Shown here: positions 1-64,000 of the stretch, in pieces | Layout of the letters: the number at the start of each line of letters is the position of its first letter | Numbering within the stretch: position 1 is the first letter of the stretch | Assembly: GCA_041649135.1 (NCBI GenBank) | Contig: JBAZNQ010000001.1 | Span: 445,438-509,437 of the forward strand | Source of the DNA: Patescibacteria group bacterium | GTDB taxonomy: Bacteria > Patescibacteriota > Kazan-3B-28 | Direction of reading: 5' to 3' | DNA: 64,000 nt | Notes under the pieces: generated by a model | What the model saw: only the letters and a program-made list of their open reading frames with translations | What the model was told of the DNA's origin: nothing | Database searches by the model: none | Translations under genes and position numbers: made by a program

Positions 1-135
1 CAACGTCGAGGCCATCCTGGCCCTTAGCGTCGAAATACCGCTGGCGCCGTTGCCCTTCGTCGATTGTCGAATCCGGAGATTGAGCCGAACTCGTCAATAC
101 CATAAAGAGCAGCCACAAAACTACGAGACCTCTCA
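1..135 (-). CDS. Partial CDS (N-terminal ~45 aa) of a secreted protein; the C-terminus lies beyond the window start
   Basis: Minus-strand ATG at 133-135 with a GAGGAG RBS about 8 nt upstream. The N-terminus MRGLVVLWLLFMVLTSSAQS is signal-peptide-like. Confidence 0.3.
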
Positions 136-200
136 TTGTTAACTCCTCAAAGAGCAGTTTCCTACTCTCTAAGTATAGCCCCGCCTTATTCAAAGAACCA

Positions 201-226
201 AAAACCACCTCATGGTGGCCTATTCG
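201..226 (-). terminator. Intrinsic terminator hairpin (CCACCTCATGGTGG) followed by a T-run on the minus strand, downstream of the 268..621 gene
   Basis: 5-bp GC stem plus TTTTT on the minus strand, seen directly. Confidence 0.45.
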
Positions 227-267
227 TTTGTAATCCCACCGACTAACACAAATAAAAAACCAACCTG

Positions 268-621
268 CTAGCCCTTATCCCACTGATCAGCCCAAAAACC
301 CAATGTCGTGACAACTGAAGCATTCGTACTGGGTTCTAAAACCACTTTTTCTCTACCATACTTGGCAATCAGAGGAGTTATCACTTCGTCAGCCCAGGAT
401 GGAGTTAACACAGCGACCCCTGCGAAATCCAGTTCTATTTTTTCACTTTCAGGCAAGTTCTGTAACAATGACTCAACTACCAGAAACGCCTCCCTGCCAG
501 CCGGCCGAGACGAAAGTGTTGTACCAAATTTGTTCAAAATAATTTTCATCTCTCCCTTAATTAAACCATGTATTCTATCAACACATAAAGACCCCTGTAA
601 ATTTTGACACACCTCGGTCAT
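268..621 (-). CDS. STAS-like DUF4325-type small protein
   Basis: 117-aa ORF with a composition typical of the DUF4325/STAS-like family. Its start codon lies inside a Type-1 repeat (ATGACCGAGGTG = MTEV). Confidence 0.45.
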   Translation of the reverse strand: MTEVCQNLQGSLCVDRIHGLIKGEMKIILNKFGTTLSSRPAGREAFLVVESLLQNLPESEKIELDFAGVAVLTPSWADEVITPLIAKYGREKVVLEPSTNASVVTTLGFWADQWDKG

Positions 622-650
622 TTGACTCGTTTTTATTTAGTCATAGACCA
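595..650. repeat. Type-1 intergenic repeat (core ACCTCGGTCATTTGACTCGTTTTTATTT), truncated copy
   Basis: Near-identical to the copies at 2565-2640, 18670-18750 and 25425-25500. Confidence 0.8.
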
Positions 651-671
651 TTCCGTAACCTTGGCGAAGGA

Positions 672-770
672 TGGCTCCCTCTACTGGATAAGTTTAGAAC
701 TTTGGATTGGGTAAAAGTGAGGAAAGAGTTGGATGAGTTCAATATTACATTATCACCTGCTACACTCTGA
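672..770. repeat. Type-3 repeat: ORF-like fragment (…WLPLLDKFRTLDWVKVRKELDEF…*), homologous to 26098-26215
   Basis: About 75% nucleotide identity with the second copy. Several differences are synonymous in one frame. There is no start codon, so it is a gene-fragment relic. Confidence 0.6.
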
Positions 771-772
771 TT

Positions 773-1207
773 ATGGTAAAAATCGCTCTAATCATCGCAA
801 ACAAGCTCCGTGAAATATGGTGGTTTATAGCACGACCAACAACCCAAGGCGTAAAAGCCATTATTATCAATAATGATAAATTTTTGATGGTTAGGCTCAG
901 TTATTTTCCAAACACATGGACATTCCCTGGAGGCGGTATAAATAAAAATGAGTCCCCTAAAGAGGCTATCGTTAGAGAGTGCGAAGAAGAAACAGGAATA
1001 ACATTGAACAGTCCCAAGCTTATAAAAACCTTTCAATTTACTCACGAATACAAAAAAGATACCGTCTATGTCTTTCAAGCTCGCACACAAACAGATACTT
1101 TAGACCCCAATTCAAAAGAAATTATTGAAGCCAAATGGTTTAATAAAAACCAATTACCAAAGATGGGTAAAATTGCTCAGAATATATTCAAAAGCTCGCT
1201 CCTGTAG
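773..1207 (+). CDS. NUDIX hydrolase
   Basis: Nudix box GGGINKNESPKEAIVRECEEETGI (GX5EX7REUXEEXGU). Confidence 0.8.
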   Translation: MVKIALIIANKLREIWWFIARPTTQGVKAIIINNDKFLMVRLSYFPNTWTFPGGGINKNESPKEAIVRECEEETGITLNSPKLIKTFQFTHEYKKDTVYVFQARTQTDTLDPNSKEIIEAKWFNKNQLPKMGKIAQNIFKSSLL

Positions 1208-1390
1208 CGACTAATTTATTCTTGGCTCAGCAACTGGGTTCAGCATCCCCACCAACGCCAGCCCTCCGAAACTCCAAAGGAGTTGGAGCGAAGGATGGGG
1301 GGAGATAATTAAGGGCTTCTGGACAGGTCTGAACGCATCTCGGTCAATTATAGAACCTTAGGAGAAAAAGAGACAAATTAAAAGGGCGGT
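1205..1390. repeat. Composite intergenic repeat: Type-1 3' portion (TTGGCTCAGCAACTGGGTTCAG) plus a degenerate Type-2 (GGAGATAAT…TAGGAGAAAAAGAGACAAAT)
   Basis: Aligns with 4538-4710 and 18820-18930. Confidence 0.6.
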
Positions 1391-1397
1391 CCTATGT

Positions 1398-2477
1398 TCA
1401 GAACCGCCCTCCAACTGACCCAATTCGGTCGAACTGCTCTTCGGATATCGGACCATCAGGTCCTTCCAGAGGAGCTAGTTGAAATTTATATTGCCAACCC
1501 AACCGCTCCAAGGCTTCGATGGATGAAGCGTCGATCTGTCTACCCACGGTTGCATATTGATGCTGACCACTCATCGCCAATAGAGTTGTTTCAGCTAGAC
1601 AGGCATAAACTCGGCCACCATTCCGAGGCAGCCCAATGTCACTTGAAATGTTCACGCCTTCTCCAGGCAGAACCACTTCTCCGCTAGCTACCACCAGTAC
1701 ATCATCCCTAGACCGTCCAAACACATCAAACGGTCTGGCAATGTCACAAACGATTGCTCCCGATTTCAAATGAGCAATGTCGATAAGTGGTTGGTTGGCA
1801 GAAGTAGCTGTAATCACAATATCAGCACGAGCTACTTCCTCCTCTAGGTTCGTTCCTCGCGTCACTTTAATCTCTTCAGCTAACTGCTGCAGCCGGTTCT
1901 TACTGGAGGAAGAGGATAGTAGCACCATCTCCCCTACCTCGCCAGCTAATGATTTAGCGCAGGCTGAACCGATACTCCCTGTGGCACCTACAATCAGAAC
2001 CCGACTATTGCGCTTAACAATACCACACCGCTGACAGATTAAATCAATCGTCTGTCGTACTGCCACTACTGTATAGCCATTACCAGTAGTGACGGGGATG
2101 GGAGACCATTGACCAATAGTCTCTCCAGCATCTCCGAAGATGCTCGTATATGCCCCCAATCCAAAGACACTACACCCACGAAACGCTGCATCATAAGTAG
2201 CAACAATCACCTTCCAGTACAACGATTCTGGATTTTCAGAGAGTATCATTTTCGTCGTAGCTGGCACAGCGTACAACAAACCAGATACTGCCCTGTCACC
2301 AGAACACACATTCCGCACTTTCCCATACCGCATTGGCGGTATTGGCACCTGACTCATCAGAGTCTCGATTTTTGCAGTAGGCAGACCTAAAAGTTCTGCC
2401 CGTTGCACGATTGGCAACTTCCGCAAATCTTCATAGCGCAGAGGATGCACTATGAACCCGAATTTGGTCGTTCTCAA
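1398..2477 (-). CDS. NAD(P)-binding Rossmann-fold oxidoreductase, putative amino-acid/shikimate-dehydrogenase-like; TTG start
   Basis: GATGSIGS dinucleotide-binding motif in a 359-aa ORF. The family assignment is tentative. Confidence 0.5.
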   Translation of the reverse strand: MRTTKFGFIVHPLRYEDLRKLPIVQRAELLGLPTAKIETLMSQVPIPPMRYGKVRNVCSGDRAVSGLLYAVPATTKMILSENPESLYWKVIVATYDAAFRGCSVFGLGAYTSIFGDAGETIGQWSPIPVTTGNGYTVVAVRQTIDLICQRCGIVKRNSRVLIVGATGSIGSACAKSLAGEVGEMVLLSSSSSKNRLQQLAEEIKVTRGTNLEEEVARADIVITATSANQPLIDIAHLKSGAIVCDIARPFDVFGRSRDDVLVVASGEVVLPGEGVNISSDIGLPRNGGRVYACLAETTLLAMSGQHQYATVGRQIDASSIEALERLGWQYKFQLAPLEGPDGPISEEQFDRIGSVGGRF

Positions 2478-2564
2478 GGTGCACCTCCTTTAGGGTTACT
2501 GGTTTCATTATAGCCACAAAATACCCAGCCGAAGGGTTATCTACAAGAATAGCCCTCAACCGAA

Positions 2565-2640
2565 ATAGGCGCTTTGAGGCACCTCGGTCACTTTACTCGT
2601 TTTTATTTGGCTCAACAGCTCGGTTCGGAATCCACGCTCT
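2565..2640. repeat. Type-1 intergenic repeat (GGCGCTTTGAGGCACCTCGGTCACTTTACTCGTTTTTATTTGGCTCAACAGCTCGGTTCGG)
   Basis: Full-length copy. A TATAAT box and an AGGAGG RBS lie between it and the downstream minus-strand gene start. Confidence 0.8.
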
Positions 2641-2731
2641 GAACATTGATTTAACGTAAGAAGCATGCTAGTGTACTGGTTGTTTCGCGCATTAACAATT
2701 AATCCAAACAAGGAAAAAAGAGGCATCAGAA

Positions 2732-3538
2732 ATGGACTCCCATGATCTTGACGGCCTTATTGACGACTTGGACAGCACCATGAATTCTCTCTTTGCCGAT
2801 TCAAGGAAGAATTGGCGAAGCATCTGGGACAAAATCAGAGAGATTGGTGCTTCGTTCAAGGGAATACGTTATCCCACGCCAGAGGATAGAATTCGCGCGT
2901 GGGATCGATTTCAGTCCCTGGTTGAGCAGATTAAAAACGCTCAAGATGATGACCGGCGACAATGGGAACAAAAATGCCGGACATCTGCTTCCCACAAGGA
3001 CAGGATTCTAGGTTGCATCTACTCGCCCAACGCTCTCAGCGGCGGAATTGCTGATCTCGTCGTCTCCGCCGACAATAACGAGCTGTCAACTGCCTCATCT
3101 GCATTAAAGGGGGGATGGAACTTGCTTAGTTCCTGCAAAGACGAGATGTTAGGACGTGACAAACAGGAGGCCTTCAGGGCCTTGTCCAATGCTCAAGCTC
3201 TACTGAATCAAGCGTGGGACCATTACAGGTCTGCCAAACGATCCGCCCACGAAGCACAGCAACGAGCTTGGGAAGAAAAACAGCGAGCTTGGCAGCAAAG
3301 AGTCCAAGACAACATCGATAAACTCGAAACTCGAATCGACAAGCTAAATGAGATGAAAAACAGAAAAGAATCTCATATTTCACAGCTTCAGAGCGACATC
3401 AGCTGTGGCGGTAGCGACAACTATGTTGAGAGAGTGGAGGGCTGGATTGATGAAGAAGAAGGCCGACTCCAGGATATTAACGAGCAGATCAGCCAAGTCG
3501 AAGGATGGCTCAGCGAAGCACGAGACAAACTTCGATAA
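2732..3538 (+). CDS. Hypothetical coiled-coil protein
   Basis: 268-aa ORF, Q/E/R-rich predicted coiled coil, with a terminator downstream. Confidence 0.5.
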   Translation: MDSHDLDGLIDDLDSTMNSLFADSRKNWRSIWDKIREIGASFKGIRYPTPEDRIRAWDRFQSLVEQIKNAQDDDRRQWEQKCRTSASHKDRILGCIYSPNALSGGIADLVVSADNNELSTASSALKGGWNLLSSCKDEMLGRDKQEAFRALSNAQALLNQAWDHYRSAKRSAHEAQQRAWEEKQRAWQQRVQDNIDKLETRIDKLNEMKNRKESHISQLQSDISCGGSDNYVERVEGWIDEEEGRLQDINEQISQVEGWLSEARDKLR

Positions 3539-3568
3539 TGGTGATGAACCCTTTTTAGATACTAACAG

Positions 3569-3598
3569 CCCCTCGAATCTCGAGGGGCTGCTTTTTAA
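3569..3598 (+). terminator. Intrinsic terminator (AGCCCCTCGA/TCGAGGGGCT stem then GCTTTTT)
   Basis: Perfect 10-bp stem plus T-run, seen directly. Confidence 0.6.
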
Positions 3599-3642
3599 GT
3601 AGAGCTCCCAGGGTCAGGCTTACCCTAATCCAATCCCGCTCC

Positions 3643-4197
3643 TTAGATCTCAACATCTAGTTGACAGGGACACTTGCGTCGAAACATCCAGCGCCTGCCA
3701 CCCTGAAAATGATCACTCGGGAAACCCGGAGTCGCCCATAGTGAATGGCCTTGGTTGCTATGTCCAACACCAAAAATGAATGGAACGAAGCCCAAAATCC
3801 CACGAATCGGCTCCATGGCCACGAAACGCCATACGTTCCTGGATTGATTGTGGCACTGCTTGCACAACTCTGGACCGGCCCAGGCCGGTAGAAGGCCACC
3901 ACCGATATTGCTGATACCGGTAAAAATCTCGGCTAGAGTTGGGGAACGCTTATTCGTCAGTTCCCGGCCGGTAGCTTCCCCTACCTCCACTGTGTTGATT
4001 TCGAAACCCGCCTTGAATGCCGTTTCCGACATGATTTCTTGGGCAAAGGTCTCAACGCAATGACCGTCCCTCTCCAGCATCGCAATGTAGCTCGCTACAT
4101 CGTCGCAGCTCCGAGTCAGCGTCATCCATACTGGACGCTGTAGTAGCCGATAATGTGTTTTTGCAGCCACAGCAATGTGCTGATCTTGATCCATCAA
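3643..4197 (-). CDS. Hypothetical protein
   Basis: 184-aa ORF with no recognisable motif. Confidence 0.4.
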   Translation of the reverse strand: MMDQDQHIAVAAKTHYRLLQRPVWMTLTRSCDDVASYIAMLERDGHCVETFAQEIMSETAFKAGFEINTVEVGEATGRELTNKRSPTLAEIFTGISNIGGGLLPAWAGPELCKQCHNQSRNVWRFVAMEPIRGILGFVPFIFGVGHSNQGHSLWATPGFPSDHFQGGRRWMFRRKCPCQLDVEI

Positions 4198-4351
4198 GTA
4201 TCTCTTATTGGTTCGCCTTATTGTTAAGGCGTTGATGGGTGATTTCCCTGAAGAATTCAGGAGCCATCGACATTTTCAGGGTAGCGCAAAAGCTATCCAT
4301 TGTCAAAAAATTCCCGCTCTGGGGGCTACTTCTTAGTACACCTCAAAAGAG

Positions 4352-4710
4352 ACCCTTCGGACCTCGGTCACTTTACTCGCCTGCCCGCCCGTAGTCCGGC
4401 GGACGAAGGAGAGTTTTTATTTGGCCCCGTTAGCATTCCTTACTGAAAAACGAAGTTCCTTCTGTTATTTCAGTAGCGTCAGCTCCGGGACGCACCTGTC
4501 TGGCTCTTCTGTAATCCAGTAGATGTCGCCAACATGTGGCTCAACAGCTCGGTTCAGATTGCATCCCCAAGGAGATAATTTGGGACTTTTGAAAGGGAGC
4601 TCGGGCAAGTGGGTCAGTTGTAGAACCCATAGGAGAAAATGAGACAAATGAGACAGTGGCAGAGGGGTGTGTTTCACTATAGATTTTAGTTGGATTTTGT
4701 GACGTAATCA
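4352..4710. repeat. Full composite repeat (Type-1 with a 34-bp insertion, a TGGCTCAACAGCTCGGTTCAG block, and Type-2 GGAGATAAT…CCCATAGGAGAAAATGAGACAAATGAGACAGTGGCAGAGGGG…)
   Basis: Best-preserved copy of the family. The overlapping ORF 4465..4677 (MKHTPLPLSHLSHFLL…) is a translation of the repeat. Confidence 0.75.
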
Positions 4711-4726
4711 CCACCGCTTAATAGAG

Positions 4727-5497
4727 CTAATCTAGGGCGCCAATTATTGCCTTGAAATACTTCACCAATACAATCAGACTAATCCCAACCAGAAACAGAA
4801 CAGTTTGGTAAATCGTCATACTCAACGATCTTTCTCTGATAAGGTCTGGCGTCAACTCGGCCAATGCAACGTACAGAAACACGCCGGCGGTAAAAGGTGC
4901 TGCCAACGTCAAAGACACCTTGAATAAAACTGGTAATAACAGTGACACACCCGCTCCAACAAACGACATAAATACCGCGAGTACATTAATCCGATTTGCC
5001 AATAGATTACCAACCCCCGCTCGACGCAAAATGACATAATTCGAAATCTCTTGCGGTATTTGATGGATAACTACTGCAATAGTCGTAGCAATCCCGATTT
5101 GTAAACCAGCCACATAACTACTGGCTATCACCAAACCGTCAACAAAGCTTTGGGTGGAAAAGCCGAACATATTACTAACCGCCGCATGATTACGTCGAGA
5201 CATCCGCACTTTGTACTTCAACTCTCGCCAAGTAATAGTCTGCTCTAGCAAAAACATCAATACGACCCCAGCTACAATGGATACCGTTACAGATGTAGTC
5301 CAGCCATCGTGCACAGCTTTCGGCAATAGATAAATCAGCGCATCTCCAATCAGCGCCCCCGCCGCCAACGCCATAAAACAACCTAAAATTCGATTAAGAT
5401 GCTCCCCCTTCTTTGGAACAACTTTAACAATAAAGTTGGCCAGGATTGCCAACAACCCAGTGCTAACCAGTGCGTAGATATAAACCCAAGAGGCCAT
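4727..5497 (-). CDS. zupT: ZIP-family divalent metal (zinc) transporter
   Basis: Multi-TM protein with an HQIPQEISNYVIL motif, resembling the ZIP signature HNxPEGxA. Confidence 0.7.
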   Translation of the reverse strand: MASWVYIYALVSTGLLAILANFIVKVVPKKGEHLNRILGCFMALAAGALIGDALIYLLPKAVHDGWTTSVTVSIVAGVVLMFLLEQTITWRELKYKVRMSRRNHAAVSNMFGFSTQSFVDGLVIASSYVAGLQIGIATTIAVVIHQIPQEISNYVILRRAGVGNLLANRINVLAVFMSFVGAGVSLLLPVLFKVSLTLAAPFTAGVFLYVALAELTPDLIRERSLSMTIYQTVLFLVGISLIVLVKYFKAIIGALD

Positions 5498-5559
5498 TAC
5501 TTAAAAAGCGTTATACATATTACAACGTTGTCGCTATTAGTATAACCTACTTAAAACCT

Positions 5560-5640
5560 TGGAGACAAATGAGACAGTGGCAGGGCCTACTGTTTTGGGC
5601 TGGATTTTGGAGGAGTTTTGTAGCCTTGTGATGGGATAGG
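5560..5640. repeat. Type-2 repeat copy (GGAGACAAATGAGACAGTGGCAGGG…TTTTGG)
   Basis: Shares the GAGACAAATGAGACAGTGGCAGG core. Confidence 0.7.
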
Positions 5641-5775
5641 TTGGCAAACGGCTTTCATCAAAACGAGTAGTTTTGTAGCCTGTTCCAGGGCATCCTTCTT
5701 ACTGATTTTAACTCCAAACTCCTTCTCGTAGATTCGCTGGAATTCGGATATTTCTTTATCAGTTAATTGCATCAA
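5587..5775 (-). CDS. Small protein (62 aa), paralog of the 29413..29640 product
   Basis: Shared motif EFxRIYxKEFGVKISKKDALEQATKLLVLM versus EFARLYKNAYGIKLTHEQAESKAKALLNLVIAM. Confidence 0.4.
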   Translation of the reverse strand: MMQLTDKEISEFQRIYEKEFGVKISKKDALEQATKLLVLMKAVCQPIPSQGYKTPPKSSPKQ

Positions 5776-6065
5776 AAGAATCCCAAAGTAATACTTTTCT
5801 ATTATACCCCCGCCTCATAGGTGTTGGACTTAGTATACTTTGTGATACTTTATCATACTTTTATATACTTCCAGAGCGACTTTTTTTGACATTTATTATA
5901 TATGTGTTCTAAAATAATAGTAGAAAACCACAATTAGGTAATTAAGGAAACTAACGAGTTTCTTTTGCTGCACGGGAAACCCCGGACAAAAGCAGAAGCC
6001 AGTCAAGGCTGGCCAAAATGCATTGCCGGGTTTTTATACATATTAGTTAATTGAAGGAGGTCAGC

Positions 6066-6605
6066 ATGAAAGTGGTAATCACGTCAGATATAAAAAACGA
6101 AATTAAAATGCTACAAAGAATGGTCCCGTGGCTACAGCGAGGCAATTTAGAAGAAATCAGTCTCAAGCCAAATCATCCAGCCGTTGTTACCCACTTCCCT
6201 CTGAGCGAGGCGGTTAACAGTGAAACCACCGTTGCCAGGTTAGTCAAAAGAGGTCGAAGACTTTTTCTGGTCATTGATAAGTTAGAGATTAATATGGAAC
6301 TGCAGGAGTTCCAGTCCGACTCTCGTGCCAATATTCTAATGAATTACCTGCTTGAGCAGCGACCCGGAGAAATAATCAACATCCTGGAGTTACCCGATTC
6401 AATTCATGAGATTAGCGGACTGAAACTCAGAGACACTTTCCGAAAGATGCACCACTGGAAAGCATTTGAGAAGTACTTCATGCTCAAAAATACCAAACAA
6501 GATTTTGGGATTAGCAATCAGATATTTTTGACTCCACTAGAGACCAACCAGCTCCTCAAAGCATTTAATATCAAATGGCAAGAACCGGAACAAACAAGTA
6601 AATAA
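6066..6605 (+). CDS. Hypothetical protein
   Basis: ATG with a GGAGG RBS 6 nt upstream. It is the first gene of a plus-strand phage-like block. Confidence 0.5.
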   Translation: MKVVITSDIKNEIKMLQRMVPWLQRGNLEEISLKPNHPAVVTHFPLSEAVNSETTVARLVKRGRRLFLVIDKLEINMELQEFQSDSRANILMNYLLEQRPGEIINILELPDSIHEISGLKLRDTFRKMHHWKAFEKYFMLKNTKQDFGISNQIFLTPLETNQLLKAFNIKWQEPEQTSK

Positions 6606-6696
6606 CAGATGAGCGACAACGGAACATTAAAGAACTCCCGCTTGGGAGTTCTTTTTGATTCTACGATTGGGTCAGTTATATTTTTAAAAAGATCTT

Positions 6697-8022
6697 ATGA
6701 AAAAAGATACTTTGGCCGTTTGCTACCTGCCGGTCTCCGAGCTCAAACCGAGCACATATAATCCCCGTCGTTGGAATGAGTCAGCGATTCAACAGCTGAC
6801 CGACAGCGTCCGTAAGTTTGGGATGGTCGATCCCATTCTCGCAAATTCTGCCCCCGGCAGAGAAAACATTATTATAGGGGGTCATTTCCGCTTGAAGGTG
6901 GCCAAAGACCTCGGCATTAAAGAAGTGCCAGTTGTTTTCGTTAATATCCCCGAGATTGAGCGTGAAAAGGAATTAAACCTTCGCCTCAACCACAACCTTG
7001 GCGCTTGGGACTTAGACCTGTTAGCTGAGTTTGATCCCGCCCTCCTACAAGATGTAGGTTTTTCCAGCGAGGAAATGGACGAGATTACTGGTATCGATGA
7101 AAATCCCGAAACCTTTGACCTCCAAAAAGAGTTAGACAAACTGGGCATCACAGACATCGACATCCAGAAAGGTGACCTATGGAAATTAGGTGACCACTAC
7201 CTTGCTTGTGGCGATTCTACAGATGAAGCACATATCACTGGGCTGGTATGTGAAACCGCTCCATCATTCTGTTTGACCGACCCCCCGTACCTGTTGGACT
7301 ATCTCAAAGGCAAGAAAAAACATGGCAAACCAACTGAAGGGTTTGGCTTTAAACGAGATCGTAAATATCTCGAAACTGACAAACTGGACGACGACTTCAC
7401 CGAGAAATGGATGGCAAATATCGCTAAGGTCGCATCACCTAACTTCTCAATTCTCTGTTATGAAAATTGGAAGAACATTCCGATTATTTGGGGTGAGATG
7501 GCAAAGTACTGGAAGATCAAGAACATGATTGTCTGGCACACCCCCAACCGCAATCAAGGGTTCGCCGCGAAGTATAAGTTTTTCAGCAAGCACGATATCG
7601 CCATGGTCGGGCAAAGCGGTGAACCGACTATGAACTTAGAGCCGGAAGATGAGCTGTTGCAAAACGAATACGAAACGGCGTTGTTTGCCATTCAAGGTAA
7701 ACCCCAATGGGAGGGCTACGAGAAAGGTAAGAAGTACCAACCGACTGACTTCATCGAGTTTAATGTGGCCGACGAGAAAAGTTCTGGCCAAGGGATTATC
7801 TTTGGGGTTAAGCCAATCGAAATCTTAATCCCCTACATCAAGGTGCTGACTAAACGTGGAGATTGGGTAATTGAGCCATTCGGCGGTTCGGGCTCAACTT
7901 TGATCGCTTGTGAAAAACTCGGAAGAAAATGCTACATTTCCGAAAAATCTCCTACATACGCTTGTGTGATTCGGAACAGATGGGAAAAGCTGACCGGGCA
8001 GAAGGGAGTGAAAGTACGATGA
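6697..8022 (+). CDS. ParB-like nuclease N-domain fused to a DNA N6-adenine/N4-cytosine methyltransferase
   Basis: ParB-N motifs in the N-terminal half (GGHFRLKVAKDLG). A DPPY motif (LTDPPYL) and FGGSGST in the C-terminal half. Confidence 0.8.
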   Translation: MKKDTLAVCYLPVSELKPSTYNPRRWNESAIQQLTDSVRKFGMVDPILANSAPGRENIIIGGHFRLKVAKDLGIKEVPVVFVNIPEIEREKELNLRLNHNLGAWDLDLLAEFDPALLQDVGFSSEEMDEITGIDENPETFDLQKELDKLGITDIDIQKGDLWKLGDHYLACGDSTDEAHITGLVCETAPSFCLTDPPYLLDYLKGKKKHGKPTEGFGFKRDRKYLETDKLDDDFTEKWMANIAKVASPNFSILCYENWKNIPIIWGEMAKYWKIKNMIVWHTPNRNQGFAAKYKFFSKHDIAMVGQSGEPTMNLEPEDELLQNEYETALFAIQGKPQWEGYEKGKKYQPTDFIEFNVADEKSSGQGIIFGVKPIEILIPYIKVLTKRGDWVIEPFGGSGSTLIACEKLGRKCYISEKSPTYACVIRNRWEKLTGQKGVKVR

Positions 8023-8435
8023 AAACAATGAGCCAAAAAGAAGAAGTGTTGGAAATTCTCCGTCGAACACCCATCGTGGCCACAGCTTGTCAGAAATGTG
8101 GCATCAGTCGCGCGACCCTTTACCGTTGGAAACAAGAAAGTAAAACCTTCGCTCAGCAAGTGGACAAGGCATTAGCTGAGGGCTGCGACTTGATTAACGA
8201 CCTTGCCGAGTCTCAACTTTTGACGGCGATTAAAAATCAGAATCTCACCAGCATCATGTTCTGGCTCCGCAACAGACATTCGTCCTACGCCGAGAAGTTG
8301 CAGGTGATGGCACAAGTAGAACACAAGAATGCTACGTTGACACCAGCCCAACGAGCAATCATCAAAAAAGCATTCACGCTGGCCGGAATCTATAAGAATA
8401 AATTAATTGGAGGTAAAAATGTCGGATCAAAATGA
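8019..8435 (+). CDS. Phage terminase small subunit-like HTH protein
   Basis: ATGA overlap with the upstream gene. HTH (ATACQKCGISRATLYRWKQ). Sits immediately upstream of the large terminase. Confidence 0.55.
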   Translation: MKTMSQKEEVLEILRRTPIVATACQKCGISRATLYRWKQESKTFAQQVDKALAEGCDLINDLAESQLLTAIKNQNLTSIMFWLRNRHSSYAEKLQVMAQVEHKNATLTPAQRAIIKKAFTLAGIYKNKLIGGKNVGSK

Positions 8436-9960
8436 ACTACAAATTTTAATCAGTCAAATCATTAACAACCAAAAACTGCGAACAGAGGCGACGCGTAAAA
8501 ATCATTTTCTATTTTTCCACACGTACTTGGCTGATCACGTCGAATATTCAACGGCTCCCTTTCAGAAAGAAATGTTCGAACTAACCCAAGATGAAAAGTT
8601 AACATTCCTAGTGATTTGCGCTTTTCGAGGTTCGGCAAAGTCAACCTATATGAGTTTGTCATATCCGCTATGGGCGATTATGGGCGACCAGCAACGCAAG
8701 CACATCCTGATTACCAGTAAAACTCAATCGATGGTTAAACGAATCTTCGATAACCTCCGTAAGGAACTCAATGAAAACGCCTTGTTGAAATCCGACATGG
8801 GTCCTTTCCAGAGCGAACGAACCCAATGGGGTGGCGGTACATTGGAGCTAGAGAAATACGGAGCTCGAATTACTGTGGCATCCGTTGACGAGGGCATTCG
8901 AGGAATTCGACACGGAAAACATCGTCCCGACCTGATTATTGCGGACGATGTAGAGGACTTGGGTTCGGTTAGGACTAGGGAGGGTCGAGATAAAACCTAT
9001 GACTGGTTCAATGGCGACCTAATCCCAGCTGGCAGTAGGAACACTCGGATTATCGTCATTGGGAATTTGCTACACGAAGATTCACTCATTATGCGGTTGA
9101 GAGAAGAGATTAAGACCGGTAAGCGAGATGGCTTATTCAGGTTCTACCCTCTATTTGGGACTAACGGTGATTGTTTATGGCCAGGCAAATACCCCGACCA
9201 GACCAATATTGATGCCGAAAGAAAAAAGTTGGGTGATCCAGCCGCTTGGAGCCGAGAATATCTGCTAAAAATCATTTCGGATTCGGAACGAGCGGTTCAT
9301 CCGGGATGGATACATTACTACGACAAACTCCCACCTCATCGCAGCGAAAACCACAAGACAGATTTACGGTACATTGGCATTGCGGTTGACTTAGCCATCT
9401 CCGAAAAAGCATCGGCTGACTATACCGCCATAGTGTGCGGAGCCGTTTATGGTCGTGGTGAAGATATGAAAATCTATATCTTACCCGATGCGATAAACAA
9501 ACGGATTAATTTCCCCACCGTTAAGCACACCGCCACTAAGCTATGTGATGATTTTAAAGATCAAGGCTATGCCATCAAGTTGTGGTTCGACAATACTTCT
9601 TTTCAGGATGCATTCGGTCAGGACTTAGAGCTTATGGGGATTAAGGCCGAAGGATGCCCCACTCAAGGCAGTGACAAACGGACAAGGTTATCGATGACCA
9701 CTCATTTAATTCAGGAGGGCCGAATACTGTTCCCAAAACAGGGAGCCAGACCGCTCATATTACAGTTAATTGGCTTTGGTGTAGAAAAACACGACGACTT
9801 GGCCGACGCTTATACCATCCTGGCGCTGATGGCGATGAAACATAATAAACCCGACACCAACCCAATCTGTGCAAGATGGGACCGAGGTCCCTCTATAAAG
9901 GAAGATTATCTTCGAGGGTCAGGTGGTAGGGGCGGTTACCCATGGCATAGGATACTCTGA
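8419..9960 (+). CDS. Phage terminase large subunit
   Basis: Walker A FRGSAKST, Walker B LIIADDVED, and a C-terminal RNaseH-like nuclease (AVDLAISEK…DYTAIV; HDDLADAY). GGAGG RBS before ATG 8419. Confidence 0.8.
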   Translation: MSDQNELQILISQIINNQKLRTEATRKNHFLFFHTYLADHVEYSTAPFQKEMFELTQDEKLTFLVICAFRGSAKSTYMSLSYPLWAIMGDQQRKHILITSKTQSMVKRIFDNLRKELNENALLKSDMGPFQSERTQWGGGTLELEKYGARITVASVDEGIRGIRHGKHRPDLIIADDVEDLGSVRTREGRDKTYDWFNGDLIPAGSRNTRIIVIGNLLHEDSLIMRLREEIKTGKRDGLFRFYPLFGTNGDCLWPGKYPDQTNIDAERKKLGDPAAWSREYLLKIISDSERAVHPGWIHYYDKLPPHRSENHKTDLRYIGIAVDLAISEKASADYTAIVCGAVYGRGEDMKIYILPDAINKRINFPTVKHTATKLCDDFKDQGYAIKLWFDNTSFQDAFGQDLELMGIKAEGCPTQGSDKRTRLSMTTHLIQEGRILFPKQGARPLILQLIGFGVEKHDDLADAYTILALMAMKHNKPDTNPICARWDRGPSIKEDYLRGSGGRGGYPWHRIL

Positions 9961-9996
9961 TATATTCTATACTGCAGAGGTTTAATAAAACAACGT

Positions 9997-10071
9997 TGGT
10001 GCCCCCGAAAGGATTCGAACCTTTTCCAACTGCGTAGAGGGCAGTTATGCTATCCATTGCACCACGGGGGC
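9997..10071 (-). tRNA. tRNA, probably Arg (anticodon TCT), with an unusual C at position 33
   Basis: Manual fold: acceptor GCCCCCG/CGGGGGC, T-loop GGTTCGAATCC, encoded CCA. The anticodon loop CCTCTAC gives TCT; the isotype is uncertain. Confidence 0.6.
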
Positions 10072-10147
10072 TGGTGCCGAGAGAGAGAGTCGAACCTTCA
10101 ACCTGCTGCATAGGAGGCAGCTGCTCTATCCATTGAGCTATCTCGGC
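10072..10147 (-). tRNA. tRNA-Arg (CCT)
   Basis: Manual fold: acceptor GCCGAGA/TCTCGGC, anticodon stem GCTGC/GCAGC, loop CTCCTAT, encoded CCA. Confidence 0.7.
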
Positions 10148-10162
10148 ATACACAAAAAACAC

Positions 10163-10237
10163 TGGTGCCGAGGGAAGGAATTGAACCTCCTACGCAGAGC
10201 TTTTCAAGCTCTCGCTCTACCAATGAGCTACCTCGGC
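10163..10237 (-). tRNA. tRNA-Phe (GAA)
   Basis: Manual fold: acceptor GCCGAGG/CCTCGGC, anticodon loop TTGAAAA, T-loop TTCAATT, encoded CCA. Confidence 0.75.
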
Positions 10238-10506
10238 ATACAAAAAACACAACCATTCCGTCTCGTCCGAATTCGGACCTGACTTGGTTGTGTTTGCTTA
10301 TTGTCTTCTAAATCGTTTCACTACTCCTATTCTACTCCCCCAAGACTGTTGCACAAGAGACCGGAAAGGATGGATTGGCAACGCCAACCCCGTCCTATGC
10401 TCTTTGCGAACCTAGGGCTATACGTTCGTCTCTGGCCAGCCAGAGACCCCGAGGGCTGTACTACTTTGAATCTACACCGCCGAACTCTGTTAGACAAGGT
10501 ATCAGC

Positions 10507-11991
10507 CTATTTAATGTCAGATAAAAACTGGAAGATCTTAACCATCGCATAAGTGTCTAACTCACAGTATTTGGTTAGGTCTTTAAGAATCTTATCTTTC
10601 TCCTCGGCTCTTTTCCCATCTAAGACAGCTTCCATCCATAACCTTTGGGCGGCTCCACCGGCATGAATATCTAAATCCTTATATGAAAGTTCAGGGATAA
10701 GAACAGGCAATACCTGCTTGATTGAAGCACTCCCAAAGAAGTCCTTGTGAATGTAGGAACCAGTTGAGAAAGGAATCATCAAATCAACAATCCGATCATT
10801 CAGATCTTTATAAAAAGTTTTGAATTCTGGGAGTAGAAGTCCCAAAAACTCATTACAAGTCTTTTCAAAACCCTCAAACCAAACCAAGACCGTACCGCTA
10901 TCACCGATGTGCGACTTGAGCGATTCCGAGATTGGTTGTGCCGGGTTGCTGTTCTCGTGATGCAGATATTCAAAATGCTTTACCTCGCCTCCGGGCTTCT
11001 CGATGACGTGAAGAGAGTATTGAAACGGTAATTGTTTATACGGCCCTAACCCATCAAAGTACGGCACTACACTAGACAGGGTTTCGTAATCGAGGAAATA
11101 CAGGGGGTATTTTAGCTCAGACAAGAACTGCTTGATTTTTGGCTTGTCCACTAATACCTCGTCACACTTGGTTGCCTGAACTTGGCCTTGTTGTTTTACA
11201 CTAAGAGCAAAATCTTCCGGAATGTCTTTTATCTGCTTAATGCCCAATGTTTCAAGTTTGCCAATCTTACTCGCACCAGGAGCACAAAGATCATAAATAC
11301 TATATTCCTCTACCTCGGCAAGGGTCTTGAAGATCCCGAGCCAGTCATTGAAAGCCCCTAGCTTAGTCAAAGAAGGTGAAATATCTGGACACTCTTTAGA
11401 ATTCATCACCGCCAGAGCTTGTTTGATATTCTCTCTGGTAGTCTCCCGTAGTGCTTTGACTTGGTCAGTAACTTCAGTCATCTTGGCCAGATCTTTGGCC
11501 GTAACTTCTCCATTTCTAACATATTCATTGTTTACATGAACAACATAAATCTTGTTCACCTTGTAACCACAGTCTTCTAGCACTACCATCTGAAATGCCA
11601 AATCTGGCTCATGCTCTGGCTTAGCATGAGTGCTGGATTTAATCTCATAAAGATCGAACTCATTGTCCTTAACCCGAACCAACACATCGCAGATACAAGT
11701 AATGTCACCAGCTTCAAAGCGACCCTGCATAATAGTGATCGCCCCAGACTCTATCACTTGTTTCGTCTCGGCAGTTAACCTTGCGTATGCCTTATAGTCT
11801 CCTCGATCATATTCTAGCTTTGTGGCATCAGGGAAAAGCTGTTCGGCATATGTCTCGAACAGGAAACCAGCATCAAAAATCGCCTGTGTGTCTTCATCTA
11901 CAGGGGGTAATTTATCTTTGGCGTGTTTCTTGAGCCAGAGCCAGGCCGGATGGCGGAGAAACAACATATAATCTGACTTTGAGAGTTGCAT
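10507..11991 (-). CDS. DUF2779-like protein: N-terminal PD-(D/E)xK (RecB/Cas4-like) nuclease plus C-terminal RNaseH-like exonuclease domain
   Basis: D…EIK motif (CDVLVRV…DLYEIK) and a C-terminal FLDYETL… region. Confidence 0.55.
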   Translation of the reverse strand: MQLSKSDYMLFLRHPAWLWLKKHAKDKLPPVDEDTQAIFDAGFLFETYAEQLFPDATKLEYDRGDYKAYARLTAETKQVIESGAITIMQGRFEAGDITCICDVLVRVKDNEFDLYEIKSSTHAKPEHEPDLAFQMVVLEDCGYKVNKIYVVHVNNEYVRNGEVTAKDLAKMTEVTDQVKALRETTRENIKQALAVMNSKECPDISPSLTKLGAFNDWLGIFKTLAEVEEYSIYDLCAPGASKIGKLETLGIKQIKDIPEDFALSVKQQGQVQATKCDEVLVDKPKIKQFLSELKYPLYFLDYETLSSVVPYFDGLGPYKQLPFQYSLHVIEKPGGEVKHFEYLHHENSNPAQPISESLKSHIGDSGTVLVWFEGFEKTCNEFLGLLLPEFKTFYKDLNDRIVDLMIPFSTGSYIHKDFFGSASIKQVLPVLIPELSYKDLDIHAGGAAQRLWMEAVLDGKRAEEKDKILKDLTKYCELDTYAMVKIFQFLSDIK

Positions 11992-12085
11992 AAATTTATT
12001 TTGAACTATTTTTTACAATCTCTATCTCCTCTGGGGTAAGGTTATAGAGCCGATAAACCATCTGATTAATTTGATTTTCGTATTC

Positions 12086-14353
12086 TTAATTCAGGTTAAG
12101 AATTTGAAACTCTTTTAGTGAAGGGTTGTAAGAATATTTTACGCCTCTATTAATCTTCCAGCCGTTTGGTCCGTCTTGTACGACAATCCCTCCATCAAAG
12201 CCCTTCTTGCCTTTAAGCCATTTTTGGAGCGCTTCGGCTTTATATCTCGTGTCACCACTTTCTGCAGTTAAACCCGCTTTAGTATCAAAGATACAAACAG
12301 CGGCTTTTGTCTGTACTATCCAGTCAGGATAAAATAGTTTTTCTTTATTTTCGTCTGTGTTGTAGTAAGAAATTGAAAAATATTCGCTCCCAACATCGCC
12401 ATTCTTATACCACCAAATAACATTTTTGGATGATTCGAGAAATTTAATAAACGCCTCCTCATTGATCCGCCCAGAGTATGCTTTTTCTATCCAAAATGGT
12501 TCCATTGCTGATTTCTTGACTGGTAATGACTCATATTGATCAGTAAAAAATAGAGTACCACGAGGGATATCAATATGCTCGATGCGTCGTGCGCGAGAAG
12601 ATCGCCTATTCACTTCTTGCTCCCGAACGGGACGATATGTCGAAAGTGAATCGCCGATAAGTGGTGCAAGTACCCCTGCCGGGCTAACGAGATCATTTAC
12701 GATAATTCGATAGACGTCAGCTCGAGAGATACCAAGCTTATTCATTAACCAAACATTTAAGGCCGTTTTTAGTTTTCCCCATGATCGTTCAGGGGCGAAT
12801 TTTTTGTTTTCGTCAACCTGGTTGGCGATTATCTTAAAACAAAGAAGGTTATAGAGTCGCTCAAGGTCATGCCGTGACATTTCTTGATCATGACTTCCGC
12901 CCTCCGCAAAAAGTTCTTTTGTGAAATTATCATAGTCATCTATTTCTACGCCAACAATTAAACCGTTTGTTACTTTTGGTTTCAGGTTCAATCTCTTAAC
13001 ATCAAATTTTTTATCAGCAACCTGTTTAAAAGTTTCTTGGAATGAGTCTCCCAAGTCGTTGTAGTCAGTGCGAGTCATAAAAATCGACTCTAGTTGAATT
13101 GGCTTTACATTCTTTTTACGATAACTGGCATTCGGTGAAGGACGATTTTCCGTTTTTGATTTTGCATACTCAGCAAGTACTTCGTTTCTCTTATAGTTAG
13201 TATAGAGATAACCCAAATTCAACTCTGGTTTAGGAAAGTGATAACCAAATGGCATACGTAAGATTCGTCCCACGGTTTGAATCGCAAAAGTGGGATTTTT
13301 AATTTCCCTGAACATCACCAGTACACTTGCTCTGGGGCAGTCCCAACCAGTAGCGGCGGCCTGTTTAAAAAGCAGAAATGCTACTGGAGAGTCGCTCTTT
13401 TCTAAATCCTCAAGGTTCTCCTTTTCCCTTGAAAGCCAAACGGCAATCTCATCGTTTTTTAGACCCTTACGCTTCAGATACTCCGAAACTATTGCCTGTT
13501 TCGTTGTCCCACCTGCTTCTTTAGACGCCTGATCATCGTTTGGTAACTGAATAAGAACGAGCGGATTGACCTTTATATCCAGCTCTTTGTATAAAGCAAT
13601 AATCTCTTTGCGCTTATTGTAGGCAAGTTCTAGGAGTAATTCGTCCTGATCGAGATTTTTGATTGTTTGTTGCTCTAAATCCTCTTCGGTTTGAAAAACA
13701 ATCTTTTCCTTAATAAGACCTGCTTCAATAACGTCTAACCTCGGCACATCAACAAACTTATATATCTCTCCTAATTTTGGTTCAAACAATGGTGTAGCTG
13801 AAACTCGAAGAGTAATTTTGGGTTTTACTAAGGCAATTACCTCATCCGCCAAAGCTGATCGAGTCCCCAACTGCTCTTCATCTATAATCAATACAATTTT
13901 TATTCCTGCCTCATGACTTTCGTTAATAAAATTATCAAAAGTGAGTCCAGTTTCATTTTCACGACGCAACTTTCGGCTTGCTTTGTCAGTGGCTTTGATC
14001 TTCTGCCAATTTATGAAAAATACATTATTTCTCTGTAACCTTCCGCGAGATAGGTCATTCAGATCAATCAAATCCAACTCTGAAGCTCCACCGTAATACT
14101 CAAAAAGTTTCTTTTTGCTTTGCTCATACGAATCCTCGCTGAAAGAAAACCAAATAAACGAGACGTCGTTACCCTCAAACCGAGGATCACTAACAATATC
14201 CCGTAAAAACTGTGCGAGCATGATTGTTTTGCCAGAACCAGTTGGTGACTTAAAAACCAATGGAATATTCTGATTTGGATTCTTCCACAACTCAAGAAAG
14301 TCATTCTTGAGATTAGATATCGCAGCTTCCTGAAAAGGTTTTAATACCAACAT
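12086..14353 (-). CDS. res: Type III restriction enzyme Res subunit (SF2 helicase-nuclease)
   Basis: Walker A SPTGSGKT and a DEEQ box. 755 aa, immediately downstream of the mod gene. Confidence 0.8.
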   Translation of the reverse strand: MLVLKPFQEAAISNLKNDFLELWKNPNQNIPLVFKSPTGSGKTIMLAQFLRDIVSDPRFEGNDVSFIWFSFSEDSYEQSKKKLFEYYGGASELDLIDLNDLSRGRLQRNNVFFINWQKIKATDKASRKLRRENETGLTFDNFINESHEAGIKIVLIIDEEQLGTRSALADEVIALVKPKITLRVSATPLFEPKLGEIYKFVDVPRLDVIEAGLIKEKIVFQTEEDLEQQTIKNLDQDELLLELAYNKRKEIIALYKELDIKVNPLVLIQLPNDDQASKEAGGTTKQAIVSEYLKRKGLKNDEIAVWLSREKENLEDLEKSDSPVAFLLFKQAAATGWDCPRASVLVMFREIKNPTFAIQTVGRILRMPFGYHFPKPELNLGYLYTNYKRNEVLAEYAKSKTENRPSPNASYRKKNVKPIQLESIFMTRTDYNDLGDSFQETFKQVADKKFDVKRLNLKPKVTNGLIVGVEIDDYDNFTKELFAEGGSHDQEMSRHDLERLYNLLCFKIIANQVDENKKFAPERSWGKLKTALNVWLMNKLGISRADVYRIIVNDLVSPAGVLAPLIGDSLSTYRPVREQEVNRRSSRARRIEHIDIPRGTLFFTDQYESLPVKKSAMEPFWIEKAYSGRINEEAFIKFLESSKNVIWWYKNGDVGSEYFSISYYNTDENKEKLFYPDWIVQTKAAVCIFDTKAGLTAESGDTRYKAEALQKWLKGKKGFDGGIVVQDGPNGWKINRGVKYSYNPSLKEFQILNLN

Positions 14354-14357
14354 AGAC

Positions 14358-16121
14358 TTATAGACGGTTTAACTCTTTGTATACCTCAAGAATCGGCTCA
14401 GGGATATCCTCGACTCGGATATTTTCCGAAGAATATTCACCTTTATATTCATTTTTACCCCAGCTAAAAATGTATAAAGCAACCGGCATATCTTTCTTCC
14501 CCAAACTTTTGACTAACTCCTCCAGCTTTGATTTATCTTCCTGAAAATAAATTGCAGACATCTGTTCATGTCCTCGAAATATCTGCCACCAATCGTTCCT
14601 CTCGATTTCATTAAGTGTATCTTCTCGCACCGCAATCATCTCTCCGGCTTGATAGGTAATGCGAATTTTTGCCTCATCCGGCACTTTGTGGATTTGTTCA
14701 ATATCCACGAGGTCAGTTTGGTAATACCAGAAGTTGCTCGGAATACCTAATACTTTATCGTCATTTTTATTCTTATATCCATTAATGACAGCATTGATAC
14801 GGGGGTAGCAAACTGATTCGGCAATGCCCCCATTGCCGTCATTATTATTTTCGTTATTAGTACAGAGTATAAATTTACGGTTACCACCATCCGCCTTATT
14901 CATCTCTAAAACAGCATGCCCAGTTGTCCCTGAGCCAGCAAAAAAGTCTAAAATATTTGCGTTTGGACGTGCACCTACAACAGCAAAAATACAGTCATAT
15001 ACAGTATAAAGTGACTTGGGGAAATCAAAATCACAATCTGGGATTATCTCACGCAGAAGCTTTGTTCCATACTCACCTGCATCATATTTCTTATCCGTCC
15101 AAACGGTTTTGTATGTTCCGTAATCTTTTGCAATCATTATCTGGATCATTCCGCCGTGCGATTCCTTAACCTGAAGGATATCTTTTATTCCCTCAACACT
15201 CTGTCTTGCATATCGCCACTTTCGTTCAACGCCCTTTTCGTCAATTGGCCAAACATAAACACTACCATCTTTTTTCTTTTCGTTTGCCGACTTCGGATGA
15301 ACATCGTCAGATACAACATTACCGAAGCCAATAATCTTTCCACTTTTTATGATCAATGGGTAGAAACAATTTCTTGCATCTGTACGCTTAGACTCATTGC
15401 CCCAATTACGCAAATTGGAAATATAGACCTCATCCTTAGCAAGAGAACGATCGCCGATGGTCTTTTTATTCTTCGGAACAACAAAAATTGCATATTCATG
15501 AGTATAGGAAAAGTTAGTGCCTTGGACACCCTTGGGATTATGAATAATGGTTACCGTATGTTGTTCGTGTGTTGGGAACAATTGCTCAATCAGCACTCCC
15601 AAATGTGCCTGCTCATTATCATCAATCGCACAAATCATTACACCATCATCTTTCAATAAATCTTTTGCCAAGCTGAGGCGATGGCGCATAAATGAGAGCC
15701 ACTTACTGTGTCTGTATTCGTCATCCCGATCCACATAATCATTGTTGTATTTCCAGTTTTTTGCGCCTGTGTTATACGGCGGATCAATGTAGATGAGATC
15801 AATATTCTTTTTGTGGGTGTAGTTGAGAACCGACAGTGCGAGATAGTTATCACCCTCAATCATCAAGTTATTCGGATACGCCTCGTCCAAATTAAGGCGG
15901 TTTTTAACAACTTCTTTCAGAACGGGGACTTTGATTTTTGATTGCTCAACAACATCTTCCATCTTGTCTTCAAAAACCAGCCCAAGATTGTTCTTCTTGA
16001 GTTTTTTGATTTGAGCTTGTAAATCCGCCACCTCTTTTTGTAAATCTTTTCCAGACATAATAATCACCCTTAAGCCATTCGACTCTAGCTCTATTATGGC
16101 TTCTTGCGAAGCTTTTTCCAA
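14358..16121 (-). CDS. mod: Type III R-M Mod subunit (N6-adenine DNA methyltransferase)
   Basis: DLIYIDPPYNTG (motif IV) and FFAGSGTTGHA (motif I). Confidence 0.85.
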   Translation of the reverse strand: MEKASQEAIIELESNGLRVIIMSGKDLQKEVADLQAQIKKLKKNNLGLVFEDKMEDVVEQSKIKVPVLKEVVKNRLNLDEAYPNNLMIEGDNYLALSVLNYTHKKNIDLIYIDPPYNTGAKNWKYNNDYVDRDDEYRHSKWLSFMRHRLSLAKDLLKDDGVMICAIDDNEQAHLGVLIEQLFPTHEQHTVTIIHNPKGVQGTNFSYTHEYAIFVVPKNKKTIGDRSLAKDEVYISNLRNWGNESKRTDARNCFYPLIIKSGKIIGFGNVVSDDVHPKSANEKKKDGSVYVWPIDEKGVERKWRYARQSVEGIKDILQVKESHGGMIQIMIAKDYGTYKTVWTDKKYDAGEYGTKLLREIIPDCDFDFPKSLYTVYDCIFAVVGARPNANILDFFAGSGTTGHAVLEMNKADGGNRKFILCTNNENNNDGNGGIAESVCYPRINAVINGYKNKNDDKVLGIPSNFWYYQTDLVDIEQIHKVPDEAKIRITYQAGEMIAVREDTLNEIERNDWWQIFRGHEQMSAIYFQEDKSKLEELVKSLGKKDMPVALYIFSWGKNEYKGEYSSENIRVEDIPEPILEVYKELNRL

Positions 16122-16200
16122 ATCTGATTTTGTCTGGACTTCGCCACCCCTTCGGGCATCCTTGTCCTTGATATAGCCCTATAGACAAATGGAGAAAAAT

Positions 16201-17556
16201 ATGGCGAAAAATGAAGCAATTCTGGGAGCTCCCGAGGGGTCTTCGGAGGCCCTTGAGCAACCACAAGGAGCCAAGTACTGTCTCTATGCCCGGAAGTCCT
16301 CAGAGCAGGATGAACGGCAGGCCCTTTCCATAGATAGCCAAATTAAGGAGATGTTGGCGATGGCCGAAAGGGACGGGATAGAGATCGTGGAGACTATCAA
16401 GGAAAGCCACTCAGCCAAGGACTCAGGCCAAAGACCTGCCTTTACCGAGCTTCTACTGAGAATCCGAGAAGGTGATTTCAATGGCATTCTGACATGGGCT
16501 CCAGACCGATTAAGCCGAAATGCCGGAGACCTCGGCTCCCTTGTCGACCTTATGGACCAAGGGCTTCTGCATGAAATCAGAACTCATGGTCAGATATTCA
16601 GAAACTCCCCTAACGAGAAGTTCCTCTTGATGATTCTCTGTAGCCAAGCCAAATTGGAAAATGACAACAAAGGCGTAAATGTTAAGCGAGGGATGCGAAC
16701 CAAATGTGAAATGGGCTGGCGACCGGGAGTCGCCCCCATAGGATATCTCAACAACTACGCAGATAACACTATTACGGTAGACCCGGAAAGAGCTCCCATC
16801 ATCAAAGAAATATTCAATAAGGTGGCCAAGCAGGGAGATTCAGGGCGCGACATTTTCAACTGGATCAACAATGAGACTTCCTTTATTACTAGAGGGGGCA
16901 AAAAAATGCCCTTGAGCACAATTTTTCTGATTCTCAAAAATAGCTTCTACTACGGAGAGTACACATACGGCGAGGGAACCTACCACGGCAAACATGAGCC
17001 ACTTATCACAAAAGAGCTATTTGATGAGGTGCAAGTCAGAATTTCCAAACCCGCCCATGGCCGTCATGGCGAGAAATGTTTCGCCTTCGCCAGAATGATG
17101 ACCTGTGGCCAATGCGGAGCCGGAATTACTGCCGAAGAAAAATTCAAGCGATTAAAGAATGGCGATATGATACGCCATATTTACTACCACTGTACCGACG
17201 GCAAAAGACTCGGCTGTAAACAACCCTATGTTAGGGAGGCAGATCTCATCGAACAATTTGTAGAAATAGTAGACAAGCTAACCTTAGACAGGATAGGGAT
17301 GAAGGATAGGTTACAAGAAGAAATAGACCGCTACAACAAGTTTACGCAAGGCGTGTTGGGGATGGACCCTTCCACTCAGAAGATGCCTCGAGTAGATCTA
17401 AAAATGTACGCCAAGTACATCCTGCGAGAAGGTCGCAACGAAGAAAAGAGAGAGGTGCTGAGCCACATCCAAAACAAAGTTGTACTGAATCAAGGGAAAC
17501 TAAAACTACAGGATAATAAGCAAGCCAACATGCCGGAAGTAACCCGCGTCAACTAA
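16201..17556 (+). CDS. Large serine recombinase (resolvase/invertase N-domain, recombinase domain, zinc ribbon)
   Basis: YARKSS catalytic serine motif, DRLSRN, and a CGQCG…YYHC zinc ribbon. GGAG RBS before ATG 16201. Paralog of 29847..31451. Confidence 0.85.
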   Translation: MAKNEAILGAPEGSSEALEQPQGAKYCLYARKSSEQDERQALSIDSQIKEMLAMAERDGIEIVETIKESHSAKDSGQRPAFTELLLRIREGDFNGILTWAPDRLSRNAGDLGSLVDLMDQGLLHEIRTHGQIFRNSPNEKFLLMILCSQAKLENDNKGVNVKRGMRTKCEMGWRPGVAPIGYLNNYADNTITVDPERAPIIKEIFNKVAKQGDSGRDIFNWINNETSFITRGGKKMPLSTIFLILKNSFYYGEYTYGEGTYHGKHEPLITKELFDEVQVRISKPAHGRHGEKCFAFARMMTCGQCGAGITAEEKFKRLKNGDMIRHIYYHCTDGKRLGCKQPYVREADLIEQFVEIVDKLTLDRIGMKDRLQEEIDRYNKFTQGVLGMDPSTQKMPRVDLKMYAKYILREGRNEEKREVLSHIQNKVVLNQGKLKLQDNKQANMPEVTRVN

Positions 17557-17777
17557 TTTATTAAGCCCTGGATGCAGGTCGCTCGACCTGCATAATCAGT
17601 TGATTGACCCAAGTTGGGATATGCCCTAAGACAATCTTCGTAACCCTTGGTGGCTCGACCTTCTTTTAGAATAGGATAATCCTCTACGGAGAGCTGATCA
17701 CTACAGCTGACTGATGCCACACCGATAAACACAATAACCAATACGAGAATGATTGTGAAAATTAAAACTTTTTTCAT
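17553..17777 (-). CDS. Small secreted/lipoprotein-like protein
   Basis: Signal peptide MKKVLIFTIILVLVIVFIGVASVSC. Confidence 0.4.
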   Translation of the reverse strand: MKKVLIFTIILVLVIVFIGVASVSCSDQLSVEDYPILKEGRATKGYEDCLRAYPNLGQSTDYAGRATCIQGLIN

Positions 17778-17789
17778 CTTAGTAAACCT

Positions 17790-18386
17790 TTATTTATAGA
17801 GCGAGTAATATTCTTTCCCTGCTTGCCAAAGATATTGATCAATCGTTTTTGGATCATATTGTGTCAGCCCGTAGAATGTTCTGAACTCGTCAATAATCTC
17901 TCGGAACTTGGGATAATCCTTTAAGTCCTGGTTGCTAAACTTAGCAAACTGATCAGTTCGCTTGAAATGGAGCAATAGTTTTTCCACATAGGAATCGTAG
18001 ATTGGATAAATCTTGGGTTGGTGACGACTACAATACTTGGTGGCAAATGAATAAAAACGGCGAGTCTTTCCGCCGTTCATCTTTACCGTAGCAATCTGAT
18101 TAACAATTCCGAGGTCTCCCCGCTTCAGTCCTTCATCTATCCCCAAGCTCTGGATATGCCGAGCCACGGTCAGCGGATCAAGGATGTTCGTGCTGTATAA
18201 AACATTGAGAGAGCACACCTTAATCAGAATGTCGTCTAGATTGTTATTGAGAGGATAGGTTGTTAAAAATAGCTTATTTAAACTACTCTCCTTTAACCCA
18301 TCTTCCTTTTGTGAACCCCACGGTTTGAGATAGCGTTCTACCTCTTGTAGGGTTGGGCGTGGTATCGTTAGTCCTTCTCGGCTCAT
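17790..18386 (-). CDS. Hypothetical protein
   Basis: 198-aa ORF. Confidence 0.45.
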   Translation of the reverse strand: MSREGLTIPRPTLQEVERYLKPWGSQKEDGLKESSLNKLFLTTYPLNNNLDDILIKVCSLNVLYSTNILDPLTVARHIQSLGIDEGLKRGDLGIVNQIATVKMNGGKTRRFYSFATKYCSRHQPKIYPIYDSYVEKLLLHFKRTDQFAKFSNQDLKDYPKFREIIDEFRTFYGLTQYDPKTIDQYLWQAGKEYYSLYK

Positions 18387-18434
18387 GGTTGACCCTCTTT
18401 CCGGTGAGTCGCCCTGGCCTCTAATTGATTAATC

Positions 18435-18590
18435 AAAAGAGGGCAGACCTCACACCTAGTCAACCCATGACTTCTACTCCGAAGAATAGTCATCACGGTA
18501 AGTAGAGCATCTGCCCACCTCTGACCGTGATGACGGAGAAAAAAGTACTACAATTCGGAGTTGTAAATATACGAAAAAGCCATGGGTTGA
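18435..18590. other. Structured inverted-repeat element (GGGCAGACCTCAC…GCAGAGCATCTGCCC; GTCATCACGG…CCGTGATGAC), homologous to 29069-29230
   Basis: Shared blocks AAAAGRGGGCAGACCTCAC, GCAGAGCATCTGCCC and TTGTARATATACRAA. One copy lies near each serine recombinase. Confidence 0.6.
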
Positions 18591-18606
18591 CGCTTCCAGC
18601 ATAGCA

Positions 18607-18640
18607 TAAAAAACACCCCTGCGAAGGGGATGTTTTTTGG
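18607..18640. terminator. Bidirectional intrinsic terminator (AAAAAACACCCCTGCGAAGGGGATGTTTTTT)
   Basis: CCCCT/AGGGG stem flanked by an A-run and a T-run. Confidence 0.6.
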
Positions 18641-18669
18641 GGCTAATCTGGTTTTTGGGCTCCCAGACC

Positions 18670-18930
18670 GAAGTAGGCGCTTTAAGGCACCTCGGTCATT
18701 TGACTCGTTTTTGTTTGGCTCAACAGCTCGGTCTCGGTTGGTTTTCCACGCTAGTCCTCCATAGCGCTATCTATATCAGAAGAGGCTAATGACCTATTTC
18801 TGATGAGATAAAGCGTAGGATGGAAGGAGATAATCTAGAGGTTTTGAAAGGGTGTTTAGGGGGACAGGTTTTGTGTAACACCCATAGGAGAAAATGAGAC
18901 AAATGCGACAGTACTTTGGATGATTTTTAG
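18670..18930. repeat. Composite repeat (full Type-1 plus Type-2)
   Basis: The Type-1 core ends with …TGGCTCAACAGCTCGGT. Type-2 contains GGAGATAAT…CCCATAGGAGAAAATGAGACAAATGCGACAG. Confidence 0.75.
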
Positions 18931-18985
18931 TGTTGAGATCAGAATTTGATTCTTGAATTCTTCCTTTTACGGAATGGGGTAAGAA

Positions 18986-19804
18986 TCATTCTGCAATTAA
19001 TTTTTTAGAAACTGAACTATTCACCTTTTCTACGTACAACCTATCATTCTCTACTCTCAAATCGTTATAGTCCCCAAGATCCTGTCTAAAAGTTTTTTCT
19101 ATTTTATTGCTTTCTAAATCCCAAATAAACAAATAACCGTCGGACCAACGTGCACCAACTGGCGTCCCCCAAAAAGCCATTTTTGTATTATTGCTAAAAA
19201 ATAATACCGGCCAGTAATCTGATCTTCCTCCCATACTTATCAGCTGAACGCTTAAGATCGGCTCAATCGTCATCCCGAGTTCGGCGCTCATTATTGTATT
19301 CCCTTGCCAGCTTCTTTTAAATATCTTATCTCCGGAGATATAAAAATATCCGCTCTCGTCCGGTGCCACGGCTACAATGTTGCCTCCGATATGTATTTCT
19401 TCTATCGTGTTTTCGCCCTCTGATTTTGGCGATCGATGCACAATATAACCGCTTTCCATTGATGAAAAATTCGGATCGCTATATGCAATCAGGGCAAAGT
19501 CCTCTCCGCTATGGATGAGGCGGATATCATTGATTTCGCCTTTCAATTTGTATCGAAAATTTGGCGCATCATTTTTTCTGTCATGAATATTGATGACCGT
19601 AGTTTTCTCTTTGTTCCAAAGCCAAGGAGTATATTGATAGGCACTCAAACTCAATCCGGCACCTGTGTCGTTTGCTACTTCAGTGATATTTGGGAAATAT
19701 AGTTTTTCTGCCACTACAAAGCTGAATACTCCTGCGCCAATAATGACGGAGAAGATAATAATCGCAATTATCTTTAAAGCCTTCTTAGCGATTAAAGTCA
19801 TCAT
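18986..19804 (-). CDS. Membrane-anchored hypothetical protein (N-terminal TM, beta-rich ectodomain)
   Basis: The ORF track starts at a TTG inside the Type-2 repeat. The more likely start is the MMTLIAKK… Met preceded by a TATAAT box. Confidence 0.4.
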   Translation of the reverse strand: MMTLIAKKALKIIAIIIFSVIIGAGVFSFVVAEKLYFPNITEVANDTGAGLSLSAYQYTPWLWNKEKTTVINIHDRKNDAPNFRYKLKGEINDIRLIHSGEDFALIAYSDPNFSSMESGYIVHRSPKSEGENTIEEIHIGGNIVAVAPDESGYFYISGDKIFKRSWQGNTIMSAELGMTIEPILSVQLISMGGRSDYWPVLFFSNNTKMAFWGTPVGARWSDGYLFIWDLESNKIEKTFRQDLGDYNDLRVENDRLYVEKVNSSVSKKLIAE

Positions 19805-19829
19805 CTTGATAATATTATAGATTGTCAGG

Positions 19830-19870
19830 AGAAAATGAGACAAATGCGACGGTGGCAGGGGGGTATCAAA
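19830..19870. repeat. Type-2 repeat copy (CAGGAGAAAATGAGACAAATGCGACGGTGGCAGGGGGG)
   Basis: Fills the 22-bp gap between the ccdA stop and the next gene. Confidence 0.7.
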
Positions 19871-20564
19871 CTAACCACAGCCAAACGCCCAATCCCAACA
19901 TAATCACACCCGCAATCAAGTGCAGGATCCGAATGTTACTATCCTTCCATGCCGCTGTTCGAGTGGCCGTAGAATACCCCCAATAAATTGCTAATAGAAT
20001 AGCCACTAGAGGCAACACAAAAATCAGGTTGTAGTACAAAAGAATCCCCAGAGCAGATAGCCATGAAAACCCCTCACCCAACAATCCTAAGGTAAATAAA
20101 TATGGCCCACCCGTGCATGGAAGCTCGAAGAAGGTCACCAGCACACCAGCCCCAAATGCCGTCCAAGGCATTACTACACCAGACAACAAATCCTTGATTT
20201 TCGGTCGCCATCGTCTGGGGATTTCAGTCACAAACCCCAAACTCCCATACCAAAAATAGTCCTTGATGTTGGCAAGACCAATCAAGACAGCGATAACAGC
20301 AACCAATTTATGTAAGATTGGCGCAACCCCTGTTAAATGGATGGCCCCCAACAAGCCAACTCCGACTAGGTAATAAGCAACAAACAGACCTAATATAAAC
20401 ATCAACCCAGTAAATAGAATTGTCCGTTGTGACTTAATTGATAACAATCCGGTTAGCAAAAGTACCAGCACAGCAATGGCGCACGGATTGATAGAATCAA
20501 CTAAGGCAGCGCCGGTAATCGCCCAAAAAGTTGGTTCAGTTAAAATAGTCGGCGAACAACTCAT
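19866..20564 (-). CDS. ccdA: Cytochrome c-type biogenesis / disulfide electron-transfer protein CcdA (DsbD family)
   Basis: Two conserved Cys motifs in TM segments: INPCAIAVL and FELPCTGGPY. Confidence 0.8.
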   Translation of the reverse strand: MSCSPTILTEPTFWAITGAALVDSINPCAIAVLVLLLTGLLSIKSQRTILFTGLMFILGLFVAYYLVGVGLLGAIHLTGVAPILHKLVAVIAVLIGLANIKDYFWYGSLGFVTEIPRRWRPKIKDLLSGVVMPWTAFGAGVLVTFFELPCTGGPYLFTLGLLGEGFSWLSALGILLYYNLIFVLPLVAILLAIYWGYSTATRTAAWKDSNIRILHLIAGVIMLGLGVWLWLV

Positions 20565-20568
20565 ATTT

Positions 20569-20841
20569 TTATTCTATACGAATCGCTTTACCACGTACCA
20601 TGGCATCAGCCAACTTAGCATAAGCCCGTTGCAATATGCGACCAAAAGTGGCTTGAGATGTCTGCATTTTTTTAGCGGCAAGGGTTTGTTCTAATTTATT
20701 GAGATGGCGCAATCGAAGAGCTTCCCCCTCCTCTCTTTCCAGCACTACTATTTCAAGCTGACGCAAAGGGACACCCGCCGGCTTAAAAAATGTCACCGGC
20801 GGATGAAAATTCACCTTGCGTTGATTTCTTGGTCGAGCCAT
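20569..20841 (-). CDS. DUF134 (UPF0251) sigma-70 region-4-like DNA-binding protein
   Basis: PRNQRKV…FKPAGVP…ALRLRHL…MQTSQATFGRIL signature. Confidence 0.55.
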   Translation of the reverse strand: MARPRNQRKVNFHPPVTFFKPAGVPLRQLEIVVLEREEGEALRLRHLNKLEQTLAAKKMQTSQATFGRILQRAYAKLADAMVRGKAIRIE

Positions 20842-20842
20842 C

Positions 20843-21082
20843 TTAGCAGTTCTCCCCTTTCATCAATGTCTTACACTTTGGGCATGGAATTTCAGTGCAT
20901 ACCACCCCTCTTTGGGTATGAGGAATTTGGTGACCACACTTAGGACAAGTACAAACATTTGAACCAAGCGGTCTTCCGCCAGCCAACCCACGACCCTGAC
21001 CAAGTCCGCCTCGGCCACGGCCCAACCCCTGACCCAAACCTCGACCTGTATTACCTGTTCCGTCTCTTCCTGGCATAATCAC
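20843..21082 (-). CDS. Gly/Arg-rich small protein with a C-terminal CxxC…CxxC zinc ribbon
   Basis: GRGLGQGLGRGRGG repeats. CTCPKCGH…CPKCK. Confidence 0.4.
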   Translation of the reverse strand: MIMPGRDGTGNTGRGLGQGLGRGRGGLGQGRGLAGGRPLGSNVCTCPKCGHQIPHTQRGVVCTEIPCPKCKTLMKGENC

Positions 21083-21189
21083 CTCCAGAAATTAAGTCTA
21101 TAACATTATGAGTATATATTCATAACCAAAACCTGTCAAGCAAAGCTTAACTCACTCGAATCTCTTACCCTAAACTGACTATTGAATAA

Positions 21190-22296
21190 CTACTCCGACC
21201 GAACAAACTTGACCGCCAACAAAGTGGTAATCGGAACAGCCAAAGCGATGCCAATACTCCCCGTCAGAGCTCGCACTACCTCTACGGCAATTACCTCGTT
21301 ATTAATAACTTGACCAAAGGTTAAGAATGGCTCCTGATGAACGGTAAAAAGCAACAACAACGGTAAAGCCGCTCCGGCATAAGCTAAAAACAACGTATTC
21401 ACCATTGAGCCTAAGTGAGAAACCCCAACTCTCATGGCTTGCCAATACAATGCAGTAGCAGACATTTGCGGGTTTGCCTCTTTCAGCCCCACCACCACCG
21501 CCGTTTGAGAAACCACCACATCATCCAACACACCTAAAGCTCCAATCACCATACCAGCTAGTAATAATCCCTTAATATTGATCACTGTGTCAGTCAGCCC
21601 GATCAAGAACATACTTTCTTCGCTATTAAACCCCGTCAACCTAGTCAATTCCGTAAACCATACTGATAACAAGCCAGTAATTAACAAGGTAACTATCACT
21701 GAAGAAATAGCGATAGTCGAGGTGCGCTTAAACCCTTCTGTTAGATAAATTGCCATCACCAAAATCATCAAAGAGCCAACAATGCTCATTGTTAACGGGT
21801 CCCGACCTATTAGTATTTGGGGAAGAATAAATTTTAATATCACTACAAAGGTCAGTGCCAACACCAATAACGCCCTGACCCCCTTCCATCCACCCACCGC
21901 AACTACTATTGCGGCAAAAATAATTGCCAGCCATACCAATGGCGGCGTCCTGACAATGTTGAGAATATAAAAATTATCCGATCCATCAGACGATGGGCTT
22001 GATTGCACCATTACCTTATCGCCCACTTTGTATTCATTAGCCGACATCTCGTCGTATTGGGTGCCGTCATAGACAATCTCTTGCCCTTTCCGTTCACCAG
22101 TCAACACCTCAAGCTTTATTTTCTGTTGGATAGCCGTTGAACCATCCTCGCGAGATGAGATATTTTGTTCAATAATCTCTATCACCTTAGCTGAAAGCAC
22201 CGAACCACTGTTACTTGGTTCAGCAGTTTGGGCAAGGGCTACGCTGGGGCACAAAAATAAGATTGGCAAGATTAGAAACCATTTTTTCATGCCCAT
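21190..22296 (-). CDS. YibE/F-family membrane protein with an N-terminal signal peptide
   Basis: Signal peptide, then a soluble domain, then a polytopic region with a GVLDDVVVSQ motif. Confidence 0.5.
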   Translation of the reverse strand: MGMKKWFLILPILFLCPSVALAQTAEPSNSGSVLSAKVIEIIEQNISSREDGSTAIQQKIKLEVLTGERKGQEIVYDGTQYDEMSANEYKVGDKVMVQSSPSSDGSDNFYILNIVRTPPLVWLAIIFAAIVVAVGGWKGVRALLVLALTFVVILKFILPQILIGRDPLTMSIVGSLMILVMAIYLTEGFKRTSTIAISSVIVTLLITGLLSVWFTELTRLTGFNSEESMFLIGLTDTVINIKGLLLAGMVIGALGVLDDVVVSQTAVVVGLKEANPQMSATALYWQAMRVGVSHLGSMVNTLFLAYAGAALPLLLLFTVHQEPFLTFGQVINNEVIAVEVVRALTGSIGIALAVPITTLLAVKFVRSE

Positions 22297-22469
22297 ATTA
22301 TAACATTCAAAGATTAGCTCGGCATGAGCTAATACACTACCTACATATTGTTTAATCTAACCGATGAAAGAGTGAACCACTTTACGCACCCCTCCTATCT
22401 AACCATCCCTATCGGATAATAAACTGAAAATCTTCAGTCGGAGACAAATCAGACAAGGACGAGACGAAG

Positions 22470-22850
22470 TTACGATCTGTCTGTGGATTTCCCCACACCC
22501 AAAGGTTGTCCGTACCCTACCACTAAATACAGTATCCCCGGAATCAGTACAAGTAACATATTCATACTAAAACTTGCTTCTGTTGCCAGCGCCAACAGAA
22601 GACTAATCACCATCGGGATGATAATGAGATAGCCTCCGATTTTCTCACGCCACCAACCAACGGCCAATCCTATAAACATTATCGGCATCGCTGTCAGCAT
22701 GACATTTTCCCATAACGAATAATCAGGATTGATAAACGGCAACGGATTGCCGTAGCCAAAATAGAACATCAAACCAACCACTAATATCAACAAAGCGACG
22801 ATTCTGGCAAACCATCTCATAACTCCAACTTGTTCTTTTTCCATTCTCAT
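22470..22850 (-). CDS. Hypothetical membrane protein
   Basis: 126 aa with 3-4 TM segments. Confidence 0.4.
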   Translation of the reverse strand: MRMEKEQVGVMRWFARIVALLILVVGLMFYFGYGNPLPFINPDYSLWENVMLTAMPIMFIGLAVGWWREKIGGYLIIIPMVISLLLALATEASFSMNMLLVLIPGILYLVVGYGQPLGVGKSTDRS

Positions 22851-22886
22851 AATGTTCTTACTTTTGGTATAACTTCTTTCAATCGC

Positions 22887-23270
22887 TTAATAACCAATCA
22901 GCAACTTGGGGATATTCAGATTTCCCTCTATATATCCAATCGCTCGCTTCAGTTCTAATTGAGACAAGGCGGTATCCCGATCCATTCTTTCTCCAGCATA
23001 ACCAGTATAATATTTTTTCAAAATCGGCAGGGATCGTTCGTCGCCCAATTGTCCCAAAGCCCAGATCGTCGAATTACGAGACTCATATCCGTTACCCTCA
23101 TCATCCAAATATTGGGTCAAGGCCTCAACACAATCTCCGTCATAATGACCTTGAGCAATCTTGCATTGTTCACCAACACCATAACCAATAAAATTCAAGC
23201 TCAAAAGAAAAACAAAAAGACCCAATGAGATGACGATACCTAAACCATAAAGAATTGTGTGTTTATCCAT
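22887..23270 (-). CDS. Membrane-anchored HEAT-repeat protein
   Basis: N-terminal TM segment. IWALGQLGDERSLPILKK is a HEAT/PBS-lyase-like repeat. Confidence 0.45.
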   Translation of the reverse strand: MDKHTILYGLGIVISLGLFVFLLSLNFIGYGVGEQCKIAQGHYDGDCVEALTQYLDDEGNGYESRNSTIWALGQLGDERSLPILKKYYTGYAGERMDRDTALSQLELKRAIGYIEGNLNIPKLLIGY

Positions 23271-23273
23271 AAT

Positions 23274-23477
23274 CTAAAACCTATAACTAAATATTTCTTC
23301 AATCGACTTTTTAAAAACCCGGGCAATCCTAAAGGCCAATTCCAGAGAGGGAATGTATTTATCTTTTTCCACAGCGATTATCGTTTGCCGAGTTACGCCA
23401 CATTTTTGAGCCAAATCTTCTTGGGTCATGTTATGTTCGGCGCGAGAAACCTTGATTCGATTATTCATCTGCGCCAT
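23274..23477 (-). CDS. XRE-family helix-turn-helix transcriptional regulator
   Basis: [39 protein letters not shown] Cro/CI-type HTH. Confidence 0.75.
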
Positions 23478-23856
23478 ATTTTTTGTCGAAATAATTATAG
23501 GACAAAGAATAAATAGTAATCAGCAACAGCGCAATATAGCAAAAAACCACTCCCATTGATTCAAGGTAAAGGCTGGCGTGCTTTTGGGCAGAAAAAATAA
23601 AGAAGAGCCCAAGACAAGCCATCAGCATAGTCACGACCACATAAGTAACTTGAGAAGCTCTCCCGCTAATTGAAATCACTCTTTCATCCACAACCACTTT
23701 CTTAAACCGCTTCTTGGCCACAAATAGAAACAACATCCCAATTAATATGCCAGCAAAAGCCAGATAAAGATTGCTGGTGATGGTGGCCACAACCACTATT
23801 GTCCCGATTAATAGCCCAATCAACACCCTAATTTTTTGATACTGGTTATAACTCAT
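23461..23856 (-). CDS. Small membrane protein co-transcribed with the XRE regulator
   Basis: 17-nt overlap with the XRE gene. Three TM segments. Confidence 0.45.
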
Positions 23857-23989
23857 ACTCCTTATAATGTAAAGTATATCATACTAATTGTAAAGGGTAC
23901 TTTACACTACGTCAACAATGCCCTTGAGAACACTTGGGGTCGCTTGGCCCTCTTCATAAGCGGGTAAGGAGCACGCTAGTACTAGTTGG

Positions 23990-24060
23990 CTCAGGCAAGT
24001 GGTAAATGAGACGGTGGCAGGGGGGTCTGTTTCACTGTGGATTTTGAGAGGTTTTTGTGG
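23990..24060. repeat. Type-2 repeat copy (GGTAAATGAGACGGTGGCAGGGGGGTCTGTTTCACTGTGGATTTTGAGAGG)
   Basis: Shares its tail (TTTCACTATAGATTTTAG-like) with the 4570-4710 copy. Confidence 0.7.
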
Positions 24061-24109
24061 CGTAATGATTCTCCAACCTTACCGTACCCAATGAGCAGAC
24101 CCGAAGAAC

Positions 24110-24616
24110 TTAATATAGCCAACTGCGATATTTGGGCGTAGCATCTTTCATATCTTCATACAGCCACACCATCCGATCAGCAAACCATAATTTACTGATA
24201 ATAATCATAGCCCCACCAAATATGACTGACCATACCTGAAACATCGCTAGTCCCCAGATAAAGAAGAGCCCGCCGATTCCACCCACGGCGGATAAAATAT
24301 TGGGTAAAGTTTGATGATGTTGGGGTACTGGTATATTTTTACGATTCATCCAAACCCACTCGCCCAGCACTACTTTGGATGCCCAGTTGTTGGTACTTTG
24401 GGGCGCAGTAAAAACCCGTGGATTAAACCAGACCCACAACAGCACTATGACAATTGGAACAAGTGACCACCATCCGAGCCAAATTCTACTCCAAAAGGCC
24501 AGACCTATTAACGGCACCATAGAGAAACGAGAATAAACACTCCAGGGGCTAGAATGGCGTCGACGAGTCGGCTCGTCCATCCTAAAGGCTTTGGCAATAT
24601 TTTGTTCTAAAGTCAT
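24110..24616 (-). CDS. Hypothetical Trp-rich membrane protein
   Basis: 168 aa with multiple TM segments. Confidence 0.45.
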   Translation of the reverse strand: MTLEQNIAKAFRMDEPTRRRHSSPWSVYSRFSMVPLIGLAFWSRIWLGWWSLVPIVIVLLWVWFNPRVFTAPQSTNNWASKVVLGEWVWMNRKNIPVPQHHQTLPNILSAVGGIGGLFFIWGLAMFQVWSVIFGGAMIIISKLWFADRMVWLYEDMKDATPKYRSWLY

Positions 24617-24633
24617 AGCACGAACGAATCAAT

Positions 24634-25404
24634 CTACTCAACTGCAAATAACCCAACGCTATTGAAGTAGTGGATGAGCTTTCCCCCACTAGTAAGGATG
24701 ACTCGAATAGTCGGATAGTTATAGACATCACCAGTTAGACCTTTGGGAAGCTTGTAGCTGGTATCCTGCCAGATCCATTCATGAGCGGCGGCTACATTGA
24801 CCGGGTTCTCTTTGCTCGGCTGGTAGGTGAAGTCGTCCTGGAGCTGAGTGAAATTAGAGACATTTTGAGAGAGGAAGTCCATGGCGATGGTCTCGATTTG
24901 AGATTGGGTTTTGGTAGGAATATACAGAGAACCATAGCTGGCGCATTGGGAGGCATTGAGTCCCACACCTCCCAGTAGGTTCTGGATCTCTTCCGGATAG
25001 CGAACATGGATATCTACTATCTGATTATTACGAGCATCTATCTCGTACTCATAGACCTCGCACTGTTCATTGATGTATTGGGTTTGTTGAAAGACATAGA
25101 CTGGACGTTGCCACTCTGCCGGGGTATCAGTTCGCCATGCTCCATCACCCAGCTGGGTAGCTGTTCCAATAGTGAAGTTAGAGGGATTCTTTTGGGTGGT
25201 GATATATCTGACAGTCGGGTTGGAATCAGCCATGAGATGCATGAAGCGTTGGATGACAAGCTGGATTTGGGCGGTTACCGCAGTAGTCGGCTCTGGCAGT
25301 ACGCTAACATCCCGGGTTGATGACTTCGGACTCTGCCATGCCCAGATACCGATGGCTACAACAAAAACGACGGCTAAGATAGGAATTAGTTCGAGCTTCT
25401 TCAT
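24634..25404 (-). CDS. Hypothetical secreted protein
   Basis: N-terminal signal/anchor MKKLELIPILAVVFVVAIGIWA. Confidence 0.45.
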   Translation of the reverse strand: MKKLELIPILAVVFVVAIGIWAWQSPKSSTRDVSVLPEPTTAVTAQIQLVIQRFMHLMADSNPTVRYITTQKNPSNFTIGTATQLGDGAWRTDTPAEWQRPVYVFQQTQYINEQCEVYEYEIDARNNQIVDIHVRYPEEIQNLLGGVGLNASQCASYGSLYIPTKTQSQIETIAMDFLSQNVSNFTQLQDDFTYQPSKENPVNVAAAHEWIWQDTSYKLPKGLTGDVYNYPTIRVILTSGGKLIHYFNSVGLFAVE

Positions 25405-25424
25405 GGTTCTATTGTATACCTCCT

Positions 25425-25500
25425 AAAGGACGCTTTGAGGCACCTCAGTCATTTGACTCGTTTTTATTTGGCTCCGTTGGCTAGAAGAAGTCAGGACTTG
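25425..25500. repeat. Type-1 repeat, variant tail (…TTTGGCTCCGTTGGCTAGAAGAAGTCAGGACT)
   Basis: Same head as other Type-1 copies. Shares its tail with 26640-26700. Confidence 0.8.
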
Positions 25501-25515
25501 TAACAGTGTTCCATA

Positions 25516-26031
25516 CTAGACAACTAGCTCCCGCGCCCTTTTCAAGAGAGTAGCATCTCTTAATCGGATAAATTTGCCGACATACACATCTGGCTCACTC
25601 TCTTCAACCAATTTGATAGCCTCGTCCAAATCTACCCATATCGGCTTCATCCCCTCGTCTATCTCCTCAGCCTCGTAAGCCGTTTCACCATCACCCTCAG
25701 CAACCTGAGCGAGATAGCAGTAAGATATCTGCAGTTCATCTCGTTCATTTCGATATTCAATAATAATTCCCACTTCACCAGTCACCCGTATTGCATACCC
25801 AATCTCCTCTTTTGCCTCTCTCTGTAAAGCATCAGCTATTTGCTCACCTGCCTCAATCCCGCCACCAGGCAATTTGTAATATCCAGCATTACTAACATGA
25901 AGCAGGGCAATTTGATTTTTATCATTAAAAATCACTGCCCTCGCCGCCCTACGCAACTGATACGGCTTATCAGTTCTCGCTGGCAATCCAGTGCCGACTT
26001 CAGCATCAGATATTTCTAATAGTAATTCCAT
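25516..26031 (-). CDS. NUDIX hydrolase
   Basis: LPGGGIEAGEQIADALQREAKEEIGY Nudix box. Confidence 0.75.
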   Translation of the reverse strand: MELLLEISDAEVGTGLPARTDKPYQLRRAARAVIFNDKNQIALLHVSNAGYYKLPGGGIEAGEQIADALQREAKEEIGYAIRVTGEVGIIIEYRNERDELQISYCYLAQVAEGDGETAYEAEEIDEGMKPIWVDLDEAIKLVEESEPDVYVGKFIRLRDATLLKRARELVV

Positions 26032-26097
26032 GTCTATATCTTATCAGGTTCTAACTCCTATTCGGGGTACAAAAATAACCAGCTCCTATGGCTGGTT

Positions 26098-26215
26098 ATT
26101 CTCTGGCTCCCCCTGCTGGATAAGTTTAGAAAAGTTGACTGGATAAAAGTCAGAAGAGAGTTAGATGATTTTGTATTAAAAAATGTCGGGGTTTCACCGA
26201 CTTCTATCGCCTGAG
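26098..26215. repeat. Type-3 repeat/gene-fragment (…LWLPLLDKFRKVDWIKVRRELDDF…*), homologous to 672-770. Begins with TGGCTCCCCCTGCTGGAT, which resembles the tRNA-Asn 3' end TGGCTCCCGCGGCTGGAT.
   Basis: Direct comparison: 15/18 identity with the tRNA-Asn 3' end at 31410-31427. Confidence 0.5.
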
Positions 26216-26229
26216 CGATAGCCGTTACG

Positions 26230-26586
26230 TCAATTGAATTGCGGTGGGTAGGTCAACTGTCCCAGAAACCGAAATGATTCCCTGTCCAAGCGTTTGTGAA
26301 GACGCTTGAGCTTCTCCTGCTCTTCGCGGATAGTATTATCATACTTCCACTTAGGCGGGGGTTCGGGATACGTGGTCTTCATATAATCCCACTCATAATC
26401 ATCTGGGGCTGTCTGTCTGCGAACACGTAATTCCCCGATGAAAGCTTCCGTGGCAAGAATCTGTTTGTCAATTTCTTCCACAGAGGGCTGGTTGAAGACC
26501 CAATCAACTGCATCGTCAAATTGACGCAGAATCACCTTGGCTTTTAGCCACCGCAATAATTTCAAGTTGAGTATCAAGCTCAACAT
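26230..26586 (-). CDS. Hypothetical protein
   Basis: 118-aa ORF. Confidence 0.4.
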   Translation of the reverse strand: MLSLILNLKLLRWLKAKVILRQFDDAVDWVFNQPSVEEIDKQILATEAFIGELRVRRQTAPDDYEWDYMKTTYPEPPPKWKYDNTIREEQEKLKRLHKRLDRESFRFLGQLTYPPQFN

Positions 26587-26639
26587 AGGTTCATCACCTC
26601 CACTGATGATGATTTATATATATCAAAAAACTCGCTTTC

Positions 26640-26700
26640 AGTCAAGCTTTTCTTGGTTTGGCTCCGTTGGCTAGAAGAAGTCAGGACTATGCCTGCCTAG
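26640..26700. repeat. Type-1 repeat tail fragment (TTTGGCTCCGTTGGCTAGAAGAAGTCAGGACT)
   Basis: Identical tail to 25470-25500. Confidence 0.7.
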
Positions 26701-27217
26701 AAATAAACACGAGTTTCTGAGTTTCCCGATCATAGGTTATATAGACCTTGCCACTATAGCGCCCCTCGCTAGTAAGGTCGTTCAACAAAATTGCCAAAGT
26801 ATCAGCATCAGTGTCTGTTAGACCAGCAGGCATCAGCACATACAACTCCAACCCGCCTTTCGTAAGCGTTAAATCTACCACCTCTTTGGACCTTTTAATC
26901 TTTCGGAGCAGATCCTGTGCTAACTCTTTCCCAAATTCCTGAAAAAATCCTTGAGCCACAAGACCTATTGTTGTAGCCACCGACGTCCATATCCAAAAGC
27001 CTAAGGTCAGCCCACCATCGCCACCCCCCCGCTCTGGCAAAACCTCATAAATAGCCACCCTGTCATCTTCCGCCCCAGCCAACTCTCGTAATGGCGTCGG
27101 GTCCACTTCCCAGCCATTAAACACCACATCGATCCATGCAGTCCCCTCTAGATGGCTGAGCTGCGAACTATCAAATGGCTCATAATGCTCTCTATCCGCT
27201 TCTACAAATTTAGCCAT
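26687..27217 (-). CDS. Hypothetical protein
   Basis: 176-aa ORF. Confidence 0.4.
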   Translation of the reverse strand: MAKFVEADREHYEPFDSSQLSHLEGTAWIDVVFNGWEVDPTPLRELAGAEDDRVAIYEVLPERGGGDGGLTLGFWIWTSVATTIGLVAQGFFQEFGKELAQDLLRKIKRSKEVVDLTLTKGGLELYVLMPAGLTDTDADTLAILLNDLTSEGRYSGKVYITYDRETQKLVFISRQA

Positions 27218-27389
27218 AAAAATTCATTTTTATCCATTATTATAGCTTCCCAAACGAAGGTTTTCCAGATAATACGCCTCCTGCTAGCTATTACTCACAC
27301 TAGCCAAAGTTCTTGACCGAGTATCACATCCACTACATACTGTAAATAGCTCATCTACCATGCGTGGAAAGAGTACTAGACGCCGCCCT

Positions 27390-27893
27390 TTACTGGGCGG
27401 TGTTGGTTTTGCACCACTCTTCACATTCAGCTTCCAGTCTACGCTTGCGGTGGTCATACTCTACGGTATAGGCAGTCAACAATACAAAATACCCCTTATT
27501 TCTAGGTGCCAAAACAACCACATAGCTCCAATCTGAAAGTGCAATGCAAACATGAAGCTTATCCTTACGTTTTACTTCCCAAACCTTCAGACTAGCCGAA
27601 TTTTCAATCATCGGCCTGACCCAACACACTCTCTCGCAACGTCGTAAATCTGGGATCCTTGTTGCCTCCGTCTTGCCTTCTGAAACTAAGTGCCAGAACG
27701 TAATACCCTTTCCATTAAGGGGTGGAGCAAAACGACTAACGACTGGCAGACCCCTAAAAAGAGGCTTACTTGCAACAAAATCCTTGCAGTAATGAGCGTA
27801 AATAGCATCAATGTATTTATCCCAATTACCGCTATGTTCTCCGAGCTCAACAATCGCAGGCAACCAATCAATTGTCGCAACACCATCAGCCAT
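27390..27893 (-). CDS. Hypothetical protein with a possible PD-(D/E)xK nuclease motif
   Basis: IPDLRR…(21 aa)…WEVKRK fits PD…(D/E)xK. The call is weak. Confidence 0.35.
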   Translation of the reverse strand: MADGVATIDWLPAIVELGEHSGNWDKYIDAIYAHYCKDFVASKPLFRGLPVVSRFAPPLNGKGITFWHLVSEGKTEATRIPDLRRCERVCWVRPMIENSASLKVWEVKRKDKLHVCIALSDWSYVVVLAPRNKGYFVLLTAYTVEYDHRKRRLEAECEEWCKTNTAQ

Positions 27894-28584
27894 TTCGTGC
27901 CTCCCACCGCAACAAATTCAGCTTGTCTTCTCGAACCAGAGTGGTGGCCTTCAGACTATAACCAGAACGTTGTTTTATTTTAGCTATGATATCAAGTTTT
28001 GCCTGACTCGCCTGCAAACCACGTGCTGTGTATGATACTGCGCCCAATAAAAAGTCAGCCAATTGAAGAATCTCACTTTCGTGAGAGCGCATATTTTGAA
28101 TCTTTGCTACCACTTTCCTAGAGATATCCCCCAAGCTAGTGGCAAGCACATCATGCAGCTTCTTCACCTTATCCGCACTACGACTATCTTTGATGTCTAA
28201 GTATATGTCGTATTTATTTTCAGGATGCAAAATGACCCATAGCATCTCGTAGTACATTTTGTAATACCAATCGTCATGGGTCTGATTGTGCGCCTCATGA
28301 TTCAACACTCCCTTATCAGGTATCACCAGCGCCCTAAAGTGAAGATCGGAATTGTCGAAAAAATAATTCACCAAATCAAGATAAAAGGCTTCTTTGGCTG
28401 GGGAAACCTTTGACCACTTGATTTCAAAGCTACCACTAAGGCCATGCTCTTTTTTAATTTCCCGAATTCTTTGCGAAATCGGACGAACTTTTTCTATGGG
28501 GCACCATATGGCGCCCAGCGACATAGCCAGTTGTTTGTCATTTTCCAAGTGACAACTTTCGTCACAGTAAACATTAAAATCCAT
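27886..28584 (-). CDS. DUF3800-family protein
   Basis: N-terminal FNVYCDESCH motif typical of DUF3800. Confidence 0.55.
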   Translation of the reverse strand: MDFNVYCDESCHLENDKQLAMSLGAIWCPIEKVRPISQRIREIKKEHGLSGSFEIKWSKVSPAKEAFYLDLVNYFFDNSDLHFRALVIPDKGVLNHEAHNQTHDDWYYKMYYEMLWVILHPENKYDIYLDIKDSRSADKVKKLHDVLATSLGDISRKVVAKIQNMRSHESEILQLADFLLGAVSYTARGLQASQAKLDIIAKIKQRSGYSLKATTLVREDKLNLLRWEARNG

Positions 28585-28680
28585 ACTTCCTCCTGATAGC
28601 TAAAAGTGGGTGAAAACAACACCCTACATCATTTTACACCCAAATTAGGTTGCAAATAGACCATCCCATCTATCTTCTCT

Positions 28681-28860
28681 ATCGTGTCGGAAAACTCTTG
28701 ATTTTCCGACTGCTTCGTGGCGCAGTATAAAAAATCAGCTATCTGCTCGTTCCAAAAAACTCTTTTTTATCGTGTCAGGAAACTCCTTTTGCCGTGTCGG
28801 AAAATTACCCAACATGCCCTCGTTCAGGCAAAAGCGACCTTTTACCGTGTCAATAAATCA
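28681..28860. promoter_or_regulatory. Iteron/operator cluster: four direct repeats of (A/G)(T/C)CGTGTC(G/A)GAAAA. The first is a perfect palindrome, GTCGGAAAA-n7-TTTTCCGAC.
   Basis: Copies at 28681, 28769, 28791 and 28844. Confidence 0.6.
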
Positions 28861-28872
28861 TCGTTTTCTACC

Positions 28873-29043
28873 GCCCACCGTACATATCAACCCAAAAGAC
28901 ATACCCAGCCACAATCACAAAAATCACTAACGTAAAAATTCCAGAGGCCACTTCCCCAGCATACAAATACAGCAACACACCACTAAACAAGAATAGGGCA
29001 ATGGACATAATGAGACACAGAGGATAAATCTTTGGATCCATGT
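28873..29043 (-). CDS. Possible small hydrophobic protein (57 aa), below the ORF-track cutoff
   Basis: Manual translation: MDPKIYPLCLIMSIALFLFSGVLLYLYAGEVASGIFTLVIFVIVAGYVFWVDMYGGR. Confidence 0.25.
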
Positions 29044-29068
29044 TGATTAGGAGATAACTTATATCACA

Positions 29069-29230
29069 AAAGGGCAGACCTCACGCTTGGTCTACCCGAA
29101 ACCTCTTGCCCTGTTAGGAGCTGAGCGTCGCGGACAAGCAGAGCATCTGCCCGTCTCTGCCCACGACACCTCTCTCAATAGAGGCCTAACAGGAATTGTA
29201 GATATACAAATTTTGGTTTCAGGTAGACGC
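29069..29230. other. Second copy of the structured inverted-repeat element (GGGCAGACCTCAC…GCAGAGCATCTGCCC; CTGTTAGG…CCTAACAG)
   Basis: Homologous to 18435-18590. Lies about 600 bp upstream of serine recombinase B. Confidence 0.6.
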
Positions 29231-29412
29231 CCACATTTTACCTTGTGCGGACTTTTTTATCCACATTTTTATTTTCGCCCCATAAGATAAAGATATATTC
29301 CAATCGTTGCTCTGGAAGCTGATTTCGCACTAGACAGCCTGTTGCGAATCGATACAATGAAACTAGTTTCGACAGTTCACTTGTTCATTTAGCAATACAA
29401 CCAGTTCGCGGC

Positions 29413-29640
29413 ATGGTTAGCTGTGTTTTCAAATACATGGTTACTTCAATATCCAGCAAACGAGTCGCGGAGTTCGCACGTCTGTACAAGAACGCTTACG
29501 GCATCAAACTGACGCACGAACAAGCAGAGAGCAAAGCAAAAGCATTGCTCAATCTTGTAATTGCCATGTCCCCCTCCCAACCCAACGGTATATTAGTTAA
29601 CCAAAATCATCGAAATGAAAGACAAGTTAGTCCGTGTTAG
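29413..29640 (+). CDS. Small protein, paralog of the 5587..5775 product
   Basis: Shared EFxRxYxxxxGxKxxxxxAxxxAxxLLxLxxAM motif. Confidence 0.4.
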   Translation: MVSCVFKYMVTSISSKRVAEFARLYKNAYGIKLTHEQAESKAKALLNLVIAMSPSQPNGILVNQNHRNERQVSPC

Positions 29641-29818
29641 TAGTGAGTCCCATAAGCTCCTCAACCTATACGCTGTAGCCCAAGGTGAAAGCCTGAAAAG
29701 CGCCATAGAGCATCTCATCAACTCTGCAATTGAAGCCGACTCAGAGCTTCAGCCACTTTTCATTCAGCTTGCCAACCACTCTGCAACAAAACCAGCAGAA
29801 CCTGCTGGACTTAAATAA
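29615..29818 (+). CDS. Small ribbon-helix-helix-like DNA-binding protein
   Basis: KLVRVSSESHKLLNLYAVAQGESLKSAIEHLI is RHH/Arc-like. Sits immediately upstream of the recombinase. Confidence 0.35.
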   Translation: MKDKLVRVSSESHKLLNLYAVAQGESLKSAIEHLINSAIEADSELQPLFIQLANHSATKPAEPAGLK

Positions 29819-29846
29819 AAACTTCGAGTATTGGTTTGTGTTGACT

Positions 29847-31451
29847 ATGAAATATATTCTCTACGCTAGAAAGTCCTCAGAAAGTGAAGACCGACAAGTA
29901 CTGTCGGTGGATTCGCAAATTCAAGAATTAAAGGCATTAGCCAAACGCAATGGTCAGCAAATAGTAGCTGTCCTTCAGGAATCGATGTCAGCCAAAGACC
30001 CAGAAAAGAGGCCAGTATTTGAAGAAATGGTAGATAGGATCAAGGGCGGAGAAGCTCAAGGTATTATCTGCTGGAAACTCGACCGATTAGCCCGCAATCC
30101 CGTTGATGGTGGAACAATCCAATGGATGCTCCAAAGAGGCGATGTCACGCACATTCAGACAGCTGATAGAAGTTATTACCCCAGCGACAATGTACTTCTG
30201 ATGAGTGTGGAGCTTGGTATGGCAAATCAGTTTATTCGAGACTTAAGTCAAAACACCAAAAGAGGTCTACGCGCAAAGGCAGCTCAAGGACACTATCCTG
30301 GCTATTCAACTATTGGATATATGCACGACCCTCTAGTCCCTAAGGGGAAAAAATATATCATCCCCGACCCAGAACGATTCTCGATTGTCCAACGAATGTT
30401 GCGACTAATAATTGATGGGGAAGCTAACCCACCTCAGGCACTAAAGGTCGCCACAGAAGAATGGGGTCTTAGAAGTAGGCTCGGCAACAAGTTGCCACAA
30501 AGTACTATCTATCGAATCATCAAAGATCCTTTTTACGCAGGATACTATGAATACCCTAAAGCCAGTGGTAATTGGTTTGATGGACTACATGAGGCAATGA
30601 TTACCAGAAGCGAGTACGACACACTCCAAGCAATTATGAAACGACCAAGTAGAACCCGTCCCAAAACCCTAATCTTTGCCTATACTGGCCTAATCTACTG
30701 TGGAGAATGTGGTGGTATGGTCACTGCCGAAATAAAAAGAAAGGTCTTAAAGAATGGGGAAATCAGAATCTACATCTACTATCACTGCACCAAGCGGAAA
30801 AATCCTAACTGCACTCAAAAGTGCATTACCGAAGAGGAGCTAGAATCTCAACTCGTAGCCATTCTTAAGCGAGTAGAACTCCCAGAGGATTTCAGCGAGT
30901 GGGTCATCAAGCAACTAGAGCTCATGAACCGCCAATCTGCCGAAAACCGCCAAGCCATATTGCGCGACCTGCAAGCTAACTACCAAAATTGCACCAAGCG
31001 TATCGACACCCTTATAGACATGCGTACTTCCGAAGCTATAACTTCAGAAGAGTTTGATACCAAGAAAGTTCAGCTACTAGCCGAAAAGGAACGAATCCAC
31101 GAGCTCCTGAATGACAAGGATCGCGATGTTAACCAGACCGTGGTTAGAACCGAGACAATCATAAGATTAGCCGAGCAAGCCACCCTTAAGCTCAAAACTG
31201 GTAGCATTCTCGAGAAGAAGCGTCTAGTATCCCAATTATGTTCGAACCTGACACTGCTAGACAATAAGCTCACCCTAGAAGTAGAAAAACCATTTTCTAT
31301 CGCAGAACGGCTGGCCACAGAAGTGCATGCCATTGCTGAAGGGTTAGAACCGCAAAAAGACCGCTCACAGAGCGACCTTATTGCCGAAAAACTAGTTGAT
31401 TCTGATAACTGGCTCCCGCGGCTGGATTCGAACCAGCGACCCATCGCTTAA
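29847..31451 (+). CDS. Large serine recombinase; the 3' end overlaps tRNA-Asn on the opposite strand
   Basis: YARKSS, DRLARN and a C-x2-C…YYHC zinc ribbon. Start taken at MKYILYARK. Confidence 0.85.
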   Translation: MKYILYARKSSESEDRQVLSVDSQIQELKALAKRNGQQIVAVLQESMSAKDPEKRPVFEEMVDRIKGGEAQGIICWKLDRLARNPVDGGTIQWMLQRGDVTHIQTADRSYYPSDNVLLMSVELGMANQFIRDLSQNTKRGLRAKAAQGHYPGYSTIGYMHDPLVPKGKKYIIPDPERFSIVQRMLRLIIDGEANPPQALKVATEEWGLRSRLGNKLPQSTIYRIIKDPFYAGYYEYPKASGNWFDGLHEAMITRSEYDTLQAIMKRPSRTRPKTLIFAYTGLIYCGECGGMVTAEIKRKVLKNGEIRIYIYYHCTKRKNPNCTQKCITEEELESQLVAILKRVELPEDFSEWVIKQLELMNRQSAENRQAILRDLQANYQNCTKRIDTLIDMRTSEAITSEEFDTKKVQLLAEKERIHELLNDKDRDVNQTVVRTETIIRLAEQATLKLKTGSILEKKRLVSQLCSNLTLLDNKLTLEVEKPFSIAERLATEVHAIAEGLEPQKDRSQSDLIAEKLVDSDNWLPRLDSNQRPIA

Positions 31452-31484
31452 CAGGCGATTGCTCTACCGCTGAGCTACACGGGA
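31410..31484 (-). tRNA. tRNA-Asn (GTT)
   Basis: Manual fold: acceptor UCCCGUG/CGCGGGA, anticodon loop CTGTTAA, T-loop TTCGAAT, encoded CCA. Confidence 0.75.
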
Positions 31485-31503
31485 ATAACAAACTGCCTAC
31501 GGC

Positions 31504-31560
31504 AGTTAATATCCAATTTCCAATATCCAATTCTCAAGTGTCCAATATCCAATGCCCAAT
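31504..31560. repeat. CCAAT heptad tandem array (CCAATNN x ~7)
   Basis: 7-bp periodic. An inverted partner lies at 31941-31966. Confidence 0.7.
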
Positions 31561-31562
31561 AA

Positions 31563-31940
31563 TCAAGAAGCAGAGACTTTAGCTATCATTTTGTTTTTGA
31601 TGGTCGCCAGTATTTTAACTATTTCTTGCCCTTCCGTAAACACCCCATCAAGAGCCAATAAGTCAACCGATTTTCGAACCTTTAGTATTCTCAACCAGTA
31701 CAGTGTCTCCTTAGCCTCTTTTAGAGCAATTGAGAGTTTATGTATAAAGTCTTTGTCCGACTGCGCTTCGCTTGCCTCCATCATATTGGCAGCGATTGAG
31801 GTAGCTGACCGTACCAACTGGCCAACGAGAGGACGAGATCTAAAATCTAGCACTACACCGTCAGTCAGTTGCAAAACTCGGTCAGCCAATGCTTCACAGC
31901 GATCATAAATATCAATTTTGTTTCCAGCTCGTTCCCCCAT
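31563..31940 (-). CDS. Four-helix-bundle protein (23S rRNA intervening-sequence protein family)
   Basis: IANMMEASEAQSDKDFIHKLSIALKEAKETLYWLRI signature. Confidence 0.7.
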   Translation of the reverse strand: MGERAGNKIDIYDRCEALADRVLQLTDGVVLDFRSRPLVGQLVRSATSIAANMMEASEAQSDKDFIHKLSIALKEAKETLYWLRILKVRKSVDLLALDGVFTEGQEIVKILATIKNKMIAKVSAS

Positions 31941-31966
31941 TGAATATTGGAGATTGGATATTAAGT
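31941..31966. repeat. Inverted CCAAT heptad array (ATTGGAGATTGGATATT)
   Basis: Reverse complement of the 31504-31560 array. Confidence 0.65.
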
Positions 31967-31974
31967 CGAAAGAT

Positions 31975-33744
31975 TTATTTTAGGTAATCCTTGAGTTTTT
32001 TAGAATCTTTCGACTTTCTTAGCTTCATCAATGCCTTGGCTTCTATCTGCCGAATACGCTCACGCGTCACCCCGAATTCCTTCCCCACTTCTTCCAAGGT
32101 ATGCGCCCATTCGCCACTTAAACCAAACCGCAGCTTCAGGATTTTTTGCTCTCTGGGCGACAGCAAGTCCAATACTCCACCCACATCTCCCTTCAGCAAC
32201 TCGTAAGCTGAAGCCTCTTCTGGCGTCAGACTATCCTCGTCTTGGATAAAGTCACCAAGCAAAGAATCATCTTCATCGCCCACCGATTTTTCTAAGCTCA
32301 CGGTTTCCTGCGAAATTTTTAATATGTGATTGACCTTCTCCACTTCCAATTCCATTTCATTAGCAATTTCCTCCGGAGTCGGCTCACGACCTAATTCCTG
32401 CACTAGTTGTCGTTGGGTTCTGGCCAGTCTATTCATCGTTTCTACCATATGAACTGGAATGCGAATCGTTCTGGCTTGGTCAGCAATTGCTCTGGTAATT
32501 GCCTGCCGGATCCACCAAGTCGCATATGTAGAAAACTTAAACCCGCGTCGCCAGTCGAATTTCTCCACCGCTTTCATCAGCCCGATGTTGCCCTCTTGGA
32601 TCAAATCCAACAGCGACAATCCTCGGCCAATATATTTCTTTGCGATCGATACCACCAACCGCAAGTTGGCTTCGGCCAGTTGTTTCGAGGCTAACGTATC
32701 GCTCTGCTCCACTCGTTTCGCTAGTGCGACCTCTTCTTCGGCCCGCAATAGTGGCACCTGACCAATTTCTTTCAAATACATCCGTACCGAGTCATCACTA
32801 ATATCATCTTCCAATAAATGCGGATCGATCTTGATTTCCAACTTATTCCGCATTTTCTTTTGCGTTGCCTCGGTTTTCTTGCTCATCTTGTTGTCATCCG
32901 CCAACGCCCAAATCAAATCATCCCGCACATCCACTACCTCAATACCCTCTTCCATTAATAATTGGAAAAGTTGATCAAGCAGTTCTATCTGTTTTTCGAC
33001 ATTTGGAATTACCTTCTCAAGTTCCTGTTGAGTAATAAAACCCTTCGCCTTACCCGCCGATACTAGATCAGCCAACGGACCGGGCAGATTACCAATTCCT
33101 GATTCCTTGCGTTTACGCTTCTTCTTTGCCTTCTCTTCTTCCTCGTCTTCAATCTCAAAAATCTTCAGCTTAGGTTCCTCTGGAATTGGTTCGCCCAACA
33201 ATTCCTCTTCCGCTCCCTTGCGACCACGCTTTGTTGGCTTAGCAACCTTGGCTGGTGCAGAATGCTTGACGTTCTTTTTTACCACCTTTTTGACCGCCAG
33301 AGAACGTTTGACGTTCTTCTTCGGCTTTGCTTTTTTCGCCAGCTTCTTCACCACCTTCTTCTTGGCTTTCATCCCGAGCTTGCCGAGAGACTTCGCCAGT
33401 TTTTTAACTATCTTCTTTTTCACCACCTTCTTCGCCATTTTTTTCTTAACTACCTTCTTGGCCAATCGCTTTTGAATCGCCCGTTTCGGGGCGGTCTTTT
33501 TCACAGCCGGCTTTTTAATCGGTTTCTTCTTGACCACTTTTTTTGCTACTTTTTTACCTACCTTTTTTACAGACTTCTTAGATTTCATCCCGAGCCTGCC
33601 GAGGGACTTTGTCGGCTTTTTCCCGACGGTCGCTCGTTTCCGAACCACCGCCCGTCGCAGACCCTTCGTAGCTTTAGCGGAGTAGGGTTTACCCGTCGCA
33701 CCACGAGTTGCTTTCTTTTTCACAAGCTTTTTTTTGCTCGCCAT
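31975..33744 (-). CDS. rpoD: RNA polymerase sigma-70 factor RpoD with a ~200-aa Lys/Ala-rich histone-H1-like N-terminal extension
   Basis: Region 2-4 motifs ([27 protein letters not shown]; [19 protein letters not shown]). KKVVKKK repeats at the N-terminus. Confidence 0.9.
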
Positions 33745-33780
33745 AGAAAGTCCTTTCTATAGTTATTACTTTGTCATCCT

Positions 33781-33875
33781 GAATACAACGAAGGATCTAG
33801 GTCGCCACAGCAACCGCTATCGCCCCAACGGGGCCCCTTTGGGGCTAGATTCTTCACTCCGTTCAGAATGACAAA
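33781..33875. repeat. MITE-like palindromic element with terminal inverted repeats TTGTCATCCTGAA/TTCAGAATGACAA
   Basis: 12/13 matching inverted ends. Member of the GTCATyC…GAATGAC hairpin family. Confidence 0.6.
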
Positions 33876-35606
33876 CTACAGTTGATTCAATTCCTTCAAA
33901 AGTTCCGCTACTCTCACTTGATCGTTCTTGGCTTCTGCTTCAGCGATCGCCGCCGCCAATTCATTTCTCTTAACAGTCGCGGACCGGTTCAGCAATAGAT
34001 CTAAATAAAACTTCAGTTCTTTTCCCAAATCCTCTACTGGGACACCCACGTACCCTTGTTCCAAAACCAACATCAATTCCGAAACAGCAGTTTTAGTCGG
34101 TTCAGGTAGTTGTTTCAAAAAATCTTCAGCTCGGAAGGTAGCGTCAGCAGTATACCAAGCGCGTAAACTATCGTAAATGGTATTTGCCAGTCCGGAAGCC
34201 CATTTTATTCTCTTCCCTGCCGTCAGTAGTTCCGACAACAGGCTAGCGTCCAACATCGGTAGCATCACCACCCGTTCTTCCAGCCAAGTCGGGGACATCT
34301 CCTCGGTTGATTCGCCTGCCGGTTTCACAAACTTGCGATTTGGCTTTAACGATTTCTTCAGAGCATCATATAGCACCGCCGGTTCCACATCTACCGTTCG
34401 CGCCAACCGCTTAATATAGTGGTCACGTTCCACGGGATCGTTCACTTTTGTGATCACCGCCAGCAACTCTCGGGTTAGTTGTTTTTTATCTTCTAATTTC
34501 GTTACATCATACTTCCTAGCCGCCACATCAAAATAGAAGTCCATTACCGGCACAGCCGCATCGACCGCCTTTTCCCAGTTCTCCGGATTTTCCTTGATCA
34601 TCGAATCGGGATCTTTATGATTCCCCAGCAACACCACTTTCACCGTCATATCAAAATTATTGGCCAACTCGAGCGCCCTCCGCGTTGCCTCCCCACCCGC
34701 CGCATCCGCATCTAACGACAATATGATCTCCTTGCCATAACGATTTAACATTTGTAGTTGCTGTTCCGTTAGCGCCGTTCCCGAAATTCCTACCACATTT
34801 TTTACCCCTGCTTGATAGGAGCTAATCGTATCCATCTGCCCTTCCACCATCACTACTCGTCCTTCTTGCTGAATGGTTTGCTTGGCCAAATGTAGCCCAT
34901 ATAGCATTTCGCTCTTATGGAACAATGGCGTCTCTGGTGAATTCAAATATTTCGGAATTCCATTCGGATCCAATACCCGACCAGTAAATGCCACCACTCT
35001 ACCAAGACTGTCCCACAACGGGAACATCACCCGTCCCACAAATTTGTCGTATAAAAAGTTACCCTTACGCACTCCCAAGCCAGCTTTTTCAATATCCGCC
35101 TCTTTTGCTCCCTTTCGGATCAAAAACTCCGCCAACGCCCTCCCCGACTTTGGCGCAAATCCAATCCGAAATCCAGCCAGAGTTGCCGGTAGCATCCCCC
35201 GACCTACCATATATTCCTTTGCCGCTCTCCCCTCATCAGTTTCCAACAAAACTTTTTCATAAAACCTTGCCGCCGTTTCGTTGATATTCATCAAAGTCTT
35301 ACGAGTATCGATCCCCGACTGCGGCACTTTGGAAAGCTGGATTCCCGTCTGTTCCGCCAACATCGACAAAGCTTCCGAAAAGCCCATCCCTTCTTTTTCC
35401 ATCACAAACTTAAATACGTCCCCACCCCGTCCACAGCCGAAACAGTGCCAAATCTGTTTGTCAGGGCTAACCATAAACGACGGAGACTTTTCCATGTGGA
35501 ACGGGCACAGCCCTTTGTAATTGGTACCAGCTTTTTTGAGCGGCAAATACCGGCCGATGAAATCGACCAAATCGATCTTGCCTTTAATTTCTTCTAAATC
35601 AGTCAT
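33876..35606 (-). CDS. dnaG: DNA primase DnaG
   Basis: Zinc finger CPFHMEKSPSFMV…HCFGCGRGGD, plus a TOPRIM domain. Confidence 0.9.
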   Translation of the reverse strand: MTDLEEIKGKIDLVDFIGRYLPLKKAGTNYKGLCPFHMEKSPSFMVSPDKQIWHCFGCGRGGDVFKFVMEKEGMGFSEALSMLAEQTGIQLSKVPQSGIDTRKTLMNINETAARFYEKVLLETDEGRAAKEYMVGRGMLPATLAGFRIGFAPKSGRALAEFLIRKGAKEADIEKAGLGVRKGNFLYDKFVGRVMFPLWDSLGRVVAFTGRVLDPNGIPKYLNSPETPLFHKSEMLYGLHLAKQTIQQEGRVVMVEGQMDTISSYQAGVKNVVGISGTALTEQQLQMLNRYGKEIILSLDADAAGGEATRRALELANNFDMTVKVVLLGNHKDPDSMIKENPENWEKAVDAAVPVMDFYFDVAARKYDVTKLEDKKQLTRELLAVITKVNDPVERDHYIKRLARTVDVEPAVLYDALKKSLKPNRKFVKPAGESTEEMSPTWLEERVVMLPMLDASLLSELLTAGKRIKWASGLANTIYDSLRAWYTADATFRAEDFLKQLPEPTKTAVSELMLVLEQGYVGVPVEDLGKELKFYLDLLLNRSATVKRNELAAAIAEAEAKNDQVRVAELLKELNQL

Positions 35607-35804
35607 ATCCTTGCTCCAAATTCTAATTTCGAATCTCTAAATTCTAAACAAATCCCAAACTCTAACTTCCTAAACTGTTTCTCATGCGTCATCCCCGAAC
35701 CGACAACGATAGCACGTCGATATCGGGGATCCAGACAAAAACAGAAACATTTTTATTTTTAAGGTCTAGATCCCCGCCTTCGCGGGAATGACAACCAAGG
35801 AGGA

Positions 35805-35935
35805 CTCTACTCTCTACTCTCTACTCTCTACTCTCTACTCTCTACTCTCTACTCTCTACTCTCTACTCTCTACTCTCTACTCTCTACTCTCTACTCTCTA
35901 CTCTCTACTCTCTACTCTCTACTCTCTACTCTCTA
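35805..35935. repeat. Perfect heptanucleotide microsatellite (CTCTACT) x ~18
   Basis: Seen directly. The ORF-track entry 35788..36003 is a translation of it. Confidence 0.95.
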
Positions 35936-36515
35936 GCGTACCCACTGCCTCCACTATCTCCCCCCAGTTGTCAGCCCGAAGCACCGATGCCGGCAGCCGA
36001 TGATAGCCATTCCAAGGTTTGTTCATAACTATCAATCTTACTCCATGTTTCATCAAAGACTCCACATGCCGAGTATCGTCGTCTATCAGCACCTCACACC
36101 CTAGCCGTTCACATACCTCCCCCTTAGTCAAAGTTGGACTCCCATCTTTGGAGTAGCTATTAGTAAATTCAACCATCTTGAATGAATTGGGGAAGTTTCT
36201 GCCCAACCAATCATAAGTAATTTTCTGCACCACATTCTGTCTGCCAGTTACCACGTATAACTCGTGATCTTTTATCAACTCCTCAATTCCTTCTTGCGCA
36301 CCTGCTACCACCGGTAAATTTTGATAACTCTCTGTCTCAAAGAATCTATGGATATCATCAATCGCTTCCTCTAATGTATTCCCCAGAAATATTGGCCAAT
36401 GAGAATCCATCGCATCGTCAAAAGTCCACTCCGTACCATACTGCAGGTTATACCACTTCAAAAATTCCCGAATCTCCTCCGCCAGCACTTCATCTAAATC
36501 AACCGCAATTTTCAT
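35919..36515 (-). CDS. HAD-superfamily 5'(3')-deoxyribonucleotidase (NT5C-like)
   Basis: HAD motif I MKIAVDLDEVL at the preferred N-terminus. The longer ORF 35919..36587 probably over-extends. Confidence 0.55.
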   Translation of the reverse strand: MKIAVDLDEVLAEEIREFLKWYNLQYGTEWTFDDAMDSHWPIFLGNTLEEAIDDIHRFFETESYQNLPVVAGAQEGIEELIKDHELYVVTGRQNVVQKITYDWLGRNFPNSFKMVEFTNSYSKDGSPTLTKGEVCERLGCEVLIDDDTRHVESLMKHGVRLIVMNKPWNGYHRLPASVLRADNWGEIVEAVGTLESRE

Positions 36516-36526
36516 GCTGCAGTCTT

Positions 36527-37024
36527 TTAAACTCTCGCAAACAAAATCATATAATTGTTGCCAAACTTCTGGGCGCACTTCGGACAATAGGCGTAGTGAA
36601 TATAATATTCCTTTGCCTTTTTATTCTGGCCAGCCAAATACTGGTTCATCTGCCCAATGAATTTTGGGATAGAGTTATACCCGCCATCAAACACCTTAGC
36701 CACAAACGTCCCAGACAATGTTACATTTTTAGCATCGGGCACCACCCCAGTGGTTGAAATATGAATGTCGGACCGAAACGCCGTTGGATCCGAAAACAGC
36801 ACCAAAACACTTCCCTTGTCCTCCGCCACCATTTTGGCATCCTCCACCATTTTCCACATCTTGGTAATTTTGCTACCGATCATTGAAGGAAGTGGCATAT
36901 GAAAAAACGTCGGGATACTTTCCTTGATAAACGGCTTATTCTCCCAATTAAATTCTTTCCCGTCCCACCGAGCCACATCGAACTGCGGGCAACACACCTG
37001 ATCGTTCTGAAGTTGGTTATTCAT
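36527..37024 (-). CDS. Hypothetical protein
   Basis: 165-aa ORF. Confidence 0.4.
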   Translation of the reverse strand: MNNQLQNDQVCCPQFDVARWDGKEFNWENKPFIKESIPTFFHMPLPSMIGSKITKMWKMVEDAKMVAEDKGSVLVLFSDPTAFRSDIHISTTGVVPDAKNVTLSGTFVAKVFDGGYNSIPKFIGQMNQYLAGQNKKAKEYYIHYAYCPKCAQKFGNNYMILFARV

Positions 37025-37041
37025 CTCTTTTCTATTAGTTA

Positions 37042-37470
37042 CTATATTTTTATCTTATTACCCAAAAATGCCTCAAACGCCGGTAATAAATTTGGTATCA
37101 GGTTGTAATTTTGGAACTCCTTGGGATCAATCCACTCAAACGCATCGTGATCCTCACTTAGCACCACTCGGTCCGAGTTAGTTTCACATTCAAAGAACGT
37201 TCCGACGATCTGCCATTGCTCACCTCTAACTACTGGTCGCCATTCATTCACAAAAAACGGCTTTCCGATTTTCACAGTCAACCCTGTCTCTTCCATAATT
37301 TCCCGCAACAAACTTTCATCAAACCTCTGCCCCGGCTTTAACCTTCCCCCCGGTACATCAAACCTCGCCACATTCGACCCATCTTCATATTTGGTCGACT
37401 CGCGCAAAATCAAAACCTTCCCGTTGAAAACAATAAATGCTTTTGTTGCCACAAAAATTTTCGGTTCCAT
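37042..37470 (-). CDS. NUDIX hydrolase
   Basis: GGRLKPGQRFDESLLREIMEETGL Nudix box. Start moved to MEPKIF (GGAG RBS) because the longer ORF runs into the tRNA-Ser. Confidence 0.75.
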   Translation of the reverse strand: MEPKIFVATKAFIVFNGKVLILRESTKYEDGSNVARFDVPGGRLKPGQRFDESLLREIMEETGLTVKIGKPFFVNEWRPVVRGEQWQIVGTFFECETNSDRVVLSEDHDAFEWIDPKEFQNYNLIPNLLPAFEAFLGNKIKI

Positions 37471-37491
37471 AATTTCTCCTGGCGGAGGGTG

Positions 37492-37581
37492 AGGGATTCG
37501 AACCCTCGAGGGGCTTGCGCCCCAAACCGCTTTCCAAGCGATCGCCATAGACCGCTAGGCGAACCCTCCAATTAAACGCTC
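37492..37581 (-). tRNA. tRNA-Ser (GGA), long variable arm
   Basis: Manual fold: acceptor GGAGGGU/ACCCUCC, anticodon loop TTGGAAA, variable arm GGGGCGCAAGCCCC, encoded CCA. Confidence 0.75.
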
Positions 37582-37597
37582 CACGTTAATATTCAAT

Positions 37598-37660
37598 ATC
37601 CAATCTCCAATTTTTCAACCATCATAGCCCCATTGGACATTGGGCATTGGACATTAGCCC
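37598..37660. repeat. Inverted pair of CCAAT heptad arrays (TTAATATTCAATATCCAATCTCCAAT … ATTGGACATTGGGCATTGGACATT) with a ~20-bp spacer
   Basis: Matches the arrays flanking the four-helix-bundle gene. Confidence 0.7.
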
Positions 37661-37723
37661 GTAGGACTCTCCCTACTCCCAACTGCCCATATTATACCTG
37701 TCCCATTCATTGGCCGACAGCAA

Positions 37724-37750
37724 TAAAAAAAGGCGGGCTGTTGCCCGCCT
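37724..37750 (-). terminator. Intrinsic terminator (GGCGGGC-TGTT-GCCCGCC plus a T-run on the minus strand)
   Basis: Perfect 7-bp GC stem, seen directly. Confidence 0.7.
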
Positions 37751-37766
37751 CATCTAAGATACGCTA

Positions 37767-38240
37767 TTAACTCTGCGTGGAAGCTTCTTTGACCTGCCGT
37801 TGGACCCCAGCTATAGCTTGCTGCGTCTCCGCCACCTGCTGATTCGTTTTCTGTAGGAGCTTACTTGCTCCCTCTAGACCTGACCCCAGTATCATTAGCA
37901 GATAATGAAAATCTGTCCCGGTCGGGTCCTTCGCCGCACCCGCAATGTGCAAGTGGCAGAAAGCTGCACCAAGCTTCTTGTACAAATGGTCTAATAGGAC
38001 GCCCCCACAGCACTCCAGTACAATTTCCCTGCCAAGCAGCTCAAGCACGTGATATTGCTCGTCTTCCTCATCCCTGTTATCGACGTCCTCGTCCTCCAAC
38101 AGCGAAGGAAGCTCTGTGCCGCAGAACCCACATGTGCAGGCCCCCAAGACGACACCGAATGGAATGGACTTATGGGTCCAATCGTGCGTTTCACTATCAC
38201 CCAACGGTTTCGACACTATGGGTTGTTTGGGTTTGGACAT
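37767..38240 (-). CDS. Cys-rich hypothetical protein in a GC-rich (~58%) patch
   Basis: Start MSKPKQP with a GGAGGTG RBS. The plus-strand overlapping ORFs look non-proteinaceous. Confidence 0.35.
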   Translation of the reverse strand: MSKPKQPIVSKPLGDSETHDWTHKSIPFGVVLGACTCGFCGTELPSLLEDEDVDNRDEEDEQYHVLELLGREIVLECCGGVLLDHLYKKLGAAFCHLHIAGAAKDPTGTDFHYLLMILGSGLEGASKLLQKTNQQVAETQQAIAGVQRQVKEASTQS

Positions 38241-38693
38241 AGCCACCTCCAAGTTCTCAAAGGGGACACCAGCCCCCTCTGGTTTTGATGACTCCACTCT
38301 ACACCTCCCCAACCCCATTGAGCAAATAGCGTCCGCCAATAGCAAAATTGACCGCTTAGCCCAGCATGTTTGAGGAGCAAAGCGACGAGTTTGCGATTAA
38401 GGCAAGAAAGGTCAATTTTGCTCTATTGGCTAGCTATTTGTGATTGGGCGTCCTTTCGGTGCTACCGCTTTGGACGAGCAAAGCGGTAGCGAAAAAGAAA
38501 ATGGATTCCCGCCTTCGCGGGAATGACGACGGGGGTATGGGGGTTGACCCCCAGAATAAAACAACCTATACTGCCCTCATATAAAACCTAACCTTCTACT
38601 CCCCGAGACAACCTCGGGGCAAAGCCCCCTCACAGAGGCTCACCCATAGACAAGGCTGACTTCAGATAGGTAAAAGTTGCCAAAGGCAACCCC

Positions 38694-38763
38694 CATCACT
38701 GTTCACTATTAACTATTCACTCTTCACCCCTCACTATTAATTATTAACCATTAACTAACCCCT
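38694..38763 (+). promoter_or_regulatory. Heptad-periodic leader (TTCACTA/TTAACTA x ~9) directly abutting the rpsF start codon, with no Shine-Dalgarno
   Basis: 7-bp periodicity, seen directly. Confidence 0.7.
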
Positions 38764-39312
38764 ATGGCTACACAGGAAGAAATCACCTTCGGTAACTACG
38801 AAGTTACCCTGCTCATCTCCCCCGAGACACAGGAGATGGATATTCAAAAGCTTGTCACCAAGCTCCAGAACCAAATCGCCCAAAAGGGCGGCCGGATTCT
38901 ATTCACTAATCTCTGGGGCAAACAGCGCCTAGCCTATCCAATTGGCAAGTTCGAGTTTGGCCACTACGCCAATCTCGTTTTTAGCTATCCCTCGGCTCAA
39001 CTAAGTGATTTCAGTCACGACATCAAACTAATGCCGGAAATCGTCCGTCACCTTATCATTTCTCTCGATAAAGAGGGTGTGAAACCAGAAACAATGAGAC
39101 AGTTTGATCCGTTCAAGGAACAGGCCATGTCTTCTCGTACAACTACTGAAGGACGTTCGATATCCCCAGTCGCTCCAATTCGAGCTCGGAAAACTTCTAC
39201 TATCGGACGTCCGACATCCCCTGTTGAAAAACCAAAAGCATCCGACAAGGATGAGGCCACTCGTCTGAAAGAGCTGGAAGAAAAACTCGGCAAACTACTC
39301 GAAGAAGAATAA
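38764..39312 (+). CDS. rpsF: 30S ribosomal protein S6 with a C-terminal extension
   Basis: N-terminal S6 fold signature (YEVTLLISPE…). Operon with ssb and rpsR. Confidence 0.85.
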   Translation: MATQEEITFGNYEVTLLISPETQEMDIQKLVTKLQNQIAQKGGRILFTNLWGKQRLAYPIGKFEFGHYANLVFSYPSAQLSDFSHDIKLMPEIVRHLIISLDKEGVKPETMRQFDPFKEQAMSSRTTTEGRSISPVAPIRARKTSTIGRPTSPVEKPKASDKDEATRLKELEEKLGKLLEEE

Positions 39313-39321
39313 TAAAAGCAC

Positions 39322-39376
39322 CACAGGCGCTACCACAACTTTTCACTTACCACTTATAACTTTTAACTATCCAACC
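39322..39376 (+). promoter_or_regulatory. Heptad-periodic (CTTNNNA) leader abutting the ssb start codon
   Basis: Seen directly. Confidence 0.6.
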
Positions 39377-39859
39377 ATGCGCGATCTAAACAAAGTCATG
39401 CTCATCGGAAATCTTACTCGCGACCCAGAACTCCGCACAACGAACAGCGGACAAACAGTCGCTTCATTTGCCGTCGCCACCAACCGGTCTTGGAATGATG
39501 CTCAAGGCGTTCGCCAAGATGCCGTCGAATATATCGACATTGTGGCGTGGGGCAAGTTGGCTGAAATCGTTGGTCAAATCTACCGCAAAGGCCGTCGGAC
39601 TTACGTCGAAGGTCGTTTGCAAACCCGCAACTGGGAAGCACAAGACGGGACCAAACGCTACAAGACCGAAGTGGTCGCTTCCGACTTAATCTTGCTCGAC
39701 AAAGCCCCAGCCGGCGAAGTTGCGCCTCTGCAAAACAATGCGGGCAACACTGAAGGACATCCGACATCCCAAACTGCCGAACAGCCAGTCGCCGCAGCTA
39801 CCACCGATCCCCTCGCTACCGCCGCTGATGAAATCAACATCGAAGATATCCCCTTCTAG
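39377..39859 (+). CDS. ssb: Single-stranded DNA-binding protein
   Basis: OB-fold motifs and an acidic C-terminal tail ending DIPF. Confidence 0.9.
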   Translation: MRDLNKVMLIGNLTRDPELRTTNSGQTVASFAVATNRSWNDAQGVRQDAVEYIDIVAWGKLAEIVGQIYRKGRRTYVEGRLQTRNWEAQDGTKRYKTEVVASDLILLDKAPAGEVAPLQNNAGNTEGHPTSQTAEQPVAAATTDPLATAADEINIEDIPF

Positions 39860-39954
39860 AAAACTACTTGTCCCGTTAGAAATTTAGAAAACGGGCAAAC
39901 ACATTAAACAATCTTAATACATTCAATTCATACAAGCATAAATTTCTAATCGGG

Positions 39955-40215
39955 ATGGCATTCTCAAAAAAAACATCTCCCAGCATTAGCCGTCGTCGTC
40001 CGAGCACTCTGACCCCTCGCAATTTCAGTCTCTCTAGCGACGAGTTGAACTACATCGATTACAAAAATATCCGAATGATCCGCCGGTATATGACTCGGTA
40101 TATGAAAATCGAACCCCGCCGCCGTTCTGGCCTCACCGCCAAGCAACAGCGCGATATGGCCACCGCCATCAAGCGCGCTCGCTATATGGCTCTGGTCCCT
40201 TACACCCTCCATTAA
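39955..40215 (+). CDS. rpsR: 30S ribosomal protein S18
   Basis: YIDYKNIRMIRRYMTRYMKIEPRRRSGLTAKQQR signature. Confidence 0.9.
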   Translation: MAFSKKTSPSISRRRPSTLTPRNFSLSSDELNYIDYKNIRMIRRYMTRYMKIEPRRRSGLTAKQQRDMATAIKRARYMALVPYTLH

Positions 40216-40740
40216 ATGACCACCCAACTCCAGCAATATCGCGACTCCGCACTAACTACTGATGGTAGCGTCATCGGATTCTATGAGCGAGAGTTCTATG
40301 TTTTTTCCAACTTCTCCAGTTTTCAAGTGGAGTGGCACGGTCGCCTCTGGCCCACTTCGGAACACGCCTATCAAGCCGCTCACTTTTTTGACACCGCGCC
40401 AGAACTAGTTGAGCAAATCTTTCATGCCAAGTCAGCCCACGAAGCATTCAAAATTGCCAAAACTAACGCCGACAAAGCTCCTGCCAATTGGGAAGACATC
40501 AAAGTTGGCATCATGGAAGATATCTGCAAGCACAAGCTTCTCCAACACCGATACATCCAAAGAAAACTCTTACAAACTGGCGATCTGCCGCTAGTTGAAG
40601 ACTCCCCCGCAGATCCATGCTGGGGTTGGGGCAAAGACCGTCAAGGTCGCAATGAACTCGGCAAAGTCTGGATGAGACTCCGTGATTGGTTTATCGCCAA
40701 CACCGACTCCACCACCCAACAAAACCTATTAAAAGACTAA
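40216..40740 (+). CDS. NADAR/YbiA-family (DUF1768) N-glycosidase
   Basis: FYEREFYVFSNFSSFQVEWHGRLWPTSEHAYQAAHF signature. Confidence 0.7.
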   Translation: MTTQLQQYRDSALTTDGSVIGFYEREFYVFSNFSSFQVEWHGRLWPTSEHAYQAAHFFDTAPELVEQIFHAKSAHEAFKIAKTNADKAPANWEDIKVGIMEDICKHKLLQHRYIQRKLLQTGDLPLVEDSPADPCWGWGKDRQGRNELGKVWMRLRDWFIANTDSTTQQNLLKD

Positions 40741-40747
40741 CACCACC

Positions 40748-40785
40748 CTCTAGTGGCTAGTGGCTAATCCCTAAACTCTAACTTT
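40748..40785 (+). promoter_or_regulatory. Heptad-periodic leader (CTAGTGG CTAGTGG CTAATCC CTAAACT CTAACTT) abutting the efp start codon
   Basis: A 25-mer is identical to 62762-62787. Confidence 0.65.
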
Positions 40786-41346
40786 ATGCTTTCCCTCAAC
40801 GACATCAAAACCGGAGTGAACATCGAGCTCGAAGGCGCTCCCTATGAAGTGGTTAAATACCAACACTCCAAAATGGGACGCGGTGGAGCTGTCTTGCGCA
40901 CCACTCTCAAAAACCTGCTGACCGGCAACAACATTGAACGGACCTTCCATGGCGAAGAAAAATTCAATCCGGTCAATCTCGAACGTCGCAAAACTCAATT
41001 TCTCTACCGCCAAGGGAATGATTTTATGTTTATGGATAGTACCACCTTCGACCAATTTACTATCAATGGTTCTGTGATTGGCTTTGCTAATAACTTCCTC
41101 AAAGACGGTCAGGAAGTTGATCTGATTTTCTACAATGGCCAGCCAATCAATATTACTCTGCCAGCCAAAATGCCTTTCAAAGTTATTGAGTCGGAACCAG
41201 CTATCAAGGGCGATACTGCTACTAACCCGCAAAAAAACATTACCATTGAAACTGGTATGATTCTGCGAGCTCCCATGTTCATCAATACCGGCGATACGAT
41301 ACTGGTAGACACTCGCGACGGTTCATATATCGAGCGAGCCAAATAA
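40786..41346 (+). CDS. efp: Elongation factor P
   Basis: KOW/OB domains and a conserved loop SKMGRGGAVLRT. Confidence 0.9.
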   Translation: MLSLNDIKTGVNIELEGAPYEVVKYQHSKMGRGGAVLRTTLKNLLTGNNIERTFHGEEKFNPVNLERRKTQFLYRQGNDFMFMDSTTFDQFTINGSVIGFANNFLKDGQEVDLIFYNGQPINITLPAKMPFKVIESEPAIKGDTATNPQKNITIETGMILRAPMFINTGDTILVDTRDGSYIERAK

Positions 41347-41371
41347 CACACCAGCATCATCCCCAATACAC

Positions 41372-41535
41372 CCCGTCATTCCGGCCTCCACCTGCCCGCC
41401 TTTGGAGGGAGCCGGAATCCAGACAACAACAGAAACATTTTTTATTTTCTTTGCTGGATTCTCCGGTTCCATCCTTCGTTCGCCATGGCGAACTACGGAG
41501 GACTAACGCAAGCCGGAGAATGACAAAATTAAATA
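41372..41535. repeat. MITE-like hairpin element (CCGTCATTCCGGC…GCCGGAATCCAGACAACAACAGAAACATTTTTTATTTT … GCCGGAGAATGACAAAA)
   Basis: Shares the block CCAGACAAnAACAGAAACATTTTTATTTT with 35735-35765. Confidence 0.55.
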
Positions 41536-41539
41536 TCGC

Positions 41540-42037
41540 ATGATGAAAGAATTATTTGCTACCACCAAGAACGGACATTCTATCTGGTTTGATTCCCAGA
41601 CCTCTCACGCCGCCACCCATTTTGACGAGAATCCCGAGCTTCCACGACACATCAAAGATATTCTTTCAGACCTGTCGCCTACTGACGATGGTATTTATGA
41701 GGAAATTAAATTTGACCATCCGATCGGGATGACCGACTTGGTTACCACCGATAACACTGATGACATCGTCTACGCTAGACGAGCTGGACGAGAGGTCTAC
41801 ACTCGTTTTACTAAAAGTCGTCAGCCAGTATCTACCGATACTATTACTATCTGGCTCGTACGCCTACCCAGCGGAGATTATGACCTCGCCAGCGCTTGGT
41901 TTGGCACCAAGGTCCCGTCCTTCCCCGGCGACGAATGGGAAGTCCCTGAAAGCAAAGAATTTTGGAAAACCCACGCCCTAGTCTGGGGCAGACAAGCTAC
42001 AATTAAAGAAACAGAAACTACTGACTGTCCGTGGTAA
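41540..42037 (+). CDS. Hypothetical protein
   Basis: 165-aa ORF. Confidence 0.4.
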   Translation: MMKELFATTKNGHSIWFDSQTSHAATHFDENPELPRHIKDILSDLSPTDDGIYEEIKFDHPIGMTDLVTTDNTDDIVYARRAGREVYTRFTKSRQPVSTDTITIWLVRLPSGDYDLASAWFGTKVPSFPGDEWEVPESKEFWKTHALVWGRQATIKETETTDCPW

Positions 42038-42073
42038 AAACCCCAGCACATTTTGATTATTGGTTATTGGTAA
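42038..42073 (+). promoter_or_regulatory. Heptad-periodic (ATTGGNN) leader abutting the ychF start codon
   Basis: TTATTGG TTATTGG TAATTGA TTATTAA. Confidence 0.6.
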
Positions 42074-43183
42074 TTGATTATTAACTCTATGAGTTTAAAA
42101 ATTGGTATCGTTGGCCTCCCCAACGTCGGGAAATCTACTTTATTTAATGCTCTACTTGGTGCCAACCAAGCAACGGCTTCCAATTTCCCGTTCTGTACTA
42201 TCGAACCGAACACCGGCATCGTTCCCGTTCCCGATGCTCGTCTGGCCAAACTCTCCGAGCTGGAACATTCAGCTCAAATCGTCCCTGCTACCGTTGAGTT
42301 TGTGGATATTGCCGGTCTTGTGCGCGGCGCCTCCCAAGGTGAAGGATTAGGCAACAAATTCCTTTCTCATGTTCGCGAAGTGGACGCCATCCTTGAAGTC
42401 GTTCGTTTGTTTTCCGATTCCAATGTCACCCATGTTAGCGGCGATATTTCGCCCAAAGACGATATTGAGATCATCAATACCGAGCTTATTCTTGCCGACC
42501 TACAAAGTATGGAGGGACGCTTAGTCAAAGAAGAAAAGGCTGCCCGCGGCGATGCCAAACTTCAGCCCAAAGTAGATTTCTTTCTAAGAGTCCAAGAACA
42601 TTTAGGTAACGGTCTACCCGCTCGCTCAATGAACTTGTCTGACACAGAGCTCCTGTGGTTAAAAGAACTTCAGCTCATTTCCGCCAAACCCATTCTTTAC
42701 ATCGCTAATATCGACGGTACCCAAATCAAAGATGCCGTTACCCTTCTCAACCCAGTTCACGAACTTGTTACCAAAGACAACGCCGAGATTATCGCCATTG
42801 ACGCCAAGACTGAAGCCGAAGTCGTAGAACTTACGCCAGAAGAACGCATCGATTATCTTCGCGAAGCTGGTATTACCGAGTCAGGCTTGGACAAGGTTAT
42901 CCGTGCCGGCTACAAGTTACTCGGTCTCATCACCTATTTCACCGCCGGCGAAAAAGAAACCCGCGGTTGGACTATTCACAATGGCGATACCGCTCCCATT
43001 GCCGCCGGTGCCATTCATACCGATTTCACCAAAGGCTTCATCCGTGCTGAAACCGTTGGCTTTAATGATTTCATCAACAACGGCGGTTGGATCGGTGCCA
43101 AAACTGCTGGAAAGGTCCGAAGTGAAGGCAAAGACTACGTCGTTAAAGACGGCGATGTCATGCTCTTCCGCTTCAACGTGTAA
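42074..43183 (+). CDS. ychF: Ribosome-binding ATPase YchF (Obg-family GTPase)
   Basis: G1 motif GIVGLPNVGKSTLFNAL and a TGS C-domain. Confidence 0.9.
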   Translation: MIINSMSLKIGIVGLPNVGKSTLFNALLGANQATASNFPFCTIEPNTGIVPVPDARLAKLSELEHSAQIVPATVEFVDIAGLVRGASQGEGLGNKFLSHVREVDAILEVVRLFSDSNVTHVSGDISPKDDIEIINTELILADLQSMEGRLVKEEKAARGDAKLQPKVDFFLRVQEHLGNGLPARSMNLSDTELLWLKELQLISAKPILYIANIDGTQIKDAVTLLNPVHELVTKDNAEIIAIDAKTEAEVVELTPEERIDYLREAGITESGLDKVIRAGYKLLGLITYFTAGEKETRGWTIHNGDTAPIAAGAIHTDFTKGFIRAETVGFNDFINNGGWIGAKTAGKVRSEGKDYVVKDGDVMLFRFNV

Positions 43184-43251
43184 ACTTAATTCCCATCCCT
43201 CCCGCCATTGGAGGAGGAATGTATTGCCTGCCCGCGGACGGGAAAGATCCT

Positions 43252-44559
43252 CTAAAACCCACTCACCAGCCAACTGAAGAAATTCGAAACTCCTCTCAAC
43301 CACCCTTCGATACAGTCGTAGAATTCAGTTGTCGTAGTAGTAGTTCCTGGCAAACTCGGCGTCGGCGACACAGTACTTGGTGTCGTCGGTTGTTTCACAA
43401 CCGGTGCTTGGGCTCTTGGTACTACCGTAATCTTCCAAGTTACTTGCGCCCCCATCCATTGCTTCCATTCCACTACTGCTCCATAGGTTTCAGTATACAG
43501 TCCCGCTTTAGTCGGTGCTTTGATCGTAAACGTAAATCGACCAGTTTCACCCGGCACTACTACTCGGCGATTGCTTACCGAAGTATCGGCATTAGTTACC
43601 ACTACTGGGCGGTTAAACTTAATCCAGTTCCAATATCTAAATGGTGTAGTCCGATCTTTTGAAGTTCCTAACCGCACCGGATTTCTGCCATAGTTGTACC
43701 AAGGTATAGTACCTGTATTTTTCATCTCCACCCACACCTTGGCTGTTTGACCAGCCGTTAATGTCATCTCAACTGGCGATTGGCCAACCAATGCGTCAGC
43801 ATAATACGCCCCTCGTACCGTCACCAGATTCCCCCAACTGCTGAACCTTCCATTGCTGTTATAGGCAGTCAAAGAATATTGGCCAGCCTTAAATCCAACT
43901 GGCACTATCAGACTGACCCGACCATTACCCGACCACACCATCCGTAGTTGAGTCTCCCCTAATTTAAAGATCGTATTATATTCAAAATTCGCACCGATTA
44001 CTGTCAACGTCGTTTCGCTAGTATTATCAAACACGCTAGGGGTTACATCGTTAATTAACGGATAGACATTTTTCATCGAGTCACCCGAACCCCCACCACC
44101 TCCGGGAGTTGGAGTGGCTGGTGTAGTAATACTGAACACCGCATCGCTTATATCGTTGATCGATGCGTCACCGACCTTGCTAACTCTGATCGTCGCAACT
44201 GTAGTAGCCGCGCTCGTTACCACCCAAGGATATGTCCCATCGTTGGTAGTAGAGGCCACAATCGTCTCCCAACTGCCACCCACCGACCGCTGAAGTTCAA
44301 TTTTTACATCAGTAATCGTCGCCGTAGCAGTCCAAGTGATGTTTTGACTAGTATCAATCTCCCAACTCTCACCACCATTAGGTGCCACTACGGTAATAGT
44401 TTCCCCAGCCGGCAAAACCGTCACATTAAAGGTAGCTGTCCCACTAGTACCAGCTAGCGTCCACACACTTCCCAACCCTACAATTCCAACTGCCAAAACG
44501 GCCACCAGCTCACGCTCTAGCCATTGTAATATCTTATGAATTTTAAAGCTGATTTGCAT
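43252..44559 (-). CDS. Cell-surface/secreted protein with T/S/V-rich beta-sandwich repeats
   Basis: N-terminal signal anchor. Low-complexity T/V-rich Ig-like segments. Confidence 0.45.
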   Translation of the reverse strand: MQISFKIHKILQWLERELVAVLAVGIVGLGSVWTLAGTSGTATFNVTVLPAGETITVVAPNGGESWEIDTSQNITWTATATITDVKIELQRSVGGSWETIVASTTNDGTYPWVVTSAATTVATIRVSKVGDASINDISDAVFSITTPATPTPGGGGGSGDSMKNVYPLINDVTPSVFDNTSETTLTVIGANFEYNTIFKLGETQLRMVWSGNGRVSLIVPVGFKAGQYSLTAYNSNGRFSSWGNLVTVRGAYYADALVGQSPVEMTLTAGQTAKVWVEMKNTGTIPWYNYGRNPVRLGTSKDRTTPFRYWNWIKFNRPVVVTNADTSVSNRRVVVPGETGRFTFTIKAPTKAGLYTETYGAVVEWKQWMGAQVTWKITVVPRAQAPVVKQPTTPSTVSPTPSLPGTTTTTTEFYDCIEGWLRGVSNFFSWLVSGF

Positions 44560-44668
44560 CCAGCCGATTTTATTTTAGTTTTATTTTTAATTATAACACA
44601 AAACCTAACTTTAGTCAAGCTAGTTTAGTTCTGCTACAATATAACCATCTTGTACCCGAGGTGATGTT

Positions 44669-44920
44669 ATGACGAGTGGCAAGCATGTGGCCGATGATAG
44701 TCTCGCCAAGCAAATTGAAGTGCTGAACTCGGTCTTCATCCCCCATGAAGGACCGATAAGTATTCTCGTGCTTTGCGGCTCAACGGACGAGGCCGCTCTT
44801 GTCGCAGTCCAAGAAAGAATCCAGCACGCAGTTCAACCACTCCTGGATTTGCATCGCCAACTTAGCGACGAAGCAGCCATCGGTTTGGCCGATCCACACC
44901 TCATTCGTTCAGCGCCCTAG
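44669..44920 (+). CDS. Hypothetical small protein
   Basis: TACAAT -10 box and a GAGGTG RBS upstream. Confidence 0.3.
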   Translation: MTSGKHVADDSLAKQIEVLNSVFIPHEGPISILVLCGSTDEAALVAVQERIQHAVQPLLDLHRQLSDEAAIGLADPHLIRSAP

Positions 44921-45267
44921 CCCGGCACCCGCCGGGTTTTTCTTTGCCTAGTTCCCCTCTCCGCCATTGGAGCTTGAGCGTCCTGAATCAACCAAATCCC
45001 GAAAATAGAGCGTGCCCATGTTTGAGGAGCTGGCAAGCTCCGAGTTCGCCGAGAGCGAAGAAAGCTAATTTTATTAGGCGAACAATTACAACGACCCCAA
45101 AGGGGAGCCTTAGGCTCTGGCGGGCGACTTTGGTTACTTTTGACAAGCCAAAAGTATCGCTGGATCAAACGCCAGCTAGCGTTTGGCTTCCGCCGATGGC
45201 AATCGGCATATAAAAATAGATTCCAGCCTGCGCTGGAATGACAAAAAATAAGGAAGTATAGGAGGGA

Positions 45268-46236
45268 CTAGATTACTTTCCGTCTCTCTTGATATTTATC
45301 CTTCGGCATCGTAAAAATCATTTTCCCAGCTACTGTCTGAAAAACTCGCGTTACCACCGCATCAACTTCATGACCAATGTGTTTGTCTCCACCCTCAACC
45401 ACAACCATCGTGCCATCCTCCAAATATCCAACTCCCTGTCCAGCGTCTTTGCCCGCTTGGATCACTCGCAATTTCATCGCCTCCCCCGGCAACACCACCG
45501 GTCTTAACGCGTTATTCAATTCATTAATATTCAAAACCACCACATTCTGGATCCGAGCCACCCGATTCAGATTGTAATCTACCGTCATCAGCCGAGCCCG
45601 TAGTTTTTTGGACAATCGAATAATCTTGGAGTCAACATCTGGTTCATTAATAAAATCATCCTCCACCACTTCCAATTTAATTCCCCTCTCCCGCCTTAAT
45701 TCATCCAGCGTTTCCAAACCCCGCCGACCTTTGCCACGCCGCAAAGCTTCCTCTGAATCCGCCACCACCTGCAACTCTTCCAATACAAATCGCGGCACAA
45801 TCAGCCGACCAGACAAAAACCCAGTCCGCACCAACTCACCAATCCGCCCGTCAATAATTACACTCGTATCCAGTACAATTCCACTCTCGTTGCTTGCCTG
45901 ACCATCCCGCTTCAACTTTCTGGTTTCTTGCACTAGTGTCTGAATCAAACTAAACAGCTGATTTAACGAGCCAGCAATCTTCTCCCGCTGGTTATAAAAG
46001 AAAGTAGTGATTAACGCCACCGAAAAAACATTGATCAACAACGGCAGCCACACTCCCCATGGCGCCGATAATTTACCAAACGGTAACGACAGTAGTGTTC
46101 CCGCCGACAGTCCCACGATCACCCCCAACAGAGTCATAAAAAACACCGATGATGGTACCATCGTTATCTTCTTTGCCACAATGATATACACCACGGCAAA
46201 CAAAACCAAAATCCCAATCGCGAATTGCCAGATCAT
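45268..46236 (-). CDS. PIN/TRAM-domain membrane protein (YacL-like)
   Basis: N-terminal TM segments, a PIN domain (IVLDTSVIIDGRI), and a C-terminal TRAM domain. Confidence 0.75.
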   Translation of the reverse strand: MIWQFAIGILVLFAVVYIIVAKKITMVPSSVFFMTLLGVIVGLSAGTLLSLPFGKLSAPWGVWLPLLINVFSVALITTFFYNQREKIAGSLNQLFSLIQTLVQETRKLKRDGQASNESGIVLDTSVIIDGRIGELVRTGFLSGRLIVPRFVLEELQVVADSEEALRRGKGRRGLETLDELRRERGIKLEVVEDDFINEPDVDSKIIRLSKKLRARLMTVDYNLNRVARIQNVVVLNINELNNALRPVVLPGEAMKLRVIQAGKDAGQGVGYLEDGTMVVVEGGDKHIGHEVDAVVTRVFQTVAGKMIFTMPKDKYQERRKVI

Positions 46237-46285
46237 AATCGAATTTTAGATAAATCCCTATGAATAAAGCCAACCACCAAACAAG

Positions 46286-48772
46286 CTAACCACTAGATGC
46301 CACCGTTGCCTTTGCCCGCACCCGTGGCCGAACTGGCGTCAACGCCAGTTTATCACCAGCCTGCCCCACTCTAACTGTCGAACCTTTGGAGAACTCCTTG
46401 TTCAGGATACCCTCCGCCAGCGGGTCTTCGATCATACTTTGGATTAACCGTCTTACCGGTCTAGCTCCCAGCTCCGGCTCAAATCCGTGTTCAGCCAACC
46501 ACTGTTGAGCCTCTGTGGCAACATTCAGTTTAATTTTTTGTCTCTCCAATCGAACACTCAAATCGTGTAACTGTAATTGAACGATTTGCGCAATTTCTTT
46601 GGCTCCCAATGGATGGAAAACCACCGTTTTATCAAACCGGTTCAATAATTCCGGCCGGAATTTTTTCTTCACTTCATCCAACACCTGCTCTTTCACCTTT
46701 TCATAATCCTGCCCCACCACTGCGCTCTGGTTAAAGCCCAATACTGCTTGTCGGTTCAATGCTTCCGTCCCAACATTAGAAGTCAAAATTACAATTGTGT
46801 TGCGAAAAGATACCTTTCGTCCCTTGGCGTCAGTCAGAGAGCCGTCCTCCAACATCTGCAACAAAATGTTCATTACCTCCGGATGAGCCTTTTCAATTTC
46901 GTCCATCAACACCACCGCATACGGTTTGCGTCGAACCGCCTCAGTCAGTTTACCGGCCTCATCATATCCAACATATCCCGGTGGCGCCCCAATCAATCTC
47001 GACACCGCATGCCGTTCCATAAATTCGCTCATATCGATCTTTATCAGCGCATCACGGTCTTTGAAAACTTCCTCTGCCAGCACTTTAGCCAATTCCGTCT
47101 TGCCCACCCCAGTCGGCCCCAAAAATAAGAATGAGCCCATTGGCCGATCTGGATTACCGATATCAACTCGCGACCGCTTAATCGCTGACGCGACTACCGC
47201 GACTGCTTCATCCTGACCAATAATTCTCGTCTTCAATACTTTATCCAAATCGTGCAGCCGCTCCATCTCATCAGCCGCCAAATTGCCCACCGGAATATTA
47301 GTCCACTGGGAGACCACTTTGGCGATATCTTTTTCTTCCACTTTTGGCCAGCCGGTTTTCTTAGTTTTGTTGCGCTGTTTCAAGACTCCCTCAATTTTCT
47401 TCTTCAGTCGCATTTCTTGTGCCCGCAGTTTTGCCGCTTCTTCAAAATCCTGACGGTCAATCGCCTCTTCCTTCAAACCAACCACCTTTTCCAATTCTTC
47501 TTTTTCTACTTGAGCTACTTCCGGCTCGCTAATCCCTGCCGCGATCCGGACCGCTGAAGCCGCCTCGTCAATTAAGTCAATCGCCTTGTCTGGTAGGAAT
47601 CGATCGTTAATGTAGCGCACCGACAAATTCACCGATGCCTCAATCGCTTTATCACTAATCGTTACCTTGTGATACTGCTCATAATTCTGCCGCACACCTT
47701 TCATAATTTTGATCGTGTCCTCTGGCGTTGGTTCACTAACCATGACCGACTGGAAGCGTCGCTCCAATGCCGCATCTTTTTCGATATGCTTGCGATACTC
47801 ATCTAGTGTCGTTGCCCCGATCATCTGTAAAGCGCCACGGGATAGTGCCGGCTTCAATATATTAGCCGCATCCAAACTCCCTTCTGCACTACCCGCTCCC
47901 ACCAACGTATGTAATTCATCAACAAACAAGATGACATCTTTCGCCTTTGTCACCTCATCAATCATTTGGTTAATTCTATCTTCAAATTCACCCCGATACT
48001 TGGTCCCCGCTACCATCGCTGACGGGTTGATCGCCATAATCCGCTTACCCTTGATATTCTCCGGCACCTTACCATCTTTTACCAGCAAAGCTAGTCCTTC
48101 TGCGATTGCTGTCTTACCGATTCCCGGCTCGCCCAACAAGACTGGATTATTCTTGGTTCGACGATTCAAAATTTGAATAACCCGAGCGATTTCATTGTCC
48201 CGCCCGATGACGGGATCGATCTTCCCTTCCCGCGCCATTTGAGTAATATCAACACTAAATTGATCCAAGATCGGCGTAGTGGTCTTACCCTCTTTCCCAT
48301 CTGTCGCTCCTACTCTTACCCGCGGCTCACGATCCCGATTAGCTTCCATTAGCGCCGCTACCTGTGCCGCCGCTACTCCGGGGTCAATCCCCAATTCCAG
48401 CAACATGGCATAGGCCAAACTACTGCGATTTTGAACCATCGCAAATAACAAGTGTTCGGTTCCGATATAAAAACTACCATACTGGGCGGCTACCAATACC
48501 GCTCCCTCAATTAATCGCTTTGCATGTTCCGTCAGCCCAGCTCGTTGGCCAGCCGATTTTTGGACAAAACCCAAAACCATTTCTACCCGTTCGGCACTCA
48601 CCCCTAGGCTACTCAATATTTCATAAGCCGAGCCACTCTTCACATTTAACATCGCCATCAGCACATGCTCACTTCCCAAATGAAAATCTCCCAAATCCCG
48701 TGCCAACTTTTGAGCGTTCGTTAACACCTTCTTGGCGTTGGTCGTGAATTTGTCCAAAAAGTAATTTTCCAT
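46286..48772 (-). CDS. clpC: ATP-dependent Clp protease ATP-binding subunit ClpC
   Basis: Two Clp-N repeats, AAA+ D1 ([15 protein letters not shown]), a short UVR-like linker and D2 ([15 protein letters not shown]). Length 828 aa. Confidence 0.9.
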
Positions 48773-48793
48773 TTTTATCTCCCCCTTGGTTAA

Positions 48794-50008
48794 TTAAGCT
48801 TCTTCGTCACCTGCCGGTGTCTCCGGTTCTTCCGGTTTTTCTGATTCCGAAGGTTCTACCACCATTTCAGTCGGTGTTTCAGCTGATGTTTCTTCAGTTA
48901 CTTCAGCCGGCGCCATCTCAACTTCTTCTGCTACTTCACTTTCCGCTTCGGTTGCTTCATTTCTGTTCAAACCAACATGCGTACCTTTTTCTACTTCAAT
49001 CTGCCAAGCGGCCAATTTGCTAGCCAACCGGACATTCTGCCCCGCTTTACCAATCGCCAAACTTAATTGATCATCTTCTACCTTAATTAAAGCTGAATGG
49101 CTAGCTTCATCTAACACCACTTCTTTAATTTTAGCTGGCGACAATGCGTTGATGATGTACTGCTTCGCATTCTCATCCCACAGTACGATGTCGATTTTTT
49201 CCTCACCAATTTCTGCCATCACCGCTTGTACTCGCACTCCTCGCCGACCAACCAATGAACCAACTGGGTCGACTGCTTCTTGGGTGGAATGTACCGCTAC
49301 TTTTGATCTGACCCCAGCCTCCCGCGCTACACCCTTAATTTCCACCGTACCGGCAGCAATTTCTGGCACTTCCATTTCGAAGAGTCTGGCGATCATCTGC
49401 GGATGCGACCGCGACAATAGTACCTGCGGTTCACGTCCGGAATCATCCACTTTCACAATATAGAATTTCATCCGCTGACCAGAGTAGTACCGATCTACCC
49501 GTGATTGTTCGGATGGGAACAAAATACCGGTCGATTTACCGATATCAACCATCACCACATTTCCTTCCACTCGCTGAATCGTTCCATTAATCAGCTGCCC
49601 TTCCTTTTCTTTATATTCTTGGAAAATCATATTCCGCTCTGCCTCTCGCAACCGCTGTAAAATTACTTGCTTGGCAGTCTGCGCGGCTACCCGACCATAT
49701 TCAGCCGGTGGGAAAACTTCTTCCCGAATTTCACCGCCCACTTCGGCATCTTTATCAACTTTTTTGGCATCTTTTAAAGTGATCTCTTTCATTGGATCTT
49801 CAACTTCTTCCACGATTTTGTGTACAACAAACAACCGCGTCTTTTCCGACTTCGGATCGATCTGGGCAACTACTAGCTGCTCTTTCTGACCAAAATCCTT
49901 CCGATATGCTGCCGCCAGAGCCGCTTCCACCGTCTCTAAAACCGCTTCCCGACTAATCCCTTTTTCTTCGGCAATCTGTAAGATCGCTGCCATAAATTCT
50001 GATGCCAT
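48794..50008 (-). CDS. nusA: Transcription termination/antitermination factor NusA with an acidic C-terminal tail
   Basis: S1 and KH domain motifs. Confidence 0.9.
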   Translation of the reverse strand: MASEFMAAILQIAEEKGISREAVLETVEAALAAAYRKDFGQKEQLVVAQIDPKSEKTRLFVVHKIVEEVEDPMKEITLKDAKKVDKDAEVGGEIREEVFPPAEYGRVAAQTAKQVILQRLREAERNMIFQEYKEKEGQLINGTIQRVEGNVVMVDIGKSTGILFPSEQSRVDRYYSGQRMKFYIVKVDDSGREPQVLLSRSHPQMIARLFEMEVPEIAAGTVEIKGVAREAGVRSKVAVHSTQEAVDPVGSLVGRRGVRVQAVMAEIGEEKIDIVLWDENAKQYIINALSPAKIKEVVLDEASHSALIKVEDDQLSLAIGKAGQNVRLASKLAAWQIEVEKGTHVGLNRNEATEAESEVAEEVEMAPAEVTEETSAETPTEMVVEPSESEKPEEPETPAGDEEA

Positions 50009-50175
50009 AAAATTTGCTTAATTTATTTACCGGATGAGGTCTATTGCCATGTGTCTTATCTGACCACTAGTCGTTATTCCTCAATCCCTATCCTTATATA
50101 TTCATCATAAACCAGCAGGCTTGAGTATCAAACCTGCTATCCATGAGCACTCGGAGTATATCTTACATACCCACC

Positions 50176-50535
50176 TTAGTCAACGGTCTCAATCTCGCTA
50201 ATCAACTCTGGCTCCCCTTCACCCAAAATTGTTACCACTCCCAGCCCGACCGGCCAGCTCACCTCGCGCTCCTTTATCCATGTTAACGCCACCCGTTCCA
50301 TCCGTTTCAGTTTCATTCTCCCAATCGCTTCCGCCGGCAATCCAAATCTCTGACTGCTACGCGCCTTTACCTCTACCATCATGACTTGTTTCCCGTTAAA
50401 GGCGACCAAATCAACCTCACCCCATCGACAGCGATAGTTTCGTTCCACTATCTTCCAACCCCGCTTTTCCAAAAACTCCCCCGCCCTGTCCTCACCTCGT
50501 TGTCCCGTAGTTTGATTTTTCATCCCCACCAACAC
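50176..50535 (-). CDS. yraN: YraN-family (UPF0102) endonuclease
   Basis: GEDRAGEFLEKRGWKIVERNYRCRWGEVDLVA signature. Confidence 0.8.
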   Translation of the reverse strand: MLVGMKNQTTGQRGEDRAGEFLEKRGWKIVERNYRCRWGEVDLVAFNGKQVMMVEVKARSSQRFGLPAEAIGRMKLKRMERVALTWIKEREVSWPVGLGVVTILGEGEPELISEIETVD

Positions 50536-50595
50536 TATACCCCAATCTTCACAGACCCTTCGGAGTTCTGCTGGGAAGCGAACGTAATCTGCTGT

Positions 50596-50640
50596 TCCCT
50601 AATCTCTGACCCCTAGTCCCTAATCCCTATAGACTCCCCT
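50596..50640. repeat. Heptad-periodic (CCCTAAT/CCCTAGT) tandem array
   Basis: Seen directly, between the rnhB stop and the yraN start. Confidence 0.55.
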
Positions 50641-51316
50641 GTGTCAACTTATGGTGCATCATCATTTTCACTGGCGCAAAGCTTTTCCGATGCGCTGGAC
50701 AAACCCCGTGCTTAGCAATCCGTTCCTGATGTAGTTGCGTCCCATAGCCTTTATGGATCGCAAAACCAAATCGCGGATACTTATTATGTAGTTCCACCAT
50801 CAGCCGGTCCCGCACTACCTTCGCCACGATCGAACCAGCCGCAATTGACATTGATTTAGCATCGCCATCAATGATCCCACTACTCGGCGCCTGCTCAAAA
50901 TTAACTTTAAACCCATCCACCAAAATAAACTCCGGCTTAATTTTCAAAGCGTCAATGGCTTGCGCCATTGCTACATAGGTCGCTTGGGCAACTCCCAATT
51001 TATCAACCTCCTCCACTTCCACTATTCCCACCCCGGTCGCAACTGCCAATTCCTGGATCTTCGAAAACAACCCGTCACGTTGAGCCGGTGTTAGCTGTTT
51101 TGAATCATTAATCCCAAGTTTGTCCGGCAAGTCTTCCGGCAAAATCACCGCCGCGGCTACCACCGGTCCAGCCCACGCCCCCCGACCTGCTTCGTCGACT
51201 CCGGCGATCAATTTAATTCCCGTCGCTTTAAGCGTTGTCTCCAGTTCCAGCGTCGGGTTCAGCCACTGACTCGTCTTCCCCCTCGGTTTCGTGTAGTTGT
51301 TGTTCTGACTCATCAT
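50627..51316 (-). CDS. rnhB: Ribonuclease HII; the start is uncertain and the longer ORF overlaps the rplS tail
   Basis: LIAGVDEAGRGAWAGPVV catalytic motif. The upstream in-frame basic stretch may not be translated. Confidence 0.75.
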   Translation of the reverse strand: MMSQNNNYTKPRGKTSQWLNPTLELETTLKATGIKLIAGVDEAGRGAWAGPVVAAAVILPEDLPDKLGINDSKQLTPAQRDGLFSKIQELAVATGVGIVEVEEVDKLGVAQATYVAMAQAIDALKIKPEFILVDGFKVNFEQAPSSGIIDGDAKSMSIAAGSIVAKVVRDRLMVELHNKYPRFGFAIHKGYGTQLHQERIAKHGVCPAHRKSFAPVKMMMHHKLTQGSL

Positions 51317-51830
51317 TATTCGTCGAGGGTTGATTATCCTCTGTCTCGTTTGTTTCAGTTGATTGAGCTTCAGCCGCCTTACGTTTTTCTTCAGCCTGAA
51401 CTGCTTCTGCAATATCTTCTTCCGTAGCTTCAATCTTAGCTTCTGTATCCTGACCCAAAACTTCCGCCCAAGCTTCCTTCTGGCTCGTCTTATCCTTCAT
51501 CTTCAATGCTTTGCCAGTCAACGCCCGCAAATAGTACAACTTGGCTCGCTTTATATTTGAACCCCGCTTAAATTCTACTTTCGTAATGTTTGGCGAGTGA
51601 AGCAAGAAGACTTTTTCAACTCCGATGCCAGAGGAAATCTTGCGAACAGTAAAACTGGCATTCACACCTTTGCCATGGTTAGTCGCAATGACAATCCCTT
51701 CGAACACCTGAATTCTCTCTTTATTACCTTCCCGAATCTTTTGGTGAACTCGAACTACATCGCCCACTTCGATATCAGGGACGCTGGTCTTCTGGGATAG
51801 TTTCAAAATTGATTCTGCTTTTGAGGTCAT
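51228..51830 (-). CDS. rplS: 50S ribosomal protein L19 with a ~85-aa acidic C-terminal extension
   Basis: L19 core (VGDVVRVHQKIREGNKERIQVFEGIVIA) followed by an E/D-rich tail. Confidence 0.85.
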   Translation of the reverse strand: MTSKAESILKLSQKTSVPDIEVGDVVRVHQKIREGNKERIQVFEGIVIATNHGKGVNASFTVRKISSGIGVEKVFLLHSPNITKVEFKRGSNIKRAKLYYLRALTGKALKMKDKTSQKEAWAEVLGQDTEAKIEATEEDIAEAVQAEEKRKAAEAQSTETNETEDNQPSTNNDESEQQLHETEGEDESVAEPDAGTGDNA

Positions 51831-51926
51831 AACTTGGACATCCTACCAAAAGCTCGTCTCCAGCGCAAGCTTTTTACATCAAGAAAGCCCTGCTCCCCAA
51901 GAGGGGCAGGGCTTCATTAGATAGGT

Positions 51927-53954
51927 TCACTTTACGTCCAGCTGGATGCCGGGGGCAACTGGCGGAGCCAGAGTCTCCCAAGTCACTTTCACTAATTGAG
52001 ACTGTGACTGTGCCACTAAGTCCATCTTCAGCCTTCGGATTTGATCTCCGCTGACAAGATAAACATTAAAGTCCGCCCAGCTCTGTCCGAGCCCTCGACT
52101 ATCAATGTCCATCGCACTAATGCTTGGGATTGTTGATTGGTCAAAAACCTCCAAAACTGAATTGAGCTTCTGATTGAACAGACCCAGCCCAAACACCGAC
52201 ACCACCACTAGCTGGGTTTTATCCCCGACTGGTTTCAGCGCTAACAGACCAGTCCCGATTTTCATCGGCTGGCTGACCCCAACCGCCACCGACTTCGTTG
52301 CCTCTAGGGGCACCTCCTTATCCGCTACATTCACAGAATATAGCGAATATCCGCTCCCTTGCTTAATCGCGAAATAAACTTGCTCACCAATTAATACTGG
52401 CGGGCTATCCAACTCCATCGGCCCCGTTACCAGTATTTTGGCCATCCCTGCTTTATCGCGTAGCATCAAGTTGCCATCAGACACGAACGCGATCCATTTC
52501 CCATCATCACTCACACCGGCCAGACTGCTCTTACCGTCAATCGTCAGTTGAACAACTCGCCCATCATCCGACTGCACCGCAATAATATCTGACCGACCAG
52601 TCTGTGCTCGAGTTAAGATCAAATCATTGTTCAGCCACTGTGGCCAACTAAACTGGCCCGAGCCCAAACGCAGTTGAGTTAACGACTCTTGGCTATCCGA
52701 CCGAACCCATATCTCGCCTTGCTGATTGGCAAACACCAGTCTGGCGTCAGCCAATGTCGTACCGCTGGAATAAGACGGCAACTTAATATCGTCCGGCAGT
52801 TCTGGTAACCACAAGTCAAAGTTGTCCACTTTGCTCTGTGGCGGCAAAATTCGCGGAATCAGAATATCCATTACCGTCATCCACAATTCAGTCCCGCCAT
52901 TGTCTTGTAACATCTCGGAATGGTTGTGCATTGGAATAACGATAGTGTTCGCATCTTCAGCATAGCCACGAAAATGCTTCGAATCTCGTGACAGTGCCGA
53001 ATCCAGCGATACAATCCCGTCACTCGGTCCGGCTCCTAGTCTGTCTAGTGCTAAACCGGTAGCCCGATAATAGGCCGCATCCTGAACAGCACCAGCGTTG
53101 GTCGCTCGCGTAAACAATTGATCGCCCGCCAACAGCAAATCCAGATTTCTCTGAATTGAACCTTCATCAGACACATCAATCGTCCCACCCAAAAGATACC
53201 AATCGCTGGTCAGCGAATATTCCTTATAAGATTCCATCGCCGGAGGATAATCTACCCGTAACCACTTCACTCCCTCGGCGTTGAAATCGATCCCCAAATA
53301 ACCTGCCATCCAGCTAACTAACGACGCCAATATTTTACCGGTGTATGGGAATGCCTTCCCAATGCCCTGTTCAGCTGTTGCTTTATCAGCCAGCTCACAT
53401 CCCATGTGGGGCGTCGCCAATGTTAATACCGCATCGGTCTTTCGCCCCCCAGTCTCTCCCCAGTATCGGCGCAAAACCTTGCCGCCTTTACTGTGCCCGA
53501 CGAATTCGGACTTGGTTTTCCCAGAAGTTAAGTCTGGGTCACTTTCCAACTTATCCTCCAACCAACCAGCGATTTGAAGATCGGAAAACTTGGAGTTATA
53601 CCAATAGCCGTACCATTTGCTATCGCTATATAACTCTCTACCAGTCCGATCCCGATAAACGCCCTGACATGTCATCAGCGGCAACGCCATAGTAGTTTTT
53701 AGAGCCTCTTCAGTCGGACCATCCACATCAGTCGAACCGTTCAACCCTAGTACCACCACAACTGGTTTCCGACCATTCAACGGCTGATTATCGCTAAGTT
53801 CCACCCACCGACCCTTCGCACTCCATGCCTTCAGCCCATCGACCAGACTGTTTTGAACCATACTGTCTGGCACGCTCGCCCAGACAGCGGTCACGGCGGC
53901 GACAGCCACCAGACCCGTCTTCCACGACAAAAGCTTGGGTAGCATGATCGCCAC
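51927..53954 (-). CDS. Secreted alpha/beta-hydrolase (lipase-like GHSKGG) fused to a TolB-like beta-propeller
   Basis: Signal peptide, GxSxG motif (VGHSKGG), and a repeat-rich C-terminal half. Confidence 0.5.
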   Translation of the reverse strand: MAIMLPKLLSWKTGLVAVAAVTAVWASVPDSMVQNSLVDGLKAWSAKGRWVELSDNQPLNGRKPVVVVLGLNGSTDVDGPTEEALKTTMALPLMTCQGVYRDRTGRELYSDSKWYGYWYNSKFSDLQIAGWLEDKLESDPDLTSGKTKSEFVGHSKGGKVLRRYWGETGGRKTDAVLTLATPHMGCELADKATAEQGIGKAFPYTGKILASLVSWMAGYLGIDFNAEGVKWLRVDYPPAMESYKEYSLTSDWYLLGGTIDVSDEGSIQRNLDLLLAGDQLFTRATNAGAVQDAAYYRATGLALDRLGAGPSDGIVSLDSALSRDSKHFRGYAEDANTIVIPMHNHSEMLQDNGGTELWMTVMDILIPRILPPQSKVDNFDLWLPELPDDIKLPSYSSGTTLADARLVFANQQGEIWVRSDSQESLTQLRLGSGQFSWPQWLNNDLILTRAQTGRSDIIAVQSDDGRVVQLTIDGKSSLAGVSDDGKWIAFVSDGNLMLRDKAGMAKILVTGPMELDSPPVLIGEQVYFAIKQGSGYSLYSVNVADKEVPLEATKSVAVGVSQPMKIGTGLLALKPVGDKTQLVVVSVFGLGLFNQKLNSVLEVFDQSTIPSISAMDIDSRGLGQSWADFNVYLVSGDQIRRLKMDLVAQSQSQLVKVTWETLAPPVAPGIQLDVK

Positions 53955-53988
53955 CTCCTAATTGGTAATGTGCTACATCCTTTATTGT

Positions 53989-56900
53989 CTACTTTAACAG
54001 CGTCGTCAACTCACGTTCTAACGCATCGGAACGGACTGCTTTCGTATTTGTTTTAACTTTCTGCCACCGACCATTGCTAAAGATCTCCAGCATGACCGTT
54101 AAATCCCCCTGATATTTTTCCAGCGTCTGTTTTAGGTTAGTCAACTTACCATTCGTAAAAGTTCGTGGGATCTTGATCAGCATCCCGCTGCTGGTATATT
54201 CGAATCGCTGGATAATTGGTTTCACGAAACTCGGCCTGTCCTCTGCCCTTCTGGTGATCATGGCCGCTTCTTCTAGTTGCTTCAAATAGGCGTCATTAAT
54301 TTCATACGCTTCGCTTGCCAAGATTTTTGGCTCTGCCACTACCACAATATTTTCTCCCTGATTTTCCGCTCGCTCTTTGACATTGACTCTCCCCGCTACC
54401 AAAACAATTTTGTCGCGTTCCCATAATTTCCTAGTCGCATCCAAAACCCTTGGAAATACAATTGCCTCGATCGTTCCTCCTAAGTCCTCCAAAGTTACAA
54501 ATAACATTGCGTCACCGTTTTTGGTAAATACCTTCTGCACCCGATTTATCACTCCTGCCACCTTCACAGTCTTGTTGTCATCCGCCCCAGCCAAAGAGGT
54601 CACCTGTCGCACGATCCCTACCAATCGCGGCATGATTTCTTTCAATGGATGGCGTGACACAAATGTTCCTAAATATTCCTTTTCCCATGCTAATCTCTCT
54701 TGATCGGTGGCCGATTCTCCCGGCATCAACTTGATATTCTGTTGGGTCGCCGTCTCCTGCTCACCAAACATTCCCAGTTGATTCGAATTCATATGTCGCT
54801 GATACTCCAACGAGAAATTCAAGATCGCTTCAATATTCTCGTAGAGCGTCTTGCGCTCACCAAAATCATCCAACACTCCGGTCAAGATCAGACTTTCCAT
54901 CGTTTTGCGGTTAATCACTTCCCGCCCCGCTCGTTTCACAAAATCAACCAAATCCTTATATACCCCGTTCTTTTGCCGCTCCTCCACCATCATGTCAGAA
55001 ACCTTCCGACCAACATTTTTGATCGCATTCAATCCAAAAACGATCGCTCCGGTATCCTTGACGACCGCAAAGTCAGTAAAGCTTTTATTGATCGACGGTG
55101 GCAAAACTTCTATCTTCATGTGCTCGCATTCAGTAATGTTCTTGGCAATTTTGTCTAAGTCCTGCTGTTCAGAAGTCATCAAGGCCGCCATAAACGCGCT
55201 CGGGAAATGAGCCTTCAAATATGCCGTCCAGTAGGCGATTACCGCATAACTCACCGAGTGAGCTCGGTTAAACCCATACAAAGCAAATGGTTCTACAAAA
55301 TGAAATAGCTGTTCAGCAATATCCGATCGGACTCCGTGAGATATCCCGCCAGCAATAAATTTTTCTTTCTGTTCGTTTAAGAGCTTGACGTTCTTTTTCC
55401 CGATCGCCTTTCGCAACACATCCGCCTCACCCAACGTAAATCCGCACAGATCGCGAGCGATCTGCAACACCTGCTCTTGATAAACCGCGATCCCGTAAGT
55501 GTCTTTTAAAATTGGTTCCAATTTTGGATGGATATATTCAATCTTTTTTTGACCCCGCTTTCTGGCAATAAAATCCGGCAAGAATTGGATAGGCCCTGGT
55601 CGATACAATGCCACCATAGCCGCAATATCTCCAAACACAGTCGGCCTAAGCTCCTTAAGATTTTTGCGCATCCCCTCGCCTTCCAGCTGGAACACTCCGG
55701 TAGTATTTGCCGCCGCCAGCAATTCAAAAGTTTTTTTGTCATCAAAGGGTAGCTTGGTAACATCAACCTCTACCCCATCAACTTTTCGAATAATTCTTAG
55801 AGCATTTTTAATAATGGTCAGGTTTTTCAACCCCAAGAAGTCCATCTTCAATAGCCCCAAAGATTCCAGCGGGTACATCGAATATTGGCTCACCAAAACT
55901 TTGTCATCCGACGGTGAATATTGAAGCGGCATATAATTGGTCAAATCCATATCACCAATTACAACTCCGGCCGCATGAACCGACGCATGTCGAATCGTGC
56001 CCTCTAATTTCATCGACAAATCCAATACTCGCCTTACCGAGTCGCTGCCGGTATACATCTCTTTTAGCTCCGCCACTTCTTCAATATGTTTTGACAGCGG
56101 GGTAAATTTCCCTTGTTGCGGTGGCGGGATCAATTTGGCGATCCGGTCCACTTCTCCATACGGCATCCCCAGCACCCGACCAACATCCCGCACCGCCGCT
56201 CTGGATGCCATCGTCCCAAAAGTAATGATCTGGGCAACTTTGTCCGCCCCATATTTCTGACGAACATATTCGATCACTTCACCCCGCCGGTCATCCGCAA
56301 AATCCATATCGATATCCGGCATTGATACCCGTTCTGGGTTTAAGAATCGTTCAAACAGTAACCCATGTTCCATTGGATTAACCTCGGTAATTCGTAAAAC
56401 ATACGACACCATACTCCCAGCCGCGCTTCCCCGCCCAGGCCCCACCACGATCCCTTGGTTCTTTGCCCAATTCACAAAATCTGCCACGGTCAGCATATAA
56501 CCCTTGTATCCCATCTGGGCGATCACTGAAACTTCATAATCTACCCGCTCCTGAATTTCCGAAGTCATCCCGTCTTCAAATCTAAATTTAAGACCAACTT
56601 CAACCTGCTCCCCAAAGTACTGGTCAATCGTCTTTCCATCCGGCGGCACAAATGCCGGAAAAATAAACTTGCCCATCGGGATCTCCAAATTGCATTTCTC
56701 GGCGATCTTCACCGTATTCTCGATCGCCTCCGGCACATGTTGAAACGCCTCAATGATCTCCTCTGGATCTTTTACATGAAAATGCTCACTCATCATCGAC
56801 ATCCGATTGGTATCCGCCACCCGCGCTCCCGTTTGTACACACAAAAGTACATCCTGCGCTTCAGCATCTTCCAGACATAAATAATGCGCGTCAGCCGATG

Positions 56901-57525
56901 CCACCAGTGGAATATTCAGTTCCTGACTCATCCCGATCAGCGCATCATTCACCAAACCCTGCTCCGGAATGTTGGGGTGCGACTGCAATTCCAAATAATA
57001 GTCATCTCCAAAAACTTGCTTATGCCACAATATCAATTCCTTCGCCTTCCCCAAATTGCCTACCCGAATTGCCCGCGGCACTTCTCCGCTCAAACATCCC
57101 GACAAACACACCAACCCTTGGGAATATTTCTTCAGCGTTTCATGATCTACCCTCGGTTTATAATAAAACCCCCGCAAGTGCGCTTCGGTAGTCAGCTTCA
57201 TCAAATTCCGATAGCCAGTTAAATCCTTAGCCAACAAGGTTAAATGAAAATAATCCCGCTCACCCACCCGAGCTTCTCGGTCCGACATCTTGCCGGCTGT
57301 GATATAAATTTCGTTACCAATAATCGGCTTTATCCCCGCCGCCTTGCATTCTTTATAGAACTCGATCGCCCCATACATGACACCGTGGTCGGTCAGTCCA
57401 ACCGCCTCACCGCCTTGCTCAACTATCCGCTTCACCAAAGCAGGGATTTTAGTCAGCCCATCCAGCAGACTGTAATGGCTGTGCAGATGTAAGTGCACAA
57501 ACTTCACGTTAACCCCACCTCCCAA
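53989..57525 (-). CDS. dnaE: DNA polymerase III alpha subunit
   Basis: PHP domain HLHLHSHYSLLDG. 1178 aa. Confidence 0.95.
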   Translation of the reverse strand: MGGGVNVKFVHLHLHSHYSLLDGLTKIPALVKRIVEQGGEAVGLTDHGVMYGAIEFYKECKAAGIKPIIGNEIYITAGKMSDREARVGERDYFHLTLLAKDLTGYRNLMKLTTEAHLRGFYYKPRVDHETLKKYSQGLVCLSGCLSGEVPRAIRVGNLGKAKELILWHKQVFGDDYYLELQSHPNIPEQGLVNDALIGMSQELNIPLVASADAHYLCLEDAEAQDVLLCVQTGARVADTNRMSMMSEHFHVKDPEEIIEAFQHVPEAIENTVKIAEKCNLEIPMGKFIFPAFVPPDGKTIDQYFGEQVEVGLKFRFEDGMTSEIQERVDYEVSVIAQMGYKGYMLTVADFVNWAKNQGIVVGPGRGSAAGSMVSYVLRITEVNPMEHGLLFERFLNPERVSMPDIDMDFADDRRGEVIEYVRQKYGADKVAQIITFGTMASRAAVRDVGRVLGMPYGEVDRIAKLIPPPQQGKFTPLSKHIEEVAELKEMYTGSDSVRRVLDLSMKLEGTIRHASVHAAGVVIGDMDLTNYMPLQYSPSDDKVLVSQYSMYPLESLGLLKMDFLGLKNLTIIKNALRIIRKVDGVEVDVTKLPFDDKKTFELLAAANTTGVFQLEGEGMRKNLKELRPTVFGDIAAMVALYRPGPIQFLPDFIARKRGQKKIEYIHPKLEPILKDTYGIAVYQEQVLQIARDLCGFTLGEADVLRKAIGKKNVKLLNEQKEKFIAGGISHGVRSDIAEQLFHFVEPFALYGFNRAHSVSYAVIAYWTAYLKAHFPSAFMAALMTSEQQDLDKIAKNITECEHMKIEVLPPSINKSFTDFAVVKDTGAIVFGLNAIKNVGRKVSDMMVEERQKNGVYKDLVDFVKRAGREVINRKTMESLILTGVLDDFGERKTLYENIEAILNFSLEYQRHMNSNQLGMFGEQETATQQNIKLMPGESATDQERLAWEKEYLGTFVSRHPLKEIMPRLVGIVRQVTSLAGADDNKTVKVAGVINRVQKVFTKNGDAMLFVTLEDLGGTIEAIVFPRVLDATRKLWERDKIVLVAGRVNVKERAENQGENIVVVAEPKILASEAYEINDAYLKQLEEAAMITRRAEDRPSFVKPIIQRFEYTSSGMLIKIPRTFTNGKLTNLKQTLEKYQGDLTVMLEIFSNGRWQKVKTNTKAVRSDALERELTTLLK

Positions 57526-57644
57526 AGGTTAGAAGCTAGTATAAAACGTACTCCTAATTCTAACACTTTTACCCCGCCCAATAGGTATTTTATCCCGAGG
57601 AACCGAGGGGAACCCGCAAGATGAGATCCCGAGGAACCGAGGGA

Positions 57645-58259
57645 CTACCTTCTCCGCCGCCGGTCTGCGAATGTCAGACTCAACAGGAGCGAAATCACGA
57701 TTATCGCTCCCAGAGCCACTACTAGAACTACCGAGCTCATCACAAAATGAGTAAACCCGACCAATACCCCAGTCAGCCATTTGCCTATCTCCGTGTCTGC
57801 CAAAAACCACACCAACGCGATTAGCCCACCCAGACCGATCATCATGCCTGCCAGCAATTTAGGATGGGTTTCCCAAAAATAATTCAAACCCGAGAGCCAC
57901 CGGTCAAACCAACCCCGCTCCTGCCAATCCCGTCCGATCATATCTAAAATCCCCTGTAACAATGATGCCGTAGCCTTGTTGGCATCGCTTTTTGTTACTC
58001 GGTGACCAACATCTTCCAAAATATGACGACAGACTTTTTCCGCCGCTAACACTCCCCGAATGTCTTTAAATAGTTCCTCCGCATTGTGGATCTTGTCTTC
58101 CGTGGTTTCCCCAAAACTCACCTCACTTAAAACTTGATGAAAAATTTTAAACGCTTCCAGCACCGCCATCGCCCATGATGCATCTTCTTTGCTGACTAAC
58201 AATTTGTCCACCCGCTTCCATTCGGTCTCAACCGAAATCGTATTTCTAGTTTCCTCCAT
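57645..58259 (-). CDS. Hypothetical membrane protein
   Basis: C-terminal TM segments and an RRRRR tail. Confidence 0.45.
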   Translation of the reverse strand: MEETRNTISVETEWKRVDKLLVSKEDASWAMAVLEAFKIFHQVLSEVSFGETTEDKIHNAEELFKDIRGVLAAEKVCRHILEDVGHRVTKSDANKATASLLQGILDMIGRDWQERGWFDRWLSGLNYFWETHPKLLAGMMIGLGGLIALVWFLADTEIGKWLTGVLVGFTHFVMSSVVLVVALGAIIVISLLLSLTFADRRRRR

Positions 58260-58277
58260 ATCCCCATTCCCCTTCTT

Positions 58278-58380
58278 GTGTCATTCTGGTCGCTTCTGCC
58301 GTACGGCAGAAGCGACCAGAATCTTATAATAATAACCCCATCTGTCATCCCGCCATACACTAGTGATGGCGGGATCCAAA
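58278..58380. repeat. Two hairpin-family elements. The first is a perfect 40-bp palindrome (ATTCTGGTCGCTTCTGCCGTACGGCAGAAGCGACCAGAAT); the second is GTCATCCCGCCA…TGGCGGGAT.
   Basis: Seen directly. Upstream of leuS. Confidence 0.7.
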
Positions 58381-60795
58381 TTAAACAAAATTAATAACTC
58401 TGTCCCTCACAAAAATATGTTTGCTGGCACCCTCCGCCACTTTCTTTAGTTTCTCGTTTTGGTTCACCGCCGTCAGAACTTCCGCTTCACTCGCCCCTGC
58501 CGACATTTCAATTGTTCCTCGTAGTTTCCCCTTTTCCTGCACCGCGATCACTACAACTTTCGCCCGCGCTTTTTCGGGATCAAATTTTGGCCAATCAGCA
58601 TCCGTTACACTACCTTGCTGTTGTAACACCACTTGCCATAGCTCCTCCGCCAAATGCGGAGCGAAAGGGTTCAGTAACTTCGCAAAATCTACCAGCCAGT
58701 TGGTACTATCATCCTTGCTCACCTCGTTCACAAATTCCATCATACTGCTAATCGCCGTATTGAATTTTAATTCGGTAATATCTTCAGTTACTTTCTGAAC
58801 CAAACCATGGATGGCATCATTGTCGCCTCCCTTTTCCCCGACCCGCTCACCAATAATTCGATACACCCGTTCCAAGAATTTCCGTACTCCCGAGATACCA
58901 TTCGTATCCCAAGCGATCGCTTGATCAAACGGCCCCATAAACATTTCATACATCCGTACGGCATCAGCTCCATACTGGTCAATTAGTTCATCAGGATTAA
59001 TCACATTCCCCCGACTCTTACTCATCTTTTCCCCATCTGACGCCAAAATTAACCCTTGATGCCGAAGCTTCAAAAACGGCTCATCAAAATCTAAATAACC
59101 TAGTTTGTGCAAAGCCTTGGTAATAAATCTGGCATATAACAAATGTCCGTTGGTATGCTCTGCCCCACCAATATATAAATCTACCGGCATCCAGTATTTC
59201 AAAGACTCTTTACTAGCAAATTTCGTCTCGTTTTTCGGATCGCAATACCGTAAGTAATACCATGACGAACAAACAAAGGTATCCATCGTATCCAGCTCTC
59301 GATGCGCCCCCTTGCCATACTTTTCTTCTACCCCAGCCTGAAAAGTTTTTGAGTAAGCAAGAGGCGATTCACCATGTGGCTTAAAATCAACATCACTCGG
59401 CAACATCACCGGCAAATCCCTTTCATCCACCGCCACCACCTCCCACTCCTCCCCGCCTTTAATTGGTGAGATTGGTGTAGATTGGCGAGATTGTTTAGAT
59501 TCCCCCGCTGGTCGATAGACCACGGGTATTGGTGCTCCCCAATACCGCTGACGCGATATCAGCCAATCGTGTAATTTGTACTGCACCGTCACCTTCCCGC
59601 CAAATTTCTTGGCAATTTTTGCTGCCGCCCCTTTGGAGTCTTGCCCATCAAATTCACCCGAATTCATCAGCTCGCCATGTCCGGCATAAAATTTTTCATC
59701 CGATCCAATAACTTGAACCACCGGCAGATCAAATTTCTTAGCGAATTCAAAATCCCGCTCATCATGCGCTGGCACTGCCATGATCGCTCCCGTGCCGTAA
59801 TCCATCAGCACATAATCCGCAACCCAAATTGGGATCTCTTTTTTCGTAGCTGGATTAATCGCCATCACCCCCTTCAGACAAACCCCACTTTTCTCTTTTT
59901 GTGTCTGACGAGTTAGTGTGTTCTTCCGTCTTGCTTGCTCAATGTAATTTTGTACTTCCTCAAGATTCTGGATGCTAGATGCCAACTGCTGGATCAACTC
60001 ATGTTCAGGAGCTAGCACTAAATAAGTCGCCCCGAACAGTGTATCTGCCCTCGTCGTAAACACCTTGACTCGCGACTCGTTACTCGCGACTCGAAACTCT
60101 ATTTCTGCTCCTTCCGACTTCCCGATCCAATTTCGTTGCCCCGTCTTGGTCGACTCCGGCCAATCTAATTTATCCAACCCCACCAACAGTTCTTCTGCAA
60201 AATCCGTGATCTTGAAAAACCATTGCTTCAGTTTTTTCTGTTCGACTTGGCTGCCGCATCTCTCACAACAACCATTCACCACCTGCTCGTTAGCTAACAC
60301 AGTTTGATCCTTCGGACACCAGTTGGCATAAGCTTCCTTTTGATAAGCCAGTCCGTTGTCATATAAAACTTTGAACACCCACTGTGTCCATTTGTAATAA
60401 CTTGGATCAGCCGTATTCACTTCTCTACTCCAATCGTAGGCAAACCCAAACGATTTCATCTGCTGCGTAAATCGGGCAATATTCTTTTTGGTCGTTTCTG
60501 CCGGTGGTTGTCCGATTTTAATCGCATAGTTCTCCGCCGGCAAACCAAAAGCGTCCCAACCAATTGGGTGTAATACATTGTAGCCCTTCATTCGATAGTA
60601 CCGCGTAAAAATATCTGTCGCCGTAATCCCCCGCGGATGTCCAGTATGTAACCCATCTCCCGATGGATAAGTGAACATATCCAACGCATAAAACTTATGC
60701 GCCTTGTCGCCATCTACTGCCTTAAAAGTCTGGCGCTCTTCCCAATACTTCTGCCACTTCGGCTCAATCTGTTTGTGATCGTATTTGTCTACCAC
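58381..60795 (-). CDS. leuS: Leucyl-tRNA synthetase
   Basis: HIGH-class motif (HTGHPRG) and KMSKS. 804 aa. Confidence 0.95.
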   Translation of the reverse strand: MVDKYDHKQIEPKWQKYWEERQTFKAVDGDKAHKFYALDMFTYPSGDGLHTGHPRGITATDIFTRYYRMKGYNVLHPIGWDAFGLPAENYAIKIGQPPAETTKKNIARFTQQMKSFGFAYDWSREVNTADPSYYKWTQWVFKVLYDNGLAYQKEAYANWCPKDQTVLANEQVVNGCCERCGSQVEQKKLKQWFFKITDFAEELLVGLDKLDWPESTKTGQRNWIGKSEGAEIEFRVASNESRVKVFTTRADTLFGATYLVLAPEHELIQQLASSIQNLEEVQNYIEQARRKNTLTRQTQKEKSGVCLKGVMAINPATKKEIPIWVADYVLMDYGTGAIMAVPAHDERDFEFAKKFDLPVVQVIGSDEKFYAGHGELMNSGEFDGQDSKGAAAKIAKKFGGKVTVQYKLHDWLISRQRYWGAPIPVVYRPAGESKQSRQSTPISPIKGGEEWEVVAVDERDLPVMLPSDVDFKPHGESPLAYSKTFQAGVEEKYGKGAHRELDTMDTFVCSSWYYLRYCDPKNETKFASKESLKYWMPVDLYIGGAEHTNGHLLYARFITKALHKLGYLDFDEPFLKLRHQGLILASDGEKMSKSRGNVINPDELIDQYGADAVRMYEMFMGPFDQAIAWDTNGISGVRKFLERVYRIIGERVGEKGGDNDAIHGLVQKVTEDITELKFNTAISSMMEFVNEVSKDDSTNWLVDFAKLLNPFAPHLAEELWQVVLQQQGSVTDADWPKFDPEKARAKVVVIAVQEKGKLRGTIEMSAGASEAEVLTAVNQNEKLKKVAEGASKHIFVRDRVINFV

Positions 60796-60861
60796 CCCTG
60801 TAGTGTACCAAAAGATAAGCCCTCCCGCCTTTTCAGACAGAATAGCCTAGTGTGTCCTACC

Positions 60862-61191
60862 CTAGTCTTTCTTCCCGCCCTTCCCGAATCCTTCGATCAA
60901 AAACATCACACCAACCAATAACGGTACACCTCCAATAACCAGACCGCCCCACCATTGTTCCTTAACAATCATCACCAAATAGAATCCTCCCAAAAGAACA
61001 AAAATCCAACCGCCAAATTTGGGCCACCTCCACGCCACGATCGTTACCGCCAACACCACTATGGCAATTAGCGCATGTGATAAAGAATCCTGCCAACCAA
61101 AATCAGGGCCCAATCCTTCCAAGATAAACGCGGACAGAAAAACAACCACTAAAATCGCCAATCCCCGAGGGAACCAATATAGAAATTTTTT
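60862..61191 (-). CDS. Small membrane protein (MKKFLYWF…)
   Basis: The C-terminal third of the longer ORF is hydrophobic with TM segments. The N-terminal part of that ORF looks like an out-of-frame GC-rich translation. Confidence 0.4.
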   Translation of the reverse strand, partial: KKFLYWFPRGLAILVVVFLSAFILEGLGPDFGWQDSLSHALIAIVVLAVTIVAWRWPKFGGWIFVLLGGFYLVMIVKEQWWGGLVIGGVPLLVGVMFLIEGFGKGGKKD

Positions 61192-61230
61192 CATATTTCT
61201 ATTATACCCCGCCCCACTGATGGCAAATAA

Positions 61231-61261
61231 AAAAACCGCCTTGGCTTGATAGCCTAGGCGG
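61231..61261 (-). terminator. Intrinsic terminator (CCGCCTAGGCT-ATCA-AGCCAAGGCGG plus TTTTTTT on the minus strand)
   Basis: 11-bp stem with one mismatch, plus a T-run. Confidence 0.6.
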
Positions 61262-61285
61262 AAGCAGTAGGTCTGCTTAGTCCTG

Positions 61286-61576
61286 TTAGTTTCCGTTCCC
61301 GAAGGAACCGAGCTCGATCCAGCCGGTGCGATGCTGGGTGTTGAAGTAGCCGTGGCAGTCTTCACGGGTTTGGTCAGCGGGACCAGCCATTCCTTTGAAT
61401 AGCCAGTTGTTGCCGCTACCGTCCTCTTTGGCCATTCCCAGGATCTCGACGATGAAATGCTGTCCATCATCACCGTAGAAGTTGACGGGACGGGCGTATT
61501 GCCCACAAGGGGCAAAGAGGGCGAGCATCATATCGCCAACTGAGGGACCGCGCTTGAGCTGAGTACGAGCTGCCAT
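61286..61576 (-). CDS. Hypothetical protein encoded in a GC-rich (~58%) island
   Basis: AGGAGGT RBS 5 nt before the ATG, with a terminator downstream. Composition is atypical for the locus. Confidence 0.45.
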   Translation of the reverse strand: MAARTQLKRGPSVGDMMLALFAPCGQYARPVNFYGDDGQHFIVEILGMAKEDGSGNNWLFKGMAGPADQTREDCHGYFNTQHRTGWIELGSFGNGN

Positions 61577-61835
61577 GTGGCACCTCCTGGTAAAGTACAC
61601 CCGAGAGCAGAGTCGGGATCACTCTCTTATTCCTTGCGGAACGTCCCCTATATAGGTTGGCTTAAGGATACCCCGTCCATAGGCTTTTGTCAAGCAAAAA
61701 TCCGCTCCCACAAAGGAGATTTTCTATAGCCGCAGTACTATTCGCTGCCGCTCAAGTACACGGCACTCACCACTTTTTATACTTTTAATATCGTTCATGG
61801 CGGCGCCATGAACCCGAACGAATGTGAGTGGTTCG

Positions 61836-61913
61836 TGGTGGACCGGATGGGATTCGAACCCACGACCTCCTCGATGCCATCGAGGCGCTCTAACCAGCTG
61901 AGCTACCGGCCCC
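61836..61913 (-). tRNA. tRNA-Ala (GGC) with a G3:U70 identity pair
   Basis: Manual fold: acceptor GGGCCGG/CCGGUCC, anticodon loop ATGGCAT, T-loop TTCGAAT, encoded CCA. Confidence 0.8.
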
Positions 61914-62599
61914 TAACCAACTAATTCTGGAAGAACTTTTGAGGCTTGAATTATATCGTTAAATATCTGGGCAGAAAAGTAGGCAATTCTACAAACGCCC
62001 TTGTAATCTGCTTTGAGAGTAGGTTTGCCAACAGTCCTAGGATCAATTAGTGCCTTATAGAAAAGTTCTCTCTTAATCCCAGTGATCTTGCTCCAAAAAG
62101 CTTCCAAAGTTGGCACATCGCTATCAGCACGGCATTGTAAAGTCACACGGAACTTACTTTCGTCTATGTCATAACATTGTCTAAGAACACTTAGAAACGT
62201 CTGAATCATCAAGGGATCGGAGTTGGAAAACATCAGATCTGCTCTCCCTTTACCCCCTTCCGCCCAGTAAAGACAAACCAAAAGAAGCTTCCGAGCCGCT
62301 AAATTGGTAAACAATGGTGAAAACAACTCTCTATTGCCGATTTGTAGTTCTTCAGCCTGAATTAATCTCTTTTTTCTTTTGGCTTCAGCACCAATAATTC
62401 TTGCCTTGGCTAAGTTTTCCCTAGACAACATTCTCACCCTGCAATGATACTCTTCATTCATTCTGATATCGGCAAGCCAATAGCTCAAAGTACCTTTGGG
62501 AACTTTGTGCTTAAGTCGTTCAGATATCTCGGTGTATGTCAGCCCCCGACCTCTTAGCTCGATTGCAGCTACTCGAAAATCTCGATACTTGTTTGCCAC
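61913..62599 (-). CDS. HTH-containing protein, possibly a LAGLIDADG-like homing endonuclease, abutting tRNA-Ala
   Basis: N-terminal HTH (LTYTEISERL) and a single LYWAEGGKG motif loosely resembling LAGLIDADG. Speculative. Confidence 0.35.
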   Translation of the reverse strand: MANKYRDFRVAAIELRGRGLTYTEISERLKHKVPKGTLSYWLADIRMNEEYHCRVRMLSRENLAKARIIGAEAKRKKRLIQAEELQIGNRELFSPLFTNLAARKLLLVCLYWAEGGKGRADLMFSNSDPLMIQTFLSVLRQCYDIDESKFRVTLQCRADSDVPTLEAFWSKITGIKRELFYKALIDPRTVGKPTLKADYKGVCRIAYFSAQIFNDIIQASKVLPELVG

Positions 62600-62744
62600 A
62601 CCTAAATTGTACTACAGAGATAGTACATGTGAAGTTTGGATTCCGCTTCTAACAATAATCCGACTTACAATCGACGTATCTCGCTACTCGCCCTCGCCAA
62701 CAGCCATCGCTCGTCCGAATATAACAATTCCCGCCCCTAGATGC

Positions 62745-62800
62745 TAGATGCTATATCACTCCCCCTAGTGGCTAGTGGCTAATCCCTAGTGGCTAAATTA
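62745..62800. repeat. Heptad-periodic array (TAGATGC x2 … TAGTGGC x3)
   Basis: Shares a 25-mer with the efp leader. Confidence 0.6.
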
Positions 62801-63199
62801 GACTTCTATCTTCTTGGCAATCTTGCCCAAAATCGGCATTTCCCACCGCTTCCCGCGGAATATTGAATAAACGCCGAACAAGCTCAATGCCACAAACAAT
62901 ACCCAAGCGACTGCTCCCAACATTGCCGTAACCCCCAAATTCATACTTGGGAACAGCGCCACAAAAAACGACTCCAGCATAAACAGCAAAAACCACGCTA
63001 TTACTTCAGCCCCGAACAATACTAATCCTTGCTTGGCATGAAAGTAAACTTCATCCTGATCATGTCTTAAAATCAACGGCACAATAAACAAAATCGACAT
63101 ATACGACAACGCCGCAAACACCTTATCCTCCCCACCCAAACCACGGTGGCGAGATTCATGTTGGTCAGACACAGGTTGGTTATTTTCTTCCATAATCAC
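62798..63199 (-). CDS. DUF4870-family small membrane protein
   Basis: KVFAALSYMSILFIVPLI…FHAKQGLVLF signature. Confidence 0.55.
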   Translation of the reverse strand: MIMEENNQPVSDQHESRHRGLGGEDKVFAALSYMSILFIVPLILRHDQDEVYFHAKQGLVLFGAEVIAWFLLFMLESFFVALFPSMNLGVTAMLGAVAWVLFVALSLFGVYSIFRGKRWEMPILGKIAKKIEV

Positions 63200-63206
63200 A
63201 AACTTA

Positions 63207-64000
63207 TTACTTTTGTCTCTCTAAATATACTCTTGCCTCCAAAATAATCAATGCCAGAGCTAGAAAGAACAATAACCGTCCCTGTTGGAACGACACCGAC
63301 CAATGGTCCAGCATTCCCGCCACCAAAATCACCACCAGCGGCGCTCCCACCCATAGGTTCTTCCAGTCCTGCCGCACCAATTTGAACCACAGCCACAACA
63401 CCACTCCCACTAGCCAGAGCCACAGCGTAATCCCAATGGCTCCATTTTCTGCGGTAATCAATAAGTAAATGTTGTGTATCGGCTTGTATGTCCAAACCAG
63501 CTGTTCCGGATTTAGCGCTATCATCGCTACGGTGTAGTTGCCAGTCCCCAGCCCCGCTAAGTCATGACCCGTCACCGCCTGCCCCCATGTCTGCAGTCCA
63601 ACAATCCGTTCGGTCACTGATTTTGTTTCTAGTGCTGAATCCAACTCAAACCTGCCCGCCACATTCGGCCACTGCCACCATAACCCCATGCTCACTACCA
63701 CTAACATAACGCCGATTACCCAACCGCCCGATCGCCAACTTTTTTGTGTCAGCACCAAAACCACCGCCACTAATAAACTTATCATTGCCAACCCCCACGC
63801 CATCCGCGAAAATGCCAAGACCAACCCCAGCCCGATGACTGTCGCCAACCCCAACACCACCACCCGATATTTTTTGCCAACTTTAACAAATAATTTTATT
63901 AGCGGGAACACACTTACCACCAACAATCCCGCCAACATATTCGGATGTGGTAGCAGTCCATAAGCCCGAATCTGCCGATGCGTCTCATCACCCACCACCA
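63207..64000 (-). CDS. O-antigen ligase/polymerase-like (Wzy_C) membrane protein, partial (the N-terminus lies beyond the window end)
   Basis: Polytopic, with a PIHNIYLLITAENGAIG motif resembling the Wzy_C HN…E.G signature. Confidence 0.5.
   Translation of the reverse strand, partial: VVGDETHRQIRAYGLLPHPNMLAGLLVVSVFPLIKLFVKVGKKYRVVVLGLATVIGLGLVLAFSRMAWGLAMISLLVAVVLVLTQKSWRSGGWVIGVMLVVVSMGLWWQWPNVAGRFELDSALETKSVTERIVGLQTWGQAVTGHDLAGLGTGNYTVAMIALNPEQLVWTYKPIHNIYLLITAENGAIGITLWLWLVGVVLWLWFKLVRQDWKNLWVGAPLVVILVAGMLDHWSVSFQQGRLLFFLALALIILEARVYLERQK

Follow-up and report, generated by a model that had tools for sequence, protein, structure and literature searches.

The locus beside tRNA-Asn

The window analysed here is a 64,000-nucleotide stretch of contig JBAZNQ010000001.1 (assembly GCA_041649135.1) from a Patescibacteria group bacterium (CPR, Kazan-like); among complete genomes, that of the closest relative measures 0.6 Mb. 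We found that positions 600-31484, ending at a tRNA-Asn gene, comprise about ten units of 0.1-14 kb in head-to-tail order, namely an intact LSR2 element, an LSR1 prophage remnant, and others that are recombinase-less or decayed. The units contain 0-14 genes on both strands, and the array is not strictly unidirectional, as a first-pass annotation had described it, with 8 of approximately 32 ORFs on the plus strand. That annotation correctly placed two serine recombinases in the region, one of them at tRNA-Asn (16189-17556 and 29730/29847-31451, the second overlapping the tRNA gene); three extra tRNAs (9997-10237) and phage terminase genes, absent from its description, also lie in the array. GC content and GC skew are heterogeneous to the left of tRNA-Asn and uniform to the right. 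The far (left) end of the array falls outside the window. The main features, from the tRNA outward, are as follows.

31410-31484, minus: tRNA-Asn (GTT), the proposed integration target (ARAGORN; Rfam, 70.9 bits)
29847-31451 (start 29730 or 29847), plus: LSR2, intact class I large serine recombinase (Pfam Resolvase, Recombinase and Zn_ribbon_recom; translation)
26659-31409, minus: unit E1, the LSR2 element (domain, ORF and junction analyses)
26659-26700, plus: arm b, displaced native LSR2-type tail (WLRWLEEVRTMPA*), distal end of E1 (identity and tail alignment)
26104-26214, plus: Type-3 or arm c, displaced native LSR tail (WLPLLDKFRKVDWIKVRRELDDF...; matched in alignment by homologue tails WLPLLVVFRTLNW...)
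25469-25519, plus: second copy of arm b (WLRWLEEVRTCNSVPY*), joined to F (self-BLAST, junction table, tail alignment)
25420-25468, minus: F copy, start of unit E4 (self-BLAST, motif count)
23987-24069, minus: arm a with Type-2, internally deleted form, end of E4 (self-BLAST, junction table, motif count)
18716-18912, minus: arm a (TGGCTCAACAGCTCGG) with Type-2, end of unit E5 (self-BLAST, motif counts)
18667-18715, minus: F copy, start of unit E6 (self-BLAST, motif count)
16189-17556, plus: LSR1, intact class II large serine recombinase (Pfam; 81% identical to the LSR of L004)
4537-18715, minus: unit E6, prophage-like LSR1 element (domain and layout comparison)
4422-4536, plus: unit E7, collapsed class I remnant (tblastn with the LSR-B tail of L004; junction table)
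4360-4421, minus: F copy interrupted at 4380-4413 by a palindromic 34-nt insertion (uninterrupted counterpart in L086 and L088)
2559-2634, minus: composite of arm a and F (repeat search, self-BLAST, motif counts)
1223-1386, minus: arm a-like core (1223-1249) with Type-2 (1280-1386), end of unit E9 (self-BLAST, motif counts)
672-770, plus: Type-3 or arm c (WLPLLDKFRTLDWVKVRKELDEFNITLSPATL*) (repeat search, self-BLAST, tail alignment)
603-638, minus: leftmost F copy (self-BLAST, motif count, junction table)

Repeats between the units share the terminal hexamer of tRNA-Asn

The intergenic repeats reported by the first-pass annotation are genuine and non-random, since their counts far exceed chance in 100 shuffles per motif. 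The F motif AAAAACGAGTMAARTGACYGAGGT has 4 exact copies in the window against 0.00 expected, with the interrupted copy at 4360-4421 as a fifth; TGGCTCAACAGCTCGGT, allowing up to 3 mismatches, has 4 copies in the window against 0.10. At the same tolerance the Type-2 motif GAGACAAATGMGACRGTG has 6 copies within 4.6-24 kb against 0.14 expected, and 2 further weak matches outside that interval. According to self-BLAST and a repeat search of the window, all copies are direct and intergenic, lie within 600-26700, and share the orientation of tRNA-Asn, while self-BLAST and motif counts gave 0 copies among the core genes to the right of tRNA-Asn (32-64 kb of the window). The repeats are confined to the locus; a genome-wide spread with no tie to variable genes is what the annotation had named as refuting its proposal. 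Scanning a metagenome collection for F returned 8 loci only, of which 7 contain tRNA-Asn or match a contig that does; the eighth, L087, begins at GAGCCA followed directly by F. The repeats showed no fold signal (z-scores -1.5 to +1.1) and no attC-type hairpins, and matched no Rfam family.

What had been called Type-1 is not one kind of repeat but two different things meeting at TGGCTC, with F (approximately 31 nt) as its left half; the Type-2 block is approximately 100 nt, and the Type-3 pair (672-739 and 26104-26171) is 81% identical. The repeats are not one family but arms of recombination sites; these arms meet at a shared hexamer, G(A/G)GCCA, with which tRNA-Asn ends. In our junction table the last six bases of the tRNA, GAGCCA (TGGCTC on the plus strand, 31410-31415), are the common crossover hexamer, and all left arms end in G(A/G)GCCA, with a GAGTCA variant in L089 as the sole exception. 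Since the crossover must fall within these 6 bp, the tRNA is left intact. Across the table at least 8 different left neighbours adjoin F and at least 6 different right neighbours adjoin arm a, which is how element termini behave. The 15/18 identity reported between the Type-3 copy at 26107 and the 3' end of tRNA-Asn is correct, and on alignment the link to the tRNA became stronger, not weaker. The idea that the repeats are decaying tRNA scars mostly fails, since F behaves as an element terminus, while Type-3 and b each represent a recombinase-gene 3' end that has been displaced; the likeness of these two to the tRNA end reflects attP/attB resemblance.

Class I elements carry LSR2 or LSR-B recombinases

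The LSR2 gene runs 42 nt into tRNA-Asn, where the tRNA 3' end, read in antisense, supplies its last 13 codons (WLPRLDSNQRPIA*); this identifies the LSR2/tRNA junction as attL. An overlap of approximately 40 nt was found in all six LSR2-family contigs checked (the window, L144, L145, L147, L148 and the near-identical L001), and the LSR-B family targets tRNA-Asn in L143 and L146 and tRNA-His in L149. Tails of the tRNA-antisense type end 49 of 119 and 44 of 119 of the listed LSR homologues. Tails b and c align with native tails of intact LSR homologues (ILRWLDQVRT and LRWVEDVRT for b), while tail a does not. Arm a is possibly a third native LSR tail: in L004 it lies in frame with an intact LSR-B gene.

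Besides LSR2, E1 encodes small RHH-like ORFs, DUF3800, and 167-aa and 176-aa ORFs, contains four YCGTGTCrrwAA repeats (about 28678-28860), and ends in arm b, which in self-BLAST is 100% identical across 32 nt to 25467-25498. Unit E2 (26104-26658; one 118-aa ORF) ends in arm c, and the junction of c with GARAATAAYCAGCC recurs at the far end of a 7.3-kb LSR island in L143. The second b copy ends E3 (25469-26103; a NUDIX gene), and the other arm c ends E10 (672-1222; a plus-strand NUDIX gene). In E7 the final codons of an LSR gene survive (...NPVDVANM, 4500-4536), along with a b-like arm that has degenerated (TGGCCCCGTTAG, WPR*).

Proposed class II elements run from F to Type-2 and arm a

Unit E6 begins with F, 198-aa and 74-aa ORFs, LSR1 with a conserved block upstream (16086-16215), Type III R-M (12086-16121), DUF2779 and tRNA-Phe/Arg/Arg, and continues through terL, terS and a ParB-methylase (6697-9960), a solo Type-2 fragment (5562-5632) and a ZIP transporter to Type-2 and arm a (4537-4708). 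The terL-tRNA-DUF2779...LSR order is common to E6, L094 and L095, and the layout of F, an LSR1-type gene and Type-2/a is shared by E6 and L004; L087 holds a unit with the same ends but without an LSR. Relatives of LSR1 occupy 50 IMG/VR loci, many with a minus-strand tRNA downstream, and at such loci an F-like motif follows other tRNAs (tRNA-Trp then ...CGAGTCAAGCGACCCG, and tRNA-Gln then ...CGAGTCAAGCGACCCG, compared with CGAGTCAAATGACCGAG in F).

The remaining units with F or arm a termini lack LSR1. E4 (23987-25468) holds a 256-aa ORF and DUF6653; E5 (18716-23986) holds DUF2178, HTH, HEAT, DUF7670, YibE/F, DUF134, DsbD/CcdA-like and 285-aa ORFs with a solo Type-2 fragment inside (19815-19864). 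The split F starts E8 (2608-4421; 184-aa and 268-aa ORFs), which ends in arm a without Type-2 (2608-2634); the adjoining F (2559-2607) starts E9 (1223-2607; a 359-aa NAD-binding protein), where a palindromic insertion separates the arm a-like core from Type-2. The leftmost F lies 33 nt from arm c and includes the start codon of a DUF4325 gene (268-621).

Related genomes differ beyond the tRNA

The tRNA-Asn locus is present in seven related genomes and the content after the tRNA is different each time. Relatives differ in content at the repeat boundaries, so a check that the first-pass annotation had proposed came out in favour of its reading. In a comparison that excludes L089, whose contig has no upstream flank, rpoD lies beside tRNA-Asn wherever the flank is present (L004, L088, L091, L143, L144 and L085) and dnaG lies nearby in L004, L088, L143 and L144. 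F is directly 3' of an intact tRNA-Asn in L004/L084/L090, L085 and L089. In L085 and L091 an RNase Y-like ORF comes after F, which may be the native flank there. The one further sample of this species, L001, shows 99.94% identity across 14.4 kb and an unchanged order. Neither circular or excised forms nor a same-species empty site was seen, L001 being the only sample available for comparison, and current mobility is thus unproven.

Serial integration as the preferred explanation

We consider it likely that 600-31484 consists of integrative elements and element remnants in tandem, accumulated through repeated site-specific integration at the tRNA-Asn 3' end. This agrees with the earlier suggestion of serial integration at this site, in which serine recombinases acted and the repeats are junctions derived from att sites. 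Two element classes would share the site: class I (LSR2 and LSR-B families) and the prophage-like class II (LSR1 family). In class I, attP would lie within the recombinase gene's final codons; integration would fuse the gene body to the tRNA, creating the tRNA-antisense tail (WLPRLDSNQRPIA*), and leave the native tail-coding segment at the far junction, as b and Type-3/c exemplify. In class II, F would be the tRNA-side terminus, and Type-2 with the tRNA-mimicking arm a the distal one. Each newcomer would displace older units away from the tRNA, and these would then lose their recombinases and decay. Four junction types are present, and leftover cargo (R-M systems, NUDIX hydrolases and transporters) would lie between hybrid att sites (a/F, b/F, a/LSR remnant and c/other). 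To our knowledge, canonical LSRs recombine only attP with attB, so reuse of an occupied site needs class II insertion to rebuild the tRNA/F site for later comers, or relaxed specificity. Catalysis by these LSRs and the order of events are presumed in this scheme.

The array might instead be more than a passive graveyard of whole elements: in a true cassette system the a/F composites would be recombination sites at which a trans-acting LSR excises and re-inserts individual recombinase-less units, so that cargo is reshuffled inside an array and from one array to another. In favour of this, termini are well conserved even though most units have no recombinase (arm a shows 85-95% conservation among the window, L004, L086, L087 and L088), the 184-aa gene adjoins the tRNA in L088 and lies 27 kb from it in the window, and the two b arms match perfectly over 32 nt. 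We regard this as unlikely, given that circular cassettes were not seen, L001 has the identical order, units are 0.1-14 kb long and have genes on either strand, canonical LSRs are not known to use hybrid sites, and recombinase decay in stacked elements accounts for the same data.

Less probable still is that F is the native chromosomal flank of tRNA-Asn (B'), that only class I elements integrated, and that the additional F copies are products of segmental duplication or unequal recombination rather than class II termini. The five window copies have different genes after each, approximately 90-100% conservation of F contrasts with only approximately 70% identity of rpoD DNA between the same genomes, and an LSR1-type gene lies 0.5-1.7 kb from F in the window, L004 and L089; the F-like motif after other tRNAs beside LSR1-family genes likewise argues against a native flank, even though F comes directly after an intact tRNA-Asn in three other genomes, precedes the RNase Y-like ORF in two, and forms b/F and a/F junctions that resemble classical attR sites. 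A generic dispersed REP/MITE, or promoter/operator modules shared by island genes, in either case with no tie to recombination, could explain why a co-directional gene begins 0-280 nt after every F copy, and the small palindrome inserted at 4380-4413, which has relatives within certain a arms, does behave like a MITE. This reading is largely refuted, and we give it very little credence, because 32.5 kb of core sequence holds 0 copies, all copies share one orientation, the F loci in metagenomes are few and tied to tRNA-Asn or GAGCCA, the arms encode recombinase tails, and neither fold signal nor Rfam family was found.

Relation to known systems

In integrons (IntI, attI and attC cassettes), too, varied cargo accumulates on one side of a fixed site and a site recurs between units, but the label integron-like does not fit here: we found no tyrosine IntI among 36 ORFs scanned, no attC-type hairpins and no single-ORF promoterless cassettes, and the units are whole or decayed mobile elements. 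Myxophage Mx8 carries attP inside the 3' end of its integrase gene intP, a tyrosine recombinase targeting tRNA-Asp, and integration alters the C-terminus. Class I would similarly have attP in the last recombinase codons and its native tail replaced, with LSRs, a tRNA-Asn target and a new tail coded by the tRNA antisense strand as the differences. In staphylococci, Ccr large serine recombinases insert SCC composite islands at rlmH/orfX; both systems show LSR-driven insertion at the 3' end of a conserved gene and tandem recombinase-less pseudo-elements bounded by short direct repeats, whereas the targets differ (rlmH versus tRNA-Asn) and the common LSR domain set is the only link to Ccr seen here. 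Streptococcal ICE/CIME accretion, which is conjugative and uses tyrosine integrases, also places att-flanked non-autonomous elements in tandem with autonomous ones, with scope for cis-mobilisation, but conjugation genes are absent from the array.

The first-pass annotation did not recognise the architecture as a described system; however, tandem integrative-element arrays at tRNA genes have been described (PMC7192596; tycheposons, bioRxiv 10.1101/2020.12.28.424599), so that the array is neither an integron nor a new architecture. Tandem IGE arrays are an established outcome when integration restores the att core, and Islander/TIGER-type arrays share with this one an intact tRNA at one end, an adjoining integrase, co-oriented att-core copies between units, newer proximal and older decayed elements, and content that varies between relatives (PMC7192596). 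They differ in using tyrosine integrases and a long tRNA-derived direct repeat, rather than large serine recombinases and approximately 6 bp of duplicated tRNA with non-identical arms, and the host here is a CPR bacterium whose closest relative with a complete genome has only 0.6 Mb. Tycheposons of Prochlorococcus likewise occur in a streamlined genome, where successive integrations at one tRNA displace older elements inward, remnants persist with fragmented integrases and partial-tRNA scars, and cargo is adaptive or defence-related (bioRxiv 10.1101/2020.12.28.424599). Tyrosine recombinases occur in 910 of 937 tycheposons, many of which carry replication modules (bioRxiv 10.1101/2020.12.28.424599), whereas this array involves three LSR families, yielded no primase or helicase module, and has recombinase-tail segments and element termini as scars instead of partial tRNAs. 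What is unusual is that serine, not tyrosine, recombinases would act at a tRNA target, with attP inside the recombinase's own 3' end.

Gene content around tRNA-Asn

The right part of the window carries core genes, namely rpoD (31975-33744), dnaG (33876-35606), and then ribosomal and other genes, with uniform GC content and a strongly negative GC skew. Left of tRNA-Asn the composition is patchy, with GC content between 0.39 and 0.51 and a skew that flips sign. Pfam scans took in 36 ORFs within 1-35.6 kb of the window, and the main features are as follows:

31410-31484, minus strand: tRNA-Asn (ARAGORN; Rfam 70.9 bits)
29847-31451: LSR2, a large serine recombinase (Pfam)
16189-17556: LSR1, a large serine recombinase (Pfam)
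10507-16121: Type III restriction-modification (R-M) pair and DUF2779 nuclease, the R-M pair alone spanning 12086-16121 (Pfam)
9997-10237: three further tRNAs
6697-9960: phage ParB-methylase, small terminase, and large terminase (Pfam)

LSR1 and LSR2 both match PF00239, PF07508, and PF13408 above curated cut-offs (i.e., resolvase, Recombinase, and zinc-ribbon domains). The other Pfam finds among the 36 ORFs were two NUDIX genes, a ZIP transporter, YibE/F, a DsbD/CcdA-like protein, and DUF3800, and many small hypothetical proteins were also present.

Between rpoD and tRNA-Asn, a 26-nt inverted repeat (31506-31531 and 31939-31964; 92% complementary, rich in ATATCCAAT) flanks a gene of the 23S-rRNA-IVP family (31563-31940), and similar CCAAT-rich motifs recur at 37595-37614 and 42053-42076. 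Among compared loci in other genomes, this gene is present at the same spot in L145 and absent from L143 and L144, while L004 has other, unclassified ORFs there and neither a DNA nor a translated match to the gene. Just downstream of dnaG lies a perfect (CTCTACT) microsatellite of approximately 19 units (35805-35935); the corresponding stretch in L001, a near-identical contig of the same species, differs by exactly 7 nt over the aligned part, consistent with a length change of one unit.

The Type-1 repeat consists of two unrelated halves

Self-BLAST and a repeat search of the whole window recovered the repeat classes described by the first-pass annotation. All copies are direct, intergenic, and located within 600-26700. 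The exact F motif occurs in 4 copies (0.00 expected by chance), TGGCTCAACAGCTCGGT in 4 copies with up to three mismatches (0.10 expected), and the Type-2 motif, again with up to three mismatches, in 6 copies within the island plus 2 weak matches elsewhere (0.14 expected). We considered whether these are dispersed REP or MITE repeats, which are scattered genome-wide in both orientations and are usually palindromic. Within this 64-kb window of the genome the copies share a single orientation, and self-BLAST and motif scans found none in 32-64 kb, which argues against dispersed repeats. The composites fold no better than shuffled sequence (z -1.5 to +1.1) and contain no inverted repeats. Since an E-value scan of 1-36 kb against Rfam found only tRNAs, the repeats belong to no known RNA family.

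When all copies were written in tRNA orientation and aligned on ...GAGCCA, the Type-1 repeat proved to be a pair of unrelated halves joined at G(A/G)GCCA. F, the downstream one, is approximately 31 nt long (A-A/C-N-AAAAACGAGTmAArTGACyGAGGTG). The upstream halves are of three kinds: arm a, which ends in ...ATCTGAACCGAGCTGTTGAGCCA and has a Type-2 block before it; arm b, which ends in ...TCCTGACTTCTTCTAGCCAACGGAGCCA; and arm c, the Type-3 repeat of the first-pass annotation. Eleven junctions end in G(A/G)GCCA, every one in tRNA orientation. Their identity with the tRNA amounts to 6 bp plus weak similarity, and they are not partial tRNA copies. We rejected the arms as pseudo-tRNA genes because all that they retain is an A72-G73-CCA-like end and weak similarity to a T-arm, with no pairing T stem. 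Across all loci arm a has at least 6 different right-hand neighbors and F at least 8 different left-hand neighbors, which indicates that both act as termini of mobile units.

A palindromic insertion of 34-45 nt (CCTTCGTCCG...CGGACTACGGAGG) occurs in one F copy (4380-4413) and in several a arms (approximately 1255-1300 in the window; 3350-3395 and 4790-4835 in locus L086), and it behaves like a miniature mobile hairpin. The Type-2 core is a tandem 9-mer (ATGmGACAr, twice) preceded by AGGAG on the plus strand (4641-4658, 5562-5579, 18896-18913, and 19837-19854 in the window; 12881-12960 in L004); some copies have changed A to C in both 9-mers together. This core may bind a protein or may itself be a tiny ORF (MRQMRQW...).

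Content after tRNA-Asn differs among relatives

Of the genomes in the species-representative collection, candidate division Kazan GW2011_GWA1_50_15 (CP011216.1, locus L004) is the closest; its rpoD protein is 68% identical to that of the window. The synteny tRNA-Ser...dnaG-rpoD...tRNA-Asn is retained in L004, and its intact tRNA-Asn is 100% identical to ours. Directly after this tRNA stands CATAAAAACGAGTCAAATGACCGAGGTG, which is F; approximately 5.5 kb beyond, a Type-2 block and arm a lie against the 3' end of a further LSR gene (LSR-B), and between F and arm a lies an LSR 81% identical to LSR1. When the metagenome collection was scanned with the F motif, only 8 loci turned up, and in each of them F directly follows ...G(A/G)GCCA, either behind intact tRNA-Asn genes of differing sequence (L084/L090, L085, and L089) or behind pseudo-ends (L086/L088, L087, and L091). 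The content after the same tRNA-Asn in L004, L088, L089, L091, L143, and L144 differs from that of the window. As a possible mark of an empty site, we looked for the RNase Y-like ORF located behind F in L085 and L091, and neither the window nor L004 has it. We saw no circular form, and L001, the sole other sample of the species found, has the same unit order at 99.94% identity.

Three of these tRNA-Asn arrays carry three different R-M systems: BsaWI-like with HNH (L087, 2882-6198), ThaI with a C5 methylase (L143, 3872-5483), and Type III (window, 12086-16121); the tRNA-Asn locus acts as a defence island. In L088 (5065-5281, tRNA orientation) and L091 (1775-1993), homologous inserts of approximately 200 nt directly follow tRNA-Asn; each ends in an exact 20-nt copy of its own genome's tRNA 3' end and carries a tRNA-like T-arm/acceptor segment on the opposite strand, with no Rfam match. 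In two CPR contigs, a group I intron of approximately 235 nt interrupts the anticodon loop of a tRNA-Asn gene (L085, 875-1184, with RF00028 at 54 bits against a cut-off of 50; L148, approximately 3540-3800, reverse strand). ARAGORN misses both genes; despite the intron, an LSR2-family gene of L148 overlaps the 3' exon.

Class I elements: LSR2 and LSR-B

LSR2 terminates in ...DSDNWLPRLDSNQRPIA and a stop codon; the final 42 nt of the gene coincide with the antisense strand of the 3' end of tRNA-Asn. In plus-strand translation, arm b reads WLRWLEEVRTCNSVPY from 25469 and WLRWLEEVRTMPA from 26659, each followed by a stop, and arm c reads WLPLLDKFRTLDWVKVRKELDEF... at 672 and WLPLLDKFRKVDWIKVRRELDDF... 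at 26104. These peptides match the C-terminal tails of intact LSR2- and LSR-B-family homologues (e.g., ILRWLDQVRT, LRWVEDVRT, and WLPLLVVFRTLNW). Since the LSR2 body fused to arm b yields an ORF that runs colinear with these homologues, arm b plus the LSR2 body would constitute the attP of the LSR2 element; by sequence, the tRNA/LSR2 junction is its putative attL and b/F a putative attR. The class I junctions recovered were tRNA/F (L004 and L089), tRNA/LSR2 (window), and b/F (window, 25469). With the reconstructed b/LSR2, these make up the four junction types expected when attP recombines with attB. Tails ending in ...DSNxRP..., the antisense translation of a tRNA T-loop, were found in 49 of the 119 LSR2-family homologues listed and 44 of the 119 listed for LSR-B. 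Most loci of the homologues checked adjoin rpoD. In L143, an island of 7.3 kb follows the LSR, and it terminates with arm c fused to GAAAATAATCAGCC, the same junction as at window 26104. Searched against viral contigs, LSR2 gave a single weak match.

tRNA targets of LSR2- and LSR-B-family recombinases
LSR2 family, window: overlaps tRNA-Asn by ~40 nt
LSR2 family, L001 (same species, near-identical contig): tRNA-Asn, ~40 nt, overlap inferred
LSR2 family, L144, L145, and L147: overlap tRNA-Asn by ~40 nt
LSR2 family, L148: tRNA-Asn, split by a group I-like intron
LSR-B family, L143 and L146: tRNA-Asn
LSR-B family, L149: tRNA-His

Upstream of LSR2, a 1.1-kb non-coding stretch contains four YCGTGTCrrwAA copies (approximately 28678-28860) that resemble iterons, perhaps serving as origin or operator for the element. 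A non-coding block of approximately 130 nt (AAAGGGCAGACCTCAC...GAGCATCTGCCC...TTGTAraTATAC; first 44 nt 77% identical; no Rfam match) is common to the LSR1 unit (18432-18560) and the LSR2 element (29063-29200), and it could be a structured RNA or regulatory site.

Class II elements: LSR1

LSR1 has 50 relatives in IMG/VR contigs. Two of these loci (L094 and L095) share terL, tRNAs, DUF2779, and the LSR with window 7687-17511 and carry different cargo in place of the Type III R-M; this common gene set indicates that the LSR1 unit is a prophage-like remnant. Among the first 29 IMG/VR loci (L092-L120), 10 have a tRNA on the minus strand at a distance of 0.1-4.7 kb downstream from the LSR, and the sequence after such tRNAs (tRNA-Trp, then ACGAGTGCGCGAGTCAAGCGACCCG; tRNA-Gln, then GCAAGGGCACGAGTCAAGCGACCCG) resembles F (AATAAAAACGAGTCAAATGACCGAG). 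Given this resemblance, the best reading of F is as the tRNA-proximal arm (P') in elements of the LSR1 family, with Type-2 plus arm a as the putative distal arm. The order F, LSR1-type gene, Type-2/a is found from 18715 down to 4537 in the window and at 7569-13050 in L004. A unit with the same ends in L087 carries a BsaWI-like R-M system together with one ABC-F and one radical-SAM gene; we rejected it as a carrier of an LSR1-type gene, since only the conserved upstream block of LSR1 is there and the ABC-F gene takes the place of the LSR.

Our initial model took F as native flank and the a/LSR-B junction as attP. This model cannot yield five F copies, and we dropped it because F-like motifs follow other tRNAs at the IMG/VR LSR1 loci and because the tail encoded by arm a (WLNSSVQIASPRR, then stop) has no counterpart among 240 homologue tails. 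Given this lack of a counterpart, we take a/LSR-B (L004; window 4500-4575) to be, on sequence, a class II element beside an older class I element. Arm a may instead be a third native LSR tail.

Parse of the array

With class I elements ending in arm b or c and class II elements bounded by F and Type-2/a, the array can be read outward from the tRNA.

Units of the array, numbered from tRNA-Asn outward
E1, 31409-26659: LSR2 element; arm b end
E2, 26658-26104: 118-aa ORF; arm c end
E3, 26103-25469: NUDIX; arm b end
E4, 25468-23987: F, 256-aa ORF, DUF6653; end is a deleted Type-2/a
E5, 23986-18716: ten genes; Type-2/a end
E6, 18715-4537: F, LSR1 prophage remnant; Type-2/a end
E7, 4536-4422: LSR 3' remnant and degenerate b arm
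E8, 4421-2608: F with 34-nt palindromic insertion, two genes; arm a end
E9, 2607-1223: F, 359-aa protein, Type-2; a-like arm end
E10, 1222-672: NUDIX; arm c end

Past E10 lie 33 nt, another F, and a DUF4325 gene, and the array may continue beyond the window.

Probable tandem integration and comparison with known systems

The proposal of tandem integration at tRNA-Asn is supported by our data: the tRNA is intact, a recombinase gene adjoins it, the att cores are co-oriented, and content varies in relatives. Since every junction shares only G(A/G)GCCA, strand exchange must fall within these six bases, where it would leave the tRNA acceptor stem untouched. LSRs are expected to cross over at a central dinucleotide of short sites (40-50 bp), and here the crossover is narrowed to the shared 6 bp. 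Each integration would place the newcomer against the tRNA and shift older units outward, where they would then decay. A class I insertion would convert tRNA/F into tRNA/LSR plus b/F (or c/F), and a class II insertion would bring a fresh F beside the tRNA, presumably recreating the site used by class I elements. We infer this order of events, and catalysis by LSR1 and LSR2, from sequence. Canonical LSRs are not known to recombine hybrid sites, which makes re-use of an occupied site the weakest link of the model.

The array had also been likened to an integron, and the three defining features of integrons tested here (IntI, attC hairpins, and cassette form) are all lacking. None of the 36 ORFs within 1-35.6 kb matches PF00589, as an IntI-type tyrosine recombinase would. 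Integron attC sites are imperfect palindromes that fold into hairpins, whereas the composites form none, and integron cassettes hold one, rarely two, promoterless ORFs in one orientation, whereas the units here span 0.1-14 kb with 0-14 genes on both strands. Composite SCC-type islands at rlmH are an LSR-driven parallel, but they use the 3' end of rlmH/orfX and Ccr recombinases, while the target here is tRNA-Asn with no rlmH at the junction. ICE/CIME accretion offers a parallel for the recombinase-less units, and Mx8 intP for an attP inside the integrase 3' end. The architecture was initially not recognized as a described system, but the claim of a new architecture is not supported: tandem arrays of integrative elements at tRNA genes have been described, in which integration restores the att core at both ends so that further insertions are possible (PMC7192596), and tycheposons are a case of the same stacking, remnants included, in the streamlined genomes of Prochlorococcus (bioRxiv 10.1101/2020.12.28.424599). 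Tycheposons mostly carry a tyrosine recombinase, a replication module, and partial tRNAs, whereas the window has LSRs only and its scars are not partial tRNAs. No primase or helicase was matched among the 36 ORFs scanned with Pfam.

Implications for CPR genomes

Tyrosine integrases usually use tRNA genes and serine integrases protein-coding genes. Here, unusually, three LSR families have tRNA 3' ends as their targets, one of them with apparently strict tRNA-Asn specificity across CPR contigs (6 of 6 contigs checked). Also unusual are the predicted placement of attP within the recombinase's own last codons, such that integration would give a tail coded by the tRNA antisense strand, and the large scale of the array for a lineage in which the closest complete relative has a genome of 0.6 Mb. 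Our search of a limited literature collection yielded no publication on serine recombinases at the tRNA genes of CPR, which is weak evidence of novelty.

A wider reading, which we consider conceivable but doubtful, is that CPR harbor very large undescribed LSR clades dedicated to tRNA 3' ends, tRNA-Asn above all, with attP in their own last codons, so that integration would swap the native tail for a tRNA-antisense peptide, an intrinsic marker or switch for the integrated state; combined with LSR1-type elements rebuilding tRNA/F, this would make an open-ended, integron-like gene-capture locus in tiny genomes that have no integron integrase. If the overlap of LSR genes with tRNA-Asn holds generally, it would be a cheap marker for prophages and islands in CPR genomes, and if the targeting does, these LSRs would be integration tools with a near-universal attB. 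At the scale of the ~0.6-Mb CP011216.1, the foreign DNA stacked at this one tRNA (at least 31 kb) would amount to approximately 5% of the chromosome. Given this share and a cargo of R-M systems, transporters, and NUDIX hydrolases, accessory genes probably enter this lineage mainly through the tRNA-Asn locus.

Follow-up and report, generated by a model that had tools for sequence, protein, structure and literature searches.

The two short open frames at positions 672 to 770 and 26104 to 26215 of the analyzed DNA (64,000 nucleotides from a patescibacterium of the Kazan-3B-28 lineage, referred to below as the window) are best explained as attL-type scars of integration into the 3' end of a tRNA-Asn gene by a serine recombinase that carries attP in its own gene, a reading to which we assign a probability of roughly 85%. 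According to this model, attP would be located in the last ~6% of the integrase gene, and crossover in the common TGGCTCCC core would cut that gene in two. The first ~520 codons would remain beside the tRNA gene and gain a tRNA-encoded tail (..DN followed by WLPRLDSNQRPIA and a stop codon), and the native last 32-36 codons would be transferred to the element's other end, persisting there as a start-less open frame. Integrase tails would be stranded at the far end of an element because the attachment site sits within the integrase gene, and excision is predicted to rebuild a gene of 557 aa. Direct support comes from the identity of the cores, the reading frame common to both gene parts, the collinearity of the joined product with intact homologs, the overlap with tRNA genes across the family, the uniform orientation of the tails, and a 5-bp shift between two kinds of half-sites.

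The first fragment, W1 (672..770, plus strand, encoding WLPLLDKFRTLDWVKVRKELDEFNITLSPATL before the stop codon), would be an orphan integrase tail, that is, a scar composed of the core, the P' half-site, and the displaced C-terminal codons. The second, W2 (26104..26215, plus strand, encoding WLPLLDKFRKVDWIKVRRELDDFVLKNVGVSPTSIA), would be a tail with a P' half-site carrying TTTAGAA at +20; its frame is shared across the core with the large serine recombinase B. The homology of the two segments, noticed in a preliminary description of the window, is confirmed by in-window tblastn (WLPLLDKFR..DW.KVR.ELD.F.. and a stop, 60% identity over 35 aa, E about 2e-12), which detects only these two copies across the 64 kb; at the DNA level, the pair reappears in a search for gapless repeats (68 nt, 81% identity, family D8). 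The similarity starts abruptly at 672 and 26104 and ends at the stop codons 768-770 and 26213-26215, so the second segment stands but begins 6 nt later than the 26098 given previously. Divergence is of the coding type in a single frame, as had been proposed: third positions hold 10 of the 14 nucleotide differences in 23 gap-free codons (binomial P=0.004). The pattern holds when ten copies, from the window and nine Patescibacteria genomes, are aligned: the W1/W2 frame is the only one open across all of them, and entropy is 1.30 at the third position versus 0.85 at positions 1-2. Neither fragment has an in-frame ATG, GTG, or TTG 5' of the conserved block, in agreement with the earlier statement that both lack a start codon. 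A terminator-like hairpin on the minus strand (26185-26201), serving the convergent gene of 118 aa, falls within the last W2 codons, and the 3' part of this tail is thereby doubly used.

The first 18 nucleotides of both fragments resemble the 3' terminus of tRNA-Asn in reverse complement, from the CCA and the discriminator base through the acceptor strand to the T-stem strand. The gene for this tRNA-Asn(GTT) is intact (31410..31484, minus strand), and we consider it the integration target that provides the B' arm of attB. The attR core TGGCTCCCGCGGCTGGAT at its 3' end (31410..31427) is matched at 15 of 18 nucleotides by the W1 core TGGCTCCCTCTACTGGAT (672..689) and at 16 of 18 by the attL core TGGCTCCCCCTGCTGGAT at W2 (26104..26121). 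No other core sites are present in the 64 kb, and all three lie on the plus strand; the minus strand of the fragments has no tRNA fold beyond the 18-nt core. The two mismatches of the W2 core are C9 and T11, opposed to G9 and G11 in attR. Since acceptor-stem pairing of the tRNA needs G9 and G11, the crossover would fall within TGGCTCCC. This string is invariant at the nucleotide level across the ten copies and is kept in the genomic locus L003 despite a 1-nt frame shift, which argues for a constraint at the DNA level at the 5' edge of the fragments.

The T-loop motif TTCGAAC starts at +15 from the G of GCTCC in all ten tRNA-Asn sites. Eleven of the 12 tails, among them W1 and W2, have TT[CA]GAAC at +20 from GCTCC; only L003, the copy with the 1-nt deletion, departs from this spacing (+19). 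The T-loop-like motif TTMGAAC thus lies 5 bp further out in the tails than in the tRNA. In serine integrases, attB carries the motif bound by the zinc-ribbon domain (ZD) closer to the centre than attP does, by 5 bp (Rutherford et al. 2013, PMC3783163), and the spacing difference observed here matches this shift. The spacing rule suggests that the fragments are P' half-sites and that the conserved peptide x-[F/V/I]-R-T is largely a translated DNA recognition motif. The attP predicted by joining the end of recombinase B to the tail reads ..GATAAC TGGCTCCCCCTGCTGGATAAGTTTAGAA...

Recombinase B in its integrated form (29838..31451, plus strand, 537 aa, identical to P0001) enters the tRNA-Asn gene by 42 nt and ends with ..VDSDN WLPRLDSNQRPIA; these last 14 codons are the reverse complement of the tRNA gene, and the TGG of the core is read as a codon in the same phase as in W2. 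Pfam identifies the Resolvase (PF00239, 7e-22), Recombinase (PF07508, 3.5e-7), and Zn-ribbon (PF13408, 4.7e-9) domains within 29730-31451. The N-part of recombinase B and W2 together form an ORF of 557 aa, of which the N-part contributes 521 codons and every domain detected by Pfam, and the joined product is collinear to its end with the intact proteins P0042, P0064, P0066, P0068, and P0070 (..LLPxLDxFRTxxW..). In a set of 120 proteins, phmmer maps W1 and W2 to the very end of the C-terminal region (E=1.9e-5 and 8.5e-5; residues 526-556 in proteins of 557-564 aa), with reversed-sequence controls at E of at least 0.3. The only proteins found to end like W1 and W2 are the recombinases themselves.

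In the AlphaFold model of the intact homolog P0068 (mean pLDDT 84), two helices, 350-397 and 403-454 (pLDDT mostly 83-95), appear to form the long coiled-coil insertion of large serine recombinases, and the tail beyond the crossover is the least confident part (78, 70, 44, and 53 in the last four blocks). We suggest that the integrated 537-aa form of recombinase B is probably still functional. The native tails are highly variable in their C-terminal parts, and a role as degradation tags in the style of phage BPs was rejected, since no consistent tag-like ending was seen among them. A 67-aa ORF located directly 5' of recombinase B (29615-29818, plus strand) looks ribbon-helix-helix-like by eye (MKDKLVRVSSESHKLLNLYAVAQGESLKSAIEHLI..) and could possibly encode a regulator or a directionality factor.

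The reconstructed protein belongs to a large family: of the scored candidates, 4765 are homologous at E<=1e-10; source labels are present for few of these, and nearly all such labels name Patescibacteria. Three classes of C-termini are seen. The first, which includes P0001, is tRNA-encoded, for example ..SPxLLRGQDSNLRPxD, where DSN is the reverse-complemented T-loop. In the second, the tail is intact and either resembles those in the window (P0042 LLPVLDAFRMVNWKKIKEEV.., P0064 ILPLLEAFRTINW.., P0068 LLQLVDDFRTLDW..) or is of a related type, LLRxLDDVRTC.., and in the third the ORF stops at the junction. A family profile found 574 relatives, and 80 metagenome loci were fetched and classified. 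In 31 of them, the 3' end of the integrase gene overlaps a tRNA gene on the opposite strand by 10-151 nt (Asn in 12 cases, His in seven, Ser in four, Gln in three, and Tyr, Met, Ala, Arg, and Gly in one each); the remainder have tRNA-like tails without a called tRNA (13), intact tails (22), or are unresolved (14).

A search for orphan tails used 46 intact tails as queries; with L012 removed as a duplicate and tails located within integrase ORFs left out, it yielded 14 distinct tails, every one of them on the same strand as the integrase. An upstream tail is present in integrated loci such as L019 (7.6 kb), L031 (10.2 kb), L067 (8.8 kb, at a tRNA-Ser gene), and the window itself (5.3 kb). Comparison with the tRNA 3' end at the DNA level failed to locate the left end for most family members because the common core is only 8 nt or shorter; the tail-peptide search worked. 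The gene order integrase, tRNA-Asn, rpoD, dnaG recurs in four different contigs (the window at 31410-35700, L013, L014, and L102), which points to this tRNA-Asn gene as a conserved hotspot. The family integrase ends with a tRNA-encoded tail in L013 and L102 and reads into tRNA-Asn in the others. Between tRNA-Asn and rpoD, three of the four contigs have a 23S-rRNA-IVS four-helix-bundle (IVP) or a GIY-YIG gene, which is absent in L102.

Several observations count against the model. Intact integrases occur within the long chromosomal contigs L092 and L095, where tandem junctions would offer an explanation, so far only a hypothetical one. There are also integrated loci such as L014 for which no left tail was found. 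A search of the protein collection gave neither an excised or circular form of the window element nor an intact WLPLLDKFR-type integrase. The ends of L010, a 7-kb contig and the only short one with an intact integrase gene, do not overlap, and its circularity was rejected. The ends of Logan contigs fall at a 32-nt repeat described below and at the tRNA gene, and we read them as assembly breaks in repeats. The preliminary description proposed looking for an uninterrupted tRNA-Asn locus in relatives; exact-protein look-ups of the flanking genes returned the same arrangement only and no empty-site strain variants.

A compact element with recombinase B at approximately 26.1-31.4 kb, as outlined before, is supported, with an ambiguous left end. 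The cargo (26216..29837) consists of four minus-strand genes (118, 176, 167, and 232 aa, the last a DUF3800 gene) and small plus-strand ORFs 5' of the integrase; no ORF longer than 75 aa is present between 28584 and 29730, and no other gene of the element has a Resolvase match in Pfam. Directly after the displaced tRNA 3' end, a minus-strand hairpin with a U-run (26060..26103, -25 kcal/mol, z=-6.0) resembles a terminator; it was missed by a simple consensus terminator scan and may represent the native flank of tRNA-Asn (the B arm). Similar hairpins occur left of the tails in L002, L005, L006, and L019. The ambiguity arises from a perfect 32-nt direct repeat, TTTGGCTCCGTTGGCTAGAAGAAGTCAGGACT (25467-25498 and 26657-26688, D12), flanking a 1.19-kb block that contains a minus-strand NUDIX gene, the hairpin, W2, and the minus-strand gene of 118 aa. 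The left arm contains a tail-like scar of a second type (TGGCTCCGTTGGCTAGAAGAAGTCAGGACT, WLRWLEEVRT.., 25469..25498, plus strand) and the right arm its twin (26659..26688, plus strand); the identity of the arms stops just past the ZD-like GTCAGGAC at +20. Because W2 and recombinase B are separated by the scar at 26659, the pairing of ends is not unique, which also counts against the model, and the sequence is compatible with a left end of recombinase B that may be at 26659 (4.8 kb) rather than at 26104 (5.3 kb). We infer that W2, and not the 26659 scar, is the native tail of recombinase B. Each fragment adjoins a NUDIX gene, and the two were considered as a meaningful pair; this was rejected, as they share 28% identity over 54 aa only, and such distant relatives beside the fragments look coincidental.

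The layout of the scars raises the possibility that some of them, W1 above all, are maintained as mini-att sites of integrase-less cassettes or as handles for co-excision. This view of a tRNA-anchored array, as opposed to a graveyard of dead elements, is compatible with the origin of the scars proposed above, and we hold it with considerable reserve. Single minus-strand genes lie between tail scars in L011 and L012 (five to six in succession), L003, L006, and the window, where the order is scar 25469, NUDIX gene, scar 26104, 118-aa gene, scar 26659. In L011 and L012 (139-4735), five to six scars (FLHALDDVRTC..) are separated by one or two minus-strand genes, among them an RsgA-like GTPase and a HATPase-DUF4325 gene, and the array sits upstream of an element with an intact integrase (P0068); L003 has three tail copies and L006 two. 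Conservation in L011 does not extend beyond about 55-60 nt, which is the length of an att site, and the perfect 32-nt repeat of the window likewise ends directly past the ZD-like motif. Against this, the mobility of the cassettes is read from the layout, the similarity could reflect recent duplication, and the sites coincide in part with a general family of intergenic repeats. Moreover, we know of no serine integrase that recombines one attP-like site with another. The broader proposal that tRNA genes of Patescibacteria anchor integron-like arrays built by serine integrases, with the tails as working P' half-sites, is similarly speculative. If it were true, single-gene cassettes or nested blocks, as in the window and L011, could be captured or excised together with the integrase element, and the universal tRNA T-loop would be the recognition motif of the zinc ribbon, letting the family hop among tRNA species.

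That the fragments are pseudogene stubs, left by random deletions in integrase genes without any site-specific recombination, seems very improbable. Such an origin could account for the missing partner of W1 and for the decayed appearance of the arrays; random deletion would be expected to leave ragged ends, and the 5' boundary is exactly at TGGCTCCC in all ten copies from different phyla-level lineages. This boundary coincides with a tRNA 3' end, and several left flanks are terminator-like hairpins, as expected 3' of a tRNA gene.

The preliminary description correctly recognized the fragments as a protein-coding 3' end at the boundaries of integrative elements. It further took them for duplicated ends of a protein-coding target gene, with a replacement end carried by the element, and here the data lead elsewhere. 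Coding-like, start-less, and directly oriented fragments would be expected under that proposal; the common target sequence, though, is confined to the first 18 nt and belongs to the 3' end of tRNA-Asn, and the peptide is homologous to the C-termini of serine recombinases. The suggested search for an intact parent gene gave no candidate in 5.8 billion proteins with a profile built from the two-peptide alignment; none of these proteins has even three 5-mers in common with the peptides, and a scan of viral contigs found no match. A scan of one genome per species detected nine loci with the peptide, all in Patescibacteria/CPR (the Kazan, Paceibacterota, Gracilibacteria, Nomurabacteria, Saccharibacteria, and Peregrinibacteria groups). 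In each of the nine, the frame opens from a few to ~40 codons before the motif, and no long ORF is found upstream. A protein-coding target is therefore hardly credible.

In three of these loci, a conserved protein of ~375 aa starting with MIDT(I/V)(V/C)L.IPK is encoded 2-2.6 kb downstream of the tail scars (L001 8651-9772, L004 8190-9347, and L006 6614-7729). The least probable reading, under which the fragments would represent a small gene in their own right or a structured RNA, would fit an open frame conserved across phyla and conflicts with the lack of a start codon, a stop codon immediately before TGG in L007, the variable C-terminal parts, and the Rfam results (six tRNAs only in the window at gathering thresholds, and no match in the fragments or repeat elements at permissive ones).

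Placed among known systems, the integration model finds what appears to be its closest conceptual precedent in archaeal SSV-type integrases, the "suicidal" tyrosine integrases with attP in the ORF, whose genes are split to opposite ends of the element by integration into tRNA genes (Badel et al. 2020, PMC7253208). The likeness is in attP lying within the integrase ORF and in the partition of the gene on integration. The enzyme differs, being a bacterial serine recombinase with serine-recombinase domains only and not an archaeal tyrosine integrase, and so does the outcome: the SSV-type split gives two inactive pseudogenes, whereas here it would fall after ~94% of the ORF, so that all the domains detected by Pfam stay in the N-part. 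Hybrid SSV-type genes can also reassemble from differently derived pieces (PMC7253208).

The ssrA islands of Dehalococcoides also rank among the closest precedents. With their recombinase DsiB, integration likewise takes place in a tRNA-like gene, within its 3' part, and directly repeated copies of the target 3' end mark the islands that lie in tandem (McMurdie et al. 2011, PMC3146451). As in recombinase B, the gene of this ~540-aa serine recombinase crosses the att site at its 3' end (PMC3146451). The overlapping part was regarded in that paper as non-functional and divergent, and the displaced tail was not recognized (PMC3146451); in contrast, the native tail is identified here, is conserved across phyla, and would double as the P' half-site. 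The target of DsiB is tmRNA, which is absent from the window, and the target here is tRNA-Asn(GTT), with other tRNAs used across the family. The small companion recombinase DsiA (~200 aa) has no counterpart here. In mycobacteriophage BPs, attP lies in the 3' end of the repressor gene, and the prophage form of the protein has a different, shorter C-terminus (Villanueva et al. 2015, PMC4557955). There the repressor is split by a tyrosine integrase and an ssrA-like degradation tag is lost, whereas in the present family the integrase itself would be split.

The family resembles the canonical large serine integrases (Listeria A118/LI, Bxb1, and phiC31) in the Resolvase, Recombinase, and Zn-ribbon domains, the long coiled coil, the short attachment sites, and the position of the ZD motif 5 bp nearer the centre in attB, and differs from them in that the apparent ZD motif is the universal T-loop sequence. 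The attP sites of the canonical enzymes are intergenic, and their targets are, to our knowledge, protein-coding genes. The tyrosine-integrase islands of the Islander type likewise show an intact tRNA with a displaced copy of its 3' end and accumulate in tandem at one tRNA; here, by contrast, the duplication covers no more than about 8-18 nt of the tRNA, and the conspicuous repeat is integrase coding sequence. The Islander authors reportedly considered tRNA genes unknown as a target class of serine recombinases in 2014. The similarity of the arrays to integrons is an analogy only, as integrons depend on the tyrosine integrase IntI, attI, and attC cassettes, and the recombinase here is of the serine type. 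We found no paper on this CPR family, or on a tRNA-targeting serine integrase with attP in its own ORF, in a literature of which our coverage is incomplete.

The results document a very large family of tRNA-targeting serine integrases, with thousands of members, whose arrangement is a bacterial equivalent, built on a serine recombinase, of the archaeal "suicidal integrase". They also suggest a boundary rule for elements of Patescibacteria (CPR), in which islands are hard to delimit: one end would be marked by a serine-integrase ORF entering a tRNA gene on the opposite strand, and the other by a start-less ..L(P/R)xLDx[FVI]RT.. tail, located upstream and on the integrase strand. The attB and attP half-sites and the 5-bp shift between them can be read from genome sequence, which is useful for mining integrases with predictable sites. 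The arrangement also raises the question whether the swap of the C-terminal tail on integration alters the activity or directionality of the integrase.

The interval of 0.7-26.1 kb, previously described as a single element bracketed by the two fragments, appears to be a composite with several scars, since further att-like scars subdivide it. In addition, the left flank of 26104 is the terminator-like hairpin, no integrase N-part adjoins this position, and tblastn with recombinase B found no remnant of one upstream of this position. W1 would then be an orphan scar whose cognate N-part has been lost from the window. Recombinase A (16189-17556) was rejected as its partner: it is 37% identical to recombinase B over residues 2-345 only, ends about 70 residues short of the position equivalent to the crossover, and has neither a core nor a tRNA at its 3' end. 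The gene of recombinase A is part of a phage-like block (6697-17556) that also contains a ParB-N6/N4 methylase gene, small and large terminase-like genes, a DUF2779/Cas4-like gene, a tRNA cluster Arg-Arg-Phe (9997-10237), and type III restriction-modification genes.

An intergenic repeat (..GGCGCTTTGAGGCACCTCGGTCATTTGACTCGTTTTTATT followed by TGGCTC..) is present in six plus-strand copies between 0.6 and 26.7 kb (603-640, 2549-2650, 4336-4430, 18657-18755, 25410-25511, and 26618-26690). It is restricted to the accessory region left of tRNA-Asn, never occurs in the core half of the window, has one copy in the Kazan-group genome L001 (5498-5545), and has no Rfam match. The copy at 603..640, ending in ..ACCTCGGTCATTTGACTCGTTTTTATT, lies just left of W1, and other copies directly adjoin the TGGCTC core. 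Finally, a second composite repeat is found at 1299-1386, 4569-4700, 5562-5621, 18824-18912, 19815-19853, and 23999-24058 of the window and at 5560-5700 of L001. It contains AGGAG..ATGAGACAAATGAGACAGTGGCA, in which a short ORF (MRQMRQWQ..) comes after a Shine-Dalgarno-like site, and is possibly a small-peptide gene or a leader.

Follow-up and report, generated by a model that had tools for sequence, protein, structure and literature searches.

Candidate attachment-site and end modules in an intergenic repeat family of a Kazan-group Patescibacteria genome

What kind of element is the composite repeat that occupies positions 4352-4710 of the 64,000-nt stretch of Kazan-3B-28 Patescibacteria DNA analyzed here (the window)? 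The initial annotation had described an intergenic family carrying a hairpin, a T-run, and a ribosome-binding module, and had offered an sRNA or leader-peptide element, a promoter cassette, and a recombination site as possible roles. The repeat family as such is real, the described sequence is present at 4352-4710, its copies occur far above chance, and the recombination site is the option that the evidence favors. To our knowledge, the mobile elements of the Candidate Phyla Radiation (CPR) have barely been charted.

Composition of the locus and extent of the repeat family

The region 4352-4710 is a multiple junction of the units A, I, U1, and U2, every unit carrying a terminal TGGC. Its parts are as follows.

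4352..4425, plus strand: module A copy 4 ("Type-1" of the initial annotation), ending in ...GGACCTCGGTCACTTTACTCG, a 34-nt insert, and then TTTTTATTTGGC, with terminal TGGC
4380..4413, plus strand: hairpin insertion of 34 nt, CCTGCCCGCCCGTAGTCCGGCGGACGAAGGAGAG, specific to copy 4
4426..4536, plus strand: module I, 111 nt, with several small hairpins; TGGC at 4422-4425 and 4537-4540 brackets the unit
4537..4542, plus strand: TGGCTC junction, the putative crossover, equal to the reverse complement of the tRNA-Asn CCA end (31407-31412 region)
4537..4662, plus strand: U1 (the "Type-2" body), ~125 nt, composed of a pseudo-tRNA 3' end, AAGGAGATAAT, a second T-arm-like hairpin, and the invariant core
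4610..4629, plus strand: hairpin P3, TGGGT...ACCCA, whose loop is the minus-strand TATAAT in some family classes
4631..4662, plus strand: invariant 32-nt core AGGAGAAAATGAGACAAATGAGACAGTGGCAG, made up of the tandem 9-mer AATGAGACA twice and then TGGC
4650..4675, plus strand: hairpin HT, in which GAGACA (4650-4655) pairs with TGTTTC (4670-4675) and TGGCAG lies in the loop
4657..4703, plus strand: U2 tail as aligned, ~45 nt, TGGCAGAGGGGTGTGTTTCAC...TTTTGTGAC

"Type-1" had been taken as terminator-like, with the hairpin and T-run as a feature of the family. The hairpin is a one-copy insertion; the other four module A copies run from ...ACTCG into TTTTTATTTGGC without the 34-nt insert, and in copy 4 it folds no better than shuffled sequences (z = -0.27) and the terminator scan is blank. 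The insert is akin to the variable hairpins within other U1 copies (...GTAGTCCG..CGGACGAAGGA...), and similar hairpin inserts are found in U1 copy 2 (window 1250-1310) and in family locus L006. In relatives, the T-run of module A lies directly against the CCA end of an opposite-strand tRNA gene. Module I has a counterpart in L006, 86% identical and with compensatory changes in the stems, and a partial one in L095, in both cases directly left of U1; its reading as an interrupted RNA gene was rejected, no continuation having been found. The alignment places the start of U1 conservation exactly at TGGC, and the pseudo-tRNA 3' end that begins there is laid out as TGG, C, 7 nt, and a T-arm-like hairpin. 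The core columns are invariant across 24 diverse copies, and the ZIP gene (4727..5497, minus strand) converges on the U2 tail, with its stop codon 24 nt from the tail end.

At least 10 copies of the family lie within window positions 600-26,700, all on the plus strand and all intergenic. They are restricted to the first 27 kb of the window; the housekeeping half (32-64 kb) is without any, and the 5.3 kb further left of the window holds no additional copies. Local blastn and nhmmer searches placed them at 603, 1209-1378, 2559-2634, 4352-4713, 5562-5629, 18667-18912, 19773-19866, 24004-24071, and 25420-25498. The module A motif GGTCAYTTKACTCG occurs five times in the window versus 1.2 expected (0/100 shuffles reach 5), and the core AAATGMGACRGTGGCAG four times versus 0.1 expected (0/100 shuffles). 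The copies other than that at 4352-4710 are composed as follows.

603..640, plus strand: module A copy 1, then a small hairpin unit and an X-type pseudo-tRNA end (672-739)
1209..1380, plus strand: U1 copy 2, diverged and truncated inside the core
2559..2634, plus strand: module A copy 3 and the first 30 nt of a U1
5562..5629, plus strand: partial copy 5, the 22-nt core GAGACAAATGAGACAGTGGCAG with tail type b
18667..18912, plus strand: module A copy 6, TGGCTC, and U1 copy 6, whose end ...GCGACAGT is followed by ACT
19773..19866, plus strand: partial copy 7, part of P3 and the core
23999..24071, plus strand: partial copy 8, half of the core and the full U2 tail
25420..25498, plus strand: module A copy 9, then a Z-type pseudo-tRNA end

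The associated end types recur as well, X at 672-739 and 26104-26171 and Z at 25467-25498 and 26657-26688. Outside the window, nhmmer returned 86 family matches in 56 loci from Kazan and other Patescibacteria, and the invariant core is present in many metagenomes; three patterns searched in IMG/VR viral contigs gave no copy, and Rfam gave nothing relevant to the family at the gathering threshold or at E <= 10. A relation to the cyanobacterial SDR/MITE repeats was dropped, the sole real genome matches being Kazan/Patescibacteria MAGs. A DNA uptake sequence was likewise dropped, since the 9-mer AATGAGACA, with up to one mismatch, occurs 20 times versus 17.4 expected and is not over-represented.

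The family is diverged within the genome and conserved between genomes: copies within the window are 72-78% identical to each other, whereas orthologous copies in other genomes are at 95%, and U1 is 95% identical to its counterpart in locus L016, where the genes on either side are 78-88% identical. Since a recent burst would give the reverse pattern, the data weigh against a MITE, or an IS200/IS605-type PATE, as a non-autonomous transposon trans-mobilized by strand-specific insertion 3' of TGGC. Such a transposon would suit the TGGC on both sides of module I, U1, and U2, the similar T-arm-like hairpins near both U1 ends, and the uniform orientation within a replichore-like stretch of constant GC skew. 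However, among more than 100 loci none has an empty site for just U1, the element stays with its preceding gene across different contexts, and no HUH or other transposase was found in the window or in the loci, which were scanned non-exhaustively, so that we regard this origin as quite improbable.

Hairpins, mini-ORFs, and promoter-like matches

The element contains two strand-specific hairpins, P3 and HT. P3 has a covariation score of 0.225 versus 0.137 in shuffles (0/500 shuffles as high), with compensatory changes from G-C to A-U. For HT, 93% of cells are paired versus 27 to 63% with the 3' partner slid, and the only variation is from G-C to G-U, on the plus strand. These two short local hairpins are what the covariation check proposed for the family alignment brought out; a whole-element consensus was absent from both strands with RNAalifold (-1.6 kcal/mol on the plus strand, -3.5 kcal/mol on the minus strand). 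Single-sequence fold z-scores are mostly near 0, although a few copies fold well, and with the blank Rfam search these values argue against the stable sRNA that had been suggested. A tRNA-like RNA on the gene strand was also rejected, as class a is without T-stem pairing and the G-U pattern favors the other strand.

The "perfect Shine-Dalgarno-ATG" arrangement attributed to "Type-2" is borne out, AGGAG-N3-ATG being invariant in the 24 diverse copies. Of the string quoted for it, the ending GGCAGGGGGG is found in the copies at 19842 and 24004, whereas copy 4 reads GGCAGAGGGG instead. The mini-ORFs MRQMRQWQRG, MRQMRRWQGG, and MRRWQGG exist, but their peptides are not conserved: across 48 distinct copies the lengths range from 7 to >50 codons, only MRQMRQW is common, and no residues after MRQMRQW(Q) are common. 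The loop indels are not multiples of three and shift the frame, while the downstream nucleotides are still conserved. In addition, the mini-ORFs lie on the strand opposite to that of the genes around them. Although the invariant AGGAG-N3-ATG would speak for translation of MRQMRQW... as a leader peptide or small protein from its own Shine-Dalgarno sequence, we regard this as extremely improbable. The initial annotation also had minus-strand copies donating start codons to real genes. This is doubtful, as it concerns a single ORF: ATGACCGAGGTG does open ORF 268..621 (minus strand), but the annotated start is probably too far upstream, and the in-frame ATG at 546, preceded by AAGGGAGAG, would be the more plausible one.

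On the minus strand of copy 7, TTGTCT-18-TATAAT matches a promoter at 10/12 positions directly upstream of gene 18986..19843; a promoter-like minus-strand match also lies at copy 5, upstream of ZIP, and the same hexamers occur in U1 classes c, d, and f. As judged from these motifs, the match in the core/P3 region may drive the next gene, and the promoter cassette proposed earlier can be kept as a possible secondary property of some copies and not as the main reading. The matches are also what a transcription-level intergenic module travelling with mobile genes would present, be it a weak bidirectional terminator/3'-UTR element with an outward sigma-70-type promoter or a plus-strand cis-antisense RNA; the position of the element between co-directional genes, its stronger conservation than that of flanking genes, and the strand specificity of the hairpins agree with such a module. 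However, it is missing from 32 kb of housekeeping genes in the window, class e no longer has the -10 match and copy 4 has only a weak one, and no sigma-70 promoter was found on the plus strand of A or U1. The stems are short and A/T-rich with loops of 12 to 20 nt and would therefore be poor terminators, and the scan called none. A transcription module also leaves unexplained the sharp TGGC boundary and the linkage to tRNA ends and recombinase genes described below, and we consider it unlikely.

Linkage to recombinase genes, tRNA ends, and cassettes

The repeats share the window with two large serine recombinase (LSR) genes and a tRNA gene.

16189..17556, plus strand: LSR1, 455 aa, with Pfam Resolvase, Recombinase, and Zn_ribbon_recom
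29730..31451, plus strand: LSR2, 573 aa, whose ORF crosses the TGGCTC junction into tRNA-Asn
31410..31484, minus strand: tRNA-Asn(GTT), whose CCA end is the TGGC of the junctions

LSR1 has the same orientation as the repeats, and module A copy 6 is located 1.1 kb downstream of it. No recombinases besides LSR1 and LSR2 were found among the ~30 island ORFs scanned. LSR2 gives weak scores against the XisF and CcrA/B/C models, and the LSR family is very large (>8000 relatives at E <= 1e-30).

Module A ("Type-1") forms the last 30 to 60 bp, the right terminus, of LSR-carrying elements. In 7/7 LSR1-family lineages examined (the window, L008, L004, L099-101, L102/103, L104, and L105-107), an A-type module is located 1 to 2.7 kb past the LSR gene, and the order is always LSR gene, two minus-strand genes, structured RNA, terminator, and A-type module. 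The terminal TGGC of module A directly abuts tRNA-Asn in L008, L021, and L005, where the junction A-TTTGGCTC is followed by the tRNA, and in L102/L103, L104, and L105/L107 the TGGC of A-like modules lies against tRNA-Trp, as TGGCAGGGG. In the window, the junction at 18713 reads A-TTTGGCTC and then AACAGC, and that at 31407 reads GATAAC-TGGCTC and then the tRNA. The A side of the element appears to be mobile, because the LSR1...A segment is 94 to 96% identical between the window and L008, whereas the tRNA-Asn/rpoD regions are only ~75% identical. We accordingly interpret module A copy 4 as the arm at the right end of an integrative element and tRNA-Asn(GTT) at 31410..31484 as the presumed integration target.

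The opposite end is occupied by U1 and U2, both of which open with a degenerate copy of a tRNA 3' end. The window holds 12.7 kb of extra sequence between A-TGGCTC and TGGCTC-tRNA-Asn, beginning with U1 and ending with LSR2, and U1 is found 7.7 to 17 kb upstream of a co-oriented LSR in the window (twice), METB01 (L016 + L004), L047, and L107. U1 classes a to c begin with TGGCTC (Asn-like), whereas classes d to f and U2 begin with TGGCAGGG (Trp-like), and the left-arm class matches the A type, each U1 class being paired with the corresponding one. Dyad symmetry around TGGC is clear only in L105/L107 (AGCTGTT-GGCAG-AACAGCT). On the best reading, LSR-carrying elements, as well as cassettes of one or two genes, have U1/U2 ("Type-2") at their left end.

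Orientation follows regular rules: copies are co-oriented in 19/19 multi-copy loci, LSR genes are co-oriented with the element in 5/5 cases in the first set of family loci, and in 69/80 cases the gene that follows the tail is encoded on the opposite strand, often 0 to 15 nt off. Cassette-like reshuffling is also observed. Units of a gene and its 3' element recur among unrelated neighbors (a 230-aa gene, ZIP, a DGR RT, and a 256-aa gene), and their conservation begins exactly at TGGC. The ZIP gene is bracketed by a 22-nt direct repeat (4641-4662 and the copy at 5562..5629); U1, core, and tail b are uninterrupted in L016, whereas the window has an extra 921 bp between the duplicated cores. A 32-nt sequence, TTTGGCTCCGTTGGCTAGAAGAAGTCAGGACT (25467-25498), has an exact second copy at 26657-26688, the two flanking a two-gene unit of 1.19 kb, and in L070 a DGR module is bracketed by a 113-nt repeat with 99% identity. 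Retro-mobilization by neighboring reverse transcriptases was rejected; those near the elements carry the DGR-type LGxxxSQ motif with 133- to 138-nt TR/VR-like repeats upstream and are therefore cargo.

Arrays of co-oriented, mostly single genes with an element 0 to 15 nt after each, gene-plus-element units that reappear in different contexts, and inserted genes bracketed by core duplications would also be produced by an integron-like cassette system, in which U1-core-U2 would be an attC analogue folded single-stranded on the strand antisense to the cassette genes and acted on by another recombinase, the LSR elements being mere neighbors. P3 and HT tolerate G-U (G-T) only on that antisense strand, as attC bottom strands do. 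However, the conserved R''/R' boxes (RYYYAAC/GTTRRRY) are absent, with fortuitous matches in class a copies only and none in classes d to f and most tails of the alignment. The attC-like pairing of the element ends was rejected, as duplex z-scores of the 5' end against the tail scatter around 0. No IntI-type tyrosine recombinase/Phage_integrase was found among the island ORFs scanned, and the partial copies break off at different places (after 27 nt, in P3, in the core, or after GACAGT). The scatter indicates that many truncations result from decay and not from a single crossover point, and we hold an integron-like origin of this kind to be improbable.

Integration scheme and comparison with known systems

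We favor, with a probability of roughly 0.55, the reading that the repeats are attachment-site/terminal modules derived from serial site-specific integration of elements and cassettes. Elements would insert at TGGC, the reverse complement of the discriminator base and CCA end of a tRNA gene (tRNA-Asn in the window, tRNA-Trp in relatives), with module A as the right end and U1-core-U2 as the left end. Because each inserted unit would again present TGGC and a tRNA-like arm, new units could dock next to earlier ones, and rounds of integration with subsequent decay would lead to the ~31-kb stack adjoining tRNA-Asn. In this stack each junction consists of right arm, TGGC, and left arm, all units point in the same direction, and of many units no more than one or two cargo genes are left, with the element behind them. 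The insertions are probably catalyzed by the LSRs, TGGC would be the actual crossover, and the invariant core is presumably a protein recognition site or a secondary docking site.

Attachment (att) sites of LSRs measure 40 to 50 bp and are imperfectly dyad-symmetric about a crossover of 2 bp; classical attP and attB have little in common beyond the central dinucleotide. Here, atypically for LSR attP/attB, the right arms of donor and target resemble each other in being tRNA-like, and these arms together with some flanking repeats of 22 to 113 nt would also fit homologous or tyrosine-type recombination. The scattered break points of partial copies and the blank search of IMG/VR viral contigs also count against the favored reading, as does the restriction of a clear dyad to L105/L107. 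Neither a truly isogenic empty site nor a circular form was seen. An att arm needs ~25 bp; its role does not explain why ~125 nt of U1 and the 32-nt core are 95% identical across genomes, nor why the pairing of the two hairpins is G-U compatible on the plus strand only. A further and more speculative proposal, on which we would place only a tentative bet, is that Patescibacteria hold a serine-recombinase-based counterpart of the integron, with the pseudo-tRNA-end modules U1/U2 as reusable docking sites and the core and strand-specific hairpins as a recognition signal, possibly single-stranded, together with an outward promoter for the next cassette. If so, single genes, DGRs, R-M systems, and phage-like elements would be captured serially at tRNA genes.

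As landmarks, the A, TGGC, and U1-core-U2 modules can be used to set the bounds of integrated elements and cassette arrays in MAGs. They also provide an initial map of accessory-gene collection in Kazan-group (CPR/Patescibacteria) bacteria, in which ZIP transporter, NUDIX hydrolase, and R-M system genes and diversity-generating retroelements pile up by tRNA-Asn and tRNA-Trp. A very large LSR family is now paired with candidate attachment sites, and LSR/att pairs are wanted for genome engineering. Concrete targets for testing are the invariant core and the structured RNA that travels next to module A.

Among known systems, composite SCCmec/SCC islands grow by tandem accretion at rlmH, driven by the large serine recombinases CcrAB/CcrC. 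As in these islands, LSR genes are the sole recombinases here, cassettes are stacked in one orientation at one chromosomal site, a short integration sequence is repeated at each junction, and many units are without a recombinase of their own. However, the target is a tRNA CCA end and not a protein-coding gene, the junction repeats lie in long modules (A, ~55 nt; U1-U2, ~170 nt) and not in ~18-bp direct repeats, the left arms resemble the 3' ends of tRNAs, and the host is a CPR bacterium. Integration at a tRNA 3' end, carriage of a copy of that end, and tandem arrays are common to tRNA-targeting islands and prophages with tyrosine integrases, whereas the ORFs scanned in the present island include no tyrosine integrase, only TGGCTC is common with the tRNA itself, and the degenerate tRNA-like copies cannot replace the tRNA end. 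Integron attC arrays (Vibrio VCR, integrase-less attC clusters), whose attC/VCR repeats were, like the repeats here, first noticed as an intergenic repeat family, likewise line up functionally unrelated single genes in one orientation, with a conserved repeat after each and with strand-specific pairing on the strand antisense to the genes; unlike attC, the present repeats are without R''/R' core sites, a whole-site hairpin, and IntI, and they have an invariant 32-nt core and tRNA-like arms. Similar to MITEs and other small repeats (Correia, RUP, ERIC, and cyanobacterial SDRs), the family is short, intergenic, modular, and nested, with hairpins, but it is not dispersed genome-wide, is without terminal inverted repeats, diverges within the genome while being conserved between genomes, and is tied to tRNA ends and recombinase genes.

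Anatomy and distribution of the repeat family

The initial annotation described a family of intergenic repeats, and its existence and nonrandom occurrence in the window were borne out by local copy searches and shuffle tests. All window copies are on the plus strand, intergenic, and located between 600 and 26,700; none is found in the housekeeping half or in 5.3 kb of additional sequence left of the window. The 32- to 64-kb part of this bacterial chromosome segment carries housekeeping genes (rpoD, dnaG, nusA, clpC-like, dnaE, and leuS), and the accessory part (0.6 to 31.4 kb) contains restriction-modification, ParB-methylase fusion, terminase-like, ZIP transporter, NUDIX hydrolase, and membrane protein genes and two large serine recombinases (LSR1, 16189..17556; LSR2, 29730..31451; both plus strand). 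The richest copy, 4352-4710, consists of successive units, every one terminated by TGGC.

Units of the richest copy and the boundary of the accessory block
4352-4425, plus strand: module A (right-end module), with a 34-nt hairpin insertion (4380-4413) present in no other copy
4426-4536, plus strand: module I, 111 nt, with TGGC on either side and several hairpins; also at L006 7046-7156 and L095 5512-5569
4537-4662, plus strand: U1, the body that includes the invariant core
4657-4703, plus strand: U2 tail, with 24 nt between its end and the ZIP stop codon (converging gene, 4727..5497, minus)
31410-31484, minus strand: tRNA-Asn, the boundary closing the accessory block

Family members share an abrupt left edge at TGGC, a variable body that sorts into classes, and the invariant block AGGAGAAAATGAGACAAATGAGACAGTGGCAG. 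In a genome-collection scan, the only real matches to the module A motif came from MAGs of candidate division Kazan and other Patescibacteria, and L008 is 94 to 96% identical to parts of the island, which places the host among Kazan-group CPR bacteria; the core motif was present at 77 loci in one metagenome scan, and a profile built from 30 copies gave 86 element matches across 56 loci. The family has no counterpart in Rfam and no match in IMG/VR. The search pattern also met, by chance, an unrelated G+C-rich, highly conserved family (GGAGACTCCGGCGGGGTCTGAGAGCACGGC...GAGACAAATGCGACGGTGGAAGTCGGACC...) in peat/bog metagenomes (L022, L038, L048, L050, L051, L056, L064, L083, and L086), which resembles a structured RNA or mobile intron.

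The module I stems show compensatory changes between the window and L006 (CTGAAA..TTTCAG versus CTGTAA..TTACAG), and G-U pairs in the closing stem favor the minus strand; an interrupted RNA gene as the source of this module was rejected. Elsewhere in the window, three tRNA genes (Arg-TCT, Arg-CCT, and Phe-GAA; 9997-10237) lie within the LSR1-bearing phage-like element beside terminase-like and ParB-methylase genes, and the heptamer CTCTACT is repeated in about 19 tandem copies (35777-35965) between ORFs 33876..35606 and 35919..36587.

Element ends and tRNA genes

In L008, L021, and L005, module A directly abuts the CCA end of tRNA-Asn, followed by rpoD (...ACTCGTTTTTATT|TGGCTCC...). LSR1-family contigs encoding seven distinct recombinases were compared, and all seven have the same order: LSR (plus strand), two minus-strand genes, structured RNA, terminator, and an A-type module with terminal TGGC. 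The sequence beyond this TGGC is tRNA-Asn in L008, U1 in the window, a pseudo-tRNA end (type X) in L004 and L099-101, and tRNA-Trp in L102/103, L104, and L105/107, where the acceptor end of tRNA-Trp, reverse complemented, reads TGGCAGGGG. Between L008 and the window, the stretch from LSR1 to module A is 94 to 96% identical, whereas tRNA-Asn and rpoD are only ~75% identical, indicating that the A side moves horizontally, with its junction at TGGC(TC).

The opposite end is represented by U1. At window position 18713, A-TGGCTC is followed by U1 copy 6, 12.7 kb of mainly minus-strand cargo, LSR2, and TGGCTC-tRNA-Asn; a second unit extends from TGGCTC|U1 copy 4 (4537) to LSR1, with phage-like genes in between, and the same U1...LSR layout, spanning 7.7 to 17 kb, recurs in METB01 (L016 plus L004), L047, and L107. 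U1 classes a to c start with TGGCTC, 7 nt, and a T-arm-like hairpin (tRNA-Asn-like), classes d to f and the U2 tail start with TGGCAGGG (tRNA-Trp-like), and each class occurs alongside the corresponding A type. Judged by geometry and sequence, the left arms of U1 and U2 are probably degenerate tRNA 3' ends.

A candidate structured RNA (~165 nt; 18430-18600, minus) is situated between module A and the genes next to the LSR, with a diverged copy at 29050-29235 and others at L008 2930-3110, L102 11075-11265, L104 11035-11225, and L099 11215-11400. It has a 16-bp closing helix, inner hairpins, and compensatory changes at 16 pairs (RNAalifold, -50.8 kcal/mol on the minus and -37.1 on the plus strand) and no Rfam match at E <= 10. 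The LSR2 ORF extends 42 nt into the opposite-strand tRNA-Asn gene, so the integration target supplies its C-terminal codons. On the minus strand of L034 (614-853), a 230-nt element flanked by a terminator and a U1 copy has a tRNA-Asn-like start (TGGCTCCCGGGGTCGGACTC), its inverted complement (GAGTCCGACC) at the close, and several G+C-rich hairpins inside.

Cassette behavior, hairpins, and the invariant core

All 19 multicopy loci show a single copy orientation. Of 80 genes lying past the tail, 69 are encoded on the strand opposite to the element, often at a distance of 0 to 15 nt; on the other flank, 59 of 71 genes are likewise opposed. Most neighboring protein clusters (265/330) are confined to a single locus. 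Several genes retain their 3' element amid changed neighbors: a 230-amino-acid gene (L095, L044, and L098), ZIP (five loci), a 256-amino-acid gene, and a diversity-generating retroelement (DGR) reverse transcriptase. Similarity between such recurring units begins precisely at TGGC and, for the 230-amino-acid gene, ends at the start codon. ZIP is flanked by a 22-nt core repeat and the insert is absent from L016; a 1.19-kb two-gene unit is flanked by an exact 32-nt repeat beginning TTTGGCTCC, and the L070 DGR module by 113-nt repeats (99% identity). Direct repeats of 133 to 138 nt (83 to 88% identity; L070 3101-3238/3588-3725, L043 8394-8526/8860-8992) upstream of LGNLTSQ-motif reverse transcriptases look like DGR TR/VR pairs that travel as cargo with a U1 copy on each side.

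Two hairpins are supported, and both retain pairing on the plus strand only. In HT (4650-4675; GAGACA/TGTYTY), 93% of cells are paired versus 27 to 63% in slid controls, and plus-strand variation is restricted to G-C/G-U exchange; P3 (4610-4629) has compensatory changes and a covariation score of 0.225 versus 0.137 in shuffles (0/500 as high). The terminator, sRNA, and leader-peptide functions first proposed for the repeats are not supported. The hairpin preceding TTTTTATTT, read as a terminator, is unique to 4352-4710, folds no better than shuffles, and is passed over by a terminator scan; an sRNA is disfavored, as RNAalifold found no consensus structure on either strand and single-copy folds are mostly not stabler than shuffles. 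The SD-ATG of the suggested leader peptide is invariant, yet its ORFs range from 7 to >50 codons and share only MRQMRQW; changes in loop length alter the frame, and nucleotides further downstream are still conserved. The "MTEV" start supposedly donated to ORF 268..621 has no ribosome-binding site; judged by sequence, this DUF4325 gene (minus) more probably begins at an in-frame ATG at 546, which AAGGGAGAG precedes, than at the annotated start inside module A copy 1.

Between genomes in which adjacent genes are 78 to 88% identical, U1 (~125 nt) and its 32-nt core, which contains a tandem 9-mer, reach 95% identity; this length and invariant core exceed the needs of an att arm. On the minus strand, the core and P3 loop form TTGTCT-18-TATAAT at several copies, matching 10/12 positions immediately upstream of a gene at copy 7 and lying upstream of ZIP at copy 5, so an outward promoter is a possible second role, although class e lacks the -10 box. 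Given the length and conservation of U1 and its core, the plus-strand-only pairing, the promoter-like match, the scattered break points of partial copies, and atypical right arms and repeats, the family could instead, though less probably, represent an integron-like folded-strand site, a module acting in transcription, or a non-autonomous transposon targeting TGGC.

Proposed serial integration beside tRNA genes

Among the interpretations originally offered, only a recombination site is supported, with end modules joined at TGGC and module A docked on tRNA ends. The simplest account is that the repeats are conserved end/attachment modules that, in CPR bacteria, belong to integrative elements and cassettes targeting tRNA genes. 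Site-specific integration would occur serially at TGGC beside a tRNA gene and be followed by decay; the tRNA-like left arm of each unit would regenerate the docking site at each insertion. This would account for at least six stacked junctions, for the shared orientation of the copies, and for the nesting of units in composites such as 4352-4710. We infer that LSR1 and LSR2, the prime candidates, catalyze these integrations; the scanned island ORFs include no other recombinase, and both sit at unit ends.

A DNA uptake sequence, an attC-like whole-site hairpin, and retro-mobilization by nearby reverse transcriptases, which are DGR enzymes with TR/VR-like repeats, were rejected. The invariant core merits experimental follow-up. 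Unlike typical LSR sites, the proposed tRNA-targeting attachment modules have similar donor and target right arms, and some of their flanking repeats are long.
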